Shown here: piece by piece, positions 1 through 64,000 of the stretch
Layout of the letters: each line of letters opens with the position of its first letter
Position numbering within the stretch: position 1 is the first letter of the stretch
Source: a virus
Taxonomy: Duplodnaviria > Heunggongvirae > Uroviricota > Caudoviricetes
Reading direction: 5' to 3' (one strand)
Length of the DNA: 64,000 bases
IMG/VR virus record: IMGVR_UViG_3300029705_000054
Span: 1,687 to 65,686 of that record
Program-made: the position numbers and the translations under genes
The notes under the pieces: generated by a model
Told to the model about the DNA's origin: nothing
Databases searched by the model: none
What the model saw: the letters and a program-made list of their open reading frames with translations, nothing else

Positions 1-139
1 GTCTGCTCATTCCTCGCCGCTAATAACGCAGGAGAGGCAATTCTTCTCCAAGTCCATCCCTCATGCGTAGAGGTTGAGATACAAACCTTTAATCCTCTTA
101 TAATGGCTTGGGTGGAAGACCAATTTGCCGACTTCATAT

Positions 140-167
140 GAGGGCGCTTGCGCCCTCTTTTTTTTTC
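140..167 (+). terminator. Rho-independent terminator: GC hairpin gagggcg-cttg-cgccctc followed by a T9 run
   Basis: Inverted repeat plus poly-T seen directly in the sequence. Confidence 0.7.
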
Positions 168-257
168 GCCGTCACGCCAAGGGCCGCGGCGTGACGCTTT
201 ACGCATAGTTGTGCAAGTTGCACAAATTTACTATCAAAACTTTGTTACTTTTGCCTA

Positions 258-286
258 TTGACAAATTCCCGCTTTTATGGTATAAT
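258..286 (+). promoter_or_regulatory. Class-A sigma-70-type promoter: TTGACA, 17-bp spacer, extended -10 TGGTATAAT
   Basis: Sequence ttgacaaattcccgcttttatggtataat. Near-identical units precede most genes in the first 8.5 kb. Confidence 0.7.
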
Positions 287-318
287 AAGTACGTAAGATA
301 AAGGAAGGGGAAACACCT

Positions 319-627
319 ATGATTAACATTCGCTCGATTCTCAAACTTAAAGATAATGACGGCTTAACTCTCAAAAAGGGTCAGCGCGTCACGTTCAAAA
401 CAGGCTACCAAGTAGCCACCGAAGGTATCGAAACCCGTGACCCGCGCGAAGCAATCAACGCCGTTAAGGCATACGAAGGCAACTGTGGTATATGGTATAG
501 TTCTGGAGTTTATTACATAGACAAGAGCCATCGCGAAAGTACCTTGAAAAAAGCGCTTGAGGTCGGGCGCGCCTGCTCTCAAATTTCTATTCTCCGTTGG
601 CGTGATATGGGTCTTGTATATTGTTAA
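319..627 (+). CDS. hypothetical early protein (102 aa)
   Basis: ORF with RBS aaaggaaggggaaacacctATG, downstream of a class-A promoter. Confidence 0.55.
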   Translation: MINIRSILKLKDNDGLTLKKGQRVTFKTGYQVATEGIETRDPREAINAVKAYEGNCGIWYSSGVYYIDKSHRESTLKKALEVGRACSQISILRWRDMGLVYC

Positions 628-725
628 CAAGACCCGCCGCAAAATTTTGTGCAAAATGCCTATTGACAAGAGGCAAGTAATATGATATAATATAGGCACA
701 GTAAAGGAAGGAAGGTATTAATATT

Positions 726-944
726 ATGGTAAAATTTGACATTCTTGACTATGGCGTCTATGCGGACGGCAAACATATTGCTGATTTTGACGATCTTAGT
801 ATGGCAATTCAGTTTGCAAGAGAGTTTACGACAAATAACAGAGGTAATACTTACGTAATCTATAACTTTACGGGAGAGATAAAATTCACCGCTGATATTG
901 TCGAGGTTACAGCCTATAAAGTAAAAGAGTGGATAGATGAATAA
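726..944 (+). CDS. hypothetical early protein (72 aa)
   Basis: ORF with its own promoter (ttgacaagaggcaagtaatatgatataat) and an RBS. Confidence 0.5.
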   Translation: MVKFDILDYGVYADGKHIADFDDLSMAIQFAREFTTNNRGNTYVIYNFTGEIKFTADIVEVTAYKVKEWIDE

Positions 945-969
945 TCTATCCACTATCAAGAGGTGAGAT

Positions 970-1350
970 ATGAAAAAGTTTTATATAGCAAGTGCTATGT
1001 TTACCGAAAGCCAAAAGGACAGAATAAACAAGCACGCAAAACTCTTACGACAGTTAGGATATAAAGTTTACGTTCCCCACGAATTAGAGATACCTAATGC
1101 TAAAGCTTTACCTAACTCCGAATGGGCGCGCAAGGTATTCCAACACGACGTTCAAGCAATAGATGAATGTGATGAAATTCTCTATTTTTGCGAAGGCGCC
1201 AATGGTGACCTTGGATCAGCTTGGGAGTGCGGATATGCGTATGCTAAAGGCAAAGTCATCAGAGTGGTTGAACTCGATACAATGCAAAGGTGTATTTCGC
1301 TAATGGTGGCGCAAAGCTCTTCCACAGAGATAACTAAATATCAAACCTAA
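970..1350 (+). CDS. nucleoside 2-deoxyribosyltransferase-like protein
   Basis: Motifs FYIASAMFTESQ and GDLGSAWECGYAYAKGK match the NDT/Rcl family signature. RBS aggtgagatATG. Confidence 0.55.
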   Translation: MKKFYIASAMFTESQKDRINKHAKLLRQLGYKVYVPHELEIPNAKALPNSEWARKVFQHDVQAIDECDEILYFCEGANGDLGSAWECGYAYAKGKVIRVVELDTMQRCISLMVAQSSSTEITKYQT

Positions 1351-1377
1351 GAGGGCGATTGCCCTCTTTTGTTTTTT
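1351..1377 (+). terminator. Rho-independent terminator gagggcgattgccctc followed by a T-run
   Basis: Hairpin plus T-run. A second GC hairpin (ggctcggcatcgggcgcgccgagcc) follows. Confidence 0.65.
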
Positions 1378-1529
1378 GGCGGCTCGGCATCGGGCGCGCC
1401 GAGCCGTTTTATCTGTGGGCTGGCATTTTGCACAAAAATCGGCGCAAAACTTTGTTGATTATTACCTATTGACAATTCCCGATATTTGTGGTATAATATA
1501 AGTGTAAAAGAAAGAGAGGAAAATGACTT

Positions 1530-1754
1530 ATGACACTTGCACAACTTCCGCTTATCTACAACATAGATAAAATCCGCATTTATGACAACTTCTTACTCAA
1601 AGCAGAACAATGGCTTGGTGCTCAATCAATCGATTGGTATGTTAAAGAATGTGAGCATATTAAAGAGTATGCTAACCGCAAGATAGATAGTATGGAAATA
1701 ACTATTGAGGGTTGTTGCGACGATGTAATTGTGCTTGAAATTTTTTTCAAATAA
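1530..1754 (+). CDS. hypothetical early protein (74 aa)
   Basis: Promoter ttgacaattcccgatatttgtggtataat and RBS agagaggaaaATG. Confidence 0.5.
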   Translation: MTLAQLPLIYNIDKIRIYDNFLLKAEQWLGAQSIDWYVKECEHIKEYANRKIDSMEITIEGCCDDVIVLEIFFK

Positions 1755-1828
1755 TTTTCAAAAACTACTTGACAAATATATAAAAGTATGGTATAATATA
1801 TATACTAAAAGAAAGAGAGGAAATACTT

Positions 1829-2086
1829 ATGAAAAACCCTATGACCGCAAAGGAAGCAAGAGAGATGGCAGAAAATAATCAAAACCAATTCATGCATTCG
1901 TGGGCAATGAAAGAGATGTTGCGCTTCATCAAAAAAAGGGCTTCACAAGGTTATTTCAGTGGAGTAAAAGAGGTTTCCAAAGATGAGGTCGAACTCATAA
2001 GAGCGAATCTTGAAAAATTTGGCTACAAGGCTGAGATTGAAAAAAACCTTTTTGAAGGTAGATATCATATCCGAGTCGCTTGGTAG
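1829..2086 (+). CDS. hypothetical early protein (85 aa). It ends with TAG used as a real stop
   Basis: Promoter cttgacaaatat..tggtataat and an RBS. The TAG stop lies immediately before the next gene's RBS. Confidence 0.5.
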   Translation: MKNPMTAKEAREMAENNQNQFMHSWAMKEMLRFIKKRASQGYFSGVKEVSKDEVELIRANLEKFGYKAEIEKNLFEGRYHIRVAW

Positions 2087-2129
2087 GCGCATTGGAAAAA
2101 TTTGGAAATTCGCAAAAGGAGAAAACAAT

Positions 2130-2336
2130 ATGTATATAGAGATTACTACGGGCGTAGAAATCAATGAAAAAGAAATCATTAAGGAGTATGATCTTAATCA
2201 TAATAGTAATGAAATTGAAATCCGCATAGCGGTAGATGATTATATTGCAACACTTGATAATTGTGATTATTACATTCTGAAACAAGCACAAGAGCAAGTA
2301 GTCAATAAAATAAAGGAACTCTTGGGTGTGGAATAA
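2130..2336 (+). CDS. hypothetical protein (68 aa)
   Basis: Start refined to the ATG after RBS aaaggagaaaacaat. The ORF-track start at 2010 lies inside the previous gene. Confidence 0.45.
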   Translation: MYIEITTGVEINEKEIIKEYDLNHNSNEIEIRIAVDDYIATLDNCDYYILKQAQEQVVNKIKELLGVE

Positions 2337-2418
2337 TCCACACCCATTGATTTTTATAAAATTTTATATTATAATATAAATGTAAAAAGAAATAAGAGAT
2401 ACAAGGAGGTCACGCGGT

Positions 2419-2721
2419 ATGAAGTATCACTTCATCCACGCTCTTGTCATCACTTCTTTTGAATCATCACTTACTCCCCTTGATTGGGAAACCCTCTCGG
2501 CGCAAGACTATCCACTTCATGCACTTTATTGTGAAGAGTTGGGCGCCCTTCTCTTTCATTCTGACAATCAAAAAAATGATTGTACGAATATGATTTCATT
2601 CTTAAAGGAAACATTTAAAATTTTAAGCATTCCTGCTGAATGGGAAAATAAAATTATAATTATGAGTGATGATGAAAATGAGTACAATGTACAAGACGTG
2701 TTGAAACACTTCAGCCATTAA
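2419..2721 (+). CDS. hypothetical protein (100 aa)
   Basis: ORF with RBS acaaggaggtcacgcggtATG. Confidence 0.45.
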   Translation: MKYHFIHALVITSFESSLTPLDWETLSAQDYPLHALYCEELGALLFHSDNQKNDCTNMISFLKETFKILSIPAEWENKIIIMSDDENEYNVQDVLKHFSH

Positions 2722-3150
2722 GCTGACGGACGAAGGCGGTCGCGCCAAGTCCGAATTTCCACGAAGTAGACCTCTCAACAAATTTCCAGAGCTTTTCATG
2801 AGTTCTGGGTTTTTTCTTTTTTGCCTGAAATCCGAGCGGAACGAGCCCGGCCGGCGCGTTCCGTTTTGTGCATTTTGTACACTTCCCGCCATTTTTTTGT
2901 TGAAACTTTGTGCAACATTACCACTTGACATTTTCCCGATTGTATGATATAATAATAATGTCAAGAGGGGGAACCTCGTGCGGAGAAATTAACTTGCAAG
3001 GAATGGAAATCAGAAACTTGGTGTACAACAAGAGAACGGACACGAAAGCTTTGAGTAGGAAAGTATCGGAGATAAGAAAAATAGTTGCAAATATTTTTCG
3101 AAAACCTCTTGACAAAAGCAAGATTATATGGTATAATATAAATGTAATAA

Positions 3151-3225
3151 GAAGCGGTATCACAAAGGTAATGAGGTTGACACTATTCAACTGCGTTGTG
3201 GGTTCAATTCCCATTCGCTTCACCA
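3151..3225 (+). ncRNA. tRNA-like element with a perfect acceptor stem, T-arm and CCA but an anticodon loop of only 6 nt
   Basis: Sequence gaagcgg..gtggg ttcaatt cccat tcgcttc a cca. The anticodon stem gttga/tcaac encloses the 6-nt loop cactat. The element sits between a class-A promoter and an RBS. Confidence 0.35.
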
Positions 3226-3245
3226 AAAAAAGAGAGGTAATACTT

Positions 3246-3443
3246 ATGCAATATGTAATTTATATTCATACTCGCTCTTGTCCAAACGGCTTCTTGCATA
3301 AAGGATTCATAGGAGATAATAAACCGCCTATCTTTGATAGTCAAGAACAGGCACAAGAATATATCAATCAACAATGCCTTGAATGGCGTTGGAGTGGATA
3401 TTGCACAATAAGAGAATATCAAGGAGAATTTGAAAATGATTAA
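3246..3443 (+). CDS. hypothetical protein (65 aa)
   Basis: RBS aaaaagagaggtaatacttATG. The ORF-track call 2910..3443 reads through an internal promoter and the tRNA-like element. Confidence 0.4.
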   Translation: MQYVIYIHTRSCPNGFLHKGFIGDNKPPIFDSQEQAQEYINQQCLEWRWSGYCTIREYQGEFEND

Positions 3444-3633
3444 ATGCCCAAATTGCGATAAACTTATAACCAGAGATGACTTGTTCTGTGGAGATGTGGA
3501 TGCAAAGATATGGAATTTTGACGGGTATGAAGCAGATTTTGAGGCTAAAGTTTGTTGCCCTCACTGTGAAGCAATCTATACCGCAGAATTTCGTGGAATT
3601 ATCAATATTAGAAAGGAGCTTAAATTAAAATGA
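3430..3633 (+). CDS. Zn-ribbon protein (CxxC..CxxC), 67 aa
   Basis: Motif CPNCDK...CPHCE. Start overlaps the previous stop as ATGA. Confidence 0.5.
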   Translation: MKMIKCPNCDKLITRDDLFCGDVDAKIWNFDGYEADFEAKVCCPHCEAIYTAEFRGIINIRKELKLK

Positions 3634-3818
3634 TTAAATGTCCAAATTGCGGTAGCACCGCCCAAGTTAAATATTTATCGGCAAAATATGAAGAGGACGG
3701 AGAGCAAATTGTCGCAAGTCGCAAATATAAATGCGGTTGTGGTAAAGAGTTCAAAACCACGCAATATTATTATACTAATGATTATGAGGAAGAAGAGGTA
3801 GATGACTTTGATTGGTAA
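3630..3818 (+). CDS. Zn-ribbon protein (CPNCGS..CGCGK) with an acidic tail, paralog of the previous gene
   Basis: Shared N-terminal motif MIKCPNC with the upstream gene. ATGA overlap. Confidence 0.5.
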   Translation: MIKCPNCGSTAQVKYLSAKYEEDGEQIVASRKYKCGCGKEFKTTQYYYTNDYEEEEVDDFDW

Positions 3819-4062
3819 ACTAAAAACCTATTTCAGCCTTGACCGCCCCTATGAATTTGATATCACCGATATCACCGCACTAATCTATACCGCTTGCGCA
3901 ATAGGTGTTATGTGTGGCGCCGATATGACAGTATTATTCTTCATCGGCTCGGCAATCGCAACCGCATTTTGCTTTAGCGCAAGGCGCATAAATCTTGTAA
4001 TACTTAATGTCGCATTATTTGCGATGAATACTTATTATCTTATCAATTTAATTTGGAGGTAA
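3802..4062 (+). CDS. small membrane protein (2 predicted transmembrane helices)
   Basis: Hydrophobic segments ALIYTACAIGVMC and LVILNVALFAM. Confidence 0.4.
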   Translation: MTLIGKLKTYFSLDRPYEFDITDITALIYTACAIGVMCGADMTVLFFIGSAIATAFCFSARRINLVILNVALFAMNTYYLINLIWR

Positions 4063-4262
4063 ATATGAAAATCATAGTCACAATAACCGCAACAGAACAG
4101 CACGACACTCTTGAAGCTATAATGATTGACCCCTGCATTCATATACAGTGCGGCGAAATTGATTGCGAAGAATGCCCTTTGCATACTGCGGCACAAGCAT
4201 TCCGAAGAGCGCAAGAAGACTATGCAAAAGTTATCAATAAAATCATAATAGAGGGAGATTAA
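4053..4262 (+). CDS. hypothetical Cys-containing protein (69 aa)
   Basis: RBS ttggaggtaaatATG. A hairpin terminator (agggagattaatctccct) follows the stop. Confidence 0.4.
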   Translation: MEVNMKIIVTITATEQHDTLEAIMIDPCIHIQCGEIDCEECPLHTAAQAFRRAQEDYAKVINKIIIEGD

Positions 4263-4576
4263 TCTCCCTCTTTTTGGTCGGCGCGCCACCGATCGGTGTG
4301 GCGCCGTTTTTGTGCAAATTGCACAATTCCACGCATTTTTTCGCCAAAAGTTTGTGCAAATTGACGAAAAGAAAATTCCCAAAACCGCTTGACTTTTTGC
4401 GCCCTTTGTGGTATAATATTATCGTAGTCAAGGGGTGAGAAACAAAAGCAGTGAAATGGACTTGCTAATCAGTGGACACTCAAAAATTTTTGAAAAAATT
4501 TTTCAAAAACCCCTTGACAAATCGCTCAAAGTATGGTATAATATAAGAGCAGTAAGGAAGAAAGGAACTAAACCAA

Positions 4577-5023
4577 ATGACAATTTATTTAGACCTTGAC
4601 GGCACCGTTGCTGACCTTTATGCGGTCGAAGGCTGGCTCGATGACCTTGAAGCCAAGCGAACGCGCCCATATGAAGAAGCAAGACCTATGCACAATATGT
4701 CTGCACTTGCAAGAGCATTGAATAAGGCTCAGCGCAATGGCGTTCATATAGGTGTTATATCGTGGCTGTCTAAAGCCGCAACTGAGGACTATAACAAGGC
4801 GGTCACTAAAGCCAAGCGCAAATGGCTCAAAAAGCACTTGAAGTCCGTTATTTTTGATGAATTGCATATCGTTCCATATGGCACACCCAAATCGTCCGTA
4901 GCCAAGAGTGAGGGCATACTGTTTGACGATGAAGAGCGCAACCGCCTTGAGTGGACTAAGGGTGACGCATTTCCGCCCGAAAAAATTTTTGAAATTTTGA
5001 AAAAATTTTGTAAAACCTCTTGA
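4577..5023 (+). CDS. HAD-superfamily 5'(3')-deoxyribonucleotidase-like protein
   Basis: N-terminal motif IYLDLDGTVAD (DxDxT), the HAD signature. Confidence 0.5.
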   Translation: MTIYLDLDGTVADLYAVEGWLDDLEAKRTRPYEEARPMHNMSALARALNKAQRNGVHIGVISWLSKAATEDYNKAVTKAKRKWLKKHLKSVIFDELHIVPYGTPKSSVAKSEGILFDDEERNRLEWTKGDAFPPEKIFEILKKFCKTS

Positions 5024-5108
5024 CAAATTCGTCAAGATGTGATATAATATATATGTCGAGTGGAGAGCGAGGGCTACTCCCTATGACAGAAAGAGAGGAA
5101 AAGAAAAA

Positions 5109-5828
5109 ATGAACATTATGGTATTTGATACCGAAACCGCAGGGTGTTGTACCCAAACACTACTTAACATAGGCTATTGTATAGCAGATGTTGACTTAAC
5201 AACCTTTAAGTATAAGATACTCAAAGGCAAAGACTATCTTGTAGGCAAACATTATCACAACCGCATTTGGCTCTTGAATGATATGTTCGTCAAAGCAGAA
5301 AAACTCGCAAAGTTTGACTTGAATGTTGAGAACGGAACGGCAATACTCCGTACCGAAAAACAGATATTTGAGCAAATAGCAAGAGATATTGACCGATATG
5401 GCATACAGTATGGCTTTGCCTATAACTCCGAGTTTGACGAGGACAAATTCCGCAGAACCGCAACTGCGCTCGGTATTTTGAATCCACTTGACAAAATCGA
5501 GGTTATAGATATATGGTGTAATGCACAATACGACATATGCTCTACCGCAGATTATATCGCATTTTGCAACGAACACGAACTCCGCACTCCAAGTGGTAAA
5601 TATATACCGACCTCTGTTGAGGGTGTAACCGCATTTCTTAACCAAGATAAAGATTTTGTTGAGGAACATACCGCACTTTCCGATGTTCAATGGGAACTCC
5701 GTATTCTTTGTGAACTTGGAAAAAGAGGTTGTAATATCTTCCAAGAGCGCACGAAACTCGGTTGCTTAACTCCAGAGGGTGAATGGGTATATCCCTTTCA
5801 TAAGCGCAAAGAGGTAGAGGGTGAATAA
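5109..5828 (+). CDS. DEDD-family 3'-5' exonuclease (DnaQ-like)
   Basis: Exo I motif VFDTETAG and Exo III motif HTALSDV. Confidence 0.55.
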   Translation: MNIMVFDTETAGCCTQTLLNIGYCIADVDLTTFKYKILKGKDYLVGKHYHNRIWLLNDMFVKAEKLAKFDLNVENGTAILRTEKQIFEQIARDIDRYGIQYGFAYNSEFDEDKFRRTATALGILNPLDKIEVIDIWCNAQYDICSTADYIAFCNEHELRTPSGKYIPTSVEGVTAFLNQDKDFVEEHTALSDVQWELRILCELGKRGCNIFQERTKLGCLTPEGEWVYPFHKRKEVEGE

Positions 5829-5979
5829 CCCTCTACCCAAGAAAAAAAATAAAAAATTTTTCAAAAACCTATTGACAAATACCAAAAAGTATGGTATAAT
5901 ATATATGTAATCAAGAGGGAATACCTCTGATAAATAAAATTAAAGGGTTGCAACCTAATAGCAAGAGAGGAAAAAAATT

Positions 5980-6384
5980 ATGGCAGAAATCAAGGAAATC
6001 AAGTACACACAGAAGCAGATGTATGAGGAAATCATCAAGATGGCAAGCGGAGAGCCGACCACAATCCCTATGGATAAAGTAATCGAGTTTGCCGAAAAGA
6101 AGCTCGGTCAGCTTGAAAGCAAGAGTGGTAAGGTCAGCGCAAAGCGCGCAGAGGAAGTTGATACTTTCCTTGACCTCATTCATGATGTTCTCGCAGAAGC
6201 AACCGATGTAAAGGGTATGCAGTGCGGTGCGATAGCAAAGGATTCTCGTATCGCAGAGTTTGAGTGGGCAGATGGTAAGGAAACATCTTCACAGCGAGTT
6301 TCCTCTATGCTTAAAAAGCTCGTTGACTGCGGTGATGTAGTCAAGACCATTGACAAAAAGGTCACTTACTTTCGCCTTGCGTGA
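5980..6384 (+). CDS. early protein, member of a 3-copy paralog family with a winged-helix-like C-terminus
   Basis: Shared pattern ..SSQRVSSMLKKLV..G.V.K..KKVTYF.L with the ORFs at 6956 and 15569. Confidence 0.5.
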   Translation: MAEIKEIKYTQKQMYEEIIKMASGEPTTIPMDKVIEFAEKKLGQLESKSGKVSAKRAEEVDTFLDLIHDVLAEATDVKGMQCGAIAKDSRIAEFEWADGKETSSQRVSSMLKKLVDCGDVVKTIDKKVTYFRLA

Positions 6385-6955
6385 GTGAGGCACAGGGGCG
6401 CAAATGCGCCCCTCATACATAACAAAGGGTAGTTTAATGGAAGAACAGTTGGTTTCGTTTCCAACAGATGTGTGTTCAAATCACACGCCTTTGCAGACCA
6501 TTAAAACCAAAGTCCCCTATGCGCAAGGAGTGGCGAGAAAGCGAGAATGGTCAACCTCGAGGATAGACCTCTGCGACGGCAGAGGTCTTTTTTTGACCGG
6601 CCCAACGGCGGCCGCCGCTGGGCCGATTTGTGCGTTTTTGTGCAAGTTGCACAATTTTCTCACCAAAATTCCTCTCAAATTTGTGCAAATTATTTTCCCA
6701 TTTTCTATTGACAAATTTATCTTTTTATGATATAATATTATCGTAGTCAAGGGGCGGTGACGGATAGAACGACCTTGCGAGGCATCGTCCCGTAGTTGCA
6801 ACCACTGAAAAAAATAAAAAATTTTTGAAAAACTTTTCAAAAACCCCTTGACAAAATCACAAACTTGTGATATAATATATATGTAATCAAGAGGAAAATC
6901 CTCTTGAAATAAAAAATTTTGAAAGGGCGGTCACAGATCGCAAAGGTAGAAAACT

Positions 6956-7366
6956 ATGGCAGAAAAGAAAATCACCAAGAGAGAGAATTTTGAGAACATC
7001 AAAGCGTTCCTCATAGAGAACGGCAAAACCGAGTGGGCAGATGTTATGGCTCACGAGATAGAGCTTCTCTCCCGTAAGAACTCAAAGTCCGCTTCTCTCA
7101 CTCCTGCGCAGAAAGACGCTCTCGCAGTAACCGAACTTATCAAGGACGCTCTCGCCGAGTGTGTAGATGAAAAGGGAATGACCGTTGGCTCACTCCTCAA
7201 GGTCGATTCTATCAAAGAGTATAAGAGAGCTAACGGAGATAACGTATCGTCACAGATGATTACCGCTATCGTGTCCAAGAGCGCAGACTTTAAGCGCACC
7301 CTTGAAAAGAAAGTTGCATACTACTCCCTTAATTACGGGGTAGTAGACGAGGTAGAGGGAGAGTAA
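6956..7366 (+). CDS. early protein, paralog of 5980..6384
   Basis: Same N-terminal MAE(K/I)K and C-terminal SSQ..KKVAYYSL pattern. Confidence 0.5.
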   Translation: MAEKKITKRENFENIKAFLIENGKTEWADVMAHEIELLSRKNSKSASLTPAQKDALAVTELIKDALAECVDEKGMTVGSLLKVDSIKEYKRANGDNVSSQMITAIVSKSADFKRTLEKKVAYYSLNYGVVDEVEGE

Positions 7367-7479
7367 TTCTCCCTCATACCAAAAAAATTTTTCAAAAACT
7401 TTTACCAAACCTCTTGACAAATGACCAAGAGTGTGGTATAATATATATGTCAAGAGGACAGAAAGAGAGGTAAAAACCA

Positions 7480-7950
7480 ATGGCAGATTATAGCCTTTAT
7501 ACCCTTGAGAACGGGCGCACAGTGCGAGTACCGAATGAGGCAATAGAGCTGAATATGCGTATGCTTAAATGCTCACGGCAAGAGGCGGTTGACCTTTGGC
7601 TCTTTGATAACGATTATATCGACAACGAAGAAGAACAAGCACTCACCGCAAAAGCTAAAGAGAATCGAGTTAGCGCAACGGTTCATAAAGCTAAATCAAC
7701 CGAGTATAAGCAAAAGACACAGCGCGAGAGGGTAGTGAAAGAGGATAAAACTAAGAACGGAATTATCCAAGCAATCGAAACCGCTATATCGGAAAATGCA
7801 GACTACTGTAAAATCGTCAAGGCGGGTAAAATGATAGTGTTCAAGCAAGGCGGTGAATACTTTAAGCTTGACTTGACGAGATACACGAAGAAAGGTCTTG
7901 AATCGCTTAAAACTAAAGGCGAATTTGACACCTACTTTACCGAGGGGTGA
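7480..7950 (+). CDS. hypothetical basic protein (156 aa)
   Basis: ORF with class-A promoter and RBS agagaggtaaaaaccaATG. Confidence 0.5.
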   Translation: MADYSLYTLENGRTVRVPNEAIELNMRMLKCSRQEAVDLWLFDNDYIDNEEEQALTAKAKENRVSATVHKAKSTEYKQKTQRERVVKEDKTKNGIIQAIETAISENADYCKIVKAGKMIVFKQGGEYFKLDLTRYTKKGLESLKTKGEFDTYFTEG

Positions 7951-7986
7951 CGAAAGTCACCCCCACTACGAAAGCGAGGAAGAGGA

Positions 7987-8274
7987 ATGAATATATATAA
8001 GAAATTACAAACAGGAAACTATACCGCCAATAATACTATGGTAAGACTTCCCAAAGCAGGGATTGTGTGTCCTTTTTGCAAATCTGATAATATCGTTTGG
8101 AATGATGGAAGTGGAGTAAATCCATTTGAATATCCAAATGACAACAACGGCTTCGTTGAGGAAACTTATCAATGTCTTAATTGCGAAAAACGATGGCGCA
8201 ATTTGTATACTGCCATATACTATGGAACAATCCTATCTTATGATATTCCCGAAGAAAGCGAGGAAGAAGAATGA
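7987..8274 (+). CDS. Zn-ribbon protein (CPFC..CLNC) with an acidic tail
   Basis: Two CxxC pairs. RBS gcgaggaagaggaATG. Confidence 0.5.
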   Translation: MNIYKKLQTGNYTANNTMVRLPKAGIVCPFCKSDNIVWNDGSGVNPFEYPNDNNGFVEETYQCLNCEKRWRNLYTAIYYGTILSYDIPEESEEEE

Positions 8275-8513
8275 AAACAAGAGAATACGAATGTCCGAAA
8301 TGCGGCGAGTTTGAAAAGGTCTATAATTCAAGTGACCCCGAGATAGATGTCACCGAACAGAATGGTGACTTATACGAGATAATCTCAATAGAGCGCAGAT
8401 GTCATAACTGCGGTCATCATTGGATAGAATATATGCGCCTGACCTATGACGGCTGTTGTACAGACGGAAAATTGTATGATAAAAACGGAGAGGAAGAGGT
8501 GACAGAGGATTGA
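8271..8513 (+). CDS. Zn-ribbon protein (CPKCG..CHNCGH) with an acidic tail, paralog of the previous gene
   Basis: ATGA overlap with the upstream gene. Cys pairs seen directly. Confidence 0.5.
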   Translation: MKTREYECPKCGEFEKVYNSSDPEIDVTEQNGDLYEIISIERRCHNCGHHWIEYMRLTYDGCCTDGKLYDKNGEEEVTED

Positions 8514-9420
8514 GCGCCAAATGTCACTAAAAGAAAACAGAGGGTAAAGCCTTCTGTTTTTTTTATCTGCGCCCTTGTTCACACTTTGTTCATAATTGCG
8601 CGGGTCGCTAGCCACCGGCTAGCCCCGTTTCCAGAATCTACCATCTCTTCCATATTATACCGACCGAAAAATAGTTGTTTGGCGCAGTCACTGTTTTCCC
8701 TTAATTCTACCTCTATAGCGCGCACGCGCATATGCTCGGGCCGCGGACAATCGCAAAGAGCCGTCATCGCTCTAGTCCAGTGCTTTCCACTATAACGCCC
8801 GCGATTTTTGGTTGTTTCATTTTCATTATTTTTTCCTATAATTAGCATTTTTATCAATTTTTTCGCATAATATATGAATATTTTATCAAAAACTCATATT
8901 TCTAATGTATTTTCCTTGTTTTTGTTCTTTCAATAATGCTAAAATTTGGTCGCAGAAATGAAAAATATGATGATTGCCGCCTAGATCCAAGAGAAAAAGT
9001 TGAATTTTAGTGAAAATTATGGTATAATTATAGTGAAAAGAATAAAAGATGACAATAGTAAAGAAGAAAGGAGCTACTATTGGTTAATGAGTTAAGGGGA
9101 GGCCGTGACTTGAGGGTAGTATAGATGCGTATTACCAAAATTTGGTAAAAATGTAATAAAATGGAAAGGCGCTTCTGTTACCTTAAAACAAGGCAACAAC
9201 TTCTCATACTCCTTACTTATAGTTGCCGTTGCCTTAAAAAAGGGTAACGCAGAAAGGTTGCAAATGTACCTAATATTATTTATTATCAAGCGAAGTATAG
9301 GCTGAGTATGATTAAAAAACTTAGCAAATTACCACATTCATCGTGTATTGATTTTACTACGTGTAGTACTTTTGCTAGAAATGCATAGTAAAAATAAATA
9401 CACGGCAAAAAGAGTGCGCA

Positions 9421-10128
9421 TTAAAACGCACTCTCTTCATTATGTATTCTTGTTCCTTTATAAATCTTACAACCTAGTCTAGCCTCAAGTTCATTCTTCC
9501 AAGCTAAATATTCTCCATGACTACCTAAATTAGCTAATGCAATACCAGCCTCTTCCGCAGTAATCTTACCAGTTTTAATATCATCAGCTATCCCAAGAGT
9601 AAAATCTTCTAAATTACCAAAGTATTTCTCTGTGATCTAGCGCTTAATCTTCTATTCTTCCTCATTAAGCGGAACAAGCTTGCCCTAAGGTCCAATTTTA
9701 CAATACTCATAACGACAATAGCCAAGCTCACCATTTGTGCGCTTCATAGGACTGCCCCAAAGTTCCGTTCTGCTCTAACAAGTATAATTATAATTGGTAT
9801 TTTCTGTAATTGTGTATCCCTCTTGCTATAGAATAGGAAAATTACGACTTGCAACAAGAGCACAACTATCTAGCCCTTCTGCGCTCCAACCCTCTCTTGT
9901 TAACTCTTTTACTCTTTGATAAGGTTTTGGACCCTATAGCGCCGAATATTCTGCTTCGTATACTTCATCAATATAAAGAGTCTTTTTGGTAGTTCCTTCT
10001 TCATGATATCGGCAATAGCGAGCTAAAATATTTAAATACTTACTTTTATTATTGCGCAGGGTGCCTGCAGATACTCCTAGCCAAGTAGCCAAATTAGCTA
10101 AAGTTATTTTACCTTCAACAAGTTTCAC
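9421..10128 (-). CDS. helix-turn-helix DNA-binding protein (~235 aa) that can be read only if 6 in-frame TAG codons are translated (as Gln)
   Basis: N-terminal HTH ITLANLATWLGVSAGTLRN. The reading frame is continuous across 6 TAGs to a TAA embedded in a bidirectional terminator hairpin (agagtgcgcattaaaacgcactct). Confidence 0.5.
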
Positions 10129-10420
10129 TATAATTCATCTCCTTTCTTTTAGTATTGGAAAGATTGTAATGACTTTTATAATGACTATAAAATTAAGTAG
10201 TTTAATAATTCGTTACAATCTTTCTTAGTGACAATGTATTTCTTTGTCATTGTTATATTAAAATTAAGGTAATACAATTATCTACTTTTGAAAAATTTTT
10301 AACTTTCGCTCCTCGGCGCCAATGCGCCTTCGTCGCGTCAAGAGGTAAAACAATAAGAGCGCCGGGTTTTACCCAACGCTCTATTCTCTATATTTATACT
10401 TCTATAACCTGGACCGGCGC

Positions 10421-10792
10421 TTATATCAATCCAAAAAGATCTCCAAATCCGAATTCCTTTTTCTTCTTCATCATCTTAGCATACATAGGAATTATTCCTT
10501 CAATCTGAATAAGGTACTCTTCCACCTCTTTTAGATCTTCTTCAGTCCAGCTCTCTCCCTCTTCCAAAAGGTCAAAAGCCTCACTATATGCAAGTACAGC
10601 ATTGATGAAATGCGCGCGAGCCTCTGCCTTAAGCGCCTCTTTCGCGGTCTGCTCTTCATCTTTCTTCTTTTGAGATTCGCGCGCCTGACGCTCTTCTTCC
10701 ATTTTCAAGGTTCTCTTGGCGCGAATCTGGTCTATAGCTTCTGCAATCTCTTCTTCAGATGCACCATTCATGATCATATCTTCAATATTCAT
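10421..10792 (-). CDS. acidic coiled-coil protein (~124 aa)
   Basis: Start refined to MNIEDMIMNG, which has an RBS. The ORF-track N-terminus lies upstream of that RBS. Confidence 0.45.
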   Translation of the reverse strand: MNIEDMIMNGASEEEIAEAIDQIRAKRTLKMEEERQARESQKKKDEEQTAKEALKAEARAHFINAVLAYSEAFDLLEEGESWTEEDLKEVEEYLIQIEGIIPMYAKMMKKKKEFGFGDLFGLI

Positions 10793-10944
10793 TGGTATTA
10801 TTTCCTTTCTTATATTTTCTATAATTATTATATCATATATTTTATTATAAATCAATAGGGATAACGAAGACGAGAGATGAGTGGAAGTGGTTCTGGATTC
10901 GGTCGCAGGACAACTCTCCACTCTACTATAATTTCTCCACATCT

Positions 10945-11340
10945 TCACCATATTTTCCTACATCCTTTAAAATCCCATCTTCCATTTTCATCTGCCTGAA
11001 CTGCCGCTGTTACCGCATTCCAAATATTCTTCATATAACAAATGCAATCAGTAGGAACCTAAGTATTTAATACAGGTTTTAACAATCGAATATTTTCTTT
11101 TTCTCTTGTCTTAATATCGATTCTATTCCATGACGGATACTCTTCTAATAAATAACAATGAAGCCCAACTTTTAAATCATTCAATCTACCCAATATCCAA
11201 TATAATTTATTTTTCTTATATTTATTCTCATCTTGTTTTATTTTAGCTAAATGTCCCCATGTTCTATTTTCCAACTATTCACTCTGTCCCACATAGTAAA
11301 CTCTTCCCATATCATCAGCAATTACATATACTCCCCTCAA
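10945..11340 (-). CDS. GIY-YIG homing endonuclease with 2 in-frame TAG codons. Start uncertain, possibly TTG
   Basis: Motif GVYVIADDMGRVYYVGQSE-Q-LENRTWGH (GIY..YVG..R..H). Confidence 0.5.
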
Positions 11341-12131
11341 AACTCAAACCCTCCAATCTTCTTTATCGGCGAAGCCGCAGGGGTGTCGGGGCGAAGCCCT
11401 GACTCGCCGCGAGGCGAAATGGAAACTTCATTATTATTATTCTAGTTATTATTGTTATTATAGTTATTATTATTGTGGAAACTTTGGAAACTTGGAAACG
11501 TTTCTAAACTTTCTTCTTCTTTCTTAATATTTCCAGAATTTTCAGAAACTTTTTCTATACTTTCCTCATTTTTTGGAAACTTTCCATTATTTCCAGAATT
11601 TTCGGAAACTTTCTTTAATTTTCCTTCATTATCTAACAACTCTGGAAACTGTGTACGAATGGTAGACATTTTCTTTGAAATAGCGGGCGGCTGAACACCT
11701 AGCTCACGCGCAATCGCCGCCTGTGTCATACCCCTATTATACATATCTGCAATTGGCTTTAGCGCGTCTCTTGTTGCAGCGACCTTAGCATCATATTTAT
11801 CTTGATTCTTTTTAGTCGTAACCTTATATCCTTCAACAAAGCCTTCAATAATATCATCGTCACTACTAATATCACCTGTTAATACATATTCAATAAAACT
11901 AATAGCTAATTCTCCAGCTTGTACAGGATCTTTCTCATATCTCTTTTTTATCTGTGACAACATAGTCTGATATACGTTACCAAAATCTCTTACAGGATTA
12001 TTCTTAAATTCTTTAATCATTATCCGATACCTCCGATTCCTTATTTTAAACCTAAGATAATTTGCGCATAGCCTCTTGTAACTCAAGACTATCTTCAAAT
12101 ACATAATTATCAAAATAAGGTTTCTTCTCAT
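11337..12131 (-). CDS. sigma-70 region-4-like HTH protein with internal KVSENSGN repeats and an Asn-rich tail. One in-frame TAG
   Basis: HTH MTQAAIARELGVQPPAISKKM. Two copies of IEKVSENSGN. The NNNNYNNNNN-Q-NNNN tail runs on to a TGA. Confidence 0.45.
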
Positions 12132-12183
12132 CAGGTATCACTCTAATAATCTTAAAACCCAACTTGCGTAATTCGTACGCCAT
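12046..12183 (-). CDS. small protein (~46 aa) with one in-frame TAG
   Basis: MAYELRKLGFKIIRV... Short, no recognisable domain. Confidence 0.3.
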
Positions 12184-12208
12184 TTTTCGAGTGTAAATCA
12201 CTCTTTCT

Positions 12209-12406
12209 TTAATTTGACCCATTTCCGTTTACTCGGCGCAAATAGTTCTCTAATTGCTGCTTCACCCAAATAGCAGGAGCATCTCTATTGATAAACTTAT
12301 AAAGCTAATCAGGATTATCTAATTTTGCCTCTTTCGCAATCAACTTATACGTATAACCTTTTGCGCGCATCTCCTTTAACTAAAATATTATTTCTTCACG
12401 AGTCAT
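12209..12406 (-). CDS. small HTH protein (65 aa) with 2 in-frame TAG codons
   Basis: MTREEIIF-Q-LKEMRAKGYTYKLIAKEAKLDNPD-Q-LYKFI. RBS aaaggagttagtaATG with a -10-like tataat upstream. Confidence 0.4.
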
Positions 12407-12663
12407 TACTAACTCCTTTCACTATTATATAAAAATTAAGGTAGTAATTGTATCTATTTTTGTCCAAAATTTTTTCCATAATACTACCTTAATTTGCCAA
12501 TTTTTCGACGATATACTCTTTTCTATATTTTCCTTATCGCATCATCTTTAATAGTTTTGCAACAATCTGTTGTCATGCCGCCTTTTATCAAAAGCAAGTT
12601 CAATTAAAATCGTAGCAAAATCGTGTTGGTTCATGCGCCAATCTGCACCCTTAGCAGCTTACA

Positions 12664-13071
12664 TCAAAAGTTGGCGCCACTTTCAACTTCGCTATTATAA
12701 TGCAACGTTCTTAATAACGAACGCAATCTTGAAGTACGTGAAACAGACTGCTTTAACTCATCAATGCGCGCCATTACTGTATCAAGCTTCTCTTCAAGCT
12801 GATCTACTCTTGCTGAAATATCCACTTGTAAAGCGCTAACAGAATCTGCCTTAGCACTTATATCTCCACAGTAGCCTATACTTATTGGCTTTTCATAACT
12901 AGTTGCCATTGCATAAGTATTAGCACTATCATATCCTACTATAGAAGATAAAGCATCTTGATCTATCACGCAATTATTAGCGCTAAAACTCAATTCCCCA
13001 GGTCCAAGAGTTATTTTTCTATCAAAAGAATCTCCAAAATAAGCTTCACCTGTTTTTGCCCAATTACTCAT
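12664..13071 (-). CDS. hypothetical coiled-coil protein (135 aa)
   Basis: ORF with ATGA overlap to the upstream gene. Stop is TGA. Confidence 0.45.
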   Translation of the reverse strand: MSNWAKTGEAYFGDSFDRKITLGPGELSFSANNCVIDQDALSSIVGYDSANTYAMATSYEKPISIGYCGDISAKADSVSALQVDISARVDQLEEKLDTVMARIDELKQSVSRTSRLRSLLRTLHYNSEVESGANF

Positions 13072-13547
13072 TTTACACTCCTTTCATCACAAAAGCCGAA
13101 ATAAACCATGTGATTCATTAATCCTAAATCTTTTATTACTGCGCCGGCCGCACCCTCTGGTAACTTATAGTCAAGAAAAATTTTATTAGCATAATTCTTC
13201 TTTTCTCTATTTGTTAACTCTTTAATCTTTGCTTTACCATACTAATAAACCAATAGTTCATCATCATTATCAAAATACACTTTAATCACACCAACATTCT
13301 CTTGACTACTATCATATTTTGTAATTTTAATATTAGCATCTCCATGAGCTTTAATACATAGTGTCGTTAATTTAACTAAATAAGGGCAATATTCATCCAT
13401 TACCATAATATTCCTTGTAGGTGTGTAAGGCGCCGAATCATCACCTAATTTTGCCTATAGGCGCCGATTCTTAATTAACATACGTCCATAGTCAAATCCA
13501 ATAAATATTAATCCAGCTATTAAAATAATTAATCCAATTATTTCCAC
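13068..13547 (-). CDS. membrane-anchored protein (N-terminal transmembrane helix) with GTG start and 2 in-frame TAG codons
   Basis: RBS aaaggagaaagatacGTG. TM segment EIIGLIILIAGLIFIGF. Confidence 0.4.
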
Positions 13548-13721
13548 GTATCTTTCTCCTTTTATTTCTTTTATTCATATTAATTATAATATAAAATTAA
13601 AATAAAGTCAAATTTAACTTCTTATCTGCTATATTATCACCACCTTTTGCTTTCTAATTGATTTTTTTCAAAAAATATGATAAAATATATATGTAATAAA
13701 AAAGAAAAGAGAGGAAATAAA

Positions 13722-13964
13722 ATGAACGCTATTAAAGTTACTATTGGAAATTCTTATCTACATGGACTTATCGAAGAATTTATCTGTGACCGCGTCGATA
13801 TTACAAATAAAGAGGAAATGGAATACTGCGCAGAAGAGTGTGTTGGAGCTTATCTTGATATGCACGCAGATGTCATTTTTGCTAAACTTCCCGACGTGAA
13901 TTCAGACGAAATCTATGATGCTTGTTATTATACCATAGAGGAGGTTACGCCTAATGAACTTTAA
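13722..13964 (+). CDS. hypothetical acidic protein
   Basis: Start refined to the ATG after RBS aagagaggaaataaaATG. Preceded by a class-B promoter. Confidence 0.45.
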   Translation: MNAIKVTIGNSYLHGLIEEFICDRVDITNKEEMEYCAEECVGAYLDMHADVIFAKLPDVNSDEIYDACYYTIEEVTPNEL

Positions 13965-14172
13965 TCCTTTAAATATAGCAATAGCTCAGCATTATGAAAA
14001 TGTTGAAAAAGCAATTAATTATCTTGTAGATTTATATTACGATGATGTCGATATTGCAGATAAAAAAATTTTTGACGAGGTTATGAAGCAGTATGGATTG
14101 CTCGATGATGGATTTGAATCAGAACAGGAATATATTATTCAACAGGTATCGAAAAAGATAAACCAACGATAA
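13954..14172 (+). CDS. hypothetical acidic protein (72 aa)
   Basis: ORF overlaps the upstream stop. A hairpin terminator follows. Confidence 0.45.
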   Translation: MNFNPLNIAIAQHYENVEKAINYLVDLYYDDVDIADKKIFDEVMKQYGLLDDGFESEQEYIIQQVSKKINQR

Positions 14173-14311
14173 CAGTTTATGACGGCGCCGAATAATCACT
14201 TTACGCCTCTCAGAGCGACGCATTCGCGCCGCTCTGTTTTTTATTGATTTTTTATTTAATTTATGTTATAATTAAGTATAAGAAAAAATCAGAGAGGAAA
14301 TAAATATATAA

Positions 14312-15178
14312 ATGACAAAACAAGAAATACTAAATTTCTTAAAAAATACAATCCCAGTACTTGATTCTGGATTTAACTTAAAAGATACAGAGGCTTATCT
14401 TGAAGATCCTATACGTGAAGCTCAACCGCCTTTTGAATTTTCTCTTGATGGAGGAATATCGAAAGCTGTATTGCTTATTAAAGGTGAGCCTTATGTTATT
14501 AAAATTCCTTTTCATTGCGTATTTGAGCAGGATAGTTATGACGATGCCTATTGTGATTGGGAATCAGCAAGAGATGACTATTATGAAGAATGGGCGCAAC
14601 AAATGCTTATCAAATGTAACGGTGATATACAACTTGCTCGTCAAAAAATGGACGAAAAAATGAAAGACTATGATACCAAATATCCTGAGCCAGATGAAGG
14701 AGATAGGATATGGTATACAGATCTTGAATACGCAAATGATATCGAACTGCCTCATGATGAAGAACAATATATTGAACCTTGGAACTATTGCGCGCTGGAA
14801 ACTATACTTTATGAACACGCGCTTGAGGCAGGTTTGGGCGCCTATTTCGCTGAAGAAGGTTTCCTTGGTATGATAGATGAAACACCTATTTATTATCAGC
14901 AAAGATGTATTCCTCTTGATGAAATGGGAATTGATTACAATAGTGATGACTATAAAAAGAAAAAGAAAATATCAGATAAAGTTTGTCAGGAGCTAGATAT
15001 TATCGCTTTTAACGATATATGGGTAGCAGATTTTATTGCTTGTTATGGACAAGAGGAACTAAAAAGACTATATGACTTCCTTGATGAATATCGAATAGGA
15101 GATTTAAGAGCCGCAAATATAGGATATCTTAATGGGGCGCCAATCCTTTTCGATTACTCTGGATATAGAGAATGGTAA
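14312..15178 (+). CDS. hypothetical acidic protein (288 aa)
   Basis: Long ORF with RBS agagaggaaataaatatataaATG. Confidence 0.55.
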   Translation: MTKQEILNFLKNTIPVLDSGFNLKDTEAYLEDPIREAQPPFEFSLDGGISKAVLLIKGEPYVIKIPFHCVFEQDSYDDAYCDWESARDDYYEEWAQQMLIKCNGDIQLARQKMDEKMKDYDTKYPEPDEGDRIWYTDLEYANDIELPHDEEQYIEPWNYCALETILYEHALEAGLGAYFAEEGFLGMIDETPIYYQQRCIPLDEMGIDYNSDDYKKKKKISDKVCQELDIIAFNDIWVADFIACYGQEELKRLYDFLDEYRIGDLRAANIGYLNGAPILFDYSGYREW

Positions 15179-15195
15179 AGAAAGGAGGTTAAAAA

Positions 15196-15456
15196 ATGGC
15201 AGTTGCAATTATCTATTTAATAACTATCGCAATGTTTTGGCTTGGACTAGCAGCATGTATCATAGCTGTTCCTACTGCGCCAATAGCCGCAGGTATAGGG
15301 ATCGCAGTTCTAGGTACTATCACAAGCTGTTTAATTACAGGATTCATATTTCTTGTATTACGAGGATTTAAAGTTAGTTCAAAGGCTTCACTTGAAAAAT
15401 CCAAAAATTTTTGGTATAATATAAATGTAAAGAATGGGAAAAGCAGAAACGAGTAA
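15196..15456 (+). CDS. small membrane protein
   Basis: Two hydrophobic helices. RBS aaaggaggttaaaaaATG. Confidence 0.45.
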   Translation: MAVAIIYLITIAMFWLGLAACIIAVPTAPIAAGIGIAVLGTITSCLITGFIFLVLRGFKVSSKASLEKSKNFWYNINVKNGKSRNE

Positions 15457-15568
15457 TAATAAAAATTATTCGTGGGCAATATACCCAAAGTTGAAAAAAT
15501 AAAAAATTTTTGGTATAATAATAACACCAAATAAAAAAAATAATTTAATTTTTAAGGAGAAAAAAACA

Positions 15569-15958
15569 ATGGCAGACACAAAGAGAACAACAGCTATGAA
15601 GCTCACCGAGTGGAAGGAGCTTTATGCAGACAACGCAGAATTCGTAGAGTACGCAGAGAACGAGCTTGCAAAGCTTGACAAGAAAAATGCAAAGAACAGA
15701 GAGCGCGCAGCCGCTAAGAGAGCTGAAGGCGACGAGCTTCAAGGCAACGTCTTTGCAGTAATTACTAACGAGCCTCAGACAAGAGACGACATTCTTGTTG
15801 CAATGAATGACGAGAGCGGCGAGCTTACTGTTCATAAGATTCAGGCTAAGCTTAACAACCTTGTTGAGTCTGGCGCAATTGCAAAGTGCAAGGTAAAGAC
15901 TGAGGATGGTAAGACAAAGACAGCTTACACTCTTCCCGTTGATACTGATGCTGAGTAA
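15569..15958 (+). CDS. third member of the winged-helix-like early paralog family
   Basis: MADTKRT.. N-terminus and C-terminal ..LNNLVESGAIAKCKVKTEDGKTKTAYTL, as in 5980 and 6956. A terminator follows. Confidence 0.5.
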   Translation: MADTKRTTAMKLTEWKELYADNAEFVEYAENELAKLDKKNAKNRERAAAKRAEGDELQGNVFAVITNEPQTRDDILVAMNDESGELTVHKIQAKLNNLVESGAIAKCKVKTEDGKTKTAYTLPVDTDAE

Positions 15959-16054
15959 TAGCAATAGAACGTAATATTTGAACTTAAGACTTAAAACAGG
16001 CGGCGGGATTGATTATCGCCGCCTGTTTTTTACTCGTAAAAGGAGATTAATAAT

Positions 16055-16876
16055 ATGAAATATTGTGCTTTATTTTCCAATAAAATAAACTTAAATGCCT
16101 TTGATGAAATTGCGATTCTTTATGATAGACAAGATAAAGAGCTTGTTCCTTTTATGCAAAAGTATTCAAACAAGAAAATTATTTTAAGGATAACAAATCT
16201 TCAAGATTTCTATGAAGCAAAAGAATGGAAAAAACTTAATGCAATTCATCAAAAATATCCTGAGCTAGGTTTTACAGTATGTTTTAAAGAAGTAGGATAT
16301 TTTACTGTAATGTCTGAAATGATGGTAGAATGTATACAAAGTTTAGAGATACCTTATTTTACTGGAGATACAGTAGTCAATTTTGACCAACTACATTATC
16401 TTGTAGAACAAGGTGTTTCGGAAGTTTATCTTGCAGAAGATATTTGCTTTGATCTGAAGCGCGCAAAGAAGGTATGTGACAATTATGGGGTGCAGATTAG
16501 AGCATTTCCAAATGTAGCTCAAGGAAGCATTCAATCTGGACCGGCGCTCAAAAAATTCTTTATTCGTCCAGAAGATGTAGTAGAATATGAAGATTGCATT
16601 TCGACTCTTGAATTCTGGGGCCCAACCAATAGACAAGAGATTTTATATAGAATCTATAAAAAAGGAGTTTGGCTTGGAGATTTAAATCAAATTATTCTTG
16701 ATTTTGATTTATCTTTTGACTCTAGTCGCATCGTACCAGGGTTTGCGCAATTGCGTAAAAGTTGTGGACGAAAATGTATGAAAGGCGAACATTGTTCTAT
16801 CTGTGATCGAGTTCTTAATATCAGTGAAAAGCTAAAACAAAAGAATCTTGTCATTAAAAAGAAAAAGAATAATTGA
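16055..16876 (+). CDS. hypothetical protein with a C-terminal Cys cluster (CGRKCMKGEHCSIC)
   Basis: Long ORF with RBS aaaggagattaataatATG. Confidence 0.55.
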   Translation: MKYCALFSNKINLNAFDEIAILYDRQDKELVPFMQKYSNKKIILRITNLQDFYEAKEWKKLNAIHQKYPELGFTVCFKEVGYFTVMSEMMVECIQSLEIPYFTGDTVVNFDQLHYLVEQGVSEVYLAEDICFDLKRAKKVCDNYGVQIRAFPNVAQGSIQSGPALKKFFIRPEDVVEYEDCISTLEFWGPTNRQEILYRIYKKGVWLGDLNQIILDFDLSFDSSRIVPGFAQLRKSCGRKCMKGEHCSICDRVLNISEKLKQKNLVIKKKKNN

Positions 16877-16994
16877 TTTAAAGTAGTTGAATAGTGAAAA
16901 AATTCAGGTTAAAGTTATATAAATTATTTAATACAAAAATAATATATTAATGAAGTCAATAAGGCTTAAATAAACATATTAAAGGAGAAAATTT

Positions 16995-17825
16995 ATGACA
17001 AATAATTATTGTATTTATATGCACAAAAATAAGGTTAATGGTAAGGTTTATATTGGATAGACAAATTAGAAACCTGAATATCGTTGGGGAGACAATGGAA
17101 AACGATATGAAAACTGTCCTCATTTTTTTCACGCAATTAATAAATATGGCTGGGACTAGTTTGAGCATATTATTTTAGAAACAAATTTAACTTTAAACTA
17201 GGCTAATGAACGAGAAGCTTATTGGATAAAACATTATAATTCAACTAATAAAGAAAAAGGATATAATATTCAAGCAGGCGGTTTAAATAGAAATGTTTCA
17301 AATGACACTAGACAAAAACTAAGTGAGCATGCTAAAGCTCTTTGGCAAGAAGATTCTCATCGTGAAAAGATGTCACAATTAATGAAAAATAAGTGGTAGG
17401 ATCCGGAGTATATTGAAAAACAAAGAGTTGCTCGGGAAACTAGACACTGGGAAATGTCAGAAGAGGGGAGAAAAAGTATCAGTGAAACTCGTAAAGCCTA
17501 TATTACTAAACATGGAACTCCTACACAAGGAAAAGGACATAGCGAAGAAGCTAAAGAAAAAATTCGACAAGCTAAACTTGGAGAAAAAAATCCAATGTAT
17601 GGAAAAACTACTTCTGATTATCAAAAGCAAAGAGCTAAAGAGTGCCAAAGTAAAAAGATTTAGTGTGTTGAAACTGGAGAAATATTTTCTTCTCGAAAAG
17701 AAGCAGCTGCATGGGCGGGACTCAAAACTTCAACAGGTATCTTAGATTATTTAGCAGGTAGAAAAAAGAGCGCAGGAAAACATCCTATTACAGGAGAAAA
17801 ACTTCATTGGAAAAATATTGATTGA
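16995..17825 (+). CDS. free-standing GIY-YIG homing endonuclease. Reading it requires translating 6 in-frame TAG codons as Gln
   Basis: Readable as NGKVYIG-Q-TN-Q-..GWD-Q-FEHIILE..LN-Q-ANEREAYW..KKI-Q-CVETGEIFSS. Each TAG sits where GIY-YIG families usually have Gln. Confidence 0.6.
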
Positions 17826-17881
17826 TTTTTTATAAAAAATATGATATAATAATTATACAAAAAATAAAGGAGAATTATAAT

Positions 17882-18133
17882 ATGGCAAAAGGACAACAGT
17901 TAAAAAAAGAAATTCAAGCGAAGATTTTAGAGGTGTTTCCTGGAAGTTTTTTATATAACGATGCCAAGGAGATAAGAATATGTGGTATTGAAGATGGTCA
18001 ATCACTACAAGTTAAATGCGTTTTAACGTGTGCCAAAGAAAACGTTACGTGCGGCGCAGATAATGCAATGCCTGGAGATTTTCCCGCGCCAAAGATGACG
18101 GCGCCGACCCCTGAGCGTATAGAACCAGTTTAG
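17882..18133 (+). CDS. hypothetical protein (84 aa)
   Basis: Class-B promoter and RBS aaaggagaattataatATG. Confidence 0.45.
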   Translation: MAKGQQLKKEIQAKILEVFPGSFLYNDAKEIRICGIEDGQSLQVKCVLTCAKENVTCGADNAMPGDFPAPKMTAPTPERIEPV

Positions 18134-18216
18134 GTTTCTGAATGGGAAAAACAAAAGGTTGCAGGTTTGCTAAAAGCTTTAGGTCTGTAATTTATTTTTA
18201 AAAGGAGAGATACTAT

Positions 18217-18510
18217 ATGGCAAAAGCACAATTACTCCGCTATACTGAGTGGGAAAATAATGGAATGTGGTATTGTAATGATACCTCTGATGTAACAAGT
18301 GTTCGCTTTGAATGGTGGGTACCTGCGCGCATGTTAGGTATCTCTCCTGCTGATTATGTTAAACTGATAATCGAAAAGTTTAAACCAGATAGAATTAAAT
18401 ATAATGAAGAACGTAATGTACTCGTCTATTGTTGGAAGAACATAAGCGATTGTCGTAAGTTTAAAAATTGGCTCAATGCTGAAGCGCGAAAGCATAACTT
18501 TATAGTATAA
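18217..18510 (+). CDS. hypothetical protein (97 aa)
   Basis: ORF with RBS aaaggagagatactatATG. Confidence 0.5.
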   Translation: MAKAQLLRYTEWENNGMWYCNDTSDVTSVRFEWWVPARMLGISPADYVKLIIEKFKPDRIKYNEERNVLVYCWKNISDCRKFKNWLNAEARKHNFIV

Positions 18511-18522
18511 GGAGTAAGAAAA

Positions 18523-18840
18523 ATGATTGAAAAGAAAAATTTTATAACGATGGCAGATACTATCAAACAGTATTTTACAGGAGACGTGCCAAAAGCATTT
18601 GATATTCTTGGCATTAACGAAACTGTTATTGATAATATGATGGATGCTTTCACGATGGCGCTAAGTAATGAAGTTGATCCACTTGGATTGGCAAGATTAG
18701 ATGAAAACGTCGTAGATTGTGGAGATTATATTTGTCATTGGCTTTTTAATGAAGGTGAATTTGAGAAACTTTGTCCTACTGCCTCTGATTTGTATGATTA
18801 TATTGTAAACAGATATAGCCAGTTAAAAAAAGAAGATTAA
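18523..18840 (+). CDS. hypothetical protein (105 aa)
   Basis: ORF with an RBS. Confidence 0.5.
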   Translation: MIEKKNFITMADTIKQYFTGDVPKAFDILGINETVIDNMMDAFTMALSNEVDPLGLARLDENVVDCGDYICHWLFNEGEFEKLCPTASDLYDYIVNRYSQLKKED

Positions 18841-18923
18841 AAACTCTCTTTCTTAATTGATTTTTATAAAAAATTATGATATAATATATATATACACAAA
18901 AGAAAGAAAGAGAGAAAAAAGAA

Positions 18924-19220
18924 ATGACAGATAATTTTTGGCTTTATAAAGTTACTTGGTTTATTGATGGCGAAACGCGTCAAAATCAAGGAATAGTTTG
19001 CGCAGAATCTTTCGCAGAAGCAGCTGGCAAAGTTGATAAAAACTATGATAATGTTAGTGATATGACTATCATTAGCACTGATTGCTATGAAGTATTTGAC
19101 TTGGGTGATCTTCTTGAATTTCTAAGGATAGATGAAAAGGAAGAACGCTCCGAACTTGGTCCGCAACTTATTGCAGCTCTTGAAGAAGCAATAGCTATTA
19201 CAAAGAGAGAACAAGAATGA
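18924..19220 (+). CDS. hypothetical protein (98 aa)
   Basis: ORF with class-B promoter and an RBS. Confidence 0.5.
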   Translation: MTDNFWLYKVTWFIDGETRQNQGIVCAESFAEAAGKVDKNYDNVSDMTIISTDCYEVFDLGDLLEFLRIDEKEERSELGPQLIAALEEAIAITKREQE

Positions 19221-19981
19221 CAGATGTAATGTCAAGATTAGACCAGCACTATTCTCGTGCTATTGAATACTATGGTAAGGAAGCAGTTCTTGGTGTCTTT
19301 CTTTACGGTTCTTGGAATTATAATACTAATACACCTGATTCTGATGTCGACACCAAGTGCATTGTTATTCCTGACCTTTATCATTTGGCGCTGAAGCCTT
19401 ATGATGTAAAACATCTTCATATCTTTACAGAAGAAGGAAAAGACTTTGAAGTATGTGAGTGTATGACCATTATGCATATGGTAAGTAACTGGAAAAAGCA
19501 GAATATCAACTTTCTTGAGATTATGTTTACTGACTATTGCATTATCAATCCTCTTTATAAAGATATGTGGGAAGAGCTATTTCCTCTTGCCGAGAGAGAA
19601 AAAGTTGCGCGCTATGATTTGCGCCAAGCTATTCGCTCTATGGCGCATCAGGCTATTCATACTATTAAACAAGATCCAGCTGACCTTAAGAAACTTATGA
19701 ATACTGCAAGAATTGCTAATTCTTTGGCACGTCTTGTGACGCATAAAGAAATGCCTTATAAAAATGTAATCTGGCAGAATGATACCGTAAGAGGTATTCG
19801 TACTAATGAAACACCTGTGCCTATCTGTTTTGTCGATGATATGATTCTTTATTTTGAATCTATGATTGAAAAAGCAGAAAATTGGGAAGCAACAGACGAA
19901 GAGTTGGTAGAAAAGGGTAAAGTTAATTGCTTTTTAGACGAATTAATTTTAGATTTAATTGATTATAGGCTTAGTCTTTAA
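19217..19981 (+). CDS. Pol-beta-superfamily nucleotidyltransferase (minimal NTase fold)
   Basis: Motif YGSWNYNTNTPDSDVDTKCIV (GS..x..SDxD). It lies directly upstream of the tRNA island. Confidence 0.5.
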   Translation: MTDVMSRLDQHYSRAIEYYGKEAVLGVFLYGSWNYNTNTPDSDVDTKCIVIPDLYHLALKPYDVKHLHIFTEEGKDFEVCECMTIMHMVSNWKKQNINFLEIMFTDYCIINPLYKDMWEELFPLAEREKVARYDLRQAIRSMAHQAIHTIKQDPADLKKLMNTARIANSLARLVTHKEMPYKNVIWQNDTVRGIRTNETPVPICFVDDMILYFESMIEKAENWEATDEELVEKGKVNCFLDELILDLIDYRLSL

Positions 19982-19998
19982 GACTGAGTCTTACATAC

Positions 19999-20073
19999 GC
20001 CCGTTTAGCTCAGCGGAAGAGCACTGGATTTCTAATCCATTGGTCAGGAGTTCAAATCTCTTAACGGGTGCCA
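19999..20073 (+). tRNA. tRNA-Arg (anticodon TCT), CCA encoded
   Basis: Cloverleaf folded by hand: acceptor gcccgtt/aacgggt, anticodon loop tttctaa, T-loop ttcaaat. Confidence 0.6.
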
Positions 20074-20375
20074 TAAGGGACATTATTTCTGCCCTGCTTA
20101 GCGGTGAAAGATGACGTTAGACATTTAGCGAAAAAGCGTGGTTTTGAAGATGGGTATTTGCTCCTTATAAATAACCCATTCGGGAGGTCGTGGTGCCCGA
20201 AAGGCTAGCTGGCTAACCACAACTCAAGAAAGTTCCACGCTTGGCTTGGCGGCGAAAGATGGCGGTATGTATGATTACCGAAAAAGTATCATATAGGGCG
20301 ATAGGCGGACTTAAGGCGCCTATAGTGGAGGCAAGTCCCACTGTACAAGGTTTAGCCAACCAACTTGCATTTTAT

Positions 20376-20449
20376 GCTGGATTAGTTTAGCGGAAGAACG
20401 GGGCGCTACGGACGCCCAGACAAGGGTTCAACTCCTTTATCCAGTGCCA
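20376..20449 (+). tRNA. tRNA-Arg (anticodon ACG), CCA encoded
   Basis: Anticodon stem gggcg/cgccc with loop ctacgga. T-loop ttcaact. Confidence 0.55.
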
Positions 20450-20524
20450 ATACACAACCGACGGACAAGGCTTTGGCGTATGAAACAGGACGGTGGGACG
20501 CGAGTGGTCGAGATTGTGTTATAT

Positions 20525-20606
20525 GCGCATATGGCGGAATGGCAGACGCGGCTGGCTCAAACCCAGTTGAGTAATCGTGTGGGTTCAAGTCCCACTTTGC
20601 GCACCA
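20525..20606 (+). tRNA. tRNA-Leu (anticodon CAA), type II
   Basis: Loop ctcaaac, long variable arm, T-arm gtggg ttcaagt cccac, CCA. One mismatch in the acceptor stem. Confidence 0.45.
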
Positions 20607-20630
20607 TTAAATATAAAAGGAGAGAGGGAA

Positions 20631-20786
20631 ATGAGTAAAAGACCAATGGAGATTAAAGAGACTCCTAAGATGCGTAAAGAGAGAGTGCGTAATTCACCCT
20701 CTCTGCATACAAGAGTAGTCGAAAGCAAGAAGAAATATAATCGCAAGAAAGATAAGGCGCAAACGCGTCGCTCTATGGAAGATTAG
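20631..20786 (+). CDS. small basic protein (51 aa)
   Basis: RBS aaaggagagagggaaATG. Lys/Arg-rich. Confidence 0.4.
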   Translation: MSKRPMEIKETPKMRKERVRNSPSLHTRVVESKKKYNRKKDKAQTRRSMED

Positions 20787-20865
20787 AGCAAAAAATTTTT
20801 TCAAGATTAATTAAACTATTAAAAGTAATTTTAATATAATCATACCAAATCAAGGAGGAGTAGCT

Positions 20866-21108
20866 ATGAGTTACAAAAGAAACGCAGAAAACCAAAGAAG
20901 ACTTAAGCGCAGATATCAGCCTAGATATTGTAATCCTATCTACTTCGATGATGAAAAAGGTAGATGGATACATTATGAACTTCGTGGTAGAAAATATCGT
21001 GCCTTTTGTAAAAAGCAAGCTAATAGGCGCGCCCATCGTTCTAATGAGTATTTCCAAGCAAAAGGTAAATATAAGCGCATTTCTAATTTTTGGAATGAGC
21101 TTATTTAA
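20866..21108 (+). CDS. small basic protein (80 aa)
   Basis: RBS aaggaggagtagctATG. Arg/Lys-rich. Confidence 0.45.
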   Translation: MSYKRNAENQRRLKRRYQPRYCNPIYFDDEKGRWIHYELRGRKYRAFCKKQANRRAHRSNEYFQAKGKYKRISNFWNELI

Positions 21109-21112
21109 TATA

Positions 21113-21187
21113 CGGGGATAGTTCAATAGGCTAGAATATCGGTCTCCAAAACCGAGGATATGGGTTCAAACCCCACACCCGTGCCAA
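21113..21187 (+). tRNA. tRNA-Trp (anticodon CCA)
   Basis: Anticodon stem tcggt/accga with loop ctccaaa. CCA end. The acceptor stem has 2 mismatches. Confidence 0.5.
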
Positions 21188-21297
21188 TTTTAACAAGCAC
21201 CTTAAGATTCTTATAGTAAAGCATAGCCGCCTCTATTGATTTTTATTAAATTTTATGATATAATATATATGTAATAAAGGAGAGGAAATAAAGGCTA

Positions 21298-21519
21298 ATG
21301 AAAGTAAGGATTCGTCTTGATACTTTATCTGATGTTCACGCTTTTGTTAAGATTGCAAGCTCTTGTGCCTGCGGTGATGTTTATATTACTGACGGTAATG
21401 GGCTGAAGGTAAGCGCCAAATCAATACTTGGTGCGCTTTATGCTCTTGAGTTTGATGAACTTTGGTGTGAGTCAGAAGAAGATATCTATCATAATATAAA
21501 AGATTTTATTGTGATTTGA
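21298..21519 (+). CDS. HPr-like phosphocarrier-fold protein (73 aa)
   Basis: DVHAFVKIASSCACGDVYITDGNGLKVSAKSILGALYALEF resembles HPr (GLHARPA...KVNAKSIMGVM). Class-B promoter. Confidence 0.4.
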   Translation: MKVRIRLDTLSDVHAFVKIASSCACGDVYITDGNGLKVSAKSILGALYALEFDELWCESEEDIYHNIKDFIVI

Positions 21520-21933
21520 AAATCTTAATTGATTTTTTCAAAAAAATATGATATAATATATATGTAAAGAAAAGAAAAAGCCTTTCTTTTGAGTGAGCGG
21601 AGTTACGCAGTCCCGTGAAAGTCCGAAAGACAACTGCGTTTGGATATAGTCGCAAGAACCGCATGAGGTTTGCGTGACATTGGGAGAATACTCAACTCCT
21701 ATGAAAAAATGAGCGTAGCTTCCTCGTGACGGAGCTGACGTTGTGGGTGTGAAAGGGAGAACCCTCCGCATAGGAGTGACATTTACTTTTGTTTTCCAAC
21801 CTACAAGCGTATTGTAAAAGTGGGCGAATAAAGGCGTGAACACGGTTTAAGCAATACCCAAAGGCGTCACAACTATAAAAAATGCTTGTGTACACACGCG
21901 GTGAGGATAACCGCGATACCAACCTCTTTATAT

Positions 21934-22006
21934 GGGACCTTGGCGAAGCTGGTAACGCATCAGAATGATAATCTGACGATCATCCGTTCGAGTCGGATAA
22001 GTCCCT
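21934..22006 (+). tRNA. tRNA-Ile (anticodon GAT)-like, no encoded CCA. It is embedded in a ~700-nt promoter-driven non-coding transcript
   Basis: Acceptor gggacct/aagtccc, loop atgataa, T-arm atccg ttcgagt cggat. Confidence 0.4.
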
Positions 22007-22226
22007 CTTAATGGAAAGTGGTTTACGGTAATCCATTTAATAATTAAACCGTGACAGGATCCAGCCGTTGATGGAGTGACGGCTATGGGGTTTATGAATG
22101 TTGATATGGCGCAACACGTTTACTCTTAGCGGTTGCGAGGAAGAAGAGAACAAAGAGCGTTGCTCGGAACAGTACGATAAACGCGAGAGCCACCTGAGGG
22201 GCTTGAAGTGAAACCTTAGGGTCGAC

Positions 22227-22303
22227 GGGGGCGTCGTCTAAAAGGTTAGTGACACTAGCCCTTCAAGCTGGAGATCCGGGTTCGAGTCCCGGCGTCCCTA
22301 CCA
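22227..22303 (+). tRNA. tRNA-Glu (anticodon TTC) with a 12-nt D-loop and C33
   Basis: Acceptor gggggcg/cgtccct (2 G-U pairs), loop ccttcaa, T-arm ccggg ttcgagt cccgg, CCA. Confidence 0.45.
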
Positions 22304-22307
22304 ATAT

Positions 22308-22384
22308 GCTCGGTTCTTCTAATCGGCTAGGAAGCCCGCCTCTCAAGCTGGCAATACTGGGTTCAAGTCCCGTACCGAGTACCA
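22308..22384 (+). tRNA. tRNA-Glu (anticodon CTC)-like, tandem to the previous gene
   Basis: Acceptor gctcggt/accgagt, loop ctctcaa, CCA. One mismatch in each of the anticodon and T stems. Confidence 0.4.
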
Positions 22385-22979
22385 TATTAATTTTCCTATC
22401 GCAGTTTAATTGGTTGCGCAAAGCGGTTATCAAGAGTTAAAGATGAAGGTGGTTTTATAATCAGCGGATTAACCTTTTGAGAAAGGAGCGCCACTCCTGT
22501 CCGAGTGGGAGGATAAATAAAAATCAGGCGCACAGTGCCAACTTGGCTGTGCTTAATGGGAAGTTGGGATAAAGCTCCGAGAGTGCTGTAAACTCTCACT
22601 TTATATCGCGGATGGGCATAGTGCTCACCAGAGCCTCATAAGCTCAGGGTGATCGGGGCAGTACCGATATCCGCACCCAATGCTAAAAGGCGGCATAGAG
22701 CAAAAAGCCTTTCTCTACCTATTCGGAGACTTTGGAAATAGGTAAGCATATAAGATTATGTACGGTTGTCAGTTCGTCGGATTGAAGAAGAACTGGGCGG
22801 CAGGGTGGATGTCGTTCTTAAACAATGAGGTTGCTCACCTCATTCCATCCTATACCTAAAACAAAAAAGACGTTCTCTGGGGAAGATACGAGGACGCAAT
22901 ATGCCAAAAGGGTCGGCGCCCATTGACGCCTCATACGCGTCGAGTGCTTGGATCGACACCAAGTTTTGGCACCATATAT

Positions 22980-23070
22980 GCAGGTCTGGCGAAGAGGTAA
23001 ACGCACCCGCGATTGGAACGGCGGGAAACATACTCCATTGTCGTAGGTTCGAATCCTACGACCTGCTCCA
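22980..23070 (+). tRNA. tRNA-like gene (91 nt) with a perfect 7-bp acceptor stem, T-arm and CCA but an irregular anticodon arm
   Basis: gcaggtc..gtagg ttcgaat cctac gacctgc t cca. The region between the D-arm and T-arm does not form a canonical 5-7-5 anticodon arm. Confidence 0.35.
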
Positions 23071-23326
23071 CCTCCGAGAGCAAATGTGGGAGGCTAAATG
23101 GATGTGCAGTTGACTGACTGAAAGTCACTTTATATGGACGATTAAACCGTTAAGATAGGCGGGCTAGACTGTAAATCTAGCGCCATTGTGGCTCGAGTGG
23201 GTTTGATTCCCTCATCGCCCACCAATACCACTTTAATCAATTACTATGAAACTTCTTTGATTTTTATAAAAATTTATGATATAATAAATATGTAAAATGA
23301 AAGAGAGGAAAAAAGAAAAATGATAT

Positions 23327-23518
23327 GCCGAGATGGTGGAATTGGCAGACACCCTGGACTTGTTGGCTTAATTTAAGAGGTAAAATAGGAAGCCTAGTAT
23401 TGATATATCGAACAAGACCGAGAACAGCATCCAAATGTAAGTTCGAATCTTGCAGTCAGCACCAAAAATCCAGTGTTCAGAGATGAGCGTACGGGTTCGA
23501 GTCCCGTTCTCGGCACCA
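23327..23518 (+). tRNA. tRNA-Leu (anticodon TAA), type II, split after anticodon position 34 by a 103-nt tRNA-like insert. Exons are 23327..23361 and 23465..23518
   Basis: 5' exon: gccgaga tg gtg gaattggcaga cac c ctgga ctt. 3' exon: aaaa tccag, long variable arm, acggg ttcgagt cccgt tctcggc a cca. The two halves are fully complementary and give the anticodon loop cttaaaa. Confidence 0.5.
23362..23464 (+). ncRNA. tRNA-like insert inside tRNA-Leu(TAA): acceptor-like stem gttggct/agtcagc, T-arm-like aag ttcgaat ctt, ends ..agcacca
   Basis: Seen directly in the sequence. It occupies the anticodon loop of the outer tRNA. Confidence 0.45.
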
Positions 23519-23691
23519 ATAACCGACGAAAGCCAGACTCGGTATATAAGTTAGTGGCGCTTCAAGTGGTAGGTTGTGTGTAAACCGATTAAGAAGAGAA
23601 AACGCAAGTGGAACACACATTAGTATTAGGTGCCTACTCGGGGAATACAGGTGGTAGGATAAATGTGACGACCCAGCCAGCCTAATATTAT

Positions 23692-23780
23692 AGAGGATTG
23701 GGTGAGCAGGCTTAAACCAGTGGTTTGCTAAACCACCGAGGGTAATACCTCCACTAGTTCGAATCTAGTATCCTCTGCCA
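23692..23780 (+). tRNA. tRNA-Ser (anticodon GCT), type II
   Basis: Acceptor agaggat/atcctct, loop ttgctaa, long variable arm, T-arm actag ttcgaat ctagt, CCA. Confidence 0.6.
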
Positions 23781-25082
23781 GCTCTCGTAACAACAGCGAG
23801 GCTAAAGGTGAAAATCCCAAAGGTTGAAATGTTGTAGGTAAAGTTTTCCACCGCCGTATCAAAGAGTGGCGTTTGTGCACAGCGAATAGTGCAATCGTAG
23901 CAGTCTTTCAAGGCGCCATATGGGACTGCGCAGAGTACGATAACCTCTGCATTATATGGAGGATGATGCCGGACGGCAAAGCAGCGACGGGAATTCCAAA
24001 GTAGGTTCGACTCCTACAGGCTCCACCAAGGGGTGATTCGTTTGCCACACGAATCCGTAAAACCAAGCGTTAATGGTTATTTACAATAGGTGCCACGAAG
24101 CCGAAGATGGAGGTCGACAGCCACTGCAGGATGTGCCAAGGTTTGAAGAAATGCGTCCAATGAAGTCTTAGGAAGTTTAGAAGCAGCTGTGGTTAACTGG
24201 AGTTAGATGAATAGCCTATTTTGTAATATTTATGACGACCTCTGGAGGGGATGTTCCCCTCATATTAAGGAGTGAGTAGAGAGCGAGGCGGCAGACGCTA
24301 TATAAACAGTGCTGGTTATACTCGGTGAGACTTATATCCGAAAGGCAGCGGTGGGCCAAACATCCGCTGGAGTTTCGCCTCCAAGATGAAGTGCGAGATT
24401 TATAAAGATAGCTTAGTAATAGCGCAGGTTTATCCAACAAGGCTATGAAAGGCGCGGGCCCAGCTTCCCGCATCTAAAAGCTGGAATATAGAGAATGTAG
24501 TGTAACAGTAACACACCGCATTTGGGATGCGGAGTAGCGGGGCAGCACCGACATTTTCTGCCATTTTAAATCAACGCCTTGATGCTGCCAACAAGCATTA
24601 CTCGGCGCCTCGTAAAACATCAGAGTTTGGAGAGTGATTCTCTTGTTGGATATAAAAACTCTCCCTCTCTTTCCTATGGGGAATGGGACTGCATGGAGTG
24701 GTCGTCTGCTTTGCAAGCAGAAGTTCAGATGAGATCGTTACTCATATTCTCCACCATTAAGTTTGAAGGTAGCTTAGTAAAAACCTATCAATCTATTGTG
24801 TTTACTCGTAGCAAAGAAAAATGAGTTGCAGAGAGCTTTTGTCCTAACCACCATTAGGCAAAAGCAAACTCCAAAGGTTTTCATTGATTTTTATTAAAAA
24901 ATATGATATAATATTTATGTAATAAAGATAAGAAAGGAAATAAAGCAAAATGATAAATAGAGAACTTGCAATACTTAATCGTATTAGTATTCTTTAGCGC
25001 GATGCCGCTAATGGAAATATAATCAATAAACTCAAGCGAAAATATAGAGCTATTCAAAAAGCTAACTAAGTAAATAATTATA

Positions 25083-25236
25083 TGAGCCAGTAGCTCAGAT
25101 GGAAGAGCACGTGACTTGTTTGAGTATGTTTAATTGGTAAAGTCTGGGGCTTAGTCGGCTTTAGGTTGTTAGTTCGAATCTAACCTCAAGCACCATTAAT
25201 CACGGGGTCGCGAGTTCGAATCTCGCTTGGCTCACC
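25083..25236 (+). tRNA. tRNA-Lys (anticodon TTT) split after position 34 by a 78-nt tRNA-like insert. Exons are 25083..25116 and 25195..25236
   Basis: 5' exon: gagccag t a gctc agatggaa gagc a cgtga ctt. 3' exon: ttaa tcacg gggtc gcgag ttcgaat ctcgc ttggctc a cca. The spliced loop is cttttaa. Confidence 0.55.
25117..25194 (+). ncRNA. tRNA-like insert inside tRNA-Lys(TTT): 7-bp acceptor stem gtttgag/ctcaagc, T-arm gttag ttcgaat ctaac, discriminator A and CCA
   Basis: Seen directly in the sequence. The interior lacks a clean D-arm and anticodon arm. Confidence 0.45.
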
Positions 25237-25924
25237 ATAAGAAGGAGTAATATGAATAGTAAAGATAAAGGCAATATTGGTGAGGCAGTTGTACTTGCTG
25301 AATTTGTTAAAAATAACATTTAGGTAGCAATCCCTTTTGGAGATAATGCTCGTTATGATTTGATAGCAGAGTTTAATGGAAAATTAAATCGTATTCAAGT
25401 AAAGTATTGTAATCAACAAATTACTGAAAATAATTCTATTGCCTGTCCTTGTGCAAGCAGTACAAACCATACTACCAATAAACATTATAGCACTTACGAG
25501 AATGACATAGATTATTTTTGTTTTTATATCGTAGAATGGAATGAAATTCTTATTCTGCCAATTGAAGAAATTGGTACTAAAAAAGTAATTACTTTTAGAC
25601 AAGATCCTCCAAAAAATAATCAAACTAAAGGGATAAATTTGGTAGAAAATTATCGATTAATTGATTTTCTAAAAAATTTATGATATAATATATATGTAAG
25701 AAATAAAGCGATGCAATATAAACTCCTGACCTGAGTTTCCATCAACAAATTCTCGATTCAAAATTGCCCGAAAGGGGTCGCTAATCGTAATAACATTAAC
25801 TCCGTAGTGAAACGGTAACTTAGGTTGTTCACAAATCTTGTACAAGATTAAAGGAGGAAGGTTGAGTAATCGCCTTTGGAATAGTGCAAATCACTCCTAT
25901 TAGTTAATGTAATTAAGATATTAT

Positions 25925-25996
25925 TGGGGTGTAGCCAAGTGGCAAGGCATCAGACTTTGACTCTGACACCCGCTGGTTCAAATCCAGCCACCCCAG
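25925..25996 (+). tRNA. tRNA-Gln (anticodon TTG) with a U1-A72 pair and G73. No encoded CCA
   Basis: tggggtg..tcaga ctttgac tctga..gctgg ttcaaat ccagc cacccca g. Preceded by a class-B promoter and a ~230-nt structured leader. Confidence 0.6.
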
Positions 25997-26081
25997 GTCG
26001 CACTTAATCAACTACCTCCACGTGGTGTGCGATGGGTTAAGCTAAAAGTTGATAATAAGTATAAAAAGGAGCTATTTAAAT

Positions 26082-26723
26082 ATGGCATACATTTATCAAA
26101 TTACCAATGATATAAATGGTAAAATATACATTGGTAAAACAGAAAAGTCTATAGAAAAACGTTGGAAAGAGCATTGTAGTGATTATCAAAAGGAAAGATG
26201 CAAGGATCGTCCTTTATATCGAGCAATAAACAAATATGGAATTGAACATTTTCATATAGAATTGCTTGAAGAAACAGATAATCCTTCTGAAAGAGAAATC
26301 TTTTGGATTGAGAAAAAACAATCATTTAAAAATGGTTATAATGCTACTTTAGGAGGAGATGGAAAACGTTATTTAGATTATGATTTAATCTATTCCACTT
26401 ATGAAGTTTTGCAAAATGCAACAGAAGTGGCAAAAAAATTAAATATTTCAGTAGATAGCGTATATATTGTTATTCATCAACGAGGAGGCGTATTAAAAAC
26501 TGCTCAAACAATTAATAAAGAGTTGTTTAGCAAAGCTGTAAAAATGTTTGATAAAAAAACTAATGAATATATTCAAAGTTTTTCTTCTTTAACAGATGCT
26601 TCTCAGTATTTAATAGATAATAATTTAACATCTTCAGTGAAAGTAAAAGGTATTTCAACGCACATTCGAGAGTGTGCAAATGGAATTAGAAAATCTGCTT
26701 ATGGTTTCATTTGGAAATGGTAG
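26082..26723 (+). CDS. GIY-YIG homing endonuclease (no internal TAG)
   Basis: MAYIYQITNDINGKIYIGKTEKSIEKRWKEH and a C-terminal NUMOD-like region. Confidence 0.65.
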   Translation: MAYIYQITNDINGKIYIGKTEKSIEKRWKEHCSDYQKERCKDRPLYRAINKYGIEHFHIELLEETDNPSEREIFWIEKKQSFKNGYNATLGGDGKRYLDYDLIYSTYEVLQNATEVAKKLNISVDSVYIVIHQRGGVLKTAQTINKELFSKAVKMFDKKTNEYIQSFSSLTDASQYLIDNNLTSSVKVKGISTHIRECANGIRKSAYGFIWKW

Positions 26724-26904
26724 GCTGATTAAAATATAACCGTTAACACGGATTAGTGACTAAACTACTCCCGACTCAGATCAAGGTGCGGTTCACCGCG
26801 ATATGGTAACGAGGTATGGAGCAATAGCGGAAAACGGTATATAAAGAAGCGAAGTAAGTCACCTTCAGTTGGCGCTACTGAAGTAAACCTCACAGGCGCA
26901 ATAT

Positions 26905-26979
26905 GGGAGCTTAGCTCAGAGGCAGAGCGCAACCCTGTTAAGGTTGATGTCGAGATATCGTAATTCTCAGTTCCCTCCA
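26905..26979 (+). tRNA. tRNA-Asn (anticodon GTT)-like with an atypical T-loop (atcgtaa)
   Basis: gggagct ta gctc..caacc ctgttaa ggttg..agttccc t cca. Confidence 0.45.
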
Positions 26980-27049
26980 AGTACGAGACTTTTCATGGTT
27001 TTCCTCCCTTCAGCGGGTTGGTTGTTACCGCAAAATCAACAACCTTTAT

Positions 27050-27125
27050 GCCGACTTAGCCGAATGGCATAGGCGTTAGTCTTAGGAACTAAAATTTCTG
27101 GGTTCGAATCCCAGAGTCGGTACCA
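27050..27125 (+). tRNA. tRNA with anticodon TAG (reads CUA/Leu) but a class-I fold with a short variable arm
   Basis: gccgact ta gcc gaatggcata ggc g ttagt cttagga actaa aattt ctggg ttcgaat cccag agtcggt a cca. Confidence 0.5.
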
Positions 27126-27642
27126 TGGAGCTACTTCCAAGCCTTGAGCAAATGTAGATGACTTCTGGAGCATTCAGGATTATAAGAGTGCTAACCACGA
27201 GCTGACCTCGCAGCACGAGCACAAAAGTGTCAGGGTTTTTATAACAGGGATTGATAAATGCCAGTGTTATAATATCCTTAATATTGATGAAAAGTTTATC
27301 TATAAGTGAATAACCTTGATTTCATTGAGTATTTTGAGGCGAATACTGCTGGATAATCCAGAGTAGGCTTGAGAGAGCGCCCACGAAAATAAACTGAAAT
27401 CAAATGCCGAGAAAATCGTGGATTTCGTCCACCCGAAGAGTAGCTACGGTGAAATAAGTAGGGTGCGATTGGCGCCGAGGATGTGGCGAGGTTCTGGTAG
27501 ACCAATTAAAAATGTCTAAGCCAGATGTAGATTGAAAGATGAAACGGTTATTTACTCGAATTGAGGATGGTAAGCAAATACCACGCCCAAAAGAAAACAA
27601 TGAGCGGTTGGCTGACCTAAAGCTGTCACCTCTTTAATATAT

Positions 27643-27727
27643 GCACCTGTCGCATAGCGGTCGATTGCACGCGCCTTGTAAGCGCGAGACTCTGTCCACA
27701 TTGGTCCAAATCCAATCAGGTGCTCCA
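27643..27727 (+). tRNA. tRNA-Thr (anticodon TGT)-like with a 13-nt variable region and TCCAAAT T-loop
   Basis: gcacctg..cgcgc cttgtaa gcgcg..attgg tccaaat ccaat caggtgc t cca. Confidence 0.4.
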
Positions 27728-28256
27728 TATGGCGTCAAGAAGAAAGCCTTCTCGTGGCGACGCTGTGAGCCTTAAAAGCGACTAATTTCTTCAATTATAG
27801 TCTCACCTCCTTTCTGAGACAAGGCGGCGCACGCCTGTAAGTCGTCGACATTTGAAGATGCAAAAGTGTTGCGGAGAGCATACTCTGACAAACCTCTGTG
27901 GCTGGGTCATAAGCTCGGGTAACTGACACATTCCGCCCTTGGAAATCCGTTAGTGTCGCTAAACGAGGACTACGGGAAAGGTCTTCGTTTCTTCCCATTT
28001 TCACTTGATATGCAGAACTGTGCGAAGGTCGCACCTTCGGAAAAGATCAATAGGAGCAGGAATCAGGTGATCACTGCGCAAATATCAAGTTAATCTATAA
28101 TAATGCTTAAGAGAGCCTCTGCCCCAAACACAGCGCTCTGTCAAAAGAAGCCGTTTGCACGGTCTCGCAAGAGATAGTACTTGGTAGGGTTGGGAAAAGT
28201 GTGGATACAATTAACTACTCCACAGGAAATTCAATTGACAATCTTAAGCGCCCTCT

Positions 28257-28331
28257 GCAGGTGTCGTATAACGGCTATTACTTCTGCCTTCCAAGCAGAA
28301 GATCTGGGTTCAACTCCCAGTACTTGCTCCA
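28257..28331 (+). tRNA. tRNA-Gly (anticodon TCC)
   Basis: gcaggtg..tctgc cttccaa gcaga agat ctggg ttcaact cccag tacttgc t cca. Confidence 0.55.
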
Positions 28332-28421
28332 TATAGGCTGGCTCCTACAGCCTATCATTTTTCTACCCTTCCTTTCTGCTTACCCCCGCGATGTACGTTG
28401 TCGCGGGGGCTTTGATAAAAT

Positions 28422-28496
28422 GGCGCGCTAGCCAAATGGTTAAGGCGCAGGCCTGCAAAGCCTTGATTCCGCGTTCGAGTCGCGGGCGCGCCTCCA
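28422..28496 (+). tRNA. tRNA-Cys (anticodon GCA)
   Basis: ggcgcgc ta gcc..caggc ctgcaaa gcctt..ccgcg ttcgagt cgcgg gcgcgcc t cca. Confidence 0.6.
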
Positions 28497-28656
28497 ACCA
28501 GAGTCACCTATGAAGGTGGCTTTTTATTTTATATATCTGTTCGGAACGCAGAGGGTCGACTTATAGAATCTAAAAGTGGTTTTAGATTTTTTCGTTGAAA
28601 AACTGTAAAATTTATATTATAATTTATTAAAAGAATATGTAGAGGAAAATAAAAAT

Positions 28657-29037
28657 ATGATTACTTATGATAAATTATTAGCAATAGCTAAAGAATATGA
28701 AGCAGATATTCGTGAATTTAGACTTGATGGAGATCTTGGGCGCCTAATGGATTTCTTAGAAGCGGTCATTGGCGCTGATCAGCTAATTTTAGTAGAAGAT
28801 TTTTACAAATCATTAACAGATAATGAAAAATTGGCTTTTCAATCAATTAGAGAAACAATTGGTTTATCTGGTAATATCTCAATTGTAAAGATGATTCAAA
28901 AAACAAGCCTTTCGCGCCCTGTATGGACTTCACTATTGCAAAAAATGGAAAAATTTGGTATTGCGCAGGTCAAAAGTCAAGGTGTAAAAGGAACTTATAT
29001 TGAGATAGCAAAGGAGATAGAAAATGGCAACTTATAA
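28657..29037 (+). CDS. hypothetical protein (126 aa)
   Basis: ORF with an RBS, immediately after the tRNA island. Confidence 0.5.
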   Translation: MITYDKLLAIAKEYEADIREFRLDGDLGRLMDFLEAVIGADQLILVEDFYKSLTDNEKLAFQSIRETIGLSGNISIVKMIQKTSLSRPVWTSLLQKMEKFGIAQVKSQGVKGTYIEIAKEIENGNL

Positions 29038-29056
29038 TCTAAGTACGCGCCTTATT

Positions 29057-29449
29057 ATGAAAAATGATACTCCATAGGCTTGGAATGAAAATAATCCAAT
29101 ATTAATGAAAGGCGAAGTGGGTTGCGCAATTGATTCTGATCAAGGAATCGTCACAGTAAAAATAGGAGATGGTGTACATCAATGGAAGGAGTTAGAAGTG
29201 AGAATGGGTACTAAAGAAGAACAATTACAAACAGCACAGAGTAGTATGAGCAATGCTCTGCAGAAAATAGCAACAGCAGCAAAATCATACGGTGTTTCTT
29301 TATCAGAAATGATGGAGTCTATACGTAATCTTAGTGCAACTGGCGCTAATTGTGAGTTGTTGCTAGAAAATATCAATGAAAGCGAGAAGCTTAAATGCAT
29401 CGATCGCCGCCAATTCAAAACACTTAATTATAAACACGAAGTAGAATAA
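29057..29449 (+). CDS. tail-fiber N-terminal-domain protein (phage fiber motif) with one in-frame TAG
   Basis: MKNDTP-Q-AWNENNPILMKGEVGCAIDSDQGIVTVKIGDGVHQWKELEV. The ORF-track start at 29105 is in the same frame. Confidence 0.45.
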
Positions 29450-29541
29450 AAGCAGATCATATAATCTGCTTTTATTTTTTTAAAAATTTATGATATAATA
29501 AATTATAAAATAAAAAAGGGAAAAAAGAGAGGAAAAGAAAA

Positions 29542-29829
29542 ATGGAAATGACTTATAGTGGAGGAGATGGAGTAATGAAAGATATCACTGCAAAAGAAGC
29601 AAATCTTTTTACCAAGAAACCAATGACTCTAGGTAAAAAATATAAGAAAAATCTTATGAAACATATCTGGGCAGCTGCAACTGAAGGATATTTTCAAACT
29701 CGTATAAATGTAGATGGTCCCTCTGAGGCAGAAGCGGTTGGCTCTTATTTAGAGAAGTTGGGATATAAAACTCTTACGCTCGGCAGTAAAATGATAATTG
29801 TTAAGTGGGAGGATACAAATAATGAATAA
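29542..29829 (+). CDS. hypothetical protein (95 aa)
   Basis: Class-B promoter and RBS agagaggaaaagaaaaATG. Confidence 0.45.
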   Translation: MEMTYSGGDGVMKDITAKEANLFTKKPMTLGKKYKKNLMKHIWAAATEGYFQTRINVDGPSEAEAVGSYLEKLGYKTLTLGSKMIIVKWEDTNNE

Positions 29830-30352
29830 AGTTTTAATTATAATCGATATGCAGAATGATTTTGTGTATGGCGCCCTTGGAACACCTGAAGCGCGCGATA
29901 TTATCTATAATGTGCGCGATAAAGTAATTGAAGCGCGCCAGAATGGAGATATAGTTATTTTTACTATTGATAAACACTATGACGAAGAAGTGTACGCCGT
30001 TTGTCTTGAAAGTAAATATGTGCCGCCCCATTGTATGGAAGGGACTGAAGGTGAAGATATTATTCCTGAGCTTTATTCTTTCGTATTTTATACTGCACAT
30101 AAATCCACTTATGGATATACAATGTGGGATAATTGGGCGGATCGATTTTGTTGCGCAGATGTAATTGAACTTTGTGGCGTTTGTACGGATATATGCGTAA
30201 TCTCTAACGCATTGATATTACGTAGCATGTATCCAAATACCCAAATCCGCGTAGATGCAAGCTGTTGCGCCGGACTTACACCAGAGAAACATAAAGCAGC
30301 GCTTGAAGTAATGAAAAGTTGCAATGTGGAGGTTATCAATGATGAAAGTTAA
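29822..30352 (+). CDS. isochorismatase/nicotinamidase-family cysteine hydrolase
   Basis: N-terminal VLIIIDMQNDF and catalytic-Cys context ELCGVCTDICV. Confidence 0.55.
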   Translation: MNKVLIIIDMQNDFVYGALGTPEARDIIYNVRDKVIEARQNGDIVIFTIDKHYDEEVYAVCLESKYVPPHCMEGTEGEDIIPELYSFVFYTAHKSTYGYTMWDNWADRFCCADVIELCGVCTDICVISNALILRSMYPNTQIRVDASCCAGLTPEKHKAALEVMKSCNVEVINDES

Positions 30353-40664: not shown

Positions 40665-42101
40665 ATGTATAAAGCATATATAACTACACTGAAAAATGTG
40701 CGTAAGCATCCTAATGCAGATAGACTGCTTCTTGGAGATTGCTTTGGTAATACCGTATGCGTATCCACTAGCTATTTTGAAGGTCAAGTGGGTATTTATC
40801 TACCCACTGATGGTCAGGTATCGGTAGAATTTGCTGAGCATAATAACCTACTCCGTAAGAAAGATGATGCAGGAAACCAGATTGGTGGATACATGGACCC
40901 AGATAAAAGAAATGTAACCGCAATTCGTCTGCGCAGTGAGAAGAGTGACGGTCTTTTCCTTCCTCTATCAGCGCTTGACTATTGCTTTGAGGATGGGGCG
41001 GCCGCCGCTCATCTTAAAGCTGGAGATATAATTGATGGTCTAGTTAACGGACACGAAATCTGCTGCAAGTATATACCTCGTACCAACATTCGCCGCGGTA
41101 CTGTAACTGAAGGCAATAGAACTCGTAAAAAGAAAGTTCCTACTGCACCTCTCTTCAAAGAGCATGCGGATACTGAGCAGTTGGCATATAATCTCGGCGC
41201 TTTTAAAGTAGGTGATGAAATTGAGATCACGCTTAAGATGCATGGAACTAGTCAAAGAACAGGATGTCTACCTACTCTTAAAGGATATAAGCGCAGCTTT
41301 TGGAAGAAGCTTACTCGCAAGGAAGGCACTCCTATTTATGATTGGGGTTATGTTTCTGGCACCCGCCGCGTAGTTCTTGAAAATTATGATGGCGGTTTTT
41401 ACGGAAGTAACGAGTTTCGTGAACAACACTCTAAAATATTCGAGGATAAGCTGAATAAAGGAGAAACGGTCTACTATGAAGTAGTAGGATTCACAACCAA
41501 TGGTGCTCCTATCATGGGTGATGCTTCTAACAAGAAGCTTAATGATAAGGAATTCATCAAGCAGTATGGCGAGATTACTCGTTTCTCCTATGGATGCGAG
41601 CCTTTTGGTTTTAAAGTTACTGAATATGATGAACCTAACGTCATGCCCACTATAGATTATAGCATCCCTCAGTCAGACATCTATGTTTACCGTATGACAA
41701 TGACTAACGAGGATGGTGAGATAGTCGAGTACACTCCTGACCTCATGCGTTACCGTTGCGAGCAGATGGGGGTTAAGACTGTGCCTGTATTTGGAAAAGT
41801 TATATTAAGCGCTGATCGCGCGCATTTTGTAGCACCCGATGGCTATGATCACGATTATCTTCTTAAAGAGGGAATGACTCTTGGTGACCTTGTAATGAAG
41901 ATTGCAGAAGAATTTTATGATGGCGCCGATCCTATTGGAAAGACCCATGTCCGTGAAGGAGTAGTTGTGCGTATAATCAATAGACCTAAGTTCGCCGCAT
42001 ACAAACACAAGAACTTTAGTTTCAAGTGTCTAGAAGGGCTGGTCAAAGCCGAGGCCGCCGCACCTGATATGGAAGAGGCTCAAGAGGTTACTGAAGAATA
42101 A
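40665..42101 (+). CDS. fusion of a tRNA-binding domain (Myf/EMAP-like) with an Rnl2-family ATP-dependent RNA ligase
   Basis: N-terminus VRKHPNADRLLLGDC..VCVSTSYFEGQVGIYLPTDG (tRNA-binding OB fold). Ligase motif I KMHGTSQR, motif IV EGVVVR, motif V AAYKHKNFSFK. Confidence 0.55.
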   Translation: MYKAYITTLKNVRKHPNADRLLLGDCFGNTVCVSTSYFEGQVGIYLPTDGQVSVEFAEHNNLLRKKDDAGNQIGGYMDPDKRNVTAIRLRSEKSDGLFLPLSALDYCFEDGAAAAHLKAGDIIDGLVNGHEICCKYIPRTNIRRGTVTEGNRTRKKKVPTAPLFKEHADTEQLAYNLGAFKVGDEIEITLKMHGTSQRTGCLPTLKGYKRSFWKKLTRKEGTPIYDWGYVSGTRRVVLENYDGGFYGSNEFREQHSKIFEDKLNKGETVYYEVVGFTTNGAPIMGDASNKKLNDKEFIKQYGEITRFSYGCEPFGFKVTEYDEPNVMPTIDYSIPQSDIYVYRMTMTNEDGEIVEYTPDLMRYRCEQMGVKTVPVFGKVILSADRAHFVAPDGYDHDYLLKEGMTLGDLVMKIAEEFYDGADPIGKTHVREGVVVRIINRPKFAAYKHKNFSFKCLEGLVKAEAAAPDMEEAQEVTEE

Positions 42102-42206
42102 AAAGGTCAAAATAAATTAAAATAATCTCCTTTATTTTCATATTTTTATAGATAAATAGCTTGCCGCTAACTACTATAAAATTTGAGAATAAAGGAGATT
42201 ATACAT

Positions 42207-42983
42207 ATGAGATTTGGTATTCGTGAAGTATGCGATATGCACTTAGAAAAACTTTCTGGTGTTGGTCCAGCGCAATTCGACATTGAGACAGCCAAAACTT
42301 CTACTCTTGAAGGTGCTTCTACTACCGTTTATGCACAAGGAGGAAAAGGAAACTCTCGTTTAATGGCTTGGGAAGGTGAAAAAACACTTACCTTTACCGT
42401 TGAAGATGCACTTATTACAATGGAAAGCTTTTATGCCTTAACTGGAGCAGATGTAAAAGATACTAATAATGGTATTAAATTTACATCTAAAACAACATCT
42501 TTTGCTGGATATTATAAAATTACTGCTGATACTTTATTTAGAGATGAATCTGGTAATGATCATCCAGCATATATTGTAATTCCAAGAGCAAAATTACAAT
42601 CTAACCTTAATTTAGCAATGGCTCCTTCAGGAGATCCTTCTGCTTTTACTTTCACTTTTGATGCGATGCCTGGTATTACAGAAGAAGATAAGGATGTATT
42701 ATTTACTCTTGAGATTTATGATAAAGAAGATGTCACAATGACAATTCCTACAGGAACAGCTATTTTCGTTCAAATTGAAGGAGTGCCTACAATAGAAACA
42801 ACAGAAACAACTTTAAGTATTGCTAATACTGGTGTTGTTACACTTGGCGCCGAAGAAATAACAATGGATGCTGCGATATGGAAAACGGGAACTATCATCA
42901 CTGATTTGTCTAAATTTGTACAATATGGTGAAGCAGGAACTTTCACTCTTAGCGCAGGTACAAATAAATTCTATATTATCTAA
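42207..42983 (+). CDS. hypothetical Thr/Gly-rich protein, possibly structural (tail-tube-like)
   Basis: Start refined to the ATG after RBS aaaggagattatacat. Composition and beta-rich pattern only. Confidence 0.3.
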   Translation: MRFGIREVCDMHLEKLSGVGPAQFDIETAKTSTLEGASTTVYAQGGKGNSRLMAWEGEKTLTFTVEDALITMESFYALTGADVKDTNNGIKFTSKTTSFAGYYKITADTLFRDESGNDHPAYIVIPRAKLQSNLNLAMAPSGDPSAFTFTFDAMPGITEEDKDVLFTLEIYDKEDVTMTIPTGTAIFVQIEGVPTIETTETTLSIANTGVVTLGAEEITMDAAIWKTGTIITDLSKFVQYGEAGTFTLSAGTNKFYII

Positions 42984-43084
42984 AAACAACAAAAGCCGCT
43001 TTTTAGCGGCTTTTTTGATTTTATTAAAAAAATATGTTATAATAAATTATAAAATAAGAAAGAAATGAAAAGAAGGGAATAAAA

Positions 43085-43417
43085 ATGATAGGTGCAATAG
43101 AAGCTAAAAGAATAGCAGATAGTTTTAATAGTCGCGAAAGAGAACGCGCAAAGCAGTTTGCAATAGATGAAATTAATCGTTTCATTAATCCGCGTATTAA
43201 AAAAGCAGCAAGTGAAGGAGAATACCATGTTTCCTATAAATGGACTAAAGAAGTCTTTTGGGAAAAAGAGTTTACATTCTCAGTATTTGAAGATGTATTA
43301 ATTGATCTTCTTACGGATTTTGGATATAGTGTTGAACTCCAAGAGATCAAAGGATCGGGAACAATAATCCCCGTAGAAATAAAAATATGGATTAGTTGGA
43401 AGGAGATAGAAGAATGA
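43085..43417 (+). CDS. hypothetical protein (110 aa)
   Basis: Class-B promoter and RBS agaagggaataaaaATG. Confidence 0.45.
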   Translation: MIGAIEAKRIADSFNSRERERAKQFAIDEINRFINPRIKKAASEGEYHVSYKWTKEVFWEKEFTFSVFEDVLIDLLTDFGYSVELQEIKGSGTIIPVEIKIWISWKEIEE

Positions 43418-43872
43418 GTAAATTAATTATGATGTGCGGAGTTCCAGGTTCTGGTAAAAGTACTTGGATAAAAAATAATTTTCCAGATATAATACCTGTA
43501 TCAAGAGATGCAATTCGTTTTGAATTGCTTGATAAAAGAGGCGGCGAGTATTTTGACTATGAAGATGAAGTTTTTGATAAGTTTATTTATCAAATTATTG
43601 GCAGTCTTATAGTAGATGAAATTGCAATAGCAGATGCGACTCATCTTAATAAAAAGGCGCGCGCTAAAGTTCTTAATAAAGTCGCTAAATTTGCAGATGA
43701 AATAGAAATAATAGTAATAGAGGTTCCTCTTGAAACTGCACTTATAAGAAACGAACTGCGCGAAGGGCGCGCACGAGTGCCGCGTGGAGTCATTCGTAGA
43801 ATGTTCTTTCAAATGGAGGCACCTACAAGAGATGAAGGTTTTACTAAAATTACTCGTATTAGAGAGTGGTGA
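43396..43872 (+). CDS. polynucleotide 5'-kinase (P-loop kinase domain, T4 Pnk-kinase-like)
   Basis: Walker A MMCGVPGSGKSTW and C-terminal RVPRGVIRRMFFQMEAP, like the T4 Pnk kinase domain. Confidence 0.55.
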   Translation: MEGDRRMSKLIMMCGVPGSGKSTWIKNNFPDIIPVSRDAIRFELLDKRGGEYFDYEDEVFDKFIYQIIGSLIVDEIAIADATHLNKKARAKVLNKVAKFADEIEIIVIEVPLETALIRNELREGRARVPRGVIRRMFFQMEAPTRDEGFTKITRIREW

Positions 43873-43876
43873 TTAA

Positions 43877-44089
43877 ATGCAATGTCCAATGAAAACTAAT
43901 CAATATGGTCATAGTACAGAGTGTGAAGCAAAGCGTTGCGCTTGGTGGGACTATGATAAACAGCAGTGTTGTATTAAGACGCATTGCGTTTCTTCTAAAA
44001 GTAATACTGATATTCTACAAGCGATAGGAATATTAAATAATTATAATTTTGCAGTAAATGAACTAAATAAAATGATAGAAAGGATGTAA
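43877..44089 (+). CDS. Cys-rich small protein (70 aa)
   Basis: 8 Cys residues, CPM..CEAKRC..CC..HC. Confidence 0.4.
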   Translation: MQCPMKTNQYGHSTECEAKRCAWWDYDKQQCCIKTHCVSSKSNTDILQAIGILNNYNFAVNELNKMIERM

Positions 44090-44094
44090 AAAAT

Positions 44095-44643
44095 ATGGGT
44101 AAAATATATGTAACTAGCGATTTGCATCTATCCCATATTCAACCATTTGTATGGGAAGCACGAGGATTCACTTCTCCAGACCATATGAACGAAGAAATTA
44201 TTAAAAGATGGAATGAATTGGTTGATCATGAAGATGATGTCTGGATTCTTGGCGATTTAATGATGAATGATAATGAAAAAGGGGCGGCCGCTCTTAAACA
44301 ACTCAAAGGACATATTCATGTGGTTTGTGGCAACCATTGCACGGATACTCGAATTGCTATATATAAAGAACTTGGATACGATGTTCATTTTGCATATAGG
44401 TTAAAATACAAAAAGAAAAGTTTTTATCTTAGCCATTATCCTACCCTTACAGGCAACGGAAAAGACAAATGTTGGTTAGCTACATGGAATTTACATGGAC
44501 ACACTCACTCTACTTCAAAGTGGTGTGAACACTCTTTTTGCTACAACGTAAATATGGATGCGCATGATTGTAGACCCGTACTACTTGATACAGTTATTGA
44601 AGAGATTACTGAGCATTGGAAGGAGATTCAAAAGAATGATTAA
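44095..44643 (+). CDS. calcineurin-like metallophosphoesterase (candidate RNA-end phosphatase)
   Basis: Motifs DLHLSH, GDLMMND, GNHC, HGHTH. Confidence 0.55.
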   Translation: MGKIYVTSDLHLSHIQPFVWEARGFTSPDHMNEEIIKRWNELVDHEDDVWILGDLMMNDNEKGAAALKQLKGHIHVVCGNHCTDTRIAIYKELGYDVHFAYRLKYKKKSFYLSHYPTLTGNGKDKCWLATWNLHGHTHSTSKWCEHSFCYNVNMDAHDCRPVLLDTVIEEITEHWKEIQKND

Positions 44644-44733
44644 TATTATATTTCCTATTTACCATTGGTTTATGGAAAACCGTTTTGAAATTGAAAAAAT
44701 ATTTTATGCTATAAAGGAGAAAATAGAGCTACG

Positions 44734-45177
44734 ATGAAGCAACATACATTAATTGAAAATATAAAACCAGATTCTCATAGCTATCTGGTAACAATAGGTA
44801 CAGATTTAGGAGAGTTTACTGGCGCCACAGTTTGCCGTGAGGAGGACTGGGCGCATGAAAGTGATATATTCGGTTGGACTCTTGCAGAAACAAAAGCTGA
44901 AATTGAATATGCAAAAGCAAAAAAAGCTTTTTATTCTGCGCAACTTAAGGCGCTAACTGAATTCTGGCGTAATATGATCACTACTCGCACCTATAATGTA
45001 GATGATTTTTGGGTAAAAAAGATGCGAATTAAAGTAGACGAAGTCAAAGCACGATATGATGAATGGTCTGCGCGCATTCAATACCTTAAACGCTCTTATC
45101 ATAATACCATTATTACTCGTGACCTTGGTTTCAAAAATGCTACTCTTCAAAGAGCGCTTAAGGACAAAACTAATTAA
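44734..45177 (+). CDS. hypothetical protein (147 aa)
   Basis: ORF with RBS aaaggagaaaatagagctacgATG. Confidence 0.45.
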   Translation: MKQHTLIENIKPDSHSYLVTIGTDLGEFTGATVCREEDWAHESDIFGWTLAETKAEIEYAKAKKAFYSAQLKALTEFWRNMITTRTYNVDDFWVKKMRIKVDEVKARYDEWSARIQYLKRSYHNTIITRDLGFKNATLQRALKDKTN

Positions 45178-45223
45178 TATATCTATTGCATTTTTCATAA
45201 TTATATGAAAGGATGTGATACCG

Positions 45224-45508
45224 ATGCAAACAGTATTTTATATTATTGCTGCGGTACTCGCTGTAGCATTTCTTGTAATAATGTTCATCTTTAAACGTAA
45301 TACATTAAAGAAATGGCTGCTTGAAGCTGTTACTGCCGCAGAAACAGAAATCGGCGTAGGGCATGGACAAGACAAACTAAGGTTAGTTCATGATAGACTA
45401 GTTCAAAAGTTCCCACTAGTAGGAAAAGTATTACCATTTAAACTCTTTTCAAAAATGGTAGATTCAGCACTTGAAATAATGAGAGAAAAGTTAAAGAAGG
45501 GAGAGTAA
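45224..45508 (+). CDS. small membrane protein
   Basis: TM segment VFYIIAAVLAVAFLVIMFIF. Start refined to the ATG after RBS gaaagga. Confidence 0.4.
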   Translation: MQTVFYIIAAVLAVAFLVIMFIFKRNTLKKWLLEAVTAAETEIGVGHGQDKLRLVHDRLVQKFPLVGKVLPFKLFSKMVDSALEIMREKLKKGE

Positions 45509-45588
45509 TCTTCCTTCTTTGATTTTTTATTAAAAATATATTATAATTATTATAAGAAATAAAAAATAAAAAAAGGAAGAATTGATAT

Positions 45589-45897
45589 ATGATTGATTAT
45601 TATACGGGCACTCCAATAGAACAAGGCATGCCTAAATACTATGAGGCGCCAAACCTTGCCTCTATGCAACTTAATACTCTTACCCTTGAGCGGAATGCAG
45701 TACTGGTTGCGCGCATCTCTCGAAATTCGGGCTATGATTTTGAAAAACTTAATACATTAAAACGCACTCTTCAAGATTGCTTTCCTAATCATAATGTTTT
45801 TATTTGGTATGATGATATTGATTTTACAGTGATTAATGATAATGGATATAAATCAGAAAGGATTGCAACTATAAATGACTCCCAAAATTACTATTAA
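45589..45897 (+). CDS. hypothetical protein (102 aa)
   Basis: Class-B-like promoter and RBS aaaggaagaattgatatATG. Confidence 0.45.
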   Translation: MIDYYTGTPIEQGMPKYYEAPNLASMQLNTLTLERNAVLVARISRNSGYDFEKLNTLKRTLQDCFPNHNVFIWYDDIDFTVINDNGYKSERIATINDSQNYY

Positions 45898-45996
45898 GAA
45901 TACTTGTCGTCACTTCGGTAAAATACTCAAACATAAATATTGGGTATTTTATTATTGTTGTAAAGCAGGTTCCCTTGGCGCGGAATTAAACACGAT

Positions 45997-46458
45997 ATGT
46001 CTAAATTCTCACCGACTGAATTCTGGGAGTCGGTGAGATACTATCAAGGTAATCGCTCTCCCATTGACGCTTGCAAAGAAGATAAAGGTGTCTCTAAAGC
46101 GTGGATGCACCACAAAGGTAGAAACACTCACCATTACGAATATTGGCAGGACAATTTTGACAATGGTGGGCACCCTGTACAGATGCCTTATAAAGATGCA
46201 GTAGAGATGCTCTGTGATTATCTAGGCGCCGGGCGCGCATATATGGGAAAGAGTTTCAGTTACCAAAAAGAATATGAATGGTGGCTGAATAAGAGTTCTA
46301 AACCTATTGCTATGCACGAACACACCCGCACATTTATTCATCGTGTTTTATGTGATTTGCCACATCATCATGACTGTTTAAATAAAAAAGAATTAGGCTT
46401 AAGATATGCTTGTTTAAGCACTGTATTAAAAATTAGAAAGGAGAGCGAACTTGGCTAA
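45997..46458 (+). CDS. hypothetical His-rich protein (153 aa)
   Basis: ORF only. No recognisable domain. Confidence 0.4.
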   Translation: MSKFSPTEFWESVRYYQGNRSPIDACKEDKGVSKAWMHHKGRNTHHYEYWQDNFDNGGHPVQMPYKDAVEMLCDYLGAGRAYMGKSFSYQKEYEWWLNKSSKPIAMHEHTRTFIHRVLCDLPHHHDCLNKKELGLRYACLSTVLKIRKESELG

Positions 46459-46972
46459 ATATCATATATACACAGACGGAAGTGCAAGATTTAATCCGGG
46501 CCCAGGTGGCTGGGGAATGATCGTGATGAATGAAAATGAAACTGAGATTATTTTCACTGAGCACGACACTGAAGATCATACAACCAATAACCGTATGGAG
46601 TTAAAGGCAATGATTTGCGCCCTTGGATATGTAGAGTCTCATCCAAATGACCAGTTTATTATTTATTCTGATAGCGCTTATGTTGTCAATAGTTGCAACT
46701 CTTGGATGCGGACATGGGCGGCTAATGGATGGCGTAACTCAAAAAAGCAAGAAGTAGAAAATATCGATTTGATGAAAGCAATATGGAGTTACATTTCGCG
46801 CCCATTTTTCAACGCAGAAGTTCACAAATGCGACGGGCACTCAGGTGATATAGGTAATGAATTAGCAGATGCCTTAGCTACTGGCAATCATAAGAAATAT
46901 AAAGAGCTTATTGAATATTGGTTTAAACCAGATGACGATCCACTTAGACAATCAATTGATTTCTTTATTTGA
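46451..46972 (+). CDS. rnhA: ribonuclease H (RNase HI family), TTG start
   Basis: YTDGSARFNPGPGGWG..NNRMELKA..YSDSAYVV...GHSGDIGNELADALA (DEDD catalytic residues). Confidence 0.65.
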   Translation: MAKYHIYTDGSARFNPGPGGWGMIVMNENETEIIFTEHDTEDHTTNNRMELKAMICALGYVESHPNDQFIIYSDSAYVVNSCNSWMRTWAANGWRNSKKQEVENIDLMKAIWSYISRPFFNAEVHKCDGHSGDIGNELADALATGNHKKYKELIEYWFKPDDDPLRQSIDFFI

Positions 46973-46997
46973 CAAAACTAAAAAATTTGTATATAAT
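46969..46997 (+). promoter_or_regulatory. sigma-70-type promoter (TTGACA, 17-bp spacer, TATAAT) that drives the suppressor tRNA
   Basis: ttgacaaaactaaaaaatttgtatataat, then a ~110-nt structured leader and the tRNA. Confidence 0.6.
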
Positions 46998-47107
46998 ATA
47001 AATGTAATGAGTTAAGAAATGAAAAAAGTGGTGTGTGAAAGGTGCCGCCTGACAACTTAAATTTCGACAGGTAAAATATTAATAAACAGCCACCTCATTA
47101 CTTATAC

Positions 47108-47182
47108 TGGGGAGTCGTCGAAAGGTCAAGACCGTGGTCTCTAAAACCACAGACGTAGGTTCGATTCCTACCTCCCCTGCCA
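47108..47182 (+). tRNA. amber suppressor tRNA with anticodon CTA and a tRNA-Gln-like architecture (U1, G73, 3-bp D-stem with large D-loop)
   Basis: tggggag tc gtc gaaaggtcaa gac c gtggt ctctaaa accac agac gtagg ttcgatt cctac ctcccct g cca. Closely parallels the tRNA-Gln(TTG) at 25925. A strong hairpin terminator follows (47190..47218). Confidence 0.7.
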
Positions 47183-47242
47183 GATAGAGAAGCTCCTTTG
47201 AGAGAATCAAAGGAGCTTTACCATTATTAACAAGGAGTAAGT

Positions 47243-47725
47243 ATGAATAAACAAAAATTAGATGCCTATTTACGTAAAGAATTTCGTCGTATAGGCAAAA
47301 GCATGAAGCGCGAAAAAGCAAGATGCGTGCGCCTTTATCCGGACTGGCGCGACGATGAATTTAATATGTTAGATAATAAATTTATATGGGGATATAATAC
47401 AAACCCTATAATTACACCTTCGTTCTGCTCTTGGGATGATGCATATATTTATTATAATCGAGCTGATAAAAAATACTATATGACAATAGATACAGGTTTT
47501 TATGACACCCCTTATACTGAAGAAGCTGTTCGGATTGAAGGCGAACGTCTCGACCGAATCGAAAATGCTTTTAGAAATTTTTTGACTGAAAATGGGTATT
47601 CCACTTGTGCGCCCGTTTTCCCTCTTAAGGATCCAGCGCTGGAAGCATATTCGTTATCTGAATTATATGTTAAATTCAAAATAATGGTTGAAGGATATAG
47701 AATGTTCCGCTTAAATATAATATAA
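47243..47725 (+). CDS. hypothetical protein (160 aa)
   Basis: ORF with RBS aacaaggagtaagtATG. Confidence 0.5.
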   Translation: MNKQKLDAYLRKEFRRIGKSMKREKARCVRLYPDWRDDEFNMLDNKFIWGYNTNPIITPSFCSWDDAYIYYNRADKKYYMTIDTGFYDTPYTEEAVRIEGERLDRIENAFRNFLTENGYSTCAPVFPLKDPALEAYSLSELYVKFKIMVEGYRMFRLNII

Positions 47726-47835
47726 AATAAGCCATAGAGTTAATCTATGGCTTTTTGAATTGAAAAAATATAAAAAATATGTTATAATATATTATAAGTA
47801 AATAAAAATGAATAAAATAAAATAAAGGAGAAAAT

Positions 47836-49746
47836 ATGGCAGATAGTAAATTATATACTAAGGACTCAATCGAATCTTTATCGCCGCTAGAATTTACTCG
47901 TCTTAGGCCAGGGGTATATGCAGGAGACACGACCTATGCAACTCAGCTCTTGGTTGAGATAATTTCTAACTCGGTTGATGAATTTAGATTGGGTCATGGT
48001 AATCAAATCGATGTAGAGCTTCGAGATGCTAAGGTTAGAGTTAGAGACTATGGTCAGGGCTTCTTGGTAAATGAAAAGCGCGATGATGGTAAAACTATCC
48101 TAGAGGCAGCTTTCTCAGTTCTGAATACCTCCGGAAAGTATCGAGAGGATGGAACTTATGAAGGAACATCATTAGGTAGCTTCGGTATTGGCTCAAAGAT
48201 TACTACATTCCTTTCTCATTGGTTGCGCGTTGTAACTATTCGAGATAAGAAAATGGAAAGCGTCAATTTTAGAGAAGGTGTATTCGATCAGCGAGTAACG
48301 GGCATTGAAAATAAAGAACCTACAGGTACTATTGTAGAGTACGAACCAAGCGAAGAGTTCTTTACTCATCCAGAAGTAGAAGTGTCTAAAATTCATTCTT
48401 TATTTGAAACAATCACTTGTCTTTGCCCTGGGTTAACGATTAATCTTGATGATAATGGAAAGAAAACTGTTTATCATTCAACTCGTGGATTAAATGATTT
48501 AGCAGATAAAGCAGTAAAAGATAAAGAAATAATCAATAACAGATTTTCTATGAATTTTAGTGAAGGAAAAGAGAAAATGGACTTTATCCTCACTTATACC
48601 AGCAATTATTCCTCTACTCTGGTTCCATATGTGAATACTGGACTTACAGAGAAAGGACCTCATATCACACAGATTAAGACAGTACTCACAAGAGAATTTA
48701 ATAAGTTCTTCAAGGAGAAAAAGTGGTTGAAATCTACTGACGAGAATCTGTCTGGTGATGATATCCAAGAGGGAATGTATATTGTATTTAATATTACTGC
48801 ACCCAATGTATCTTATGATGCACAGGTTAAGAGTAATATTACTAAAATTGGTATGACAACCTTTACTCAGGCACTCGCAGAGAATTTAAGTATTTGGTTG
48901 AATAATAATGAAAAGGAAATCAAAGTAATTGCAGATAAAGCAATTAATGCAAGAAAGGCAAGAGAAGCTGCTAAAAAGGCGCGAGACGCGGCTCGTGGCG
49001 ACAAAAAAGAAAAGAAAAATAAACTTCTTAACCTTCCAACAAAACTCGTTGACGCAAATAGCAAAAACAGGCTTGAATGTGAGCTGTATATCTGTGAAGG
49101 CGATAGTGCCGCAGGTGGATTGATTAAGGTTCGAGATTCTGAAACACAAGGCATTTTTCCAATCCGTGGAAAATTAATCAATCTTTACAAGAATTCTCCA
49201 GAGAAAGTTCTTGCTAATGCAGAAGTAAATAATCTAAAGAAAGCTCTTGGTCTTGATATTGATCCTCGAACAGGTAAATTGATTTATGATACTTCAAAGC
49301 TTCGTTATGGAAAAATTCTTACAGCTTGTGATGCAGATCCTGATGGCATGGCTATAAAAAATCTTATATTAACTTGCCTATGGACTATTTGTCCAGAGCT
49401 TATTTTAAATGGTCACGTTTATGTAACAGTTCCGCCTCTTTATAGAATCACTAAGGGAAAAGATAAATATATCTACCTTAAAGATAATGAGGAGCTAGAG
49501 AAATATAAAAATGAACATCGAAACGAGAAGTTCGTTATCAACAGAAACAAGGGACTTGGAGAACAGGATAGCGAAGAATTAGAGCCCTGCTTACTAAATC
49601 CTGAGACTCGCAATATCAATCAGATTATAGTTCCCGATAAAAAGCAGGCAGATATTATGTTTGAAACATTAATGGGGACTGCTGTTCCTCCAAGGCGCGC
49701 ATGGCTATTGGCGCACAGCGAAGAAGCAAGCGATGGATTGTGGTAA
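47836..49746 (+). CDS. type II DNA topoisomerase ATPase/Toprim subunit (GyrB/T4 gp39-like)
   Basis: GHKL ATPase region EIISNSVDE..GxG and Toprim ELYICEGDSAAG..PIRGKLINL. Confidence 0.7.
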   Translation: MADSKLYTKDSIESLSPLEFTRLRPGVYAGDTTYATQLLVEIISNSVDEFRLGHGNQIDVELRDAKVRVRDYGQGFLVNEKRDDGKTILEAAFSVLNTSGKYREDGTYEGTSLGSFGIGSKITTFLSHWLRVVTIRDKKMESVNFREGVFDQRVTGIENKEPTGTIVEYEPSEEFFTHPEVEVSKIHSLFETITCLCPGLTINLDDNGKKTVYHSTRGLNDLADKAVKDKEIINNRFSMNFSEGKEKMDFILTYTSNYSSTLVPYVNTGLTEKGPHITQIKTVLTREFNKFFKEKKWLKSTDENLSGDDIQEGMYIVFNITAPNVSYDAQVKSNITKIGMTTFTQALAENLSIWLNNNEKEIKVIADKAINARKAREAAKKARDAARGDKKEKKNKLLNLPTKLVDANSKNRLECELYICEGDSAAGGLIKVRDSETQGIFPIRGKLINLYKNSPEKVLANAEVNNLKKALGLDIDPRTGKLIYDTSKLRYGKILTACDADPDGMAIKNLILTCLWTICPELILNGHVYVTVPPLYRITKGKDKYIYLKDNEELEKYKNEHRNEKFVINRNKGLGEQDSEELEPCLLNPETRNINQIIVPDKKQADIMFETLMGTAVPPRRAWLLAHSEEASDGLW

Positions 49747-49761
49747 TAAGGAGAATAAAAA

Positions 49762-52104
49762 ATGGATAATAATAAACAAATAAACATATGTGATGAATTA
49801 TCAAATAACTTTATAGATTTTAGTTATGAAGCCAATTCATGTCGTGCTTTTGCTGACGCAAGAGACGGCTTAAAACCAGGTCAACGCGCTTGTCTTTGGG
49901 AAATGTATCATAAAGGATATCTTTCTTCTAAACCAACAGTAAAAGGCGCAAAAGTAGCTGGCGCAGTATCGGGTAACTGGTGGCCGCACGGAGATGTAGC
50001 TATCTATGAAACTTTTACTCGTATGTCTCAGCCATGGATTAATAATGTTCCAGAAGTAGACTGGAAAGGAAATAATGGTTCTCAAATTATTCCTGACTCA
50101 GCCGCTTCTTCAAGGTATACAGAAACTCGTCTTTCAAAAGCAACTGAAGAGGGTATGTTCCATGCTATTAAAAAGCGAGTAGTAAAAATGATTCCCAACT
50201 ATTCTGAAGACGATGAATGGCCAGAGGTTCTTCCTGCGATTTTCCCTCGCTTAATGGTAAATGGATGTCAAGGAATAGGAAGCACAATAGCAAACGTATG
50301 GTTGCCGCATAACTTAACTGATATAGGAAATGTTATTCTTAACTATATTGAAACTAACACTGTTGATTTTACAGGCTTAGCTCCAGATTTTCCTACGGGA
50401 TGTCAGATAATTAATAAAAACGATTTAGCGCCTATTTATGCAACAGGCAAAGGCAAAGTCACACTTAGGGCAAGAGCAGATATAGTAAAAGACCATATCT
50501 ATTTTAGAGAACTTCCTTATCAGGTGTATGTTGAGCCTCTTATTGAAAAAATTAAAGAGCTTGCATCAAAAGGCGAAATCACTGGCGTAGATGCGGTTTA
50601 TAATAGAAGTAGTAAAAAGGGTATTGAAATAGATGTAGAATGTGGTGAAAATCCCGATGCAGTATTAAAACAGCTGTATTCTAAGACTGATTTACAAAAA
50701 TCATATAGCGCAAACCAATGGGCGCTTGTGGGTAAAACTCCAAGACTTCTTACTCTTAAAGACTATTGTGAGATTTATGTAGACCATAATTTACTTTGTA
50801 TTCAAAATGAAGCACAGTTTGATTTGGAAAAGGCGCAAGATAGACTTCATATCGTTGAAGGACTTCTTCATGCATTGGAAGATATCGATAACATTATCGC
50901 GCTCATTAAGACATCTGCAAGTGCGGCGGCCGCTAAGGATGCGTTAATCGCCACCTATAAGTTCTCTGAAGCACAAGCAAAAGCTATCGTAGATATGAAA
51001 CTTGGTAAGCTCGCTGGACTTGAAAAGGTTGAGCTGAATCAAGAGGCAAACGAACTCCACAAAGAAGTTGAGGAATTAAATACCCTCTTCCTTAACGAAA
51101 CCAAGCAGCGTGAAGTATTGCGCGAACGCCTTACCGCATTCATTAAGAAATATGGTGACTCACGCAGAACTGGTCTTGAGCAGATCGAGCTTCCCAAGGT
51201 AGAGAAGGAAATCGAAACCGTAGTACCTGAAGACTGCGTAGTAATAGCGACACAAAATGGCGATATTAAGAGAGTGCCCGCCGCATCTTTTAAAACGCAA
51301 AAGCGCAACGGCAAAGGCGTAAAGACAACAGATGACGCAATCCTTGACATGATTTCTACCAACACTGTCGATACTTTAATGTTCTTTACTGATAAAGGTA
51401 AAATGTATCGTCTATTGGTAGATAAAGTTCCTACTGGCACTAATGCTTCGAAGGGCGGACGCATCGGCGCCTTGATTAATATAGAAGCAGATGAAAAAGT
51501 AGTAGCTATGACTTCACTATATCGCAAGAGTCAAGCAGAATATGTTATCTTTATTACAAAGCAGGGACTTTTCAAAAAGACAAAGTTAGAAGAATATCTC
51601 CAAACAAAACGAGCAACAGGTATTACCGCAATTAAGTTTAAGGAAGGTGATTCACTTGCTACTGTTACTTTTGCTAATGAAGAAGATTTTATCATTCTTA
51701 CAAAACAAGGAATGAGTATTCGCTTTGAAACGAAAGAGATTGCTCCTATTGGGCGCGTAACCTCTGGTGTAAAGAGCATTAAATTAAACGAGGGTGATGA
51801 GGTTTTAACTGGTTTGCCTATTAAGCATAAGACTGATACTCTTGCAACATTTAGCGCGAATGGTATGGGGCGCAAGACCTTGCTTGAAGAATTCCCTGTC
51901 CAGGGTAGAGGTGGCAAGGGCCTAAAGATAGGAAGTGGAGACCTGGCTGGCGCAGCGTTGATTAGCGATGAAGATAATCTTCTCATAGTCGGTTCGCCAA
52001 ATAGCATCTGCATATCAGCCACTGAAATTCCGCTCTTAGCGCGCACGGCGCAAGGTAATATAATGATTAAAAATAGTACCATAAAAGGAGTAATTAAAAT
52101 ATGA
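49762..52104 (+). CDS. type II DNA topoisomerase DNA-cleavage subunit (GyrA/ParC/T4 gp52-like)
   Basis: N-terminal DGLKPGQRACLWEMY signature of GyrA/ParC, 780 aa. Confidence 0.7.
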   Translation: MDNNKQINICDELSNNFIDFSYEANSCRAFADARDGLKPGQRACLWEMYHKGYLSSKPTVKGAKVAGAVSGNWWPHGDVAIYETFTRMSQPWINNVPEVDWKGNNGSQIIPDSAASSRYTETRLSKATEEGMFHAIKKRVVKMIPNYSEDDEWPEVLPAIFPRLMVNGCQGIGSTIANVWLPHNLTDIGNVILNYIETNTVDFTGLAPDFPTGCQIINKNDLAPIYATGKGKVTLRARADIVKDHIYFRELPYQVYVEPLIEKIKELASKGEITGVDAVYNRSSKKGIEIDVECGENPDAVLKQLYSKTDLQKSYSANQWALVGKTPRLLTLKDYCEIYVDHNLLCIQNEAQFDLEKAQDRLHIVEGLLHALEDIDNIIALIKTSASAAAAKDALIATYKFSEAQAKAIVDMKLGKLAGLEKVELNQEANELHKEVEELNTLFLNETKQREVLRERLTAFIKKYGDSRRTGLEQIELPKVEKEIETVVPEDCVVIATQNGDIKRVPAASFKTQKRNGKGVKTTDDAILDMISTNTVDTLMFFTDKGKMYRLLVDKVPTGTNASKGGRIGALINIEADEKVVAMTSLYRKSQAEYVIFITKQGLFKKTKLEEYLQTKRATGITAIKFKEGDSLATVTFANEEDFIILTKQGMSIRFETKEIAPIGRVTSGVKSIKLNEGDEVLTGLPIKHKTDTLATFSANGMGRKTLLEEFPVQGRGGKGLKIGSGDLAGAALISDEDNLLIVGSPNSICISATEIPLLARTAQGNIMIKNSTIKGVIKI

Positions 52105-52949
52105 TAACTGAAAATCAACAATATATGGAAACTTTGGGAGCGGAATTTTCCGCTCCCGATATCCGAGATTATCGTATTGATAGTTCTAGTCTACAATCAG
52201 AATTTCCAGCTGAATTTGAATTACCAATGCCACCTGTTAAGAATCAAGGATCAGTTGGCTCTTGCGTAGCTCATTCTATTGCTTTAGTAGCAGAATATTT
52301 TAATCAACAACAATATGGCATCGCAAATGAAATAAGCGTTGGCTATATTTATGGCAATAGAGTGCCTCCATTAAATAAAACTGCTGGCATGATTACGCGT
52401 TTTGCAATTTCCAATTTTTGCGCAGATGGCGCTCCTACATTCAATGATTTTCCATTACATTGTGAAGTCCCAGATATTATTACCGCAGTAGAAAAGGCTA
52501 AAGACTCATTGGACGCACTCGCGCGCCAATTCCGTTTTACCTCTTATATTAAAGTATCAAAAGAAAAAGAAATAAAAACAGCATTAATGCAAGGCTATCC
52601 TGTTATTATTGCAGTGGACTGGTATAATGATATGAAAGTCAAAGATGGAGTTATAACCTCTAATTTCACCCAAAAGTCTGGCGGCCATGCGATGGTGCTT
52701 TATGGTTGGGATGAAAACGGTTGGAAAATTCAAAATTCTTGGAGTGTATTTTGGGGTAATCAAGGTCGTGCCGTTTGGCCCTATGATTTTAAGTTACGTG
52801 AAGCTTATGCTATTGTTGATACTGAGACCACTCCATTAAATATTAAAAAGCCGTTTAAAACCCAAAATAAGTTTTTACGCACTTTAGTTAAAATTGCCAA
52901 TAAGATATATAGTGTCTTTTATAGCTTATGGTATAGAATAAAACATTAA
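52101..52949 (+). CDS. papain-like (C1 family) cysteine peptidase
   Basis: Catalytic-Cys motif NQGSVGSCVAHS, His in GGHAMVLYGW, Asn in NSWSVFWG. ATGA overlap with the topoisomerase stop. Confidence 0.55.
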   Translation: MITENQQYMETLGAEFSAPDIRDYRIDSSSLQSEFPAEFELPMPPVKNQGSVGSCVAHSIALVAEYFNQQQYGIANEISVGYIYGNRVPPLNKTAGMITRFAISNFCADGAPTFNDFPLHCEVPDIITAVEKAKDSLDALARQFRFTSYIKVSKEKEIKTALMQGYPVIIAVDWYNDMKVKDGVITSNFTQKSGGHAMVLYGWDENGWKIQNSWSVFWGNQGRAVWPYDFKLREAYAIVDTETTPLNIKKPFKTQNKFLRTLVKIANKIYSVFYSLWYRIKH

Positions 52950-53035
52950 GAGGGTTATATTAACCCTCTTATTTTGATTTTTTATTAAAAATATGTTATA
53001 ATTTATTATAAGAATGAAAAAGAGGAGAAAGAGAA

Positions 53036-55048
53036 ATGGCTAATTATACAAGAATGAAAGAGCTTATTGAGTTTCTAAATCATCATCAAGAGCTTTATGA
53101 TAAAAGTACCCCTGCAATTAGCGATAAAGAGTGGGATGATGCCTATTTTGAATTAAAGAATCTTGAAGAAGTTGCTGGAGAAAGCCTACCTGGATCTCCA
53201 ACTCAAAAGATAAGATATGAAGTTGTATCGGAGCTTCGCAAAGTATCTCATGATGAAGACTTTCCTATGCTTTCTCTTGATAAGACAAAAGAGATTGCTG
53301 ATATCGAAGATAAATTTGGAAATAAGCAATGGATTGCAATGGCTAAATGTGATGGTCTATCATGTCGTCTTATCTATCAAGGCGGGCGCCTAATTCAAGC
53401 GGCTACTCGAGGCAATGGCGAGGTGGGAGAGGATATCACACACAACGCTAAAGTTGTAAAAAATATACCCAAGTGGATTCCGCATGATGGCAGACTTGTA
53501 GTCGATGGAGAGATAGTCTGTTTTTCGCAAGACTTTGCACCTTTTGCAGAGGAGTATGCTAACTCAAGAAACTTTGCGGCGGGTAGTATTAGATTGCTTG
53601 ACAGCGCTGAGTCTGCAAAGCGAAATTTGAGTTTTATTGCGTGGGACTGTATTTATGACGATAAAAGTGAAAGTAACTTTTTATCAGCTCAACTCGAAGA
53701 TTTAAGTCTTTATGGGTTTGAGGTTGTCTCCTGGAGCGTTTCAGGAAGTCAATCTATAACAGAAGCAATAGATAGTTTAAAATGGGATAGTGAAAGAATA
53801 GGCTTACCTATTGATGGAGTGGTTTTTAAATTAAATAATAAAAGCGAATACTATGCCACTGGGATTACCGCCCATCATCCAAAAGCGGCAATTGCGTTTA
53901 AATTTTATGATGAAGAATATGAAACCGAGCTATTAGATATTGAATGGAGTATGGGTAAAACGGGAGTGCTTAGTCCAGTTGCTATTTATCGAGAAATAGA
54001 AATGGAAAATACAATGTGCTCAAGAGCAAGCCTTCATAATATCAATACTTTAGTCGAGATTCTTGGTGAATATCCCTATGTAGGACAAAAAATAAAAACA
54101 TATAAGGCATTAATGATTAATCCTCAAGTAAGTTGGGGGGAAAAAGCGGAAGAAATATTTGGCGCGGATCCGGGTTATTATCTTAACGATCCAGAAATTA
54201 AATTCTTATTTCCACCTAAGAAATGTCCAATCTGCGGCGCGCCAACAGAAATCAGAGAGAGCGATAGTGGAACTATTGAGCTGTATTGTTCAAGTGATAC
54301 TTGCGAAGGAAAGCTCATAAACAAGCTAGACCATTTCTGTGGTAAGAAAGGTCTCGACATTAAAGGCTTGTCTAAAGCTACCTTAGAAAAACTTATTGAC
54401 TGGGGCTGGATTACAAGAGCAAAGGATCTATTCTATCTATACCAATGCGAGTCTGAGTGGATTAATAAGCCAGGATTCGGCGCAAAGAGCGTAAAGAAGA
54501 TTTTGGATGCTATTGAAGAGGCGCGTCACACGACACTTGAGAAGTATTTAAGCGCGATTAGTATTCCGCTTATAGGGAAGACTTATGCACGTCAGTTGGC
54601 GCAGATATTTGAAACTTATCAAAACTTTAGAGTATCTGTAACTCCCGATCCTATCACTGGTATTAAACCTTTTGACTTTACACAGATTGATGGATTTGGT
54701 CCAGCAATGCATGAGGCAATCATGAGTTTTAATTATTATGAGGCAGATAGAATGGTTGATATGAATATCATTGACTTTGTCGAAGAAGAAGGCGCACTGG
54801 AAAATTCTGGAAATGCGCTTGAGGGTAAGATTTTTTGTGTCACGGGTCGAGTCCATATCTGGAAGAACCGAGACGAACTTTCAGCGGCAGTGACCGCCGC
54901 AGGTGGCAAGGTAACATCATCAGTCTCTTCAAAAACCGATTATCTCGTAAACAATGATGTTACAAGCACATCATCAAAAAATCTTAAAGCAAAAGAGCTC
55001 GGTATTCCAATTATCACTGAAGAACAGTTACAGGAGTTAATGAAATGA
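53036..55048 (+). CDS. ligA: NAD+-dependent DNA ligase (LigA)
   Basis: Adenylation motif KCDGLSCRL (KxDG), Zn-finger Cys cluster CPICG..C..C, C-terminal BRCT-like region GKIFCVTGRV. Confidence 0.75.
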   Translation: MANYTRMKELIEFLNHHQELYDKSTPAISDKEWDDAYFELKNLEEVAGESLPGSPTQKIRYEVVSELRKVSHDEDFPMLSLDKTKEIADIEDKFGNKQWIAMAKCDGLSCRLIYQGGRLIQAATRGNGEVGEDITHNAKVVKNIPKWIPHDGRLVVDGEIVCFSQDFAPFAEEYANSRNFAAGSIRLLDSAESAKRNLSFIAWDCIYDDKSESNFLSAQLEDLSLYGFEVVSWSVSGSQSITEAIDSLKWDSERIGLPIDGVVFKLNNKSEYYATGITAHHPKAAIAFKFYDEEYETELLDIEWSMGKTGVLSPVAIYREIEMENTMCSRASLHNINTLVEILGEYPYVGQKIKTYKALMINPQVSWGEKAEEIFGADPGYYLNDPEIKFLFPPKKCPICGAPTEIRESDSGTIELYCSSDTCEGKLINKLDHFCGKKGLDIKGLSKATLEKLIDWGWITRAKDLFYLYQCESEWINKPGFGAKSVKKILDAIEEARHTTLEKYLSAISIPLIGKTYARQLAQIFETYQNFRVSVTPDPITGIKPFDFTQIDGFGPAMHEAIMSFNYYEADRMVDMNIIDFVEEEGALENSGNALEGKIFCVTGRVHIWKNRDELSAAVTAAGGKVTSSVSSKTDYLVNNDVTSTSSKNLKAKELGIPIITEEQLQELMK

Positions 55049-55296
55049 AAGTTAACATAAACTTAAAAGATTCAAATAGTCATGCGCCAATGAACCGAGA
55101 GCAGCGTAAGGCAATGCATAAGCGCCTTATGCCTAAAATTAAGCGCATTGTAGAACTCGAAAAGCAAATAAAAGCAGGCATTGATAAAGACGCAGCTGAA
55201 ACTGAAATGACCCAAATCATTGAAAGCTGCACAATGATTGAGATGTTTGCCATCGAAGATTATATCTATAACAAGAATCTACTTGACAATCATTAA
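55045..55296 (+). CDS. hypothetical basic protein (83 aa)
   Basis: ATGA overlap with the ligase stop. Confidence 0.45.
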   Translation: MKVNINLKDSNSHAPMNREQRKAMHKRLMPKIKRIVELEKQIKAGIDKDAAETEMTQIIESCTMIEMFAIEDYIYNKNLLDNH

Positions 55297-55375
55297 AATT
55301 TATTATATAATTATAATAACAATAGCAGAGAATAAAAAACTGCAAATATTAAGATATAAAAGGAGAATTAAGGCA

Positions 55376-55627
55376 ATGGCTTTAAAAGACAATTCACTCA
55401 CAATTTTTAACTATGTAAGAGAGCATGATGGAGAGGACTTTACTGCATAGGATATTTCAGAAGCAACTGGTATCGGTGTAAAGTCTGTAAATGGATGCCT
55501 CACAGCAATGGCAAGACACCACGATCTTATTTATCGTGAAGAGGTTGCTGTAACTGGCGGTAAGGTAAAATATATCCGTCTAACTGAAACGGGAAAATGT
55601 TTTGATCCTGAGGCAACGGAAGACTAA
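55376..55627 (+). CDS. winged-helix DNA-binding protein with one in-frame TAG
   Basis: MALKDNSLTIFNYVREHDGEDFTA-Q-DISEATGIGVKSVNGCLTAMARHH. Similar fold pattern to 59390..59773. Confidence 0.45.
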
Positions 55628-55678
55628 TTAAAAAGGAAAATAAGGGGTAATTATGCAATTACCCCTTAAATTGTAAAG

Positions 55679-56662
55679 ATGATAGTATTATGCGTAATAT
55701 CAATTCTTCTTGGTGTGAGCGGTCTTGCTTATGGAGTATGGGTTAAAGCCACATCTGTAAAAGCTAATCGCTATACAGCAGAAGAAAATTAGAAACTAGA
55801 AGAACTCAATTAGTCATTACAAGCAACTCGCAAAAGCTTAGAAGCACAAAATAACTTATTGATAAAATCTAACAATGAAATTTCTCAAAAATATGAAGAG
55901 AACTGTAAAAAAACAAAAAATTCTTACGACGAATTAAATCAATTAACTCAATAGAAATTGTTGTTAATAAATGAAATTCAAAATAAGCAAATTGAAAAAG
56001 CAGGAATTGAGGCGCAAATTGCTGCTTTCAGCAGCTCTGTAGAGACAATGTCAGGTGACTTAAAGGCAGCTGCGCTCGCCTCCTTTGAACAATATTGTGA
56101 GACTCTTGATTATGAATATCAAAAACGCGAACAAGAGTTCGATATTGAAGTGGACACTCTTGATCAATTATATTTTGACAGACTTCAAGAACTTGATGCA
56201 AGAGAAAAAGGATTAATTGAAGAGCGACGTCAAGATATTGACACTCTTGTGCAATTATTTTATGATAAGCAATAGTCAATGTCTAAAGAATTACAAGAAG
56301 AAGAGGCGGCAATGCGCGCCGACCTAGACTCAATCCGCAAAGAGCTAGAAAAAATTCGTGCAACCAAGGCCGCCACAATGGAAGCACAACTTCGTGAAGA
56401 AGAAATTAAAAATCAAGCAACATTTTATACTCTTCAACTTAATGAGGCAGATAAGCGAGACGTGGCATATCTTCAAAGTATTGAATATAATCTACGCGAA
56501 GCAAGACCTTTGCGTATGCTTATATGGACTACTTTCTATAGAGATAAAGTCAATGACCTTGCGGCGCGCGTAGGTGCGTTGGGCGCCAGTGGAATATATA
56601 AGATAACACACATTGACTCTGGTATATCTTATATCGGACAAGCGGTCAATGTTGGCCGATGA
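55679..56662 (+). CDS. membrane-anchored coiled-coil protein whose C-terminus carries the first half of a GIY-YIG (T5orf172-like) motif. 4 in-frame TAG codons. Interrupted downstream by an endonuclease insertion
   Basis: TM helix MIVLCVISILLGVSGLAYGVWV, long coiled coil, then ..SGIYKITHIDSGISYIGQAVNVGR followed by TGA. Confidence 0.4.
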
Positions 56663-56860
56663 AAAACTTTACCTAGTAGCTGCTAGGGGTCGCTAACTTA
56701 TAGTGGCTAACGAGGAAAATATTTTTTAATAAAATACAATCTCGTGGGAAATTTTGATTAATCCATCTTCCATAAAAATAATATATATATGAACAACTGA
56801 TGAATATAACATTATAGGAGGCATAAAATGCAAAAATTATTTTTATCTAAGATGACACCA

Positions 56861-57775
56861 AATGACATTATTAGCGGAATTTATAAAATTAATTACCCAA
56901 ACGGAAAAGCTTACATTGGATAGGCTCAAAATATTCGAGCTAGACTTATGGAGCATAATTCTTATAGTCAAGCTGGACATGGTTCAAGAGAACTTCTATT
57001 GTGTGAGCAAAAAATGAAAGAATACAATATTATTATTGATGAGTTTGAATTACTTGAAACAGTTTCTGACTTATCGTTATTAGATGATAAAGAAAGATAT
57101 TGGATTTCCTTTTATAAAACCTATATTAAAGATGGACACGGATACAATAAAACCCGAGGAGGAGACGCTTCGGGGAAACGAGGGACTGAAAATCCTAATG
57201 CAGCTTTAAATGAAAATCAACTTAAAGAAATAATTGATTTGTTAATTAATCATACAGAGTTTTCTTTAACAGAGATAGGTAATAAATATGGAGTAGGACA
57301 AGGTACTATATTAAATATTTCAACAGGTAGAACCTATGTTAATCCAAACTTAGTTTACCCATTAAGAAAAAATAATCATGACTCAGCGTGTAAGACAGAA
57401 GTTTTAGATTATTTTTCCTCCGAAGAAGAGCTAGTTAATTTAAAAGAAGATTTATTGTATCGTTGGGATTTACCAATTCAAGGTGGTATAGATATTAAAT
57501 ATAATATTCCAATCAGGGTATTAAGAGACATTAATAATGGAAGAAAATTTGCAGAAATAGGGAAATATAGTTATCCTATTAGAGCAAAAAACATTCGCAA
57601 TAATCATAATTTAACTTTAGAGGATGTTTAGAATATTTTAGATCTGTTACGTAATACTAATACTTCTATGGATAATATTGGTGCACAATATAACATAGGG
57701 CGTTCAACTATAAGTAATATTAATTTAGGAAAAACTTATATTCTTAAAGATTATGATTATCCTGCTAGAAAATAA
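56861..57775 (+). CDS. GIY-YIG homing endonuclease (inserted element). One in-frame TAG. There is an apparent +1 frameshift relative to an RBS-proximal ATG at 56827, in a TTTT run
   Basis: ..YKINYPNGKAYIG-Q-AQNIRARLMEHN. Removing one T from ggaatttt (56876..56881) would give MQKLFLSKMTPNDIISGIYKINYPNGKAYIGQ, a canonical GIY start served by RBS taggagg. Confidence 0.5.
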
Positions 57776-57933
57776 TGGATTAATTGAAAAACCTGTATCG
57801 ACTATTCCCTAGGCCTTATGGGCGGGGAAGTAGGGCTATTATTAGCACATAGTAGTATTTTAGGAAACGAAGTACTTTAAATGCCGAAATGGTTTCCTGT
57901 AATAAAAATTACAGTAAAAAATAGTCAAAATTA

Positions 57934-58161
57934 ATGCAACATTAAAGAGCGCTGGGTAACGCATGTCAAATGCAGCTTAGGTATCGATACCCCTGTAACA
58001 AGTCAACTTTATGCATTTACAAAAGAAAAGGGTATTGATAACTTTACTTTTGAAATACTTGAAAAATGTAATATCAATGAATTAAATGAAAAGGAGAAGT
58101 TTTATATTGACCTCTATCAGACATATGATTTTGGACTGAATAAAACTCGCGGAAATAGTTA
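57934..58161 (+). pseudogene. 3' fragment of the interrupted GIY-YIG domain (..IKERWVTH..YAF..NFTFEILE..) with an internal frameshift near 58085
   Basis: Frame 1 reads CNIKERWVTHVKCSLGIDTPVTSQLYAFTKEKGIDNFTFEILEKCNINEIK*. The rest (KEKFYIDLYQTYDFGLNKTRGNS*) is in frame 2. Confidence 0.4.
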
Positions 58162-58611
58162 AATGTATATTAAACTAGAATGGACAGATGAAATTGGTGA
58201 TATTGAAGAAAAAGAGTTTTGGTCTTGGGGAGACTGTTTTAGCTTTGTTTTTAAAATGTACGACCAAAAATGGAAGAAAATACGCAAGGAGTTAAAATTG
58301 AAATGAAAGTAGATATTTGGATAACAACAGACGAAGGCGCAGAGTATCATGCTGAAAACCTAAGCTGGAACGAAGCTTGCGCCATAATAGTAGATAAGCA
58401 TAACCAAGAAGAACTGTTTAATCTACTTAATAATGAAGTTATTAAAGATTATATAAAGGATGTGGCAAATGAAAGTAACAAGAATTGAAATCTCTCTTGA
58501 ATGGGAGGATAGCGGCGAATTTGAGCATGAAACTTATGAAGACTCTTTTGATGATGCAATTCGCGTACTAAAGAAAATGAAAAAGAAATATCAAGATGGA
58601 ATAAAGGAGGA

Positions 58612-59307
58612 ATGGGATTAATGAAGTTTAAGAATACTGAGGTTTTTAACTTTGAAGGTGCTTTACGTGGTATGAGAAATCCGCTTAATAGCTGGGCTAA
58701 AAGCGATTCTATTTTGTGTCCAGGTAGTTGTGATAATTGTGATAAATGGCGTCTTGATTGGTCAGTGTGTCCAGGCAATATGCTTAAAGGGGCTTTTGTA
58801 ATCGGACCTAATGATATGGATCTTTGTCGTAGACTAATCAATGGAGGTCCAGAACATCGTAAATTTCTTAGACAAATCTTCGTGAGTGTAGATATTACTG
58901 CTCCTCTCTACTGGCTCAAGGAGTTTGATACCTACCGTATTGGAGTAACCGAGAATTCAACTAGCACCATGCATAAACTGGCAAGCACTCCAATTACGCT
59001 TGAATGTTTTGAGACTGATGATTTTACTAACTTCGCGGATATTGATGAAACATTAAATCCAGATACTATTATTGCTTATTGTGAAACCTTGCGTCAAAAA
59101 TATCTTGAAACAAAAGATAAGCGATATTGGAAAGAGCTTATCCGTTGGCTGCCCAATGGTTGGCTTCAAACGCGTACAGTAACTATGAATTATGAGAATC
59201 TTCGTAGTATGGCTCATCAGCGCGCCGGACACAAGCTCTCTGAGTGGCATACTTTCCTTGAGTGGGCGAATACTCTTCCCTATGCAAAAGAGCTAATCTT
59301 TGATTAA
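58612..59307 (+). CDS. hypothetical protein (231 aa)
   Basis: ORF only. No confident domain call. Confidence 0.5.
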   Translation: MGLMKFKNTEVFNFEGALRGMRNPLNSWAKSDSILCPGSCDNCDKWRLDWSVCPGNMLKGAFVIGPNDMDLCRRLINGGPEHRKFLRQIFVSVDITAPLYWLKEFDTYRIGVTENSTSTMHKLASTPITLECFETDDFTNFADIDETLNPDTIIAYCETLRQKYLETKDKRYWKELIRWLPNGWLQTRTVTMNYENLRSMAHQRAGHKLSEWHTFLEWANTLPYAKELIFD

Positions 59308-59389
59308 TTTATTGATTTTTTATACAAATTTAATTATAATTATTATATAAAATGAATAAAATAAATAGAAATGGAGATAAATTAATTAA

Positions 59390-59773
59390 ATGACAAACAA
59401 AGAAATTTTTATCAACACAGTAGAACAACTTATTGCGCATAGCAAAGATATGATTCCTACTGAAGCTATTGAATACCTTAATCAGCTTAAAGCAACACCT
59501 GAAAAGGAGAAGGCTCCTTTTACTGAAAATGGCGCAAAGGTTCTTATTTGGATGCAGGAGAATTATGAGTCTTATAACAATATTCTCAAGGCAAAGGAAA
59601 TCGGTGATGGACTTTTCTGTTCTTCGCGCACAGTGTCTGGTGCTATGAGAAAGCTTATTACTGACGGTTATGTAAGCAAGACAGAAGGAACTCCTACTTG
59701 TTATTCGCTTACAGAACTTGGGATGAGCGTAACGGTAGTAGTTCCAGAAAAGAAAACCAAGGATGAAGAATAA
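59390..59773 (+). CDS. winged-helix DNA-binding protein (127 aa)
   Basis: ..GDGLFCSSRTVSGAMRKLITDGYVSKTEGTPTCYSLTELG. Confidence 0.45.
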   Translation: MTNKEIFINTVEQLIAHSKDMIPTEAIEYLNQLKATPEKEKAPFTENGAKVLIWMQENYESYNNILKAKEIGDGLFCSSRTVSGAMRKLITDGYVSKTEGTPTCYSLTELGMSVTVVVPEKKTKDEE

Positions 59774-60007
59774 TGAGAGATTTTATAATTTTAGCAATTT
59801 CTTATATACCTTTTCCTGTTTTAGAGGAGTATCTTAAAACAAGAGGAATAACTTGCTATAATGAAGATGGAAGCTCTCGTATGACTTATGAAGTAGTTAA
59901 TGATATAATGCAGCTTCTACTTGACTAAATAAAAAATTTTTGTTATAATAAAGATATTGGACAAAAATATTAAATAAGTAAAATAATTAATAAACAAGGA
60001 GAAAGAA

Positions 60008-60973
60008 ATGAAGTACACAAAGAATTCAATTACAATTCAAGGAAGAGTTTACAGTTTTGGAGAAGCAAATGGAAGAAATATGCTTGAAGTAAAGACTGTA
60101 AAGAATGAAAAGTCTGAGAACTTCGGTAAGGAGTTTATTGCAGGAACTATCCAGGTTGCAGTAGATGAAGCAGGTCTTAATGTAATTCCTGTTCACTACA
60201 CTTTTGTAACCCCCACCACAAAGAATGGCGGCACCAACAATACCTTTACCGCTCTTAAGGCACTTATCGATGGCGGTAAGACTTGGGTAAAGGACGGCAA
60301 GGATGCTGCACCTATGGTTAAACTCGAGCCTTCTTTTGCGCTCAATGATTTCTATATCAATGAGAATGGTGAAGATAAACTTGTCTCTCAGGTAATGCAC
60401 GAGGGTGGTTTTGCAACAATCGTAAACACTCTTCCTGAGAACGAAGCAGAGAGAACTTATTTCCGCTGTGATATGGTTATCACAAATGTAACTCATGTAG
60501 ATGAAGATAAAGAGAAAAACATTGATGAACATGTTGCTCTTCGCGGTGCAGTATTTAATTTCCGTAAAGAACTTCTTCCTCTTACCTTTACAGTTAAGAA
60601 TCCTAACGGTATGAATTACTTTGAAGAACTTGGCGTGTCTGGTAGCGAGCCTGTTTACACTTGGGTTGAAGGTATTATTAACTGCAATACTGTTAAGAAC
60701 GAGGTCAAGGAAGAGACTGCATTTGGCGGCGAGTCTGTAAGAACCTTTGAGCGCAAGACTAAAGAATGGCTTGTTGTAAGAGCTTCGCAGAATCCTTATG
60801 ACTTTGGTGAAGAGGGTATTCTTACTGGAGAAGAGCTTACAAAGGCTATGCAGGATAGACAGGTTAAGCTTGCCGAGGAAAAGAAGAGAAGTGAAGAGTA
60901 TAAGGCACAGAGAAATAATCCTGTAGCAGCGCCCGCCGCTCCTCAGGCAAAAGCTGGTGGCTTTAACTTCTGA
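60008..60973 (+). CDS. possible single-stranded DNA-binding protein (OB-fold), tentative
   Basis: Highly expressed-looking gene (strong RBS). ITIQGRVYSFGE pattern and a C-terminal Ala/Pro-rich flexible tail. Architecture only. Confidence 0.3.
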   Translation: MKYTKNSITIQGRVYSFGEANGRNMLEVKTVKNEKSENFGKEFIAGTIQVAVDEAGLNVIPVHYTFVTPTTKNGGTNNTFTALKALIDGGKTWVKDGKDAAPMVKLEPSFALNDFYINENGEDKLVSQVMHEGGFATIVNTLPENEAERTYFRCDMVITNVTHVDEDKEKNIDEHVALRGAVFNFRKELLPLTFTVKNPNGMNYFEELGVSGSEPVYTWVEGIINCNTVKNEVKEETAFGGESVRTFERKTKEWLVVRASQNPYDFGEEGILTGEELTKAMQDRQVKLAEEKKRSEEYKAQRNNPVAAPAAPQAKAGGFNF

Positions 60974-60992
60974 TAAAAAGAGGTAAGTGAAA

Positions 60993-61556
60993 ATGGCAGA
61001 TTTTAATTTACTTGATATTTAGCCTCATTAGGTTTCAAGAGATATGCGCGGTTATTGCGTCTTCTTCTATGGAGACGCAAAGACCGGTAAAACTACTACC
61101 GCGACTAAATTCCCTAATCATCTTTTGGCGGCTTTTGAAAAAGGATATAATGCAATTCCCGGCGCCATGGCACAACCTATTAATAGTTGGTCTGAGTTTA
61201 AAAAATTCTTGCGCCAGTTAAAGAATGAACAGGTTAAAGCTAGATTCGAAACTATTATCCTTGATACAGCTGATATAGCCTATGACTATTGTGAGAAATA
61301 TATTTGCGCCAATGCAGTTCGTCCAGATGGCTCTATAGGCGTCGATAGCATCGGTGACATTGGTTACGGAAAGGGCTTCAAAATGGCAGCGCAAGAGTTT
61401 GATAGCGCGCTTCGTTCAATCCTTCAATTAGGATACGGCTTAGTAATTATTTCTCACGCGCAAGACAAAACCTTTAAGGATCAAAATGGCAATGAGTATA
61501 ATCAGATTGTTCCTACTCTTGATAATAAACCTCGTAATATTGTAAACCGTATGGCT
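60993..61556 (+). CDS. RecA-fold AAA_24-like ATPase, putative exon 1 (2 in-frame TAG codons at the N-terminus). It may be spliced to 62533..63021
   Basis: MADFNLLDI-Q-PH-Q-VSRDMRGYCVFFYGDAKTGKTT (Walker A), IILDTAD (Walker B), VIISHAQ. Strong RBS aaaaagaggtaagtgaaaATG. Confidence 0.5.
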
Positions 61557-62532
61557 TAACATTTTTATTTCATATTTTCGCTCTCTTAAAGAAGGAGTTG
61601 AAAGTTTTTTGAGAAAATATCCTTTAAATTTAACAAACATTAAAATAGACCCTCATGAAAAATATTATTGGCTTGGATTTTTAGCTGGAGATGGAAATGT
61701 AGCTAAAAATGAAGCCAGAGTAAGAGTTGAGTTAAAAGATATAGATAGAGAGCAGCTTGAAAATTTACAAGCATTCTTTGAATCTAATGCGCCCATTACA
61801 GAGCGTACTAATAACACTGGATGTCATGCTTTAACTGTATCTATAAACTCGGCAGAGTTAAAACGTTATTTAGCACAATATAATATAGTACCTGCAAAAA
61901 CCTCTATTTTTAGTATTCCCCTTGAAAACATTCCTAATGAATATATTTATGATTTTGCAAGAGGATTGCTAGATGCAGATGGTAGTATTCACATTAGAGA
62001 AGATAGAAACAATATTCCTAGTTTAAGTTTTGTCAGTCAAACTGAGATCTGCACAAAACAAATGCTAGAAATTTTAGAGTTTGATAATAAAGTAAGTCCT
62101 TGTGGAACCTCTGCTTATCAAATTCATAAAGAAGGCGCTGCAGTTGTACAAATTTTAAATAAAATTTATGAACATTCAACCGAGGCCTCTCGGTTGAGAC
62201 GAAAATATGAAATATATAAGGCCCTTAATGGAGCAATCCATTAAGCAAATCATGTGAATTGCTGGAAACCCCTTAGAGTTAATCAAACTACAGCATAAGA
62301 ATGAAAGAAATCTAAGTGCGAATGTTAAAAATTGATTAAATTGGGCAATCAGCAGCCAAGCTCCGAATAGGAGAAGGTTCAACGACTATCCCACTGGAGG
62401 ATGAAATTTCCTCAACAGGAGTAGGGCTTTTATAATAATATAAAAGTAGGTGAAAATCCTTTAAATCGAAGTGCATGACATCCACCGTTTAAAATGGATG
62501 AAGATATAGTCTATTCCCATTAAAATATCTTG
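61557..62532 (+). mobile_element. group I intron (candidate, phage IA-type) carrying a LAGLIDADG endonuclease ORF
   Basis: Conserved core elements seen directly: P-like gaattgctggaaacc (62256), Q aatcagcag (62346), R gttcaacgactat (62377), S aagatatagtct (62501). Confidence 0.55.
61609..62244 (+). CDS. LAGLIDADG homing endonuclease (double-motif), intron-encoded
   Basis: Motifs LGFLAGDGNV and LLDADGSIHI. Confidence 0.65.
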   Translation: MRKYPLNLTNIKIDPHEKYYWLGFLAGDGNVAKNEARVRVELKDIDREQLENLQAFFESNAPITERTNNTGCHALTVSINSAELKRYLAQYNIVPAKTSIFSIPLENIPNEYIYDFARGLLDADGSIHIREDRNNIPSLSFVSQTEICTKQMLEILEFDNKVSPCGTSAYQIHKEGAAVVQILNKIYEHSTEASRLRRKYEIYKALNGAIH

Positions 62533-63021
62533 AAAAAGAGGGTATTAAAGGACATAATAGGATATGCGAGAACTGTTGAGTCTGAGTCTGGTGAGAAATC
62601 TACAAAACTCTTTATGCGCGGAACTCCTCGTTTCGTAGCTGGAAGTAGATTTAAGTATACGCCTGATTATATTGACTTCAACTATAATGCTCTTGTTAAT
62701 GCAATAGGAGATGCTATTGATAGACAGGCGGCTGAGGATGGAACTCAATACTTCACAGATACTGGCGCCAACTTGCATACATTCGTTTCAAAAGAACTTG
62801 ATTTCGATGAACTTATGATGCAGTTTAACTCAATGATTCAAGACCTCTCGGTTCAAAGCGACGAAGAAACATTCAAAACTTATTGGCAACCTCGTATTAG
62901 TCAATGCATAGAGAAATATCTTGGTAAAGGACAAAAAGTTTCTCAGTGCTCTCGCGAACAGACAGAAGCGCTTGACCTTATTGTGACGGAACTTAAAGAT
63001 TTGATAAATACAGCTCAATAA
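62533..63021 (+). CDS. putative exon 2 of the ATPase gene (or a separate hypothetical protein with TTG start at 62530)
   Basis: In frame with exon 1 if the splice joins ..cgt atg gct | aaa aag agg.. No ATG or RBS of its own. Confidence 0.35.
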   Translation, partial: KKRVLKDIIGYARTVESESGEKSTKLFMRGTPRFVAGSRFKYTPDYIDFNYNALVNAIGDAIDRQAAEDGTQYFTDTGANLHTFVSKELDFDELMMQFNSMIQDLSVQSDEETFKTYWQPRISQCIEKYLGKGQKVSQCSREQTEALDLIVTELKDLINTAQ

Positions 63022-63119
63022 TGATTAAGTCAATAGAGGATATTATCCTCTATTGACTTTTTATTTAATTTATGTTATAATATATATATATAAAAGTATA
63101 AAAAGAGGTAAAAAGATAA

Positions 63120-63641
63120 ATGGCGAGCAAAGCAATGGTTAAATGCCTGTATTGTGGCCAGCTTTTTGATCGTAATTCTGAGCCTTGCGCCAAACCAAAA
63201 GGTAATCGTTACGCACATCAAAAATGCTATGAAACACATATGGCATCAATGTCTCAAGAAGAACGAGACTATAATGAATTAATCGAATATATAAAATACC
63301 TCTTAGGAGAGGATTTAAATCCGCGAGTATGGAAACAACTTAAGGAATATAAAGAAGTGTATAAATATTCTTATAGTGGAATATTAAAAACGCTTAAGTG
63401 GTGGTATGAATTAAAAGGTAACGATGTGGAAAAAGCAAACGGTGCAATAGGCATTGTACCTTATGTCTACAAGGATGCGTGCGCCTATTACTATGCACTA
63501 TATCTGGCGGCGGTCGCTAATGAAGATAAAGACATAGAGCATTTTCAAGTTAAGGTTAGAGAGTTCTCTATTGAACCACCTATGAGAATTGTAAAACCGC
63601 CGCGTTTGTTCAATTTAGATGATTTGGAGGAAGAGGAATGA
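63120..63641 (+). CDS. hypothetical protein with an N-terminal Zn-ribbon (CLYCGQ..C..C)
   Basis: Class-B promoter and RBS aagaggtaaaaagataaATG. Confidence 0.5.
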   Translation: MASKAMVKCLYCGQLFDRNSEPCAKPKGNRYAHQKCYETHMASMSQEERDYNELIEYIKYLLGEDLNPRVWKQLKEYKEVYKYSYSGILKTLKWWYELKGNDVEKANGAIGIVPYVYKDACAYYYALYLAAVANEDKDIEHFQVKVREFSIEPPMRIVKPPRLFNLDDLEEEE

Positions 63642-63907
63642 AAAAACATAAAGTAATTTTAAAATTCACTAAAGCTCGCTACGATTCTGATTATCTTGGC
63701 TGGTTTGAAGTAGCAGATACAACATTTTATAATTGGGCGGCTGAAGCTGAAGCTAATTTTGATGTTGTTATTAAAATTTGTAGATTAAAAAATCATCTTG
63801 ATCTTATGAAAAGTAAAATAGTATTCATTGGGTCAGATGCAAAAATAGTAGCACATGCATGGATCAATAAGCTTGGTAATAAAATTCAAAATATTAAAAT
63901 GAGGTGA
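63638..63907 (+). CDS. hypothetical protein (89 aa)
   Basis: ATGA overlap with the upstream gene. Confidence 0.45.
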   Translation: MKKHKVILKFTKARYDSDYLGWFEVADTTFYNWAAEAEANFDVVIKICRLKNHLDLMKSKIVFIGSDAKIVAHAWINKLGNKIQNIKMR

Positions 63908-64000
63908 GGCAACAATGAGCAAAAGTAAATATGTAGATACCGCTGCAATAATGCAAGTGATCGGTGCTATCTATATCCAACCCTCACTTTTAGATAATGA

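What the first reader, a model, noticed from the sequence alone, without database searches (positions are those of the whole stretch)
10945..62244. Heavy load of homing endonucleases (5 GIY-YIG, 1 HNH, 1 LAGLIDADG), most of them gated by amber codons
Seven endonuclease genes or fragments occur in 64 kb: GIY-YIG at 10945c, 16995, 26082 and 56861 plus the split domain at 55679/57934, HNH at 37892, and LAGLIDADG at 61609. Five of them contain in-frame TAGs. The 16995 gene has six, each at a Gln-typical position. Tying endonuclease expression to the suppressor tRNA would restrict these selfish nucleases to late infection or to co-infection settings.
Basis: partly seen in the sequence, partly recalled or inferred. 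Interest (0 to 1): 0.5.

Follow-up and report, generated by a model that had tools for sequence, protein, structure and literature searches.

The report
Amber-coded homing endonucleases in recoded phage
A gut phage that reads the stop codon TAG as glutamine carries eight selfish DNA-cutting genes, most of them written with TAG just like its DNA-packaging genes, so they should be translatable only when the phage's own suppressor tRNA is present; the idea was already published, and this is a well-documented new example.

Summary
Pfam confirms all seven endonuclease genes or fragments. I also found an eighth, a PD-(D/E)XK homing endonuclease at 25252-25683, and two introns that carry two of the genes.

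The phage uses code 15 (TAG = Gln). It has a conserved suppressor tRNA(CUA), no gene ends in TAG, and its terminase and portal genes, just upstream of the window, hold 8 and 6 TAGs.

TAG use is bimodal:
- **TAG-free genes:** 68 genes (gyrase, ligase, sigma factor, early small genes) have 0 TAG but 135 CAG.
- **Endonucleases:** 8.7 TAG per 1000 codons, against 1.4 in all other window genes.
- **Relatives:** about 6-fold enrichment (8.4 vs 1.4).
- **Packaging genes:** endonucleases are indistinguishable from them (TAG/Gln 0.22 vs 0.25).

Four endonucleases are absent from at least one close relative. TAG positions turn over quickly between orthologous copies.

So dependence on the suppressor is a sound inference, but it is not specific to endonucleases. 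The suppressor tRNA has a perfect sigma-70 consensus promoter, which weakens the "late only" reading. Borges et al. (2021 preprint) already proposed this mechanism for an intron endonuclease in TGA-recoded phages. I rate it a new member of a known kind, of moderate interest.

The parts
10945..11340 (-). Free-standing GIY-YIG nuclease, 131 aa, catalytic domain only. TAG at codons 22 and 94.
   Evidence: Pfam PF01541, E 1e-6. TAG coordinates 11275 and 11059. No homologue in relatives L066, L073 or L074.
16995..17825 (+). Free-standing GIY-YIG + NUMOD3 homing endonuclease, 276 aa, six in-frame TAG.
   Evidence: Pfam. 563 homologues. Absent in L066, where w16806 to w17818 corresponds to 63 nt. Present at the same locus in L073 (81% aa) and L074 (69% aa), with different TAG positions.
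25252..25683 (+). PD-(D/E)XK (PDDEXK_5) homing endonuclease, 143 aa, TAG at codon 24. It lies 15 nt after a tRNA-Thr gene.
   Evidence: Pfam PF11645, E 3e-33, full length. phrog_5018. The site is empty in L066. Paralogues follow tRNA genes in L066, L039 and L031.
26082..26732 (+). Free-standing GIY-YIG + NUMOD1 endonuclease in the tRNA array. Its only TAG is two codons before the TAA stop, so it does not gate.
   Evidence: Pfam PF01541 E 1e-11, SegE_GIY-YIG, NUMOD1. TAG at 26721.
37892..38518 (+). HNH_3 endonuclease, 208 aa. TAG at codon 68, upstream of the DHKNHN motif.
   Evidence: Pfam PF13392, E 3e-10. Orthologue present in L025 (7065-7838) with no TAG.
55679..56646 (+). Exon 1 of a 397-aa gene: TM helix, coiled coil and the first half of a GIY-YIG domain. 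Four TAG.
   Evidence: Uninterrupted 397-aa orthologues in L001-L003. TAG at codons 38, 45 and 92 conserved in all four sequences.
56647..57936 (+). 1290-nt intron, group I-like, absent from relatives. The 5' exon ends in U and the intron ends in G.
   Evidence: Junction mapped against L001-L003. Homologous intron in the gyrB gene of L025. Eight homologous 3' halves fold into 38 pairs, 12 with compensatory changes. Rfam RF00028 does not match.
56828..57775 (+). Intron-encoded GIY-YIG homing endonuclease, 315 aa. TAG at codon 32 (the Q of YIGQ) and codon 268.
   Evidence: Pfam PF01541, E 6e-7. AGGAGG lies 8 nt before the ATG. TAG coordinates.
57937..58162 (+). Exon 2, the second half of the GIY-YIG domain.
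   Evidence: The spliced product is 397 aa and reads ..YIGQAVNIKERWVTH... Pfam and PHROG hits span the junction.
61044..61556 (+). Exon 1 of the AAA_24 ATPase gene. No TAG.
   Evidence: Pfam PF13479, E 1e-34. Junction mapped against L002.
61557..62550 (+). 994-nt group I intron. U before the 5' splice site, G as the last intron base.
   Evidence: Rfam RF00028 scores 78.2 bits over 62177-62532. The intron is exactly absent in L002, L003 and L018, and not found in L001 or L010. Junction.
61609..62244 (+). Intron-encoded LAGLIDADG endonuclease, 211 aa. No TAG.
   Evidence: Pfam PF14528, E 3e-8, and PF00961.
62551..63021 (+). Exon 2 of the AAA_24 gene. The spliced product is 327 aa.
47108..47182 (+). 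Suppressor tRNA with anticodon CUA and a Gln-like acceptor stem (U1, G2-G5, G73). It decodes TAG.
   Evidence: ARAGORN. Rfam 58.9 bits. Alignment with the phage tRNA-Gln(UUG). Conserved in L025, L040, L036 and L031.
46969..46997 (+). Perfect sigma-70 consensus promoter (TTGACA-17-TATAAT), 110 nt upstream of the suppressor tRNA.
   Evidence: The same perfect promoter lies upstream of the suppressor tRNA in L040 and L036, and a 10/12 match in L025. This is a consensus match only.
25924..25997 (+). Phage tRNA-Gln(UUG). No tRNA-Gln(CUG) is encoded in the window.

Best explanation
The window belongs to a roughly 130-kb gut phage that uses genetic code 15 (TAG = Gln) in a gene-class-specific way.

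- One class is written in standard-compatible code, with no TAG and CAG kept. It holds the early small genes behind consensus promoters and the replication and transcription genes.
- A second class replaces about two thirds of its CAG codons with TAG. It holds terminase, portal, tail-fibre-like genes and a minus-strand regulatory block.
- The homing endonucleases are embedded among TAG-free genes, but they are written in the second, amber-containing style.

The consequence is mostly inferred. The endonucleases have no consensus sigma-70 promoter of their own nearby, so they may be co-transcribed with their neighbours. Ribosomes should stop at the first TAG, which lies before the catalytic residues in six of the eight, until the phage's Gln suppressor tRNA(CUA) is charged and competes with the host's TAG-recognising release factor. 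Endonuclease synthesis is therefore tied to the suppressor, as packaging-protein synthesis is.

The pattern is best explained by differential purifying selection. TAG is purged from genes that must be translated immediately. Elsewhere it is tolerated and keeps arising, and selfish genes that the phage does not need early fall in that group. Two of the endonucleases sit in self-splicing introns, and most are recent insertions that move between related phages.
For: **Code 15**
- A suppressor tRNA(CUA) with a Gln-like acceptor stem, conserved in relatives.
- 84 genes end in TAA (54) or TGA (30), never TAG.
- A 945-aa repeat protein has TAG at the same place in two repeats.
- Terminase and portal of the same genome hold 8 and 6 TAGs.
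- TAG falls at near-invariant Gln positions 22 and 25 of the GIY-YIG family.

**Two gene classes**

| Class | TAG/Gln | CAG/Gln |
|---|---|---|
| 68 TAG-free genes | 0 | 0.39 |
| Packaging genes | 0.25 | 0.14 |
| Endonucleases | 0.22 | 0.10 |

- (TAG+CAG)/Gln is 0.33-0.39 in every class.
- Endonucleases do not differ from packaging genes (p = 0.84).

**Enrichment against neighbours**
- 8.7 against 1.4 TAG per 1000 codons in the window.
- 8.4 against 1.4 in 28 endonucleases and 948 other genes of related loci.
- In L002 a TAG-free ligase gene is split by an ORF with 5 TAG.
- In L073 and L074 the endonucleases carry 2-6 TAG among TAG-free plus-strand neighbours.

**TAG arises in place**
- Orthologous copies at the 16995 locus share 1 of 13 TAG positions.
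- The flanking genes stay TAG-free over greater divergence.

**Mobility**
- Four elements are absent from close relatives.
- The 16995 endonuclease is more conserved than its flanks (81% against 54% and 72%).

**Not pseudogenes:** 13 of 13 in-frame stops are TAG.
Against: - No expression data exist. Timing is inferred only.
- The suppressor tRNA has a perfect consensus promoter. The packaging block is also headed by such promoters. The delay may therefore be short, and the early/late labels rest on gene function and promoter matches, not on measurement.
- The LAGLIDADG gene has no TAG, and the 26082 gene has none that matters.
- 13 of 34 endonucleases in the clade are TAG-free.
- One predicted virion protein (42183-42983, phrog_2729) has no TAG.
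- Gene calls in related loci were automatic. Single TAGs there may be start-extension artefacts.
- The related loci sampled are centred on replication genes, which inflates the contrast.
- The host and its release factors are unknown.
Confidence: 0.6

Rival explanations
1. Selected gating. Amber codons are actively maintained in the endonuclease genes, by the phage or by the selfish element, to hold back nuclease production until late. This would protect intron splicing and the phage's own replicating DNA. It is the reading of the first reader and of Borges et al.
For: - About 6-fold enrichment, repeated in relatives.
- The first TAG falls at codons 22-32 in four of the genes, before the catalytic residues.
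- TAG presence persists (6, 2 and 6 TAGs) although positions change.
- The scan found no consensus sigma-70 promoter next to the endonucleases, so control would have to be translational.
- T4 also delays I-TevI, SegB and MobE translation, by a different means (PMC2988022).
Against: - TAG frequency in endonucleases equals that of packaging genes, with no excess.
- Positions are not conserved.
- 38% of endonucleases in the clade have no TAG, including the intron-encoded LAGLIDADG here and the gyrB-intron GIY-YIG in L025.
- The early TAG positions largely coincide with the conserved Gln of the YIGQ motif.
- The suppressor tRNA appears to be early-transcribed.
Confidence: 0.2
2. Imported codon style. 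The endonucleases arrived recently from more heavily recoded relatives and simply still carry the donors' TAG-rich codon usage.
For: - The endonucleases are mobile. They are absent in close relatives and more conserved than their flanks.
- More distant relatives such as L015 use TAG even in RecJ and AAA_24 genes, at 6.5 per 1000 codons.
Against: - At the 16995 locus, copies in three genomes have almost entirely different TAG positions, including CAA/TAG differences. TAGs are therefore gained and lost in place.
- Resident non-mobile genes carry conserved TAGs. Examples are the 397-aa gene in all four relatives, terminase and portal.
Confidence: 0.12
3. Decay. The TAGs are true stop codons and these are dying endonuclease pseudogenes.
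For: - Homing endonuclease genes commonly degenerate after fixation (general knowledge).
- The 10945c gene is only a 131-aa catalytic domain.
Against: - 13 of 13 in-frame stops are TAG although TAG is 22% of stop triplets out of frame, giving P of about 4e-9.
- There are no frameshifts.
- Full-length orthologues of 276-277 aa are interrupted only by TAG.
- Essential terminase and portal genes are interrupted the same way.
- TAG sits at invariant Gln positions.
Confidence: 0.03

Closest known systems
Preferentially recoded group I intron endonuclease of TGA-recoded 'Agate' phages (Borges et al., bioRxiv 10.1101/2021.08.26.457843)
   Same: - A homing endonuclease inside an otherwise standard-coded early gene carries in-frame reassigned stop codons.
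- The proposed consequence is the same: no endonuclease until the suppressor acts.
- The general picture is the same: early genes compatible with the standard code, late genes recoded.
   Different: - Here the codon is TAG read as Gln (code 15), not TGA read as Trp.
- Five nuclease families are involved: GIY-YIG, HNH, PD-(D/E)XK, a Zn-ribbon/DUF2726-like type in relatives, and LAGLIDADG in L001.
- Most are free-standing rather than intron-encoded.
- The TAG rate equals that of packaging genes, and the suppressor tRNA has an early-type consensus promoter.
Phage T4 homing endonucleases (I-TevI/II/III, Seg and Mob proteins) and their delayed translation (PMC2988022)
   Same: - A comparable load: T4 has 15 (3 intron-encoded and 12 free-standing); here 8 lie in 64 kb.
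- Both have promoter-less cassettes co-transcribed with neighbours.
- Both have intron-encoded GIY-YIG enzymes.
- Both have a GIY-YIG gene inside the tRNA cluster (SegB; PMC2330249).
- In both, translation is held back relative to transcription.
   Different: - T4 does this with RNA hairpins that hide the ribosome-binding site on early transcripts, plus late promoters.
- Here the block would be in-frame amber codons that need a phage tRNA.
- No such hairpins were sought here.
phAss-1 / proposed Phassvirus code-15 gut phages (PMC10607447; OQ749652)
   Same: - Roughly 130-136-kb gut phages with many tRNAs and tRNA-Sup(CUA).
- TAG occurs in terminase, portal and tail genes but in only about 28% of ORFs.
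- A LAGLIDADG gene varies between the genomes.
   Different: - Only distant relatives: 27% aa identity on one protein and no DNA similarity.
- That paper does not analyse endonucleases against TAG.
I-Ssp6803I, the PD-(D/E)XK homing endonuclease of a cyanobacterial tRNA-fMet group I intron (my own knowledge; Pfam PF11645)
   Same: The 25252 ORF matches the family model end to end (E 3e-33). It is associated with a tRNA gene.
   Different: Here it is free-standing, 15 nt downstream of a tRNA-Thr gene, and not inside a group I intron. It contains an amber codon.

Membership tests
GIY-YIG homing endonucleases | GIY-YIG catalytic domain above the Pfam threshold | tested here: met
   PF01541 scores 29-45 bits against a cutoff of 22.6 for 10945c, 16995, 26082 and 56828, and for the spliced 55679/57937 gene.
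GIY-YIG homing endonucleases | Separate DNA-binding module (NUMOD or HTH) after the catalytic domain | tested here: inconclusive
   NUMOD3 in 16995 and NUMOD1 in 26082. Weak HTH-type hits in 56828. None in the 131-aa 10945c protein.
GIY-YIG homing endonucleases | Presence/absence polymorphism at a fixed site in related genomes (signature of mobility) | tested here: met
   16995 is absent in L066 but present in L073 and L074, and is more conserved than its flanks. 56828 with its intron is absent in L001-L003. 10945c has no homologue in three relatives. 26082 could not be tested because no locus covers it.
GIY-YIG, HNH, LAGLIDADG and PD-(D/E)XK homing endonucleases | Site-specific cleavage of the allele that lacks the endonuclease, and homing | not testable with these tools
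   Needs enzyme assays or phage crosses.
HNH homing endonuclease | HNH motif above threshold, and mobility | tested here: inconclusive
   PF13392 scores 39.9 bits against a cutoff of 24.8. However, the gene is present at the same place in L025, so no polymorphism was seen.
LAGLIDADG homing endonuclease | LAGLIDADG domains, location in a self-splicing intron, absence from relatives | tested here: met
   PF14528 and PF00961. Rfam group I intron. The insertion 61557-62550 is absent in L002, L003 and L018.
PD-(D/E)XK homing endonuclease (PDDEXK_5) | Full-length match to PF11645, and site polymorphism | tested here: met
   115 bits against a cutoff of 26.1, covering positions 1-137 of 138. The site is empty in L066.
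Group I intron (61557-62550) | Covariance-model match at or above the Rfam gathering score; U at the end of the 5' exon; G at the end of the intron; exact absence from an orthologous gene | tested here: met
   RF00028 scores 78.2 bits against a gathering score of 50. The junction reads GCT|TAA...AAAG|GAC, and the orthologue in L002 is uninterrupted. Splicing itself was not tested.
Group I intron (56647-57936) | Covariance-model match to RF00028 | tested here: not met
   No hit even at E <= 10, either in the window or for the homologous gyrB intron of L025. The 950-nt ORF inside the intron may prevent a match.
Group I intron (56647-57936) | U|...G| boundaries, a P1 helix with a G-U pair at the splice site, and a conserved structured core | tested here: met
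   The junction reads ..GCGGU|CAAUG...UUAAUG|CAAC. The guide sequence GCCG pairs with exon CGGU in both homologous introns. In the 3' half, 38 pairs are predicted and 12 have compensatory changes, enclosed by a long-range GACUAU/AUAGUC helix. The resemblance to the R and S core elements rests on my memory only.
Code-15 (TAG = Gln) phage | Suppressor tRNA(CUA); essential genes interrupted only by TAG; TAG at conserved Gln positions; TAG not used as a terminator | tested here: met
   (tRNA). (terminase and portal). (Gln positions 22 and 25). (54 TAA, 30 TGA, 0 TAG stops). Proteomic proof is not available.
'Preferentially recoded' gene families in the sense of Borges et al. | Higher use of the reassigned codon, relative to its synonymous codons, than in the rest of the genome | tested here: met
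   TAG/Gln is 0.22 in endonucleases and 0.046 in all other window genes. There is no excess over packaging genes, where it is 0.25.

The most novel reading that the evidence does not exclude
The amber codons may be a selected, portable 'code lock' for selfish nucleases. On this reading, endonucleases that circulate among code-15 phages keep TAG codons so that they are expressed only in cells where a suppressor tRNA is already active. That would spare intron splicing and early replication. It would also silence the nuclease after transfer into standard-code phages or hosts, so the genetic code itself would set the host range of these mobile elements. A corollary is that endonucleases and introns inserted in essential early genes would add selection to keep the suppressor tRNA.
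Probability: 0.15. Interest if true: 0.6.

Novelty: new member of a known kind. Interest (0 to 1): 0.35.

Why it matters
This case shows, with replication in related genomes, that the split between standard-coded and amber-coded genes in a recoded phage works gene by gene, not region by region. Selfish genes sitting inside or beside TAG-free essential genes carry TAG at the same rate as packaging genes. CAG and TAG trade places while the share of G-ending Gln codons stays constant.

That gives a simple numerical marker, TAG/(TAG+CAG), for which genes a recoded phage can afford to leave untranslatable at first. The marker could be applied to the many genes of unknown function in such phages.

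It also matters for annotation. With the standard code, every one of these endonucleases, the terminase and the portal would be called as fragments. It does not change what is known about how endonucleases or recoding work.

Tried and rejected
- **DNA search in GenBank phages.** The gyrase-ligase region found nothing useful. A protein search found only phAss-1, at 27% identity.
- **Related-locus searches.** Searches with the 273-aa (16055) and 395-aa (36602) neighbours found no relatives in IMG/VR. I switched to the RNA-ligase-like gene, the 254-aa gene and the 321-aa gene.
- **Rfam on the GIY-YIG intron.** No group I match in three attempts, including on the homologous L025 intron. I could not give Rfam an ORF-deleted sequence, so the intron class rests on its boundaries, the P1 helix and covariation.
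- **Iterated HMM for GIY-YIG.** It drifted into unrelated proteins. I replaced it with a domain-only HMM.
- **L015 8312-9142 (13 TAG).** It matches that domain HMM only over a short stretch and aligns poorly with the 16995 family. Without it, the density in relatives' endonucleases is about 6.8 per 1000 codons instead of 8.4.
- **TAGs in the AAA_24 ORF.** The two TAGs at the start (60987...) lie upstream of the likely start at 61044, where the Pfam match begins. They were not counted.
- **Pfam on terminase and portal.** No hits. PHROGs identified them.
- **Pseudogene reading.** Rejected.
- **GC content as an explanation.** Rejected, because the share of G-ending Gln codons is the same in all classes.

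Full report
**What the window is**

The window is part of a large phage genome. It holds 19 tRNA genes by ARAGORN, 20 by Rfam, and a separate tRNA with anticodon CUA at 47108-47182. Pfam finds gyrase B and A, an NAD-dependent ligase, a sigma-70 factor, an RNA-ligase-like gene, RNase H and a denV-like glycosylase.

Close relatives (75-90% nt identity) are IMG/VR contigs of 123-135 kb. More distant relatives reach 190 kb. The only described relative is phAss-1, a code-15 gut phage, at 27% protein identity (PMC10607447).

Contigs identical to the window extend it 9 kb upstream.

**The phage reads TAG as Gln**

- The CUA tRNA shares U1, G2-G5 and G73 with the phage's own tRNA-Gln(UUG). It is conserved in four related loci.
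- None of 84 curated genes ends in TAG. There are 54 TAA and 30 TGA stops.
- ORFs broken by TAG continue in frame with unchanged coding signal.
- The 945-aa protein at 33768-36605 has a TAG at the same position in two internal repeats.
- Just upstream of the window, the portal (phrog_2739, E 2e-55) and large terminase (phrog_2) of the same genome hold 6 and 8 TAGs.
- In the 16995 protein, TAGs 22 and 25 fall on Gln positions conserved in 30 and 29 of 31 homologues.

**Check of the observation**

The TAG counts are as stated apart from details, given in the observation check. I add three things.

1. *An eighth endonuclease.* ORF 25252-25683 is a full-length PDDEXK_5 protein (E 3e-33) with a TAG at codon 24. 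It starts 15 nt after a tRNA-Thr gene.
2. *The LAGLIDADG gene lies in a group I intron.* Rfam scores it 78 bits. Comparison with the uninterrupted gene in L002 puts the intron at 61557-62550. It splits an AAA_24 gene into 61044-61556 and 62551-63021, giving a spliced product of 327 aa.
3. *The 'split domain' is a gene interrupted by a second intron.* The 397-aa gene has a TM helix, a coiled coil and a C-terminal GIY-YIG domain. The intron at 56647-57936 carries the 56828 GIY-YIG gene.
   - Three relatives have the uninterrupted 397-aa gene.
   - The boundaries follow the group I rule (U|...G|), with a GCCG guide pairing to exon CGGU.
   - A homologous intron sits in gyrB of relative L025, with the same P1 helix.
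   - Eight homologous 3' halves from IMG/VR give 38 predicted pairs, 12 with compensatory changes.
   - Rfam's group I model does not match it. I therefore call it group I-like.

**Are they insertions?**

Mostly yes.

| Element | Status in relatives |
|---|---|
| 16995 gene | Absent in L066 (63 nt between the flanking genes); present in L073 and L074 |
| 25252 gene | Absent at its site in L066 |
| Both introns with their endonucleases | Not found in L001-L003 |
| 10945c | No homologue in three relatives |
| HNH gene | Present in L025 |
| 26082 | Could not be tested |

The 16995 protein is 81% and 69% identical to its L073 and L074 orthologues. The flanking genes are only 54% and 72% identical to L073, and 36% and 60% to L074. 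This is the signature of horizontal spread.

Relatives carry other endonucleases at other sites:
- a 323-aa ORF with 5 TAGs that splits the otherwise TAG-free ligase gene of L002;
- a LAGLIDADG gene before AAA_24 in L001;
- a GIY-YIG gene with 7 TAGs beside the suppressor tRNA in L025.

**TAG statistics**

In the window, endonucleases have 13 TAGs in 1500 codons and other genes have 20 in 14402 (Fisher 4e-6). Six of 7 endonuclease genes carry TAG, against 9 of 77 others (8e-5).

In related loci, with automatic gene calls, 28 endonucleases have 8.4 TAG per 1000 codons and 948 other genes have 1.4. Dropping one doubtful member gives 6.8.

The contrast is with the neighbours, not with the genome as a whole.

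| Class | TAG per 1000 codons | TAG/Gln | CAG/Gln |
|---|---|---|---|
| Packaging-block genes (portal, terminase and two neighbours) | 11.2 | 0.25 | 0.14 |
| Endonucleases | 8.7 | 0.22 | 0.10 |
| Nine other TAG-bearing genes (tail-fibre-like 29000, 33451, 33768; minus-strand genes at 9421-13547; 17822; 55679) | 8.7 | 0.23 | 0.15 |
| 68 TAG-free genes | 0 | 0 | 0.39 |

- Endonucleases and packaging genes do not differ (p = 0.84).
- (TAG+CAG)/Gln is 0.33-0.39 in every class. TAG has therefore replaced about two thirds of CAG in one class of genes and none in the other.
- All 13 in-frame stops in endonucleases are TAG. Out of frame, TAG is 22% of stop triplets, so these are not decaying genes.

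**Dynamics**

- The three orthologous copies at the 16995 locus carry 6, 2 and 6 TAGs but share only one position. Several differences are CAA against TAG.
- Their plus-strand neighbours stay TAG-free in all three genomes, apart from other endonuclease-like genes.
- In the clade, 21 of 34 endonucleases carry TAG.
- Three of the four TAGs in the 397-aa gene are conserved in all four close relatives.

**Promoters**

The window holds 14 perfect TTGACA-17-TATAAT sites. By my own estimate, far fewer than one would be expected by chance.

- Twelve lie in 258-7442, in front of small TAG-free genes.
- One lies 110 nt before the suppressor tRNA.
- One lies at 55283.
- The scan found none of these promoters next to an endonuclease gene.
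- The suppressor tRNA has the same perfect promoter in L040 and L036.
- The TAG-rich packaging block is also headed by perfect sites.

These are consensus matches, not measurements.

**Interpretation**

- *Shown:* the genes, the TAGs, the enrichment, the insertions, the two coding classes and the suppressor tRNA.
- *Inferred:* endonuclease translation depends on the suppressor, because the first TAG precedes the catalytic residues in six of eight. The pattern comes from purging TAG out of genes needed at once and tolerating it elsewhere.
- *Open:* whether this dependence is selected for the endonucleases. The equal TAG rate in packaging genes, the position turnover and the many TAG-free endonucleases favour tolerance.
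- The consensus promoter on the suppressor tRNA argues that any delay is a lag in tRNA accumulation, not late transcription.

**Comparison with what is known**

- Borges et al. reported that a group I intron endonuclease inserted in an early gene of TGA-recoded Agate phages is preferentially recoded. They proposed that in-frame stops prevent its production until late.
- T4 delays I-TevI, SegB and MobE translation by hiding the ribosome-binding site (PMC2988022).

The present case is a code-15 example with several nuclease families and a quantitative codon signature. I rate it a new member of a known kind.

Noticed in passing
window 25084-25237: A tRNA-Thr(UGU) gene with a clean cloverleaf carries a 78-nt insert in its anticodon loop (Rfam tRNA 50 bits with an 81-nt gap; ARAGORN with introns allowed). 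The insert is far too short for a group I intron. It ends in a tRNA-like T-arm plus CACCA. The PD-(D/E)XK endonuclease gene starts 15 nt downstream. Unexplained.
   Followed up: partly
window 23327-23518, 24490-24756 (Rfam hits 23362-23461 and 24491-24559): Two further tRNA-like genes are seen by Rfam or by ARAGORN's intron mode but not by default ARAGORN. They are possibly interrupted tRNA-Asn and tRNA-Gln genes, or artefacts.
   Followed up: no
window 6423-6494 and 22980-23070: ARAGORN reports two tRNAs with four-base anticodons (tcgt, tgga). Rfam scores both as tRNA (44.6 and 45.3 bits). With introns allowed, the second is called tRNA-Phe with a 3-nt insert.
   Followed up: no
L066 11070-11519; L039 1340-1798 and 3536-4036; L031 338-760: In relatives, PDDEXK_5 endonuclease genes also lie beside or between tRNA genes inside tRNA arrays. 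This suggests a family of free-standing endonucleases that target phage tRNA clusters, as T4 SegB does.
   Followed up: partly
window 258-7442, 46969-46997, 55283-55311: Fourteen perfect sigma-70 consensus promoters (TTGACA-17-TATAAT). Twelve are packed into 7 kb in front of small genes of unknown function. This looks like a classic early region read by host RNA polymerase.
   Followed up: partly
window 30765-33245: An 826-aa protein with Major Vault Protein shoulder (E 6e-26) and Vault_3 repeat domains. It has 30 CAG, 3 CAA and no TAG. It is conserved in relative L025. Function in a phage unknown.
   Followed up: no
window 55679-56646 + 57937-58162: The intron's host gene is unusual in itself. 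It encodes an N-terminal membrane helix, about 280 aa of coiled coil and a C-terminal GIY-YIG nuclease domain. It is 397 aa in four relatives, with three conserved amber codons.
   Followed up: partly
L002 3242-6159: In a close relative the NAD-dependent ligase gene is in two separately startable pieces. They flank a 323-aa ORF with repeated Zn-ribbon motifs, a nuclease-like C-terminus and 5 TAGs. A homologue of that ORF, L033 4565-5482, gave a sub-threshold DUF2726 hit. The same ORF family recurs in L033, L034 and L040, and more weakly in other loci.
   Followed up: partly
L072 1339-1695 (about 7.3-7.7 kb upstream of window position 1, minus strand): A 118-aa homing-endonuclease-like ORF (phrog_559 and phrog_9084, E 1e-27) with 2 TAGs sits between the terminase and portal genes of the same genome.
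   Followed up: partly
window 36602-37789: A 395-aa protein with a sub-threshold Hint-module match (E 3e-4) lies directly upstream of the HNH gene. The whole block 33451-37789 is missing in L025.
   Followed up: no
window 52101-52949: The papain-like (Peptidase_C1) gene between gyrase A and the ligase is replaced by an unrelated 142-aa gene in L002 and L003, and is absent in L001.
   Followed up: no
window 9421-10128 (minus strand): A 235-aa protein with an N-terminal helix-turn-helix-like stretch has the highest TAG density among non-endonuclease genes of at least 100 codons (6 TAG, 2 CAA, 0 CAG). It has no Pfam or PHROG match and no homologue in three relatives. L066 has a different 265-aa gene with 10 TAGs in the corresponding region.
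   Followed up: partly

What the first reader, a model, noticed from the sequence alone, without database searches (positions are those of the whole stretch)
16995..61100. Amber (TAG) codons are in frame in a defined subset of genes and are consistent with TAG being read as glutamine
More than a dozen genes are only intact if TAG is translated. They are the GIY-YIG endonucleases (16995, 10945c, 56861), the HNH endonuclease (37892), three tail-fiber genes (29057, 33451, 33768), several HTH/winged-helix proteins (9421c, 11337c, 12209c, 55376), a membrane protein (13068c), the TM-coiled-coil gene (55679) and the ATPase N-terminus (60993). In conserved positions the TAG falls where Gln is expected. 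Examples are YIG-Q-T in GIY-YIG, ARI-Q-HK in the fiber N-terminus and LT-Q-R in HNH. Early genes still use TAG as a genuine stop. For instance 1829..2086 ends in TAG immediately before the next gene's RBS, and 26082..26723 also ends in TAG. Most core genes lack TAG altogether, including the topoisomerase, the ligase, the MVP homolog and the sigma factor. This pattern matches the temporally regulated stop-codon recoding described for some large gut phages, here with a compact set of identifiable target genes.
Basis: partly seen in the sequence, partly recalled or inferred. Interest (0 to 1): 0.85.

Follow-up and report, generated by a model that had tools for sequence, protein, structure and literature searches.

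The report
Phage reads amber codon as glutamine
This stretch of a large gut or rumen phage has 39 in-frame TAG "stop" codons in 18 genes and carries its own amber-reading tRNA, so TAG is most likely read as glutamine, which is a known phage trick and not a new one.

Summary
Eighteen genes carry 39 in-frame TAG codons. Treating TAG as sense raises a gene-model score from 3957 to 4323 and coding density from 71.5% to 77.2%; doing the same with TGA or TAA lowers the score. Pfam domains run straight across the TAGs.

It sits behind a perfect TTGACA-17-TATAAT promoter.

Glutamine is the best-supported meaning. In orthologs at least 60% identical, TAG swaps with CAA/CAG at 11 of 30 differing sites (P about 4e-10). 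A likelihood test over 15 sites ranks Q first. The nearly invariant Q of the GIY-YIG "YIGQ" motif is a TAG here.

Thirteen long core genes (5743 codons) have no TAG. Neither does the 8-kb early region, which holds 12 perfect host-type promoters.

Corrections:
- The HNH TAG aligns with Trp/Phe, not Gln.
- Gene 55679 is exon 1 of a gene split by a mobile insertion.
- Regulation over time is plausible but not shown.

This is a new member of a known kind (code-15 phages).

Side lead: about half of the recoded relatives appear to read TAG as glutamate, and two of them carry Glu-like suppressor tRNAs.

The parts
47108..47182 (+). Amber suppressor tRNA, anticodon CUA, with CCA encoded. It has a U1:U72 mismatch, G2-C71, G3-C70, G73, U8-C9, a short GUC/GAC D stem and a 4-nt variable loop.
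   Evidence: ARAGORN. Rfam tRNA match of 58.9 bits with the 1:72 pair flagged as non-standard. Sequence read.
46969..46997 (+). Perfect TTGACA-17-TATAAT promoter-like site about 110 nt upstream of the suppressor tRNA. A second site matching 10 of 12 positions lies at 47049-47077.
   Evidence: The window has 14 perfect sites against 0 expected from shuffles.
47190..47218 (+). Hairpin with an 11-bp stem directly after the tRNA (AAGCTCCTTTG-AGAGAAT-CAAAGGAGCTT). It is a possible end of the tRNA transcription unit.
   Evidence: Read directly from the sequence. The terminator scan did not list it because the T tract is weak.
16995..17825 (+). GIY-YIG/NUMOD3 homing endonuclease with 6 in-frame TAG (codons 22, 25, 55, 69, 135, 223).
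   Evidence: One Pfam GIY-YIG match covers residues 4-87 across four TAGs. Homologs have Q at columns 22 and 25 in 114 and 109 of 120 sequences. The L001 ortholog has CAA at 3 of the 6 sites.
9421..13547 (-). Minus-strand block in which 7 of 9 called genes contain TAG: 9421-10128 (6), 10945-11340 GIY-YIG (2), 11337-12020 HTH (1), 12046-12222 (1), 12209-12406 (2), 12436-12576 (3), 13068-13547 membrane protein (2).
   Evidence: Homologs of the 9421 gene are full length. Codon pairs with two homologs were checked at the DNA level. A promoter-like site matching 11 of 12 positions lies at 13611-13583.
17882..18190 (+). Gene of 102 aa with TAG at codon 84.
   Evidence: Homologs continue past the TAG (GAG twice, GCG, CAG). 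The coding score is positive after the TAG.
25252..25683 (+). PD-(D/E)XK (PDDEXK_5) endonuclease inside the tRNA array, with TAG at codon 24.
   Evidence: The Pfam match covers residues 1-136 across the TAG, E = 4.9e-33.
29024..29449 (+). Protein with a tail-fibre N-terminal domain, TAG at codon 18.
   Evidence: PHROG tail-fibre families match from residue 1. Coding score.
33451..33771 (+). Tail-fibre N-terminal (Mtd_N) and collagen-like protein, TAG at codon 10.
   Evidence: Pfam Mtd_N covers residues 10-54. The three homologs with the motif have Q, E and F at the TAG column.
33768..36605 (+). BspA-type LRR tail-fibre protein of 945 aa with TAG at codons 459 and 718. The two TAGs sit at the same position in two internal repeats.
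   Evidence: Translation, Pfam LRR_5, and positive coding scores in all three segments.
37892..38518 (+). HNH_3 endonuclease with TAG at codon 68, at a position that is Trp or Phe in homologs.
   Evidence: Pfam match. Aligned codons are TGG in 7 loci and TTT in 3. The L005 ortholog, 85% identical, has TGG.
55376..55627 (+). Small HTH protein with TAG at codon 25, behind a perfect promoter at 55283-55311.
55679..56662 (+). Exon 1 of a gene for a transmembrane, coiled-coil and GIY-YIG protein, with 4 TAG (codons 38, 45, 92, 199). Three of the TAGs are shared with the uninterrupted orthologs in L050 and L051.
56828..57775 (+). Free-standing GIY-YIG homing endonuclease inside the 1.29-kb insertion that splits the previous gene. 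It has 2 TAG (codons 32, 268), and codon 32 is the Q of 'YIGQ'.
   Evidence: Pfam match. Codon 32 aligns with CAA in 4 loci, TTA in 3 and TAG in 2.
57938..58159 (+). Exon 2 of the split gene, encoding the rest of the GIY-YIG domain.
   Evidence: tblastn of the L050 ortholog gives 96% identity. Translation.
60993..61559 (+). AAA_24 ATPase with TAG at codons 10 and 13.
   Evidence: Pfam match. Homologs in 68 loci align across both codons. The L051 ortholog, 94.7% identical, has CAA at codon 10.
258..7442 (+). Early-looking block of small genes preceded by 12 perfect TTGACA-17-(TG)TATAAT promoters. None of the called genes has an in-frame TAG.
1829..2086 (+). Early-block gene that ends in TAG. 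The next gene's RBS and ATG follow 43 nt later, and the frame beyond the TAG has no coding signal.
30765..33245 (+). MVP-shoulder-domain protein of 826 aa with no TAG. It has no TAG in any of the 10 relatives whose gene calls were inspected, including heavily recoded ones.
47836..55048 (+). GyrB-like, GyrA-like, papain-like peptidase and NAD-dependent DNA ligase genes, all TAG-free. They start directly downstream of the suppressor tRNA.
25924..25997 (+). Ordinary phage tRNA-Gln (UUG) in the tRNA array. It is only 61% identical to the suppressor.

Best explanation
The window comes from a large tailed phage of a Firmicutes-type host. The phage uses UAG as a sense codon in a subset of its genes.

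The proposed mechanism is as follows. The phage encodes its own tRNA with anticodon CUA (47108-47182). A host aminoacyl-tRNA synthetase charges this tRNA, most likely with glutamine. The charged tRNA then competes with host release factor 1 at UAG. As a result, 18 genes with 39 in-frame TAGs yield full-length protein only when the suppressor is present. These genes include five homing-type nucleases (three GIY-YIG, one HNH, one PD-(D/E)XK), three tail-fibre genes, a minus-strand block of small regulators, a split GIY-YIG-domain gene and an ATPase.

Genes that must work in an uninfected-type translation system contain no TAG. These are the early block behind 12 host-type promoters, topoisomerase, ligase, the sigma factor and RNA ligase.

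Shown here: the in-frame TAGs, their sense-codon behaviour, the tRNA, and the equivalence of TAG with Gln codons in orthologs. Inferred: which enzyme charges the tRNA, and that the arrangement delays or gates translation of the TAG genes.
For: The case for recoding:
- The gene-model score and coding density rise only when TAG is treated as sense.
- Coding potential continues in frame across the TAGs.
- Pfam domains span the TAGs.
- Public gene calls already hold full-length versions of these proteins (P0001 at 98% identity, P0121 and P0134).
- TAG terminates at most 1-2 of about 95 genes, against 65 ending in TAA and 30 in TGA.
- The base after TAG is distributed as after CAA/CAG (p = 0.90).
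- TAG positions are inherited. Three of the 4 in gene 55679 are shared with orthologs that are 88-89% identical. Two repeats in gene 33768 carry TAG at the same place.

The suppressor:
- ARAGORN and Rfam both call a tRNA with anticodon CUA.
- A perfect promoter consensus lies upstream of it.
- Close relatives carry a tRNA(CUA) at the syntenic site.

The case for glutamine:
- The GIY-YIG columns at codons 22 and 25 are Q in 114 and 109 of 120 homologs. At the DNA level codon 22 is CAA/CAG in 12 of 19 aligned loci whose codon is not TAG.
- A standard-code homolog (P0084 in L002) translates normally.
- A BLOSUM likelihood over 15 sites gives Q 4.38, K 1.63 and E 0.83. In controls the method recovered the true residue in at least 196 of 200 resamplings.
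- In orthologs at least 60% identical, TAG is exchanged with CAA/CAG at 11 of 30 differing sites, against 2.9% expected (P = 4e-10). Glu codons account for 4 of 30, which is not significant.
- The tRNA has an unpaired 1:72, G2-C71, G3-C70, G73 and U35. From established knowledge of E. coli GlnRS, these are its identity elements.

Both the pattern and the model match Borges et al. and Babkin et al. 2023.
Against: - No protein-level data exist.
- The suppressor is not a typical tRNA-Gln. It is 61% identical to the phage tRNA-Gln. Its acceptor stem is identical to a relative's tRNA-Trp, to which it is 77% identical overall. Its D arm and 4-nt variable loop resemble tRNA-Glu and the Glu-type suppressors of sister genomes. 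The tRNA alone therefore does not fix the amino acid.
- Several TAG sites align with residues other than Q: N at GIY-YIG codon 55, E at codon 69, W/F in the HNH gene, A in gene 55376, and K at ATPase codon 13.
- The split between TAG genes and TAG-free genes is not cleanly early versus late. The tail tube gene has no TAG, while an ATPase and genes behind host-type promoters do.
- No release factor or synthetase gene was found among the window proteins scanned against Pfam and PHROGs. Not every open reading frame was scanned.
- The host is unknown, and only bin labels of metagenome-assembled genomes are available.
Confidence: 0.85

Rival explanations
1. UAG is read as glutamate, or ambiguously as Gln and Glu, in this phage. 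Its suppressor has a tRNA-Glu-like core, and a sister lineage of the family appears to use TAG for Glu.
For: - The window tRNA shares U8-C9, a GUC/GAC D stem and a 4-nt variable loop with the phage tRNA-Glu and with the tRNA(CUA) of two 'E-type' genomes.
- Some window TAG sites align mostly with E: GIY-YIG codon 69 (E in 87 of 120 homologs), codons 148 and 159 of gene 9421c (GAA), and codon 84 of gene 17882 (GAG twice).
- In E-type relatives, conserved columns at TAG sites are E 40 against Q 1.
Against: - The likelihood ranks Q well above E for the window.
- Near-identical orthologs exchange TAG with CAA/CAG 11 times and with GAA 4 times, and never with GAA at 70% identity or above.
- The 'YIGQ' column is never E in 120 homologs.
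- The acceptor end (1:72 mismatch, G73, G2-C71, G3-C70) is Gln-type, not the G1:U72/A73 of the phage tRNA-Glu.
- The closest relatives have clearly Gln-type suppressors at the same locus.
Confidence: 0.08
2. UAG is read as tryptophan by a suppressor derived from tRNA-Trp.
For: - The acceptor stem and discriminator are identical to the tRNA-Trp(CCA) of relative L001, and the anticodon arm differs mainly by CCA to CUA. Overall identity is 77%, the best match among 133 phage tRNAs.
- The HNH TAG sits where homologs have TGG.
Against: - W is not among the top candidates in the likelihood test.
- Only 1 of 30 ortholog exchanges involves TGG.
- From established knowledge, C35 is a major identity element for bacterial TrpRS, and the E. 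coli Trp-derived amber suppressor su+7 is charged mainly with Gln.
Confidence: 0.02
3. The TAG-containing genes are decaying pseudogenes (mobile endonucleases and accessory genes) that have accumulated nonsense mutations. On this view there is no recoding and the tRNA(CUA) is incidental.
For: - Homing endonuclease genes often decay.
- The HNH TAG looks like a plain TGG-to-TAG mutation.
- Gene 55679 is interrupted by an insertion.
Against: - Only TAG interrupts these frames, never TAA or TGA, in a window that is 63% A+T.
- Coding signal and domains continue after every TAG.
- The TAGs also occur in conserved non-mobile genes such as the ATPase and tail fibres, and are shared between relatives.
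- TAG is almost absent as a terminator.
- A matching suppressor tRNA is present.
- 58 of 136 related loci show the same gain in score when TAG is treated as sense.
Confidence: 0.03

Closest known systems
Genetic code 15 (TAG to Gln) phages of gut microbiomes: crAss-like, Lak, Garnet, Amethyst and others (Ivanova 2014; Borges et al., bioRxiv 10.1101/2021.08.26.457843; Peters et al. 2022, PMC9523058)
   Same: - In-frame TAG occurs in a subset of genes, while replication genes stay in the standard code.
- The phage encodes a tRNA(CUA).
- The host synthetase is presumed to charge it.
- The proposed role is to gate translation.
- A recoded intron-borne endonuclease has also been described, for TGA in Agate phages.
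   Different: - This is a different phage lineage. There was no nucleotide match in 50,697 phage records.
- Recoding is light. TAG makes up about 8% of putative Gln codons.
- TAG genes here are mostly homing nucleases, tail fibres and small regulators. No lysis cassette could be identified in the window.
- The suppressor is not a plain tRNA-Gln derivative.
Phassvirus group (phAss-1, BK046881, BK025033; Babkin et al. 2023, PMC10607447)
   Same: - These are siphophages of about 135 kb from the gut, with large tRNA arrays, TAG in about 28% of ORFs and 2-3 tRNA-Sup(CTA) genes.
- TAG is assigned to Gln from alignments.
- They have the same distant relatives (Enterococcus phage EF1 appears in both comparisons).
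   Different: - The similarity is only remote. The tail tube protein is 40% identical over 34% of its length, and the MVP-like protein has no hit in Phass-1.
- Only one suppressor was seen in this 64-kb window.
E. coli amber suppressors supE (tRNA-Gln CUA) and su+7 (tRNA-Trp CUA, charged mainly with Gln). This comparison rests on established knowledge and was not tested here.
   Same: - The anticodon is CUA and the discriminator is G73, with a weak or absent 1:72 pair.
- The window tRNA looks like a tRNA-Trp acceptor and anticodon arm with C35 changed to U, as in su+7.
   Different: - The D arm and variable loop are tRNA-Glu-like.
- It is encoded by a phage.
- It serves designed sense codons and does not rescue mutations.

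Membership tests
Amber-recoded (code 15-type) phage | In-frame TAG codons in genes whose homologs are uninterrupted | tested here: met
   39 TAG in 18 genes. Pfam domains and homolog alignments span them.
Amber-recoded (code 15-type) phage | Coding density or score rises with TAG as sense but not with the other stop codons as sense | tested here: met
   3957 to 4323 and 0.715 to 0.772 for TAG. TGA gives 3886 and TAA gives 3774.
Amber-recoded (code 15-type) phage | TAG positions correspond to Gln in homologs | tested here: met
   Q ranks first in the likelihood test. 11 of 30 ortholog exchanges are with CAA/CAG. The YIGQ columns are Q. Exceptions exist (HNH W/F, others).
Amber-recoded (code 15-type) phage | Phage-encoded suppressor tRNA with anticodon CUA | tested here: met
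   47108-47182.
Amber-recoded (code 15-type) phage | TAG depleted as a terminator | tested here: met
   1-2 plausible TAG terminators among about 95 genes. Some non-recoded relatives end about half of their genes in TAG.
Amber-recoded (code 15-type) phage | Recoded codons concentrated in late (structural or lysis) genes, with early and replication genes in the standard code | tested here: inconclusive
   The early block, topoisomerase, ligase and sigma factor are TAG-free, and the tail fibres are recoded. However, the tail tube and MVP-like genes are TAG-free and an ATPase is recoded. No lysis genes were recognised in the window.
Amber-recoded (code 15-type) phage | Host uses the standard code | not testable with these tools
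   Only bin labels of metagenome-assembled genomes are available (Eubacteriales, Bacilli, Erysipelotrichaceae, Clostridium), plus distant Firmicutes-phage relatives.
Amber-recoded (code 15-type) phage | Gln detected at TAG positions in peptides | not testable with these tools
   This needs proteomics, as in Peters et al. 2022.
tRNA-Gln-derived suppressor (supE type) | Body of a tRNA-Gln (D arm GCCAAGCGG.AAGGC and a 5-nt variable loop, as in the phage tRNA-Gln) | tested here: not met
   The window tRNA has a GUCG-AAAGGUCA-AGAC D arm and a 4-nt variable loop, and is 61% identical to the phage tRNA-Gln. The suppressors of relatives L004, L139 and L038 do meet this feature.
tRNA-Gln-derived suppressor (supE type) | GlnRS-type acceptor identity set: weak or unpaired 1:72, G2-C71, G3-C70, G73, U35 | tested here: met
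   Rfam alignment. That these elements define GlnRS substrates is established knowledge for E. coli and was not tested for the unknown host.
Phassvirus (Babkin 2023) | Nucleotide or genome-level similarity to phAss-1 | tested here: not met
   No megablast hit for 7.2 kb of core genes. There is only a partial match of 40% identity in the tail tube protein.

The most novel reading that the evidence does not exclude
The phage family that contains this window has given UAG two different meanings: glutamine in the window's lineage and glutamate in a sister lineage. Each meaning comes with a matching type of suppressor tRNA.

The window's own suppressor is a mosaic. Its core resembles the Glu-type suppressors and its acceptor end is Gln/Trp-type. 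It may therefore mark a switch of meaning between Glu and Gln, or it may decode UAG ambiguously.

I put the family-level Glu/Gln split alone at about 0.65. The added claim that the window tRNA is a link or is ambiguous is much less certain.
Probability: 0.3. Interest if true: 0.8.

Novelty: new member of a known kind. Interest (0 to 1): 0.4.

Why it matters
For this window the practical point concerns annotation. With the standard code, about 18 genes are called as fragments. With TAG read as Gln they become intact homing nucleases, tail fibres, regulators and an ATPase.

Biologically, the window adds a lightly recoded member from a large and little-described phage family of about 130-195 kb. 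In this member the recoded set is small and easy to name, and the suppressor is its own promoter-driven unit. That makes it a convenient case for testing whether amber recoding gates translation.

The wider interest lies in the side lead. If relatives really read TAG as Glu, that would be an amber reassignment not reported for phages in the papers I could read. It would also give a natural series for studying how a codon changes meaning.

Tried and rejected
- A megablast of the core genes against 50,697 phage records found nothing.
- The search for related loci with gene 14312-15175 found no relatives.
- I tested for a 5' bias of TAG within genes. It is weak: 17 of 44 fall in the first fifth, p = 0.04-0.08, and some of that reflects start-codon choice. 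I do not rely on it.
- I tested for a special base after TAG. There is none.
- An Rfam search of the 56.4-58.7 kb insertion found no intron family, so its nature is unproven.
- The RNA-ligase family alignment gave nothing useful for TAG sites.
- An exact search for the E-type suppressor sequence found only its own contig.
- The 'TAG at codon 3' of gene 43387 was rejected. The kinase domain and its homologs start at the downstream Met.
- I considered pyrrolysine because ARAGORN labels the tRNA 'Pyl'. I rejected it. The label only reflects the anticodon, the tRNA has an ordinary cloverleaf, none of the window proteins scanned against Pfam and PHROGs matched pyrrolysine machinery (not every ORF was scanned), and the alignments point to Gln.

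Full report
**What the window is.** The 64-kb window is 37% G+C and almost all of its genes lie on the + strand, apart from a block at about 8.5-13.5 kb. It encodes:
- a tRNA array at 20-28.5 kb;
- a sigma-70-family factor, GyrB-like and GyrA-like proteins, an NAD-dependent ligase, an RNA ligase, a papain-like peptidase and an 826-aa protein with a major-vault-protein shoulder domain;
- a tail tube protein distantly related to those of Enterococcus phage EF1, Phass-1 and large Bacillus siphophages.

There is no close match in 50,697 GenBank phage records. IMG/VR, however, holds 46 relatives of the MVP-like gene and at least 80 relatives of the ligase, mostly on contigs of 120-195 kb. Related contigs are binned with Eubacteriales, Bacilli, Erysipelotrichaceae and Clostridium MAGs. 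This is therefore a large Firmicutes-type phage from gut or rumen-like samples.

- Codon-usage log-odds were trained on TAG-free long genes. They stay positive in the same frame on both sides of nearly every TAG. They turn negative after the TAG that ends 1829-2086.
- A simple dynamic-programming gene model scores 3957 (density 0.715) under the standard code and 4323 (0.772) with TAG as sense. With TGA as sense it scores 3886 and with TAA as sense 3774.
- Single Pfam matches run across the TAGs in three GIY-YIG genes, the HNH_3 gene, the Mtd_N tail-fibre gene and a PDDEXK_5 nuclease.
- In the AAA_24 ATPase the Pfam match begins after the two TAGs. Even so, homologs in 68 loci align through both codons, and an ortholog that is 94.7% identical has CAA at codon 10.
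- The base that follows TAG has the same distribution as after CAA/CAG (p = 0.90).
- Under the TAG-sense model, genes end in TAA (65) or TGA (30).
- The distribution is uneven. Thirteen long core genes (5743 codons, 175 Gln codons) have no TAG, although the overall rate would predict about 15.

ARAGORN and Rfam find a tRNA with anticodon CUA at 47108-47182. It lies apart from the main tRNA array and directly upstream of the topoisomerase genes. A perfect TTGACA-17-TATAAT site lies at 46969-46997, and a hairpin with an 11-bp stem follows the tRNA. The window has 14 perfect matches to that promoter pattern, where shuffles give none. Twelve of them, all with an extended -10 TG, lie at 258-7442 in front of small TAG-free genes. 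One precedes the suppressor. One precedes the TAG-containing gene 55376.

**Which amino acid?** Four lines of evidence favour glutamine.
1. In the GIY-YIG gene 16995, TAG codons 22 and 25 fall in columns that are Q in 114 and 109 of 120 homologs. At the DNA level codon 22 is CAA or CAG in 12 of 19 aligned loci whose codon is not TAG, and never a Glu codon. One homolog sits in a standard-code SPbeta-like contig. Codon 32 of gene 56828 is the same 'YIGQ' position.
2. In the syntenic relative L001, the ortholog has CAA at three of the six TAG sites.
3. A BLOSUM-based likelihood over the 15 window TAG sites with at least 3 aligned homologs gives Q 4.38, K 1.63 and E 0.83. With true Q, E, K, N, A or W codons from the same genes, the method recovered the right residue in at least 196 of 200 resamplings.
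4. In orthologs at least 60% identical, sites where one genome has TAG and the other does not pair TAG with Q codons 11 times out of 30 (CAA 10, CAG 1). E, K and A each appear 4 times. With Gln at 2.9% of codons, that gives P = 4e-10.

Not every site is Q-like. GIY-YIG codon 55 is N in homologs and codon 69 is mostly E. ATPase codon 13 is mostly K and gene 55376 codon 25 is mostly A. The HNH TAG aligns with TGG or TTT, including an ortholog that is 85% identical. That TAG looks like a TGG-to-TAG change that suppression tolerates. The 'ARI-Q-HK' example is equivocal, because the three homologs with the motif have Q, E and F.

**The tRNA itself.** Its acceptor end has an unpaired U1:U72, G2-C71, G3-C70 and G73. 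Together with U35, this is the identity set of E. coli GlnRS (established knowledge, not tested for this host). The body, however, is not that of a tRNA-Gln.
- It is 61% identical to the phage tRNA-Gln(UUG).
- It is 77% identical to the tRNA-Trp(CCA) of relative L001, with an identical acceptor stem.
- It has the U8-C9, short GUC/GAC D stem and 4-nt variable loop of tRNA-Glu.

The closest relatives carry a tRNA(CUA) at the same locus, but with a typical tRNA-Gln body (L004, L139, L038/L050). All of them also have a 1:72 mismatch and G73. From classical work I recall that amber suppressors derived from tRNA-Trp (su+7) and tRNA-Glu are charged largely by GlnRS in E. coli. The mosaic is therefore compatible with Gln, but the tRNA alone does not prove it. 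I put Gln at about 0.85.

**How it most likely works.**
- Shown: the codons, their sense-like behaviour, the tRNA, and the equivalence of TAG and Gln codons.
- Inferred: the tRNA is transcribed by host RNA polymerase from its own consensus promoter. A host enzyme charges it, and it competes with RF1. Proteins from TAG genes are then made at full length only once the suppressor has accumulated.

The layout fits the published model (Borges et al.). The early block and the replication genes are TAG-free, one early gene uses TAG as its terminator (1829-2086), and the tail fibres and homing nucleases are recoded. That paper also reports a recoded intron endonuclease, for TGA.

The fit is only partial, though. 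The tail tube and MVP-like genes have no TAG. An ATPase does. Gene 55376 and the minus-strand block sit behind host-type promoters. A LAGLIDADG endonuclease (61609-62244) has no TAG. Timing cannot be tested from sequence.

**Corrections to the gene picture.** Gene 55679-56662 is exon 1 of a gene that is uninterrupted in L050 and L051 (400-404 aa, with a C-terminal GIY-YIG domain). Exon 2 lies at 57938-58159. The 1.29-kb insertion between them carries the GIY-YIG endonuclease 56828-57775, and no Rfam intron model matches it. The TAG near 43393 is upstream of the real start of an AAA_33 kinase gene.

**Comparison with what is known.** The defining features of an amber-recoded (code 15-type) phage are met wherever they could be tested (see the membership table). 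Such phages are well described. The public protein collection already holds full-length translations of these genes. The window is not a Phassvirus. I rate it a new member of a known kind.

**Side lead.** Recoding is common in this family. By the same score test, 58 of 136 loci look TAG-sense. In heavily recoded relatives the MVP-like and gyrase genes still have no TAG, while giant tail genes carry up to 69.

Unexpectedly, the inferred meaning splits in two. Among loci with at least 8 usable sites, 25 score best as Glu and 20 as Gln. After removing duplicate sites:
- the 'E-type' loci have 280 sites, with conserved columns E 40 and Q 1;
- the 'Q-type' loci have 240 sites, with conserved columns Q 31 and E 8.

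At 50% identity or above, TAG in the first E-type set pairs with GAA 42 and GAG 11 times, against CAA 10 and CAG 3. Two E-type genomes that I could walk into carry a tRNA(CUA) with a tRNA-Glu-like core. One of them has the G1:U72 and A73 of the phage tRNA-Glu. Borges et al. state that only TAG to Gln and TGA to Trp were seen in phages, and a 2026 survey assumes Gln.

The grouping is partly circular, because the groups were defined by the same data. Only two suppressors were examined, and there is no proteomic evidence. I report this as a lead, not a result.

Noticed in passing
Related loci L014-L125, e.g. L085/L027/L147 (IMGVR_UViG_3300037400_003528) and L025/L149 (IMGVR_UViG_3300021399_000006): About half of the TAG-recoded relatives seem to read TAG as glutamate. 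Conserved columns at their TAG sites are E 40 against Q 1, compared with Q 31 against E 8 in the other group. TAG pairs mostly with GAA. Two such genomes carry a tRNA(CUA) with a tRNA-Glu-like core (L147 4920-4992 minus strand; L149 18408-18480). The phage recoding papers I read do not report this.
   Followed up: partly
window 55679-58159: A gene for a transmembrane, coiled-coil and GIY-YIG protein is split after '...ISYIGQA' by a 1.29-kb insertion that carries a free-standing GIY-YIG endonuclease (56828-57775). Exon 2 is at 57938-58159. Orthologs in L050 and L051 are uninterrupted. No Rfam intron family matches the insertion.
   Followed up: partly
window 60993-63021: The AAA_24 ATPase gene stops at profile position 160 of 195. 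It is followed by a LAGLIDADG endonuclease ORF (61609-62244, no TAG) and an Rfam group I intron (62177-62532, 78 bits), then by an ORF at 62530-63021. This is probably a second intron-split gene.
   Followed up: partly
window 258-7442: Twelve perfect TTGACA-17-TATAAT sites, all with an extended -10 TG and most beginning TTGACAAA, sit in front of small genes. Shuffles give none. This looks like an early region read by the host polymerase.
   Followed up: yes
window 25084-25234 and 23362-23461: Rfam finds tRNAs that ARAGORN misses. One has an 81-nt insert in the anticodon loop, and the insert itself contains a T-arm-like stretch (GTTAGTTCGAATCTAAC). The other has a 39-nt insert. tRNAs nested in tRNA introns are reported for large phages.
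   Followed up: no
window 6423-6494 and 22980-23070: ARAGORN calls two tRNAs with four-base anticodon readings (tcgt, tgga). Both also score as tRNA in Rfam. Their identity was not resolved.
   Followed up: no
window 47108-47182 compared with L004 20653-20728, L139 20714-20789 and L038 21163-21238: The syntenic suppressor locus holds tRNAs that differ markedly in sequence across close relatives. Those of the relatives have a Gln-type body, while the window's is a Trp/Glu-like mosaic. All of them have a mismatched 1:72 pair and G73.
   Followed up: partly
window 30765-33245 and its 46 relatives: An 826-aa protein with major-vault-protein shoulder and repeat domains is conserved across the family and carries no TAG in any of the 10 relatives whose gene calls were inspected. 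In GenBank phages it matches only three huge-phage records (LR756500, LR756501, LR756503). Its function is unknown.
   Followed up: partly
L013, L016, L017; L081, L054, L119, L049: Some relatives end about half of their genes in TAG although they are only about 31% G+C, so TAG is a true stop there and is favoured. A few others gain score when TGA is treated as sense, which hints at a different recoding.
   Followed up: no
window 33768-36605 and 36689-37789: The BspA-type LRR tail-fibre protein has two long internal repeats that each carry TAG at the same position. The next gene has a weak Hint (intein-like) domain match.
   Followed up: no

What the first reader, a model, noticed from the sequence alone, without database searches (positions are those of the whole stretch)
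23327..25236. Two tRNA genes interrupted at the same anticodon-loop position by tRNA-like elements ending in CCA
tRNA-Leu(UAA) (23327..23518) and tRNA-Lys(UUU) (25083..25236) each consist of two perfectly complementary halves. Both are split immediately after position 34 (c-u-U | insert | A-A-a-a for Leu, U-U-a-a for Lys). The inserts are 103 and 78 nt long. Both begin with gtt, have a 7-bp acceptor-like stem plus a canonical T-arm (ttcgaat), and end in ..agcacca, so the CCA is encoded and abuts the 3' exon. U34|A35 is the insertion site of the classical cyanobacterial tRNA-Leu(UAA) group I intron, but these inserts are far too short to be group I introns and instead look like minihelix substrates for RNase P and tRNA 3'-end processing. 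Processing of the inner element would cut the outer tRNA into halves that then need re-ligation. As far as I know, a tRNA-like element nested in a tRNA anticodon loop has not been described as an intron class. It could be a new kind of tRNA intron, a mobile tRNA-like element, or a regulated self-cleaving tRNA.
Basis: seen in the sequence. Interest (0 to 1): 0.9.

Follow-up and report, generated by a model that had tools for sequence, protein, structure and literature searches.

The report
tRNA-shaped introns inside phage tRNA genes
Two transfer-RNA genes of this large gut-type phage are each split in the anticodon loop by a small tRNA-shaped insert ending in CCA. The same design recurs in at least 27 variants in related phages, which points to an unexplained kind of tRNA intron probably cut out by the cell's ordinary tRNA-trimming enzymes.

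Summary
Window 23327-23518 is a class II tRNA-Leu(UAA) carrying a 103-nt insert. Both inserts follow U34, start with a 7-bp acceptor stem, have a T arm, and end in ACCA directly against the 3' exon.

Pattern scans and an unbiased splice-out scan found 27 distinct inserts of 49-123 nt in phage and metagenome contigs. They sit in tRNA-Leu(UAA), Lys(UUU), Ile(UAU), Thr(UGU), Gln(UUG) and a class I tRNA(UAA). The last exon base is always U. CCA is nearly always encoded. Both the inner stems and the exon-spanning outer stems show strong covariation.

One insert, 97-99% identical, sits in both Lys and Leu genes, so it is mobile. The phage encodes an RNA ligase, a polynucleotide kinase and a phosphoesterase, and an I-Ssp6803I-like endonuclease gene lies beside tRNA-Lys.

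My best reading (0.5) is an intron removed by RNase P and a 3'-end endonuclease, with the exons sealed by the ligase. No RNA data exist.

Partial precedent: the "enigmatic" Lak megaphage tRNA introns (Devoto 2019), one of which was noted to look like a tRNA.

The parts
23275..23295 (+). Promoter-like repeat TATGATATAATAAATATGTAA, about 30 nt upstream of the split tRNA-Leu. It is followed by an AG-rich leader.
   Evidence: 20 copies in the window against 0.27 expected, with exact matches at 23275 and 24902. The same cassette precedes the split class I tRNA(UAA) of relative L002.
23327..23361 (+). tRNA-Leu(UAA) 5' exon, positions 1-34, ending in C32 U33 U34.
23362..23464 (+). 103-nt tRNA-like insert. 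It has acceptor stem GUUGGCU/AGUCAGC, a D-like hairpin with GG, a conserved 45-nt central segment, T arm GUAAG-UUCGAAU-CUUGC, discriminator A and CCA.
   Evidence: Rfam tRNA hit of 34.8 bits. The homologue in L019/L039 is 83% identical and carries compensatory changes in the acceptor and T stems. Covariation is shown.
23465..23518 (+). tRNA-Leu(UAA) 3' exon (A35 to A76, long variable arm, encoded CCA).
24902..24922 (+). Promoter-like repeat upstream of a 41-codon ORF (24951-25076) and the split tRNA-Lys.
25084..25117 (+). tRNA-Lys(UUU) 5' exon, ending in C32 U33 U34.
25118..25195 (+). 78-nt tRNA-like insert. It has acceptor stem GUUUGAG/CUCAAGC, a D-like arm with GG, a degenerate middle, T arm GUUAG-UUCGAAU-CUAAC, discriminator A and CCA.
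   Evidence: Rfam tRNA hit of 31.4 bits. Junction statistics are and covariation.
25196..25237 (+). tRNA-Lys(UUU) 3' exon (U35 to A76, encoded CCA).
   Evidence: Covariation of the outer Lys stems is shown.
25252..25683 (+). PD-(D/E)XK endonuclease gene of the I-Ssp6803I type, starting 15 nt downstream of the split tRNA-Lys. It has one in-frame TAG. It is a candidate free-standing homing endonuclease.
   Evidence: With TAG read as Gln the match to Pfam PDDEXK_5 is full length, E=3.4e-33. It hits PDB 2OST at E=1.7e-5. A second PDDEXK_5 ORF lies about 1 kb from the split tRNA-Lys of L056.
40665..42101 (+). RNA ligase, the candidate enzyme for joining the exons.
   Evidence: PHROG 968 'RNA ligase', E=1.5e-56, full length. 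TIGR02306 (DRB0094 family), N-terminal part, E=4e-9. Homologues are annotated 'RNA ligase' in Bacillus phages. Relatives with split tRNAs keep a ligase at this locus or near the tRNA island.
43396..43872 (+). Polynucleotide 5'-kinase (end-healing).
   Evidence: PHROG 505, E=6e-20. Pfam AAA_33. Kinase domain of TIGR04075 bacterial Pnkp, E=5.6e-12.
44095..44643 (+). Phosphoesterase, a possible 3'-end healing enzyme.
   Evidence: PHROG 547, E=1.6e-42. Weak match to the SbcD-related phosphoesterase TIGR00024.
19217..19981 (+). Nucleotidyltransferase directly upstream of the tRNA island. Its role is unknown; it may act on RNA 3' ends.
   Evidence: PHROG 388, E=3e-13. Weak Pfam matches to NTP_transf_2 and RlaP.

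Best explanation
These are introns of an uncharacterised, protein-dependent type. Each is a small mobile tRNA-shaped element (acceptor stem, D-like hairpin, T arm, NCCA, no working anticodon arm) lodged in the anticodon loop of a phage tRNA gene, right after U34 or occasionally U35.

Proposed pathway:
- The whole gene is transcribed from its own phage promoter.
- The insert folds on its own like a pre-tRNA. Bacterial RNase P then cuts at its 5' end. That site has U at -1, G1-C72, A73 and CCA, which are the favoured determinants. The cut leaves the 5' exon with a 3'-OH.
- A tRNA 3'-end endonuclease (RNase Z/BN-like, or an unknown enzyme) cuts right after the insert's CCA. This leaves the 3' exon with a 5'-phosphate.
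- The two exons stay held together by the outer acceptor and anticodon stems. The phage RNA ligase (40665-42101) seals the nicked anticodon loop, with the kinase and phosphoesterase available if the ends need healing.
- The products are mature tRNA-Leu(UAA) and tRNA-Lys(UUU).

At the DNA level the element spreads between tRNA genes, probably helped by nearby homing endonuclease genes whose target site it interrupts.

Shown here: the anatomy, its recurrence, the covariation, mobility between tRNA species, and the presence of the enzymes. Inferred: every RNA-processing step.
For: Anatomy and junctions:
- Exact removal of the inserts restores canonical 7-nt anticodon loops and intact CCA-ending tRNAs in 24 of 24 complete cases.
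- In all 27 distinct inserts the exon base at -1 is U. Position +1 is G in 24 and C in 3, and always pairs with position 72. The discriminator is A in 24.
- When CCA is not required by the scan, 23 of 24 elements detected still carry NCCA flush against the 3' exon.

Conservation:
- The inner acceptor and T stems are 100% paired. 11 of 12 pairs show changes on both sides, and 0 of 500 shuffles reach this.
- In the pattern scans, which did not require inner pairing, every hit with a 5/5 outer anticodon stem also had a 7/7 inner acceptor stem.
- The middle of the insert is degenerate and ranges from almost nothing to about 70 nt. Only 2 of 27 inserts pass ARAGORN at default settings. 19 of 27 keep a GG in the D-like loop. 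So what is conserved is what the end-processing enzymes read.
- The outer tRNA-Lys genes are 100% paired, with compensatory changes in 6 of 7 acceptor pairs and 3 of 5 anticodon-stem pairs. Both helices span the exons.

Functional need: the split genes are the only tRNA-Lys(UUU) and tRNA-Leu(UAA) genes in the window. AAA is the third commonest codon.

Enzymes: a ligase, kinase and phosphoesterase cluster is present. It is kept in relatives with split tRNAs: a DRB0094-type ligase at the same locus in contig 005988, and a ligase 3.6 kb from the split tRNA-Thr in L011.

Mobility: one insert, 97-99% identical, lies in Lys and Leu genes whose exons are 58-60% identical. Homing endonuclease genes lie next to several split genes.

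Outside support: the Lak megaphage introns carry a tRNA-like minihelix at their 3' end that stops 2-3 nt before the 3' exon, without CCA. This fits a 3' cut defined by tRNA 3'-end processing.

Established knowledge, from memory:
- RNase P prefers U(-1) and reads RCCA.
- RNase P leaves 3'-OH and 5'-P ends, as does RNase Z.
- ATP-dependent RNA ligases join 3'-OH to 5'-P.
Against: - No transcript evidence of any kind was available.
- The enzyme for the 3' cut is the weak point. In many bacteria CCA blocks RNase Z, and CCA-containing precursors are finished by exonucleases, which would destroy the 3' exon. Endonucleolytic cutting right after CCA is documented only for a few enzymes (Thermotoga RNase Z, E. 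coli RNase BN; from memory). The host is unknown.
- The ligase resembles the nick-sealing DRB0094/Rnl5 type rather than T4 Rnl1, the known anticodon-loop specialist. It is also present in a relative (contig 006221) where no split tRNA was seen, so it need not exist for splicing.
- The kinase and phosphoesterase would be unnecessary for RNase P/Z ends. This hints at a different nuclease chemistry, or simply at a repair role against host anticodon nucleases.
- In Lak phages a 27-30-nt segment separates the 5' exon from the tRNA-like part. RNase P alone cannot define the 5' splice site there.
Confidence: 0.5

Rival explanations
1. The inserts are true introns, but a dedicated endonuclease removes them rather than RNase P/Z. 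The enzyme could be phage- or host-encoded and may recognise the tRNA-like fold or the GACUU| context. It would leave 2',3'-cyclic phosphate and 5'-OH ends. The phage kinase and phosphoesterase would heal these ends before the ligase seals them, as in T4 tRNA repair or fungal Trl1 splicing.
For: - A kinase and a phosphoesterase sit beside the ligase. They are conserved as a block in relatives. They would be needed only for cyclic-phosphate and 5'-OH ends.
- Lak introns have an extra conserved 5' hairpin segment that RNase P cannot account for.
- All 27 5' exons end in GACUU or GACUUU, which could be a nuclease recognition motif.
Against: - No candidate splicing endonuclease was identified among the ORFs scanned.
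- This does not explain why exactly the RNase P determinants are kept: U-1, G1-C72, A73, CCA flush with the junction, and the T arm stacked on a 7-bp acceptor stem.
- The heal-and-seal genes are equally well explained as a counter-defence against anticodon nucleases.
Confidence: 0.2
2. The inner element is the real product. It would be a stable tRNA-like small RNA with a CCA end, acting for example as a decoy or sponge for tRNA-targeting host defences, or as a substrate for charging or the CCA-adding enzyme. The outer tRNA would serve as an expression and processing scaffold, and may or may not be rejoined.
For: - Some inserts carry well-conserved internal sequence. The 45-nt core is shared by the window insert and L019, and other cores are shared by L054 and L056 and by L052 and L068, at 83-89% identity.
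- U2-G71 is kept in 15 of 24 inserts.
- Several split genes occur per genome.
Against: - The internal parts differ completely between subfamilies and shrink to 49-nt minimal forms.
- No free-standing copies were found.
- The outer tRNAs are under clear purifying selection for an intact cloverleaf. They supply otherwise missing isoacceptors.
Confidence: 0.12
3. The inserts are dead ends. They would be selfish tRNA-derived insertions, or insertions that merely shield the gene from a homing endonuclease. They would inactivate the tRNA genes, with no splicing.
For: - The inserts are mobile.
- Endonuclease genes are adjacent.
- No known bacterial pathway splices such an insert.
Against: - All 24 complete outer genes keep perfect cloverleaves, with compensatory substitutions across the exon boundary.
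- The insert boundaries are exact to the nucleotide in 27 of 27 cases.
- The split copies are the only Lys(UUU) and Leu(UAA) genes in the island.
- Each has its own promoter.
Confidence: 0.08

Closest known systems
'Enigmatic' tRNA introns of Lak megaphages (Devoto et al. 2019, Nat Microbiol 4:693; PMC6784885)
   Same: - The hosts are large, TAG-recoded gut phages.
- The inserts lie in the anticodon loops of phage tRNA genes, have no Rfam class and show presence/absence alleles.
- The authors noted that the tRNA-Thr(TGT) intron may itself encode a tRNA.
- My scan of their Table S6 finds a 7-bp acceptor stem plus T-arm minihelix at the 3' end of all four introns.
   Different: - In Lak the tRNA-like part follows a 27-30-nt hairpin segment. 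It has no CCA. As drawn, the introns lie after the anticodon, and they sit in Tyr, Phe, Thr and Gly genes.
- Here the tRNA-like element is the whole insert, starts at the first base after U34 or U35, and ends in an encoded CCA.
- The paper proposed no mechanism and did not define the class.
Group I intron of tRNA-Leu(UAA) in cyanobacteria and plastids, and other bacterial or phage tRNA group I introns
   Same: - The host gene and insertion site (U34|A35) are the same; the site is from memory.
- Both are bacterial-type tRNA introns.
- Both are associated with homing endonucleases. I-Ssp6803I lies in the tRNA-fMet intron.
   Different: - The inserts here are 49-123 nt and have no group I core. 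RF00028 hits only 62177-62532 in the window.
- They cannot self-splice by that chemistry.
Archaeal and eukaryal tRNA introns and split tRNAs (bulge-helix-bulge, EndA/Sen endonuclease plus RtcB or Trl1 ligase)
   Same: - Splicing would be protein-dependent cut-and-ligate splicing of an anticodon-loop insert.
- Archaeal introns are also mobile between tRNA genes.
   Different: - There is no bulge-helix-bulge motif. Instead a 7-bp helix starts at the 5' junction and 4 unpaired nt (NCCA) precede the 3' junction.
- The setting is bacterial or phage, where no splicing endonuclease is known.
Phage T4 tRNA repair (PrrC cut beside U34 of tRNA-Lys, healed and sealed by Pnkp and Rnl1)
   Same: - It involves breaks in the anticodon loop of U34 tRNAs, notably Lys(UUU).
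- It uses a phage-encoded kinase, phosphatase and RNA ligase.
   Different: - T4 repairs damage made by a host nuclease.
- Here the break would be programmed by an insert in the gene.
- The ligase is DRB0094/Rnl5-like rather than Rnl1.
tRNA punctuation processing in mitochondria, and tRNA-like elements such as mascRNA
   Same: A tRNA-shaped module directs RNase P and RNase Z to cut a longer transcript at both of its ends, which frees the flanking RNAs.
   Different: Here the flanking RNAs are the two halves of another tRNA and must be rejoined. No such case has been characterised.

Membership tests
Group I intron | Conserved P3-P9 catalytic core, usually more than 200 nt, matching Rfam RF00028 | tested here: not met
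   No RF00028 hit in 22800-25800 even at E<=1. The only hit in the window is 62177-62532. The inserts are 49-123 nt.
Archaeal/eukaryal BHB tRNA intron | Bulge-helix-bulge at the exon-intron junctions (two 3-nt bulges separated by a 4-bp helix) | tested here: not met
   By inspection of 27 junctions, the 5' junction abuts a 7-bp helix directly. The 3' junction follows 4 unpaired nt (NCCA) and precedes 3-4 unpaired loop nt.
Archaeal/eukaryal BHB tRNA intron | EndA/Sen-type splicing endonuclease present | tested here: inconclusive
   About 40 window ORFs were scanned with Pfam, PHROGs and NCBIfam. None was found. Small ORFs, the rest of the genome and the host were not examined.
Lak-type phage tRNA intron (Devoto 2019) | Insert in the anticodon loop of a phage-encoded tRNA gene, with no Rfam intron class | tested here: met
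Lak-type phage tRNA intron (Devoto 2019) | tRNA-like acceptor stem plus T-arm module at the 3' end of the insert | tested here: met
   Window inserts. Lak introns: using the sequences.
Lak-type phage tRNA intron (Devoto 2019) | 5' hairpin segment of about 27-30 nt before the tRNA-like module, and no encoded CCA | tested here: not met
   In all 27 inserts here the acceptor stem starts at the first insert base and NCCA ends the insert.
Functional tRNA gene (inner element) | Complete cloverleaf with a 7-nt anticodon loop, U33 and a defined anticodon | tested here: not met
   ARAGORN at default settings accepts only 2 of 27 inserts, and not the two window inserts. The Rfam hits of 31-35 bits rest on the acceptor, D and T parts, with 7-39 nt irregular middles.
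RNase P substrate (bacterial type) | Acceptor stem stacked on the T arm, 3' RCCA, and favourable -1/+1/73 nucleotides | tested here: met
   A 7+5 bp stack is present in 27 of 27 inserts. Position -1 is U in 27 of 27. G1-C72 occurs in 24 of 27, A73 in 24 of 27, and CCA in 23 of 24 when not imposed by the scan. Actual cleavage cannot be tested with these tools.
Spliced intron (any class) | Mature RNA with joined exons exists | not testable with these tools
   No transcript data were accessible. The only indirect support is the purifying selection on the outer cloverleaf.
tRNA-derived transposable element (SINE- or MITE-like) | Target-site duplication or terminal inverted repeats, and dispersed copies outside tRNA genes | tested here: not met
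   There is no duplication at the junctions (CUU|...|AAAA or UUAA). A scan with an insert-specific 5' motif found copies only inside tRNA anticodon loops.
Homing-endonuclease-assisted mobile intron | Endonuclease gene inside or next to the intron, and the same intron at the same site in different genes or genomes | tested here: inconclusive
   An I-Ssp6803I-like ORF lies next to the split tRNA-Lys here, and another lies in L056. An HNH ORF is adjacent in L022/L058. The same insert occurs in Lys and Leu genes. However, the split tRNA-Leu in the window has no adjacent ORF, and cleavage specificity is untested.

The most novel reading that the evidence does not exclude
This would be a third mechanistic class of tRNA intron, alongside the self-splicing and BHB/endonuclease classes. 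The intervening sequence disguises itself as a pre-tRNA, so the universal tRNA end-processing enzymes (RNase P at its 5' end, a 3'-end endonuclease at its CCA) excise it. A phage RNA ligase then rejoins the exons. The element is mobile among U34 tRNA genes of large TAG-recoded phages. It would also explain the 'enigmatic' Lak megaphage introns.
Probability: 0.45. Interest if true: 0.9.

Novelty: new variant of a known kind. Interest (0 to 1): 0.8.

Why it matters
Known bacterial and phage tRNA introns are self-splicing ribozymes. Enzyme-dependent tRNA splicing is regarded as an archaeal and eukaryotic trait. An insert that borrows RNase P and 3'-end processing for its own excision, then relies on an RNA ligase, would be a new splicing route.

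It would also:
- give phage RNA ligases a role beyond repair;
- explain the tRNA introns left 'enigmatic' in Lak megaphages;
- show a new way for selfish elements to live inside essential genes.

There are two practical consequences:
- Standard tRNA finders miss these genes. Default ARAGORN missed both here, so phage tRNA repertoires and codon-supply inferences are being undercounted.
- The design is a natural template for ligase-dependent, switchable tRNAs.

Tried and rejected
- Group I or other Rfam families in the inserts: none at E<=1.
- BHB motif: absent on inspection.
- Cultured relatives:
  - megablast and blastn of the island against 50,697 GenBank phages gave nothing useful;
  - the nearest named relative, Phage Phass-1, has a large tRNA island but no nested tRNA.
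- Bacterial and archaeal genomes: the seven pattern hits in 185,579 species genomes were all ordinary tRNAs.
- Free-standing copies of the insert: none. The five extra hits were ordinary tRNAs that happen to follow GTTTGARTA.
- An 8-nt complementarity between the window Leu insert (CCGAGAAC) and the outer acceptor strand looked like a guide sequence. It is not kept in the homologous L019 insert, so I treat it as chance.
- The short ORF that starts in the leader and runs into tRNA-Leu (ATG ATA TGC ...) is best read as a reused promoter-leader cassette, not a gene.
- Ligase co-occurrence:
  - the first peptide-pattern scan missed the contigs with split tRNAs;
  - direct inspection then showed a divergent DRB0094-type ligase at the same locus;
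  - so that scan says nothing about absence.
- ARAGORN cannot fix the 3' boundary by itself, because it accepts excisions 1-5 nt past the acceptor strand. The boundary rests on restoring a 7-nt loop.
- Single-sequence folding of the precursors is uninformative, with z-scores of -1.1 to -2.0.
- The orphan tRNA/tmRNA-like 3' end at 23989-24028 could not be paired with any 5' half.
Full report
**1.

The sequence shows a class II tRNA-Leu(UAA) at 23327-23518. It consists of a 35-nt 5' exon ending C32-U33-U34, a 103-nt insert (23362-23464) and a 54-nt 3' exon that begins A35-A36-A37-A38.

A tRNA-Lys(UUU) lies at 25084-25237. It consists of a 34-nt 5' exon, a 78-nt insert (25118-25195) and a 42-nt 3' exon.

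Default ARAGORN misses both genes. With introns allowed it finds them. The Rfam tRNA model spans the whole Lys gene at 50.1 bits. It also hits each insert on its own at 34.8 and 31.4 bits, against a gathering score of 29.

Each insert starts with a 7-bp acceptor stem. Each carries a T arm with loop UUCGAAU stacked on that stem. Each ends in A-CCA directly against the 3' exon. Neither matches a group I intron or any other Rfam family.

**2. It is a family, not a curiosity**

Relatives were reached in two ways: through flanking proteins and through DNA patterns in IMG/VR, JGI metagenomes and GTDB genomes.

I then ran a scan with no constraint on exon sequence. It excises any element made of a 7-bp acceptor stem, a 5-bp T stem and NCCA, and asks whether ARAGORN now calls a tRNA across the junction.

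Together these gave 27 distinct inserts of 49-123 nt. They come from more than 20 phage or metagenome contigs. None came from the bacterial or archaeal genome collection.

The host genes are:
- class II tRNA-Leu(UAA)
- an odd class I tRNA with anticodon UAA
- tRNA-Lys(UUU)
- tRNA-Ile(UAU)
- tRNA-Thr(UGU)
- tRNA-Gln(UUG)

Several phages carry two or three split genes. Random excisions give a junction-spanning tRNA in 7 of 20000 trials, against 31 of 554 for the tRNA-like elements.

Most examples were found with patterns that fixed GACTT|G...GCACCA|WWAATC. The range of host anticodons is therefore under-sampled. The four cases found without those constraints still follow U34 or U35, after GACUU.

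**3. What is conserved**

*Junctions.*
- The last exon base is U in 27 of 27 cases.
- The first insert base is G in 24 and C in 3, and always pairs with position 72.
- The discriminator is A in 24.
- When the scan does not require CCA, 23 of 24 elements still have NCCA flush with the 3' exon.

*Inner stems.* All cells are paired. 11 of 12 pairs show changes on both sides. No shuffle of 500 and no slid register comes close. In the pattern scans, which imposed no inner pairing, every hit with a perfect outer anticodon stem also had a perfect inner acceptor stem.

*Middle of the insert.* It is free to vary. The minimal 49-nt forms keep only a 3-bp hairpin with a CGGU loop between the acceptor strand and the T arm. 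Longer forms have irregular or no anticodon arms. Only 2 of 27 inserts pass ARAGORN at default settings. 19 of 27 keep a D-loop-like GG.

So selection keeps the acceptor/T-arm stack, the elbow and the CCA. These are the parts read by RNase P, RNase Z and the CCA-adding enzyme. It does not keep the decoding part.

**4. The outer tRNAs are alive**

Exact removal of the insert gives a canonical 7-nt anticodon loop and a CCA-ending cloverleaf in all 24 complete cases.

Across seven split tRNA-Lys genes, every stem cell is paired. 6 of 7 acceptor pairs and 3 of 5 anticodon-stem pairs carry compensatory double changes. Both helices are formed between the two exons.

In the window the split genes are the only Lys(UUU) and Leu(UAA) genes. 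AAA is the third commonest codon. Each split gene has its own copy of the phage promoter. This argues against pseudogenes.

**5. Mobility**

One 78-nt insert is 97-99% identical in a tRNA-Lys(UUU) gene (L048) and in two different tRNA-Leu(UAA) genes (L063, L067). The exons of those genes are only 58-60% identical. Other subfamilies share their cores but differ in the acceptor stems (L054 against L056).

No target-site duplication and no free-standing copy was seen.

Fifteen bases downstream of the split tRNA-Lys is an ORF (25252-25683). Read with TAG as Gln, it is a full-length PD-(D/E)XK endonuclease (Pfam E=3.4e-33). It is homologous to I-Ssp6803I (PDB 2OST, E=1.7e-5). From memory, that enzyme is the homing endonuclease of a tRNA-fMet intron and cuts the anticodon-loop region of the intron-less gene.

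A second such ORF lies near the split tRNA-Lys of L056, and an HNH ORF abuts the split tRNA-Leu of L022/L058. The split tRNA-Leu in the window has no such neighbour. Endonuclease-assisted homing, with the insert protecting its own genome's target site, is therefore plausible but unproven.

**6. Enzymes at hand**

The window encodes:
- an RNA ligase at 40665-42101 (PHROG 968, E=1.5e-56; N-terminal match to the DRB0094 family; homologues annotated 'RNA ligase' in Bacillus phages)
- a polynucleotide kinase at 43396-43872
- a phosphoesterase at 44095-44643
- a nucleotidyltransferase at 19217-19981, directly before the tRNA island

The relative with a split class I tRNA(UAA), contig 005988, has a divergent DRB0094-type ligase at the same position between the sigma factor and the kinase. 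Contig L011 has a 67%-identical ligase 3.6 kb from its split tRNA-Thr. A relative in which I saw no split tRNA also has the cluster. The ligase is therefore available but not diagnostic.

**7. Most likely mechanism (inference)**

The insert folds as a pre-tRNA inside the anticodon loop of the outer tRNA.
- RNase P cuts between U(-1) and G1. From memory, U(-1), G1-C72, A73 and RCCA are the favoured bacterial determinants, and the CCA contact is what keeps cleavage in register when -1 can pair with 73, as U-A can here.
- A 3'-end endonuclease cuts after CCA.
- The resulting 3'-OH and 5'-phosphate ends, held in place by the outer stems, are sealed by the phage ligase.

The 3' cut is the weakest step. 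CCA usually inhibits RNase Z, and exonucleolytic trimming would consume the 3' exon.

The main rival keeps the intron idea but uses an unknown nuclease that leaves cyclic-phosphate and 5'-OH ends. That would give the kinase and phosphoesterase a job.

Two lesser rivals remain. In one, the insert is the useful product and the tRNA is a scaffold. In the other, the genes are simply disrupted.

**8. Prior knowledge**

Full-text searches for tRNA-like or nested tRNA introns found nothing direct.

One paper is relevant. Devoto et al. 2019 described 'enigmatic introns' in Lak megaphage tRNAs. They remarked that the tRNA-Thr(TGT) intron 'itself may encode a tRNA', and reported 'no hit in rfam' for the others.

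I scanned their four published intron sequences. All four carry a 7-bp acceptor stem plus T-arm minihelix at the intron's 3' end, stopping 2-3 nt before the 3' exon. In Lak this module follows a conserved 27-30-nt hairpin segment and has no CCA.

The window's inserts are thus a cleaner variant of the same unexplained kind. The tRNA-like module is the whole intron, it starts at the first base after U34, and it carries CCA.

I rate the finding a new variant of a known (but mechanistically unknown) kind, with high interest.

**9. Context**

The window comes from a large TAG-recoded phage. It has in-frame TAG codons and a tRNA(CUA). It also encodes gyrase, an NAD-dependent ligase, a sigma-70 factor and a vault-protein-like ORF. 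Its nearest named relative is Phage Phass-1 of the 'Caudoviricetes code 15 clade'.

Noticed in passing
window 25252-25683; 47108-47182: The phage appears to read TAG as an amino acid (code 15). The PDDEXK_5 ORF matches Pfam over its full length only if its in-frame TAG is read through. A tRNA with anticodon CUA is encoded at 47108. The nearest GenBank relative is filed under 'Caudoviricetes code 15 clade'.
   Followed up: partly
window 22980-23070 and 6423-6494: Two tRNA genes have 8-nt anticodon loops. ARAGORN reports four-base anticodons, tgga and tcgt. They might be frameshift-type or otherwise unusual decoders.
   Followed up: no
window 3151-3225: A tRNA-like gene lies directly after a promoter copy. 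It has a good acceptor stem, D arm, T arm and ACCA, but only a 6-nt anticodon loop. ARAGORN and Rfam both miss it. Its fold z-score is -2.7.
   Followed up: partly
window 23989-24028 (and 23781-24028): An orphan 3' end resembling tRNA or tmRNA: T arm GUAGG-UUCGACU-CCUAC, then AGGCUCC-ACCA. I found no matching 5' acceptor strand. It follows about 200 nt of GC-rich non-coding sequence. There is a weak partial hit to the ends of the tmRNA model.
   Followed up: partly
window 23136-23220 and 24491-24559: Two degenerate tRNAs. One is tRNA-Tyr(GUA)-like, with an A3-C70 mismatch and an irregular T stem; it appears only as a sub-threshold tRNA-Sec hit. The other is tRNA-Pro(UGG)-like with an aberrant T arm.
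   Followed up: no
window 62177-62532, with ORF 61609-62244: A group I intron (RF00028, 78 bits) lies next to a LAGLIDADG endonuclease ORF. It apparently interrupts a protein-coding gene downstream of an AAA_24 gene.
   Followed up: no
L003 8877-9491; window spacers e.g. 23520-23690, 23781-24490, 27126-27642: A relative carries a ROOL RNA (175 bits) inside its tRNA island. The window's island has several long GC-rich, ORF-free spacers that may hold other structured RNAs. None reached an Rfam gathering score.
   Followed up: no
L002 1188-1313, L008 1798-1929, L056, L062; L131 28356-28429: Class I tRNAs (short variable arm) carry leucine anticodons: UAA in relatives of the window phage, UAG and CAG in Phage Phass-1. 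Their amino-acid identity is unclear. In L002 such a tRNA sits behind the same promoter-leader cassette as the window's class II tRNA-Leu(UAA).
   Followed up: partly
window, 20 sites (e.g. 21254, 21547, 23275, 24902, 25679): A highly repeated promoter-like motif, TATGATATAATnnnTATGTAA, occurs 20 times against 0.27 expected, almost all on the + strand. It is often followed by an AG-rich leader and ATGATA.
   Followed up: partly
window 30765-33245: An 826-aa ORF contains major-vault-protein shoulder and repeat domains (Pfam E=6e-26). This is unusual for a phage.
   Followed up: no
Lak megaphage tRNA introns (Devoto 2019, Table S6): All four published Lak introns (Tyr, Phe, Thr, Gly) share one layout: a short hairpin, an A-rich linker (AAAUUAAA-like), then a tRNA-like acceptor stem plus T-arm minihelix ending 2-3 nt before the 3' exon. 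The paper flagged only the Thr intron as tRNA-like.
   Followed up: partly

What the first reader, a model, noticed from the sequence alone, without database searches (positions are those of the whole stretch)
55679..58161. Nested GIY-YIG locus: an endonuclease gene inserted inside a GIY-YIG domain, with two homopolymer-associated frameshifts
A TM-plus-coiled-coil ORF ends with the first half of a GIY-YIG motif (SGIYKITHIDSGISYIGQAVNVGR) and then stops. About 1.24 kb downstream the second half of the domain resumes (IKERWVTH..YAF..NFTFEILE..KEKFYIDLY..GLNKTRGNS). In between lies a complete GIY-YIG homing endonuclease gene whose own GIY start (SGIYKINYPNGKAYIGQ) resembles the interrupted one, which suggests homing into a paralog. 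The flanks contain weak group-I-like strings (cgactat, aaaatagtc), so an intron is possible but unproven. Both the inserted endonuclease and the 3' fragment contain frameshifts inside T4 and A-rich runs (about 56878 and 58085). These may be real decay, programmed slippage, or homopolymer sequencing errors.
Basis: seen in the sequence. Interest (0 to 1): 0.55.

Follow-up and report, generated by a model that had tools for sequence, protein, structure and literature searches.

The report
Homing intron splitting a phage nuclease gene
A phage nuclease gene is interrupted by a mobile self-splicing (group I) intron carrying its own homing endonuclease gene; the supposed frameshifts are in-frame TAG codons that this phage reads as glutamine, so the locus is intact and fairly ordinary, not decayed.

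Summary
The split GIY-YIG domain and the inserted GIY-YIG endonuclease gene are real. The two "frameshifts" are not.

- **Frames.** ORF 56828..57775 is one frame with two in-frame TAGs. The 3' fragment is one clean frame.
- **Genetic code.** The window encodes a tRNA with anticodon CUA (47108..47182). The host gene has four in-frame TAGs, found at identical codons in a relative. TAG is read as Gln (code 15).
- **Insertion.** It is exactly 1290 nt (56647..57936). Removing it gives a 397-aa protein, collinear residue for residue with many uninterrupted homologues (best 92% identical, also 397 aa).
- **RNA.** The non-coding parts fold as a T4 td-like group I intron: P1 with a U·G at the 5' splice site, a 6-bp P10, the P3/P7 pseudoknot, P4-P6, P7.1, P7.2, P8 and a terminal G. 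The ORF sits in the P6a loop. Covariation across related introns supports the fold.
- **Rfam.** Intron_gpI does not detect it. It also scores the proven td intron below its own threshold. A model of this RNA class recognises td and a validated intron at 62177.
- **Selection.** The endonuclease and exon 2 show purifying selection (omega about 0.05).

Verdict: an active mobile intron, a new member of a known kind. Recoded intron endonucleases have already been reported.

The parts
55679..56646 (+). Exon 1 of the host gene. It encodes a hydrophobic N-terminus, a long coiled-coil-like region and the first part of the GIY-YIG domain (...GIYKITHIDSGISYIGQAV). Last base U56646.
   Evidence: Translation. 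Collinear with intron-less allele L013 3501-4465 at 91%. Homologues P0001 and others.
55790..56275 (+). Four in-frame TAG sense codons in exon 1 (55790-92, 55811-13, 55952-54, 56273-75; codons 38, 45, 92 and 199).
   Evidence: The same four codon positions are TAG in intron-less allele L013.
56647..57936 (+). Group I intron (td-like, IA2-type), 1290 nt. It begins CAAUGUUGGCCG... and ends ...AAAAUUAAUG.
   Evidence: Clean 1290-nt insertion relative to L013. Junction fixed by uninterrupted homologues and by L006. Structure and covariation. Homology to td and to an Rfam-validated intron.
56643..56658 (+). P1: 5' exon CGGU (56643-46) paired with the internal guide GCCG (56655-58), with a U56646·G56655 wobble at the splice site and an 8-nt loop.
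   Evidence: 4 of 4 pairs in all 7 sequences, 2 pairs with compensatory changes that track different host exons.
56649..56654 (+). Intron strand of P10 (AUGUUG), complementary to the first 6 nt of exon 2 (CAACAU, 57937-42).
   Evidence: 6 of 6 pairs. In L006 the equivalent is AUCG with CGAU (read).
56664..56668 (+). P3 5' strand (AAACU), pairing with 57891-95 (GGUUU).
   Evidence: Predicted independently by RNAalifold. 5 of 5 pairs in all sequences, 3 compensatory (AAACU/GGUUU versus UGGUU/AGCCA).
56672..56705 (+). Two peripheral hairpins: A (CCUAG..CUAGG, 56672-87) and B (CGCUA..UAGUG, 56691-705).
   Evidence: Read directly. Hairpins at the same positions with different sequences in L006, L010, L005 and EF1 (sequences). 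Not formally counted because MAFFT misaligns them.
56710..56745 (+). P4 (ACGAGG 56710-15 with UCUCGU 56740-45) enclosing P5 (UAUUUU 56720-25 with AAAAUA 56731-36).
   Evidence: P4 has 6 of 6 pairs in all sequences and one compensatory G-C to A-U change. The same ACGGGG/UCCCGU helix is in T4 td.
56746..56764 (+). P6 (GG) and the 5' strand of P6a (UUUUGAUUAAUCC, 56752-64). The helix closes the loop that holds the endonuclease ORF.
   Evidence: 13 of 13 pairs here; 7 of 13 pairs have compensatory changes across relatives.
56816..56821 (+). Shine-Dalgarno AGGAGG, 6 nt upstream of the endonuclease ATG.
   Evidence: Sequence.
56828..57775 (+). GIY-YIG homing endonuclease ORF, 315 aa when TAG is read as Gln, located in the P6a loop. 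In-frame TAGs at 56921-23 (the Q of the YIGQ motif) and 57629-31.
   Evidence: Single frame. Pfam GIY-YIG 30.0 bits against cutoff 22.6. PHROG 7168 homing endonuclease, E=3e-22, over residues 17-307. Full-length homologue in L006. omega 0.06 with both TAGs conserved in L014.
57777..57793 (+). 3' strands of P6a (GGAUUAAUUGAAA, 57777-89) and P6 (CC, 57792-93).
57800..57804 (+). P7 5' strand (GACUA), pairing with 57922-26 (UAGUC). It forms a pseudoknot with P3.
   Evidence: 5 of 5 pairs in 9 sequences, 3 compensatory (GACUA/UAGUC versus GGUCA/UGACC in Lak-type introns).
57805..57876 (+). Peripheral block: P7.1 (UUCCC 57805-09 with GGGAA 57825-29), the invariant GUAGGG, P7.2 (GCUAU 57835-39 with AUAGU 57849-53), and hairpin C (57854-61 with 57869-76).
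   Evidence: All 100% paired, each with 2 compensatory pairs. 84-89% identical to Enterococcus phage EF1 and Lak-A1. Aligns with CGACUAUCCCUUUGGGGAGUAGGG of T4 td.
57891..57895 (+). P3 3' strand (GGUUU).
57897..57914 (+). P8 hairpin (CUGUAAU-AAAA-AUUACAG).
   Evidence: 7 of 7 pairs here. Different but self-complementary sequences at the same place in L006, L010, L005, EF1 and Lak.
57922..57936 (+). P7 3' strand (UAGUC, 57922-26), a 10-nt tail and the terminal G (omega-G, 57936). There is no P9 hairpin.
   Evidence: The terminal G is conserved in L014 although the preceding base differs.
57937..58162 (+). Exon 2: the rest of the GIY-YIG domain ((V)NIKERWVTHVKCSLGIDTP...GLNKTRGNS) and the TAA stop. 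It has no start codon or ribosome-binding site of its own.
   Evidence: Collinear with L013 4473-4688 at 92.6%. omega 0.05 against intron-bearing allele L014.
47108..47182 (+). Suppressor tRNA, anticodon CUA. It is needed to translate both the host gene and the endonuclease.
   Evidence: ARAGORN and Rfam tRNA at 58.9 bits. 76% identical to the phAss-1 tRNA-Sup-CTA, which PMC10607447 assigns to Gln.

Best explanation
The region is one phage gene interrupted by a mobile group I intron. The gene encodes a 397-aa protein with a hydrophobic N-terminus, a long coiled coil and a C-terminal I-TevI-type GIY-YIG nuclease domain. The intron is 1290 nt (56647..57936) and sits between the YIGQ motif and the catalytic RW..H segment. 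It is T4 td-like (IA2-type) and carries its own GIY-YIG homing endonuclease gene in the loop of helix P6a.

Proposed mechanism, with each step marked shown or inferred:
1. The pre-mRNA folds into the P1-P10 core. The fold is shown by covariation.
2. Guanosine-initiated self-splicing joins ...GCGGU to CAACAU... and restores the frame YIGQAV|NIKERWVTH. Splicing is inferred. The product is shown to be collinear with intron-less alleles.
3. The endonuclease, translated from its own AGGAGG/ATG, cuts intron-less alleles in co-infecting relatives. Repair then copies in the intron plus short exon flanks. This is inferred from the presence/absence polymorphism, the cluster of substitutions at the site, and a lower dS in the intron ORF than in the exons.

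The phage reads TAG as Gln using its own tRNA(CUA). The host gene (4 TAGs) and the endonuclease (2 TAGs, one in YIG-Q) can therefore be made only when suppression is active. There are no frameshifts.
For: - Frames and code: single frames with in-frame TAGs; tRNA-CUA; TAGs at identical codons 38/45/92/199 in allele L013; the endonuclease's YIG-TAG-A aligns with YIGQA (CAA) in L006.
- Junction: uninterrupted homologues of exactly 397 aa read SYIGQAKDIKERW, QATNIKDRW or QARDIKERW, against the spliced QAV|NIKERW. The 327-aa database entries end ...QAVNVGR, like exon 1 read into the intron. blastn shows a clean insertion relative to L013. The spliced protein gives a continuous Pfam GIY-YIG domain, 27.5 bits against 22.6 (on a first-guess product two residues longer).
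- RNA: RNAalifold independently finds P1, P3, P4, P6, P6a, P7.1 and P7.2, with 19 of 52 pairs compensatory. For the full structure, 94.6% of cells pair against 83.5% in shuffles (0/500) and 36-50% when slid; 21 pairs change on both sides against 11.6 expected. P7 is 5/5 paired in 9 sequences with 3 compensatory pairs. P10 is 6/6.
- Homology to proven introns: class model R1 hits the Rfam-validated intron at 62378-62515 (33.9 bits, E=6e-8) and T4 td (17.9 bits, E=0.003) in register.
- Not decayed: endonuclease omega 0.06; exon 2 omega 0.05 between two intron-bearing alleles; non-coding intron RNA 98% identical while dS is 0.13-0.35.
Against: - Rfam Intron_gpI gives no hit even at E<=10 on the whole insertion or on either half, nor on the related EF1 and Lak loci.
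- The intron lacks a P9 hairpin, which relatives L010, L005 and EF1 have. Only 10 nt separate P7 from the 3' splice site, so efficient self-splicing is not guaranteed.
- The 5' strand of P3 lies upstream of two hairpins instead of next to P4, which is atypical.
- Splicing and cleavage are not observed directly.
- The exon 2 selection signal could partly predate intron arrival, because dS in the endonuclease (0.13) is lower than in the exons (0.35).
Confidence: 0.88

Rival explanations
1. Non-splicing insertion. A homing-endonuclease cassette with a degenerate intron-like shell has split the host gene. Only the 327-aa TM and coiled-coil fragment is made (ending ...QAVNVGR), and exon 2 is an untranslated remnant.
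For: No Rfam Intron_gpI hit. No P9 hairpin. Gene callers report the 327-aa product as a protein (P0020, P0047, P0085). Splicing was not observed.
Against: Every core helix is intact and covaries. P1 and P10 are tailored to these particular exons. Non-coding intron RNA is 98% conserved, above synonymous sites. Exon 2 shows 12 synonymous and 3 non-synonymous changes and no stop or indel between intron-bearing alleles, whereas neutral drift at the intron's own dS (0.13) would predict roughly 20 or more changes at non-synonymous sites. Exon 2 also keeps the conserved residues in the distant L006.
Confidence: 0.07
2. Decayed endonuclease graveyard. Both GIY-YIG genes are pseudogenes carrying real frameshifts or nonsense mutations.
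For: Under the standard code, both ORFs are broken by stop codons.
Against: There is no frameshift. All the breaks are TAG. A tRNA-CUA is encoded. The TAG positions are conserved between alleles. omega is about 0.05-0.06.
Confidence: 0.03
3. Programmed ribosomal slippage, or homopolymer sequencing errors, at about 56878 and 58085.
For: None found. The runs exist, but the frame does not change across them.
Against: Continuous translation through both sites. The same frames are found in independent assemblies L014 and L013.
Confidence: 0.01
4. Another kind of intervening element: an intein, a group II intron, or a translational bypass.
For: The host protein domain is split in frame.
Against: The host frame hits TGA 4 codons into the insertion, and the inserted ORF has its own SD and ATG, so it is not an intein. 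The sensitive Rfam scan shows no group II intron match, and no reverse-transcriptase domain was found in the inserted ORF. 1290 nt is far too long for a bypass.
Confidence: 0.01

Closest known systems
T4 td group I intron (IA2) with I-TevI
   Same: A phage group I intron with a GIY-YIG homing endonuclease ORF looped out of P6a. P1 is 4 bp with an 8-nt loop. It has the same ACGGGG/UCCCGU-type P4, the CGACUAU-CCC...GGG-AGUAGGG block of P7, P7.1 and P7.2, and it ends ...AAUG|. The endonuclease has an N-terminal GIY-YIG domain plus C-terminal HTH-like DNA-binding modules.
   Different: The host gene is a nuclease, not thymidylate synthase. There is no P9, P9.1 or P9.2. An extra conserved hairpin and about 40 nt lie between P7.2 and P3'. 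The 5' strand of P3 precedes two hairpins. The endonuclease is only 25% identical to I-TevI over 79 aa. The ORF contains recoded TAG codons.
Recoded group I intron endonuclease of TGA-recoded 'Agate' phages (Borges et al., bioRxiv 10.1101/2021.08.26.457843)
   Same: An intron-borne homing endonuclease whose ORF carries the phage's reassigned stop codon, proposed there to delay endonuclease synthesis until the code switch. L006 (a 123.6-kb contig with TGA at conserved Trp in the homologous endonuclease and in exon 2) matches that description and carries the same intron in the same gene.
   Different: Here the reassigned codon is TAG to Gln, not TGA to Trp. The host gene itself is also recoded (4 TAGs), so it is not a standard-code 'early' gene. 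The paper does not describe the insertion site or an interrupted GIY-YIG host domain in the passages I read.
Intron in the DNA polymerase III alpha gene of Enterococcus phage EF1 (MF001358) and introns of Lak megaphages
   Same: The same RNA class: the 3' core is 84-89% identical over about 100 nt, the helices are homologous with compensatory changes, and a GIY-YIG ORF occupies the same loop.
   Different: They sit in different host genes with a correspondingly different internal guide sequence. EF1 has a GNRA-capped P9. These introns are not annotated as introns in the records: the EF1 gene pieces are separate CDSs and the Lak records carry no annotation.
phAss-1 / 'Caudoviricetes code 15 clade' phages (PMC10607447)
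   Same: Human-gut phages with TAG read as Gln and tRNA-Sup-CTA genes. phAss-1 encodes an uninterrupted homologue of the host gene with the same architecture and in-frame TAGs.
   Different: The phAss-1 copy has no intron and is only about 32% identical over the C-terminal half. The paper does not mention introns or homing endonucleases (0 occurrences).

Membership tests
Group I intron | Match to Rfam RF00028 (Intron_gpI) at or above the gathering score | tested here: not met
   No hit at gathering and none at E<=10 on 56600-58000 or on either half. Control: the proven ORF-bearing T4 td intron scores only 40.3 bits against a cutoff of 50, with only its 3' half aligned correctly. The test is therefore insensitive for this architecture.
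Group I intron | P1: the 5' exon ends in U, wobble-paired to G of an internal guide sequence that is complementary to the exon | tested here: met
   CGGU|/GCCG with U56646·G56655. 4 of 4 pairs in 7 introns from three different host genes, 2 pairs compensatory.
Group I intron | Terminal guanosine (omega-G) and P10 pairing of the guide sequence with the 3' exon | tested here: met
   G57936. P10 AUGUUG/CAACAU is 6 of 6. L006 has AUCG/CGAU (read). The G is kept in L014 despite a neighbouring substitution.
Group I intron | Conserved core: the P3-P7 pseudoknot, the P4-P5-P6 domain and P8, supported by covariation | tested here: met
   94.6% paired; 21 pairs with changes on both sides (0 of 500 shuffles reach this); slid controls 36-50%; P3 and P7 each have 3 compensatory pairs.
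Group I intron | P9 / P9.0 3'-terminal domain | tested here: not met
   Only 10 nt lie between P7 and omega-G in the window (4 nt in L006). Relatives L010, L005 and EF1 have a GNRA-capped P9.
Group I intron | Sequence and structure homology to experimentally proven group I introns | tested here: met
   Class model R1 hits T4 td (17.9 bits, E=0.003) and the Rfam-validated intron at 62378-62515 (33.9 bits, E=6e-8), aligned in register.
Group I intron | Exon ligation restores the uninterrupted gene exactly | tested here: met
   The predicted product is 397 aa, the same as P0001 and others, with no indel at the junction.
Group I intron | Guanosine-dependent self-splicing | not testable with these tools
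   Needs in vitro transcription and splicing, or RNA-seq.
GIY-YIG homing endonuclease (I-TevI-like) | N-terminal GIY-YIG catalytic domain | tested here: met
   Pfam PF01541, 30.0 bits against 22.6, residues 17-98. PHROG 7168, E=3e-22.
GIY-YIG homing endonuclease (I-TevI-like) | NCBIfam TIGR01453 'group I intron endonuclease' at its curated cutoff | tested here: not met
   The endonuclease scores 41.4 bits against 56.05. The host protein's own domain does pass, at 60.7 bits.
GIY-YIG homing endonuclease (I-TevI-like) | C-terminal DNA-binding modules joined by a linker | tested here: inconclusive
   HTH-like matches fall just under their cutoffs (Sigma70_r4 24.0 against 24.1; CENP-B_N 20.6 against 21.2). 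The PHROG 7168 match spans residues 17-307.
GIY-YIG homing endonuclease (I-TevI-like) | Presence/absence polymorphism at a conserved site, with flanking co-conversion | tested here: met
   Intron-less L013 against intron-bearing window, L014 and L006. Identity drops to 78-83% around the site against 91% overall. All intron-bearing alleles read QAV|N.
GIY-YIG homing endonuclease (I-TevI-like) | Site-specific cleavage of the intron-less allele | not testable with these tools
   Needs expressed protein and a substrate.
TAG-to-Gln recoded phage (genetic code 15) | In-frame TAG in conserved genes, at conserved positions, aligned with Gln | tested here: met
   Four TAGs at identical codons in the window and L013. 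Two at identical codons in the endonucleases of the window and L014. YIG-TAG-A aligns with YIGQA. TAG occurs in only a subset of genes.
TAG-to-Gln recoded phage (genetic code 15) | Phage-encoded suppressor tRNA(CUA) of Gln type | tested here: met
   47108-47182. 76% identical to the phAss-1 tRNA-Sup-CTA, which is assigned to Gln in PMC10607447. It shares the UGGGG acceptor start and the G discriminator with the window's tRNA-Gln (read).
Intein | In-frame insertion translated with the host protein; Hint domain | tested here: not met
   The host frame stops at TGA 56660-62. The inserted ORF has its own SD and ATG. There is no Hint match.

The most novel reading that the evidence does not exclude
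One intron-plus-endonuclease lineage sits at the same site of the same gene in phages that use different genetic codes: TAG read as Gln here and in L014, and probably TGA read as Trp in L006. In each phage the endonuclease ORF carries that phage's own reassigned stop. In the code-15 copies this includes the Q of the catalytic YIGQ motif, which is also TAG in the Lak-A1 intron endonuclease. If so, mobile introns cross genetic-code boundaries and are re-tuned afterwards. The in-frame stops would also act as a translational gate, limiting both the homing endonuclease and the host nuclease to the phase when the suppressor tRNA is active. That would make this locus a natural reporter of code-switch timing.
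Probability: 0.3. Interest if true: 0.55.

Novelty: new member of a known kind. Interest (0 to 1): 0.33.

Why it matters
- **Annotation.** Reading this locus with the standard code and with Rfam alone yields two "broken" nucleases and no intron. The correct reading needs code 15 and comparative RNA analysis.
- **An under-detected intron class.** The same td-like RNA class, which Rfam does not detect, also splits the DNA polymerase III alpha gene of Enterococcus phage EF1 and genes of Lak megaphages, where it is not annotated as an intron. A dedicated covariance model would recover an overlooked set of phage introns.
- **Biology.** The locus adds a TAG-recoded example to the single published note of a recoded intron endonuclease (in TGA-recoded Agate phages). 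It also shows an I-TevI-type nuclease domain, fused to a TM and coiled-coil N-terminus in a conserved phage gene, being targeted by an endonuclease of its own family.
- **Limit.** None of this changes what is understood about group I introns or homing.

Tried and rejected
1. **Rfam Intron_gpI** on the whole insertion, on both halves, and on the EF1 and Lak loci gave no hits. The td control shows the model is weak for this architecture.
2. **First junction guess, 56652|57937** (YIGQAVNVNIKERW). Rejected: it is two residues longer than every uninterrupted homologue, and there is no P1 pairing for ...AAUGU.
3. **Second junction guess, 56660|57948** (creating a TAG codon at the junction, YIGQAVNVGRqRW). 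It was attractive by analogy with EF1's GGGGU|GAAUAAG. Rejected: L006 has TAA in frame before that point, and the homologues fix the spacing.
4. **Helix AGGAAAC/GGUUUCCU within the 3' half.** It is strong in the window but absent from the EF1- and Lak-type introns, and it competes with the covarying P3. Rejected in favour of P3.
5. **P7.1 as CCCUA/UAGGG.** Rejected in favour of UUCCC/GGGAA, which has two compensatory changes.
6. **Weak R1 hits at 26004-26125 and 26175-26287** have many non-canonical pairs and are treated as chance.
7. **Promoter scan.** 15 sites found against 13±3.9 expected, so nothing can be said about an internal promoter for the endonuclease.
8. **TGA-to-Trp in L006, tested with its ligase gene.** The ligase has no in-frame TGA, so the claim rests on two sites only. 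No tRNAs fall within the 10-kb locus.
9. **PADLOC.** The only matches are to the nuclease domain, against homing-endonuclease models and the C-terminus of UzuA. There is no evidence that the host gene belongs to a known defence system.
Full report
**1. What is in the sequence**

- ORF 55679..56662 ends ...SGIYKITHIDSGISYIGQAVNVGR followed by TGA.
- A separate ORF, 56828..57775, has a GIY-YIG start.
- The frame beginning near 57937 reads ...NIKERWVTHVKCSLGIDTP...NFTFEILE...KEKFYIDLY...GLNKTRGNS and stops at 58160-62.
- ORF 56828..57775 translates in one frame. Its only interruptions are TAG at 56921-23 and 57629-31. The 3' fragment is a single open frame. Nothing changes frame at 56878 or 58085.

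**2. TAG is a sense codon here**

- The window carries a tRNA with anticodon CUA at 47108..47182. It is 76% identical to a tRNA-Sup-CTA of phage phAss-1, which its authors assign to Gln (PMC10607447).
- The first TAG of the inserted ORF falls in YIG-TAG-A, where the host gene and the homologous ORF in L006 have YIGQA.
- The four TAGs of the host gene lie at codons 38, 45, 92 and 199, and the same four codons are TAG in an independently assembled allele (L013). The two TAGs of the inserted ORF are likewise conserved in L014.
- In-frame TAGs occur in only a subset of genes. The ligase and several other long genes have none. Recoded phages are reported to show this pattern.
- phAss-1, classified in a 'Caudoviricetes code 15 clade', encodes an uninterrupted homologue of the host gene with the same architecture.

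**3. The insertion is precise**

- I searched the large protein collection with the conceptually spliced protein. It returned many full-length uninterrupted homologues. The best is 92% identical over 100% of the query and exactly 397 aa.
- Across the junction they read SYIGQAKDIKERWVSH, SYIGQATNIKDRWITH or SYVGQARDIKERWVTH. Only one pair of splice sites obeys the U|...G| rule and reproduces this spacing: exon 1 ending at U56646 and exon 2 starting at C57937, giving SYIGQAV|NIKERWVTH.
- Three database entries of 321-327 aa end ...SYIGQAVNVGR, exactly like exon 1 read into the intron. They are intron-bearing alleles.
- At the DNA level, the intron-less allele L013 is collinear with the window on both sides of a clean 1290-nt gap. 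It is 91% identical overall, dropping to 78-83% right at the site.
- I discarded two earlier junction guesses (56652|57937 and 56660|57948) on this evidence.

**4. The non-coding parts fold as a group I intron**

- blastn showed that about 100 nt just downstream of the inserted ORF are 84-89% identical to Enterococcus phage EF1 and to Lak megaphages. A pattern search found eight more viral contigs with this block.
- In EF1 the block lies after a GIY-YIG ORF that splits the DNA polymerase III alpha gene. In L006 it lies in the same host gene as here.
- I built ORF-deleted 'mini-introns' for seven of these and aligned them.
- RNAalifold, with no guidance, predicted P1 (5' exon with guide sequence), a long-range P3, P4, P6, P6a, P7.1, P7.2 and a further hairpin. 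19 of its 52 pairs were compensatory.
- My full structure of 63 pairs is 94.6% paired, against 83.5% in column shuffles (0 of 500 reach it) and 36-50% when partners are slid. 21 pairs change on both sides, against 11.6 expected.
- P7 was invariant in that set. After adding Lak-type 3' halves it is 5 of 5 paired in nine sequences, with three compensatory pairs: GACUA/UAGUC against GGUCA/UGACC.
- P1 (CGGU/GCCG with a U·G at the splice site) changes in step with the different host exons (ACGU/GCGU, GGGU/GCCC). This is the signature of a guide sequence.
- P10 is a perfect 6-bp match between AUGUUG (56649-54) and the first six bases of exon 2. L006 has AUCG/CGAU.
- The endonuclease ORF occupies the loop of P6a, a 13-bp helix with seven covarying pairs, as I-TevI does in T4 td.

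**5. The Rfam test fails, with a control**

- Rfam's Intron_gpI finds a different intron in the window (62177..62532, 78 bits). It finds nothing in this locus even at E<=10, whether I give the whole insertion or either half. It also finds nothing in the EF1 and Lak loci.
- As a control I ran the same scan on the experimentally established T4 td intron, fetched. It scores 40.3 bits, below the family's own cutoff of 50, with only its 3' half correctly aligned. The negative result is therefore weak evidence.
- As an independent positive test I built a covariance model from the 3' halves of this RNA class only (R1). It recognises the Rfam-validated intron at 62378..62515 (33.9 bits, E=6e-8) and the td intron (17.9 bits, E=0.003). 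In both, P7, P7.1, P7.2, P8 and P7' align in register.
- Two features depart from the textbook. There is no P9 in the window or in L006, although relatives have a GNRA-capped P9. The 5' strand of P3 lies upstream of two hairpins instead of next to P4.

**6. Nothing is decayed**

- Comparing the window with another intron-bearing allele (L014), the endonuclease has 23 synonymous and 6 non-synonymous differences (omega 0.06). Exon 2 has 12 and 3 (omega 0.05). The non-coding intron RNA is 98% identical, more conserved than synonymous sites.
- dS is lower in the endonuclease (0.13) than in the exons (0.35-0.43). This suggests the intron is younger than the divergence of the alleles it sits in, as expected for a homing element.
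- The same observation weakens the exon 2 argument, because some exon divergence may predate invasion. Even so, at the intron's own dS, neutral drift would predict about 20 changes at non-synonymous sites of exon 2, and 3 are seen.
- Exon 2 has no start codon or ribosome-binding site of its own, so it can be expressed only after splicing.

**7. The two nucleases**

- The inserted ORF has a Pfam GIY-YIG domain (30.0 bits against 22.6) followed by HTH-like modules just under their cutoffs. It matches a PHROG homing-endonuclease family over residues 17-307. It is only 25% identical to I-TevI.
- The host protein's C-terminal domain is 39% identical to the endonuclease's. It passes NCBIfam's curated cutoff for 'group I intron endonuclease' (60.7 bits against 56.05), whereas the intron's own endonuclease does not (41.4).
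- The host gene therefore carries an I-TevI-type nuclease domain fused to a hydrophobic N-terminus and a long coiled coil. I infer both of those from the sequence only.
- Its function is unknown. PADLOC matches only the nuclease domain.

**8. Relatives and prior art**

- L006 (a 123.6-kb viral contig) has the same gene, the same intron and a full-length homologous endonuclease.
- In L006, TGA stands at the invariant Trp of RW(K/V)xH in exon 2 and at the Trp of E(K/R)YW in the endonuclease. No TAG is in frame. This suggests a TGA-to-Trp phage. It rests on two sites only: its ligase has no in-frame TGA, and no tRNA falls within the 10-kb locus.
- Borges et al. (bioRxiv 10.1101/2021.08.26.457843) already report that in TGA-recoded Agate phages of about 127 kb, a group I intron endonuclease preferentially uses the reassigned stop. 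They propose that this delays endonuclease synthesis. A recoded intron endonuclease is therefore not new.
- The phAss-1 paper mentions neither introns nor homing endonucleases.

**9. Verdict**

The locus is an intact phage gene interrupted by a td-like group I intron with a GIY-YIG homing endonuclease, in a phage that reads TAG as Gln.
- Shown here: the fold, the exact junction and the mobility signature.
- Inferred: splicing and cleavage.
- Classification: a new member of a known kind.
- Points of modest interest: the nested GIY-YIG arrangement, the missing P9, an intron class that Rfam misses and that is unannotated in EF1 and Lak genomes, and its apparent presence in phages with two different genetic codes.

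Noticed in passing
window 60987-63021: A second HEG-bearing group I intron. Rfam Intron_gpI hits 62177-62532 at 78 bits. It is preceded by a LAGLIDADG ORF at 61546-62244 (Pfam LAGLIDADG_3, 34 bits). It interrupts a P-loop ATPase-like gene that starts at 60987 and has two in-frame TAGs. Its 3' half shares the P7/P7.1/P7.2 block with the intron studied here.
   Followed up: partly
window 19999-28496, and 6423-6494: A dense tRNA array, with 17 of the 19 ARAGORN calls in this stretch. Two calls have odd 4-base 'anticodons' (6423-6494 tcgt; 22980-23070 tgga). Rfam also reports tRNA matches that are unusually long (25084-25234, 151 nt; 23362-23461, 100 nt) or absent from ARAGORN (24491-24559). These may be tRNAs with insertions.
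   Followed up: no
window, whole: In-frame TAGs are confined to a subset of genes, for example 16983-17825 (6), 33756-36605 (2), 55238-55627 (1) and 60987-61559 (2). The ligase (53036-55048) and ORFs 30759-33245, 47821-49746 and 49759-52104 have none.
   Followed up: partly
L014 1-2359 and L015 2-1518: In two relatives the NAD-dependent DNA ligase gene, which is intact in the window at 53036-55048, is split by a 170-aa HNH endonuclease ORF lying between the adenylation/OB part and the BRCT part. This is another mobile-element polymorphism in the same neighbourhood.
   Followed up: no
L013 5447-6037: The intron-less relative carries a free-standing GIY-YIG + NUMOD3 gene just upstream of the ThyX-like gene. 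That stretch (L013 about 5025-6324) has no blastn counterpart in the window.
   Followed up: partly
L003 about 1560-2460 (Prevotella phage Lak-A1): The GIY-YIG ORF inside the Lak-A1 copy of this intron class also has TAG at the Q position of its YIG-Q motif (...KVYIG-TAG-TYH...) and several further in-frame TAGs. This may be chance, given how often TAG replaces CAG in code-15 phages.
   Followed up: no
L002 (Enterococcus phage EF1, MF001358) 1690-2667: The DNA polymerase III alpha gene is annotated as separate CDSs plus 'hypothetical proteins'. The layout and covariation indicate an unannotated group I intron of 978 nt with a GIY-YIG ORF. The predicted exon junction ...ATGGGGT|ATTCTTTC... restores MG|YSFS.
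   Followed up: partly
window 55641-55668: A perfect 12-bp palindromic hairpin (TAAGGGGTAATT-GCAT-AATTACCCCTTA) lies between the small upstream gene and the start of the host gene. The scan scored it as terminator-like on the minus strand only.
   Followed up: no
window 55337-55627 and L006 7996-8296: A small conserved gene, with one in-frame TAG in the window, directly precedes the host nuclease gene in both the window and L006. The order ligase, small gene, nuclease gene is conserved.
   Followed up: no
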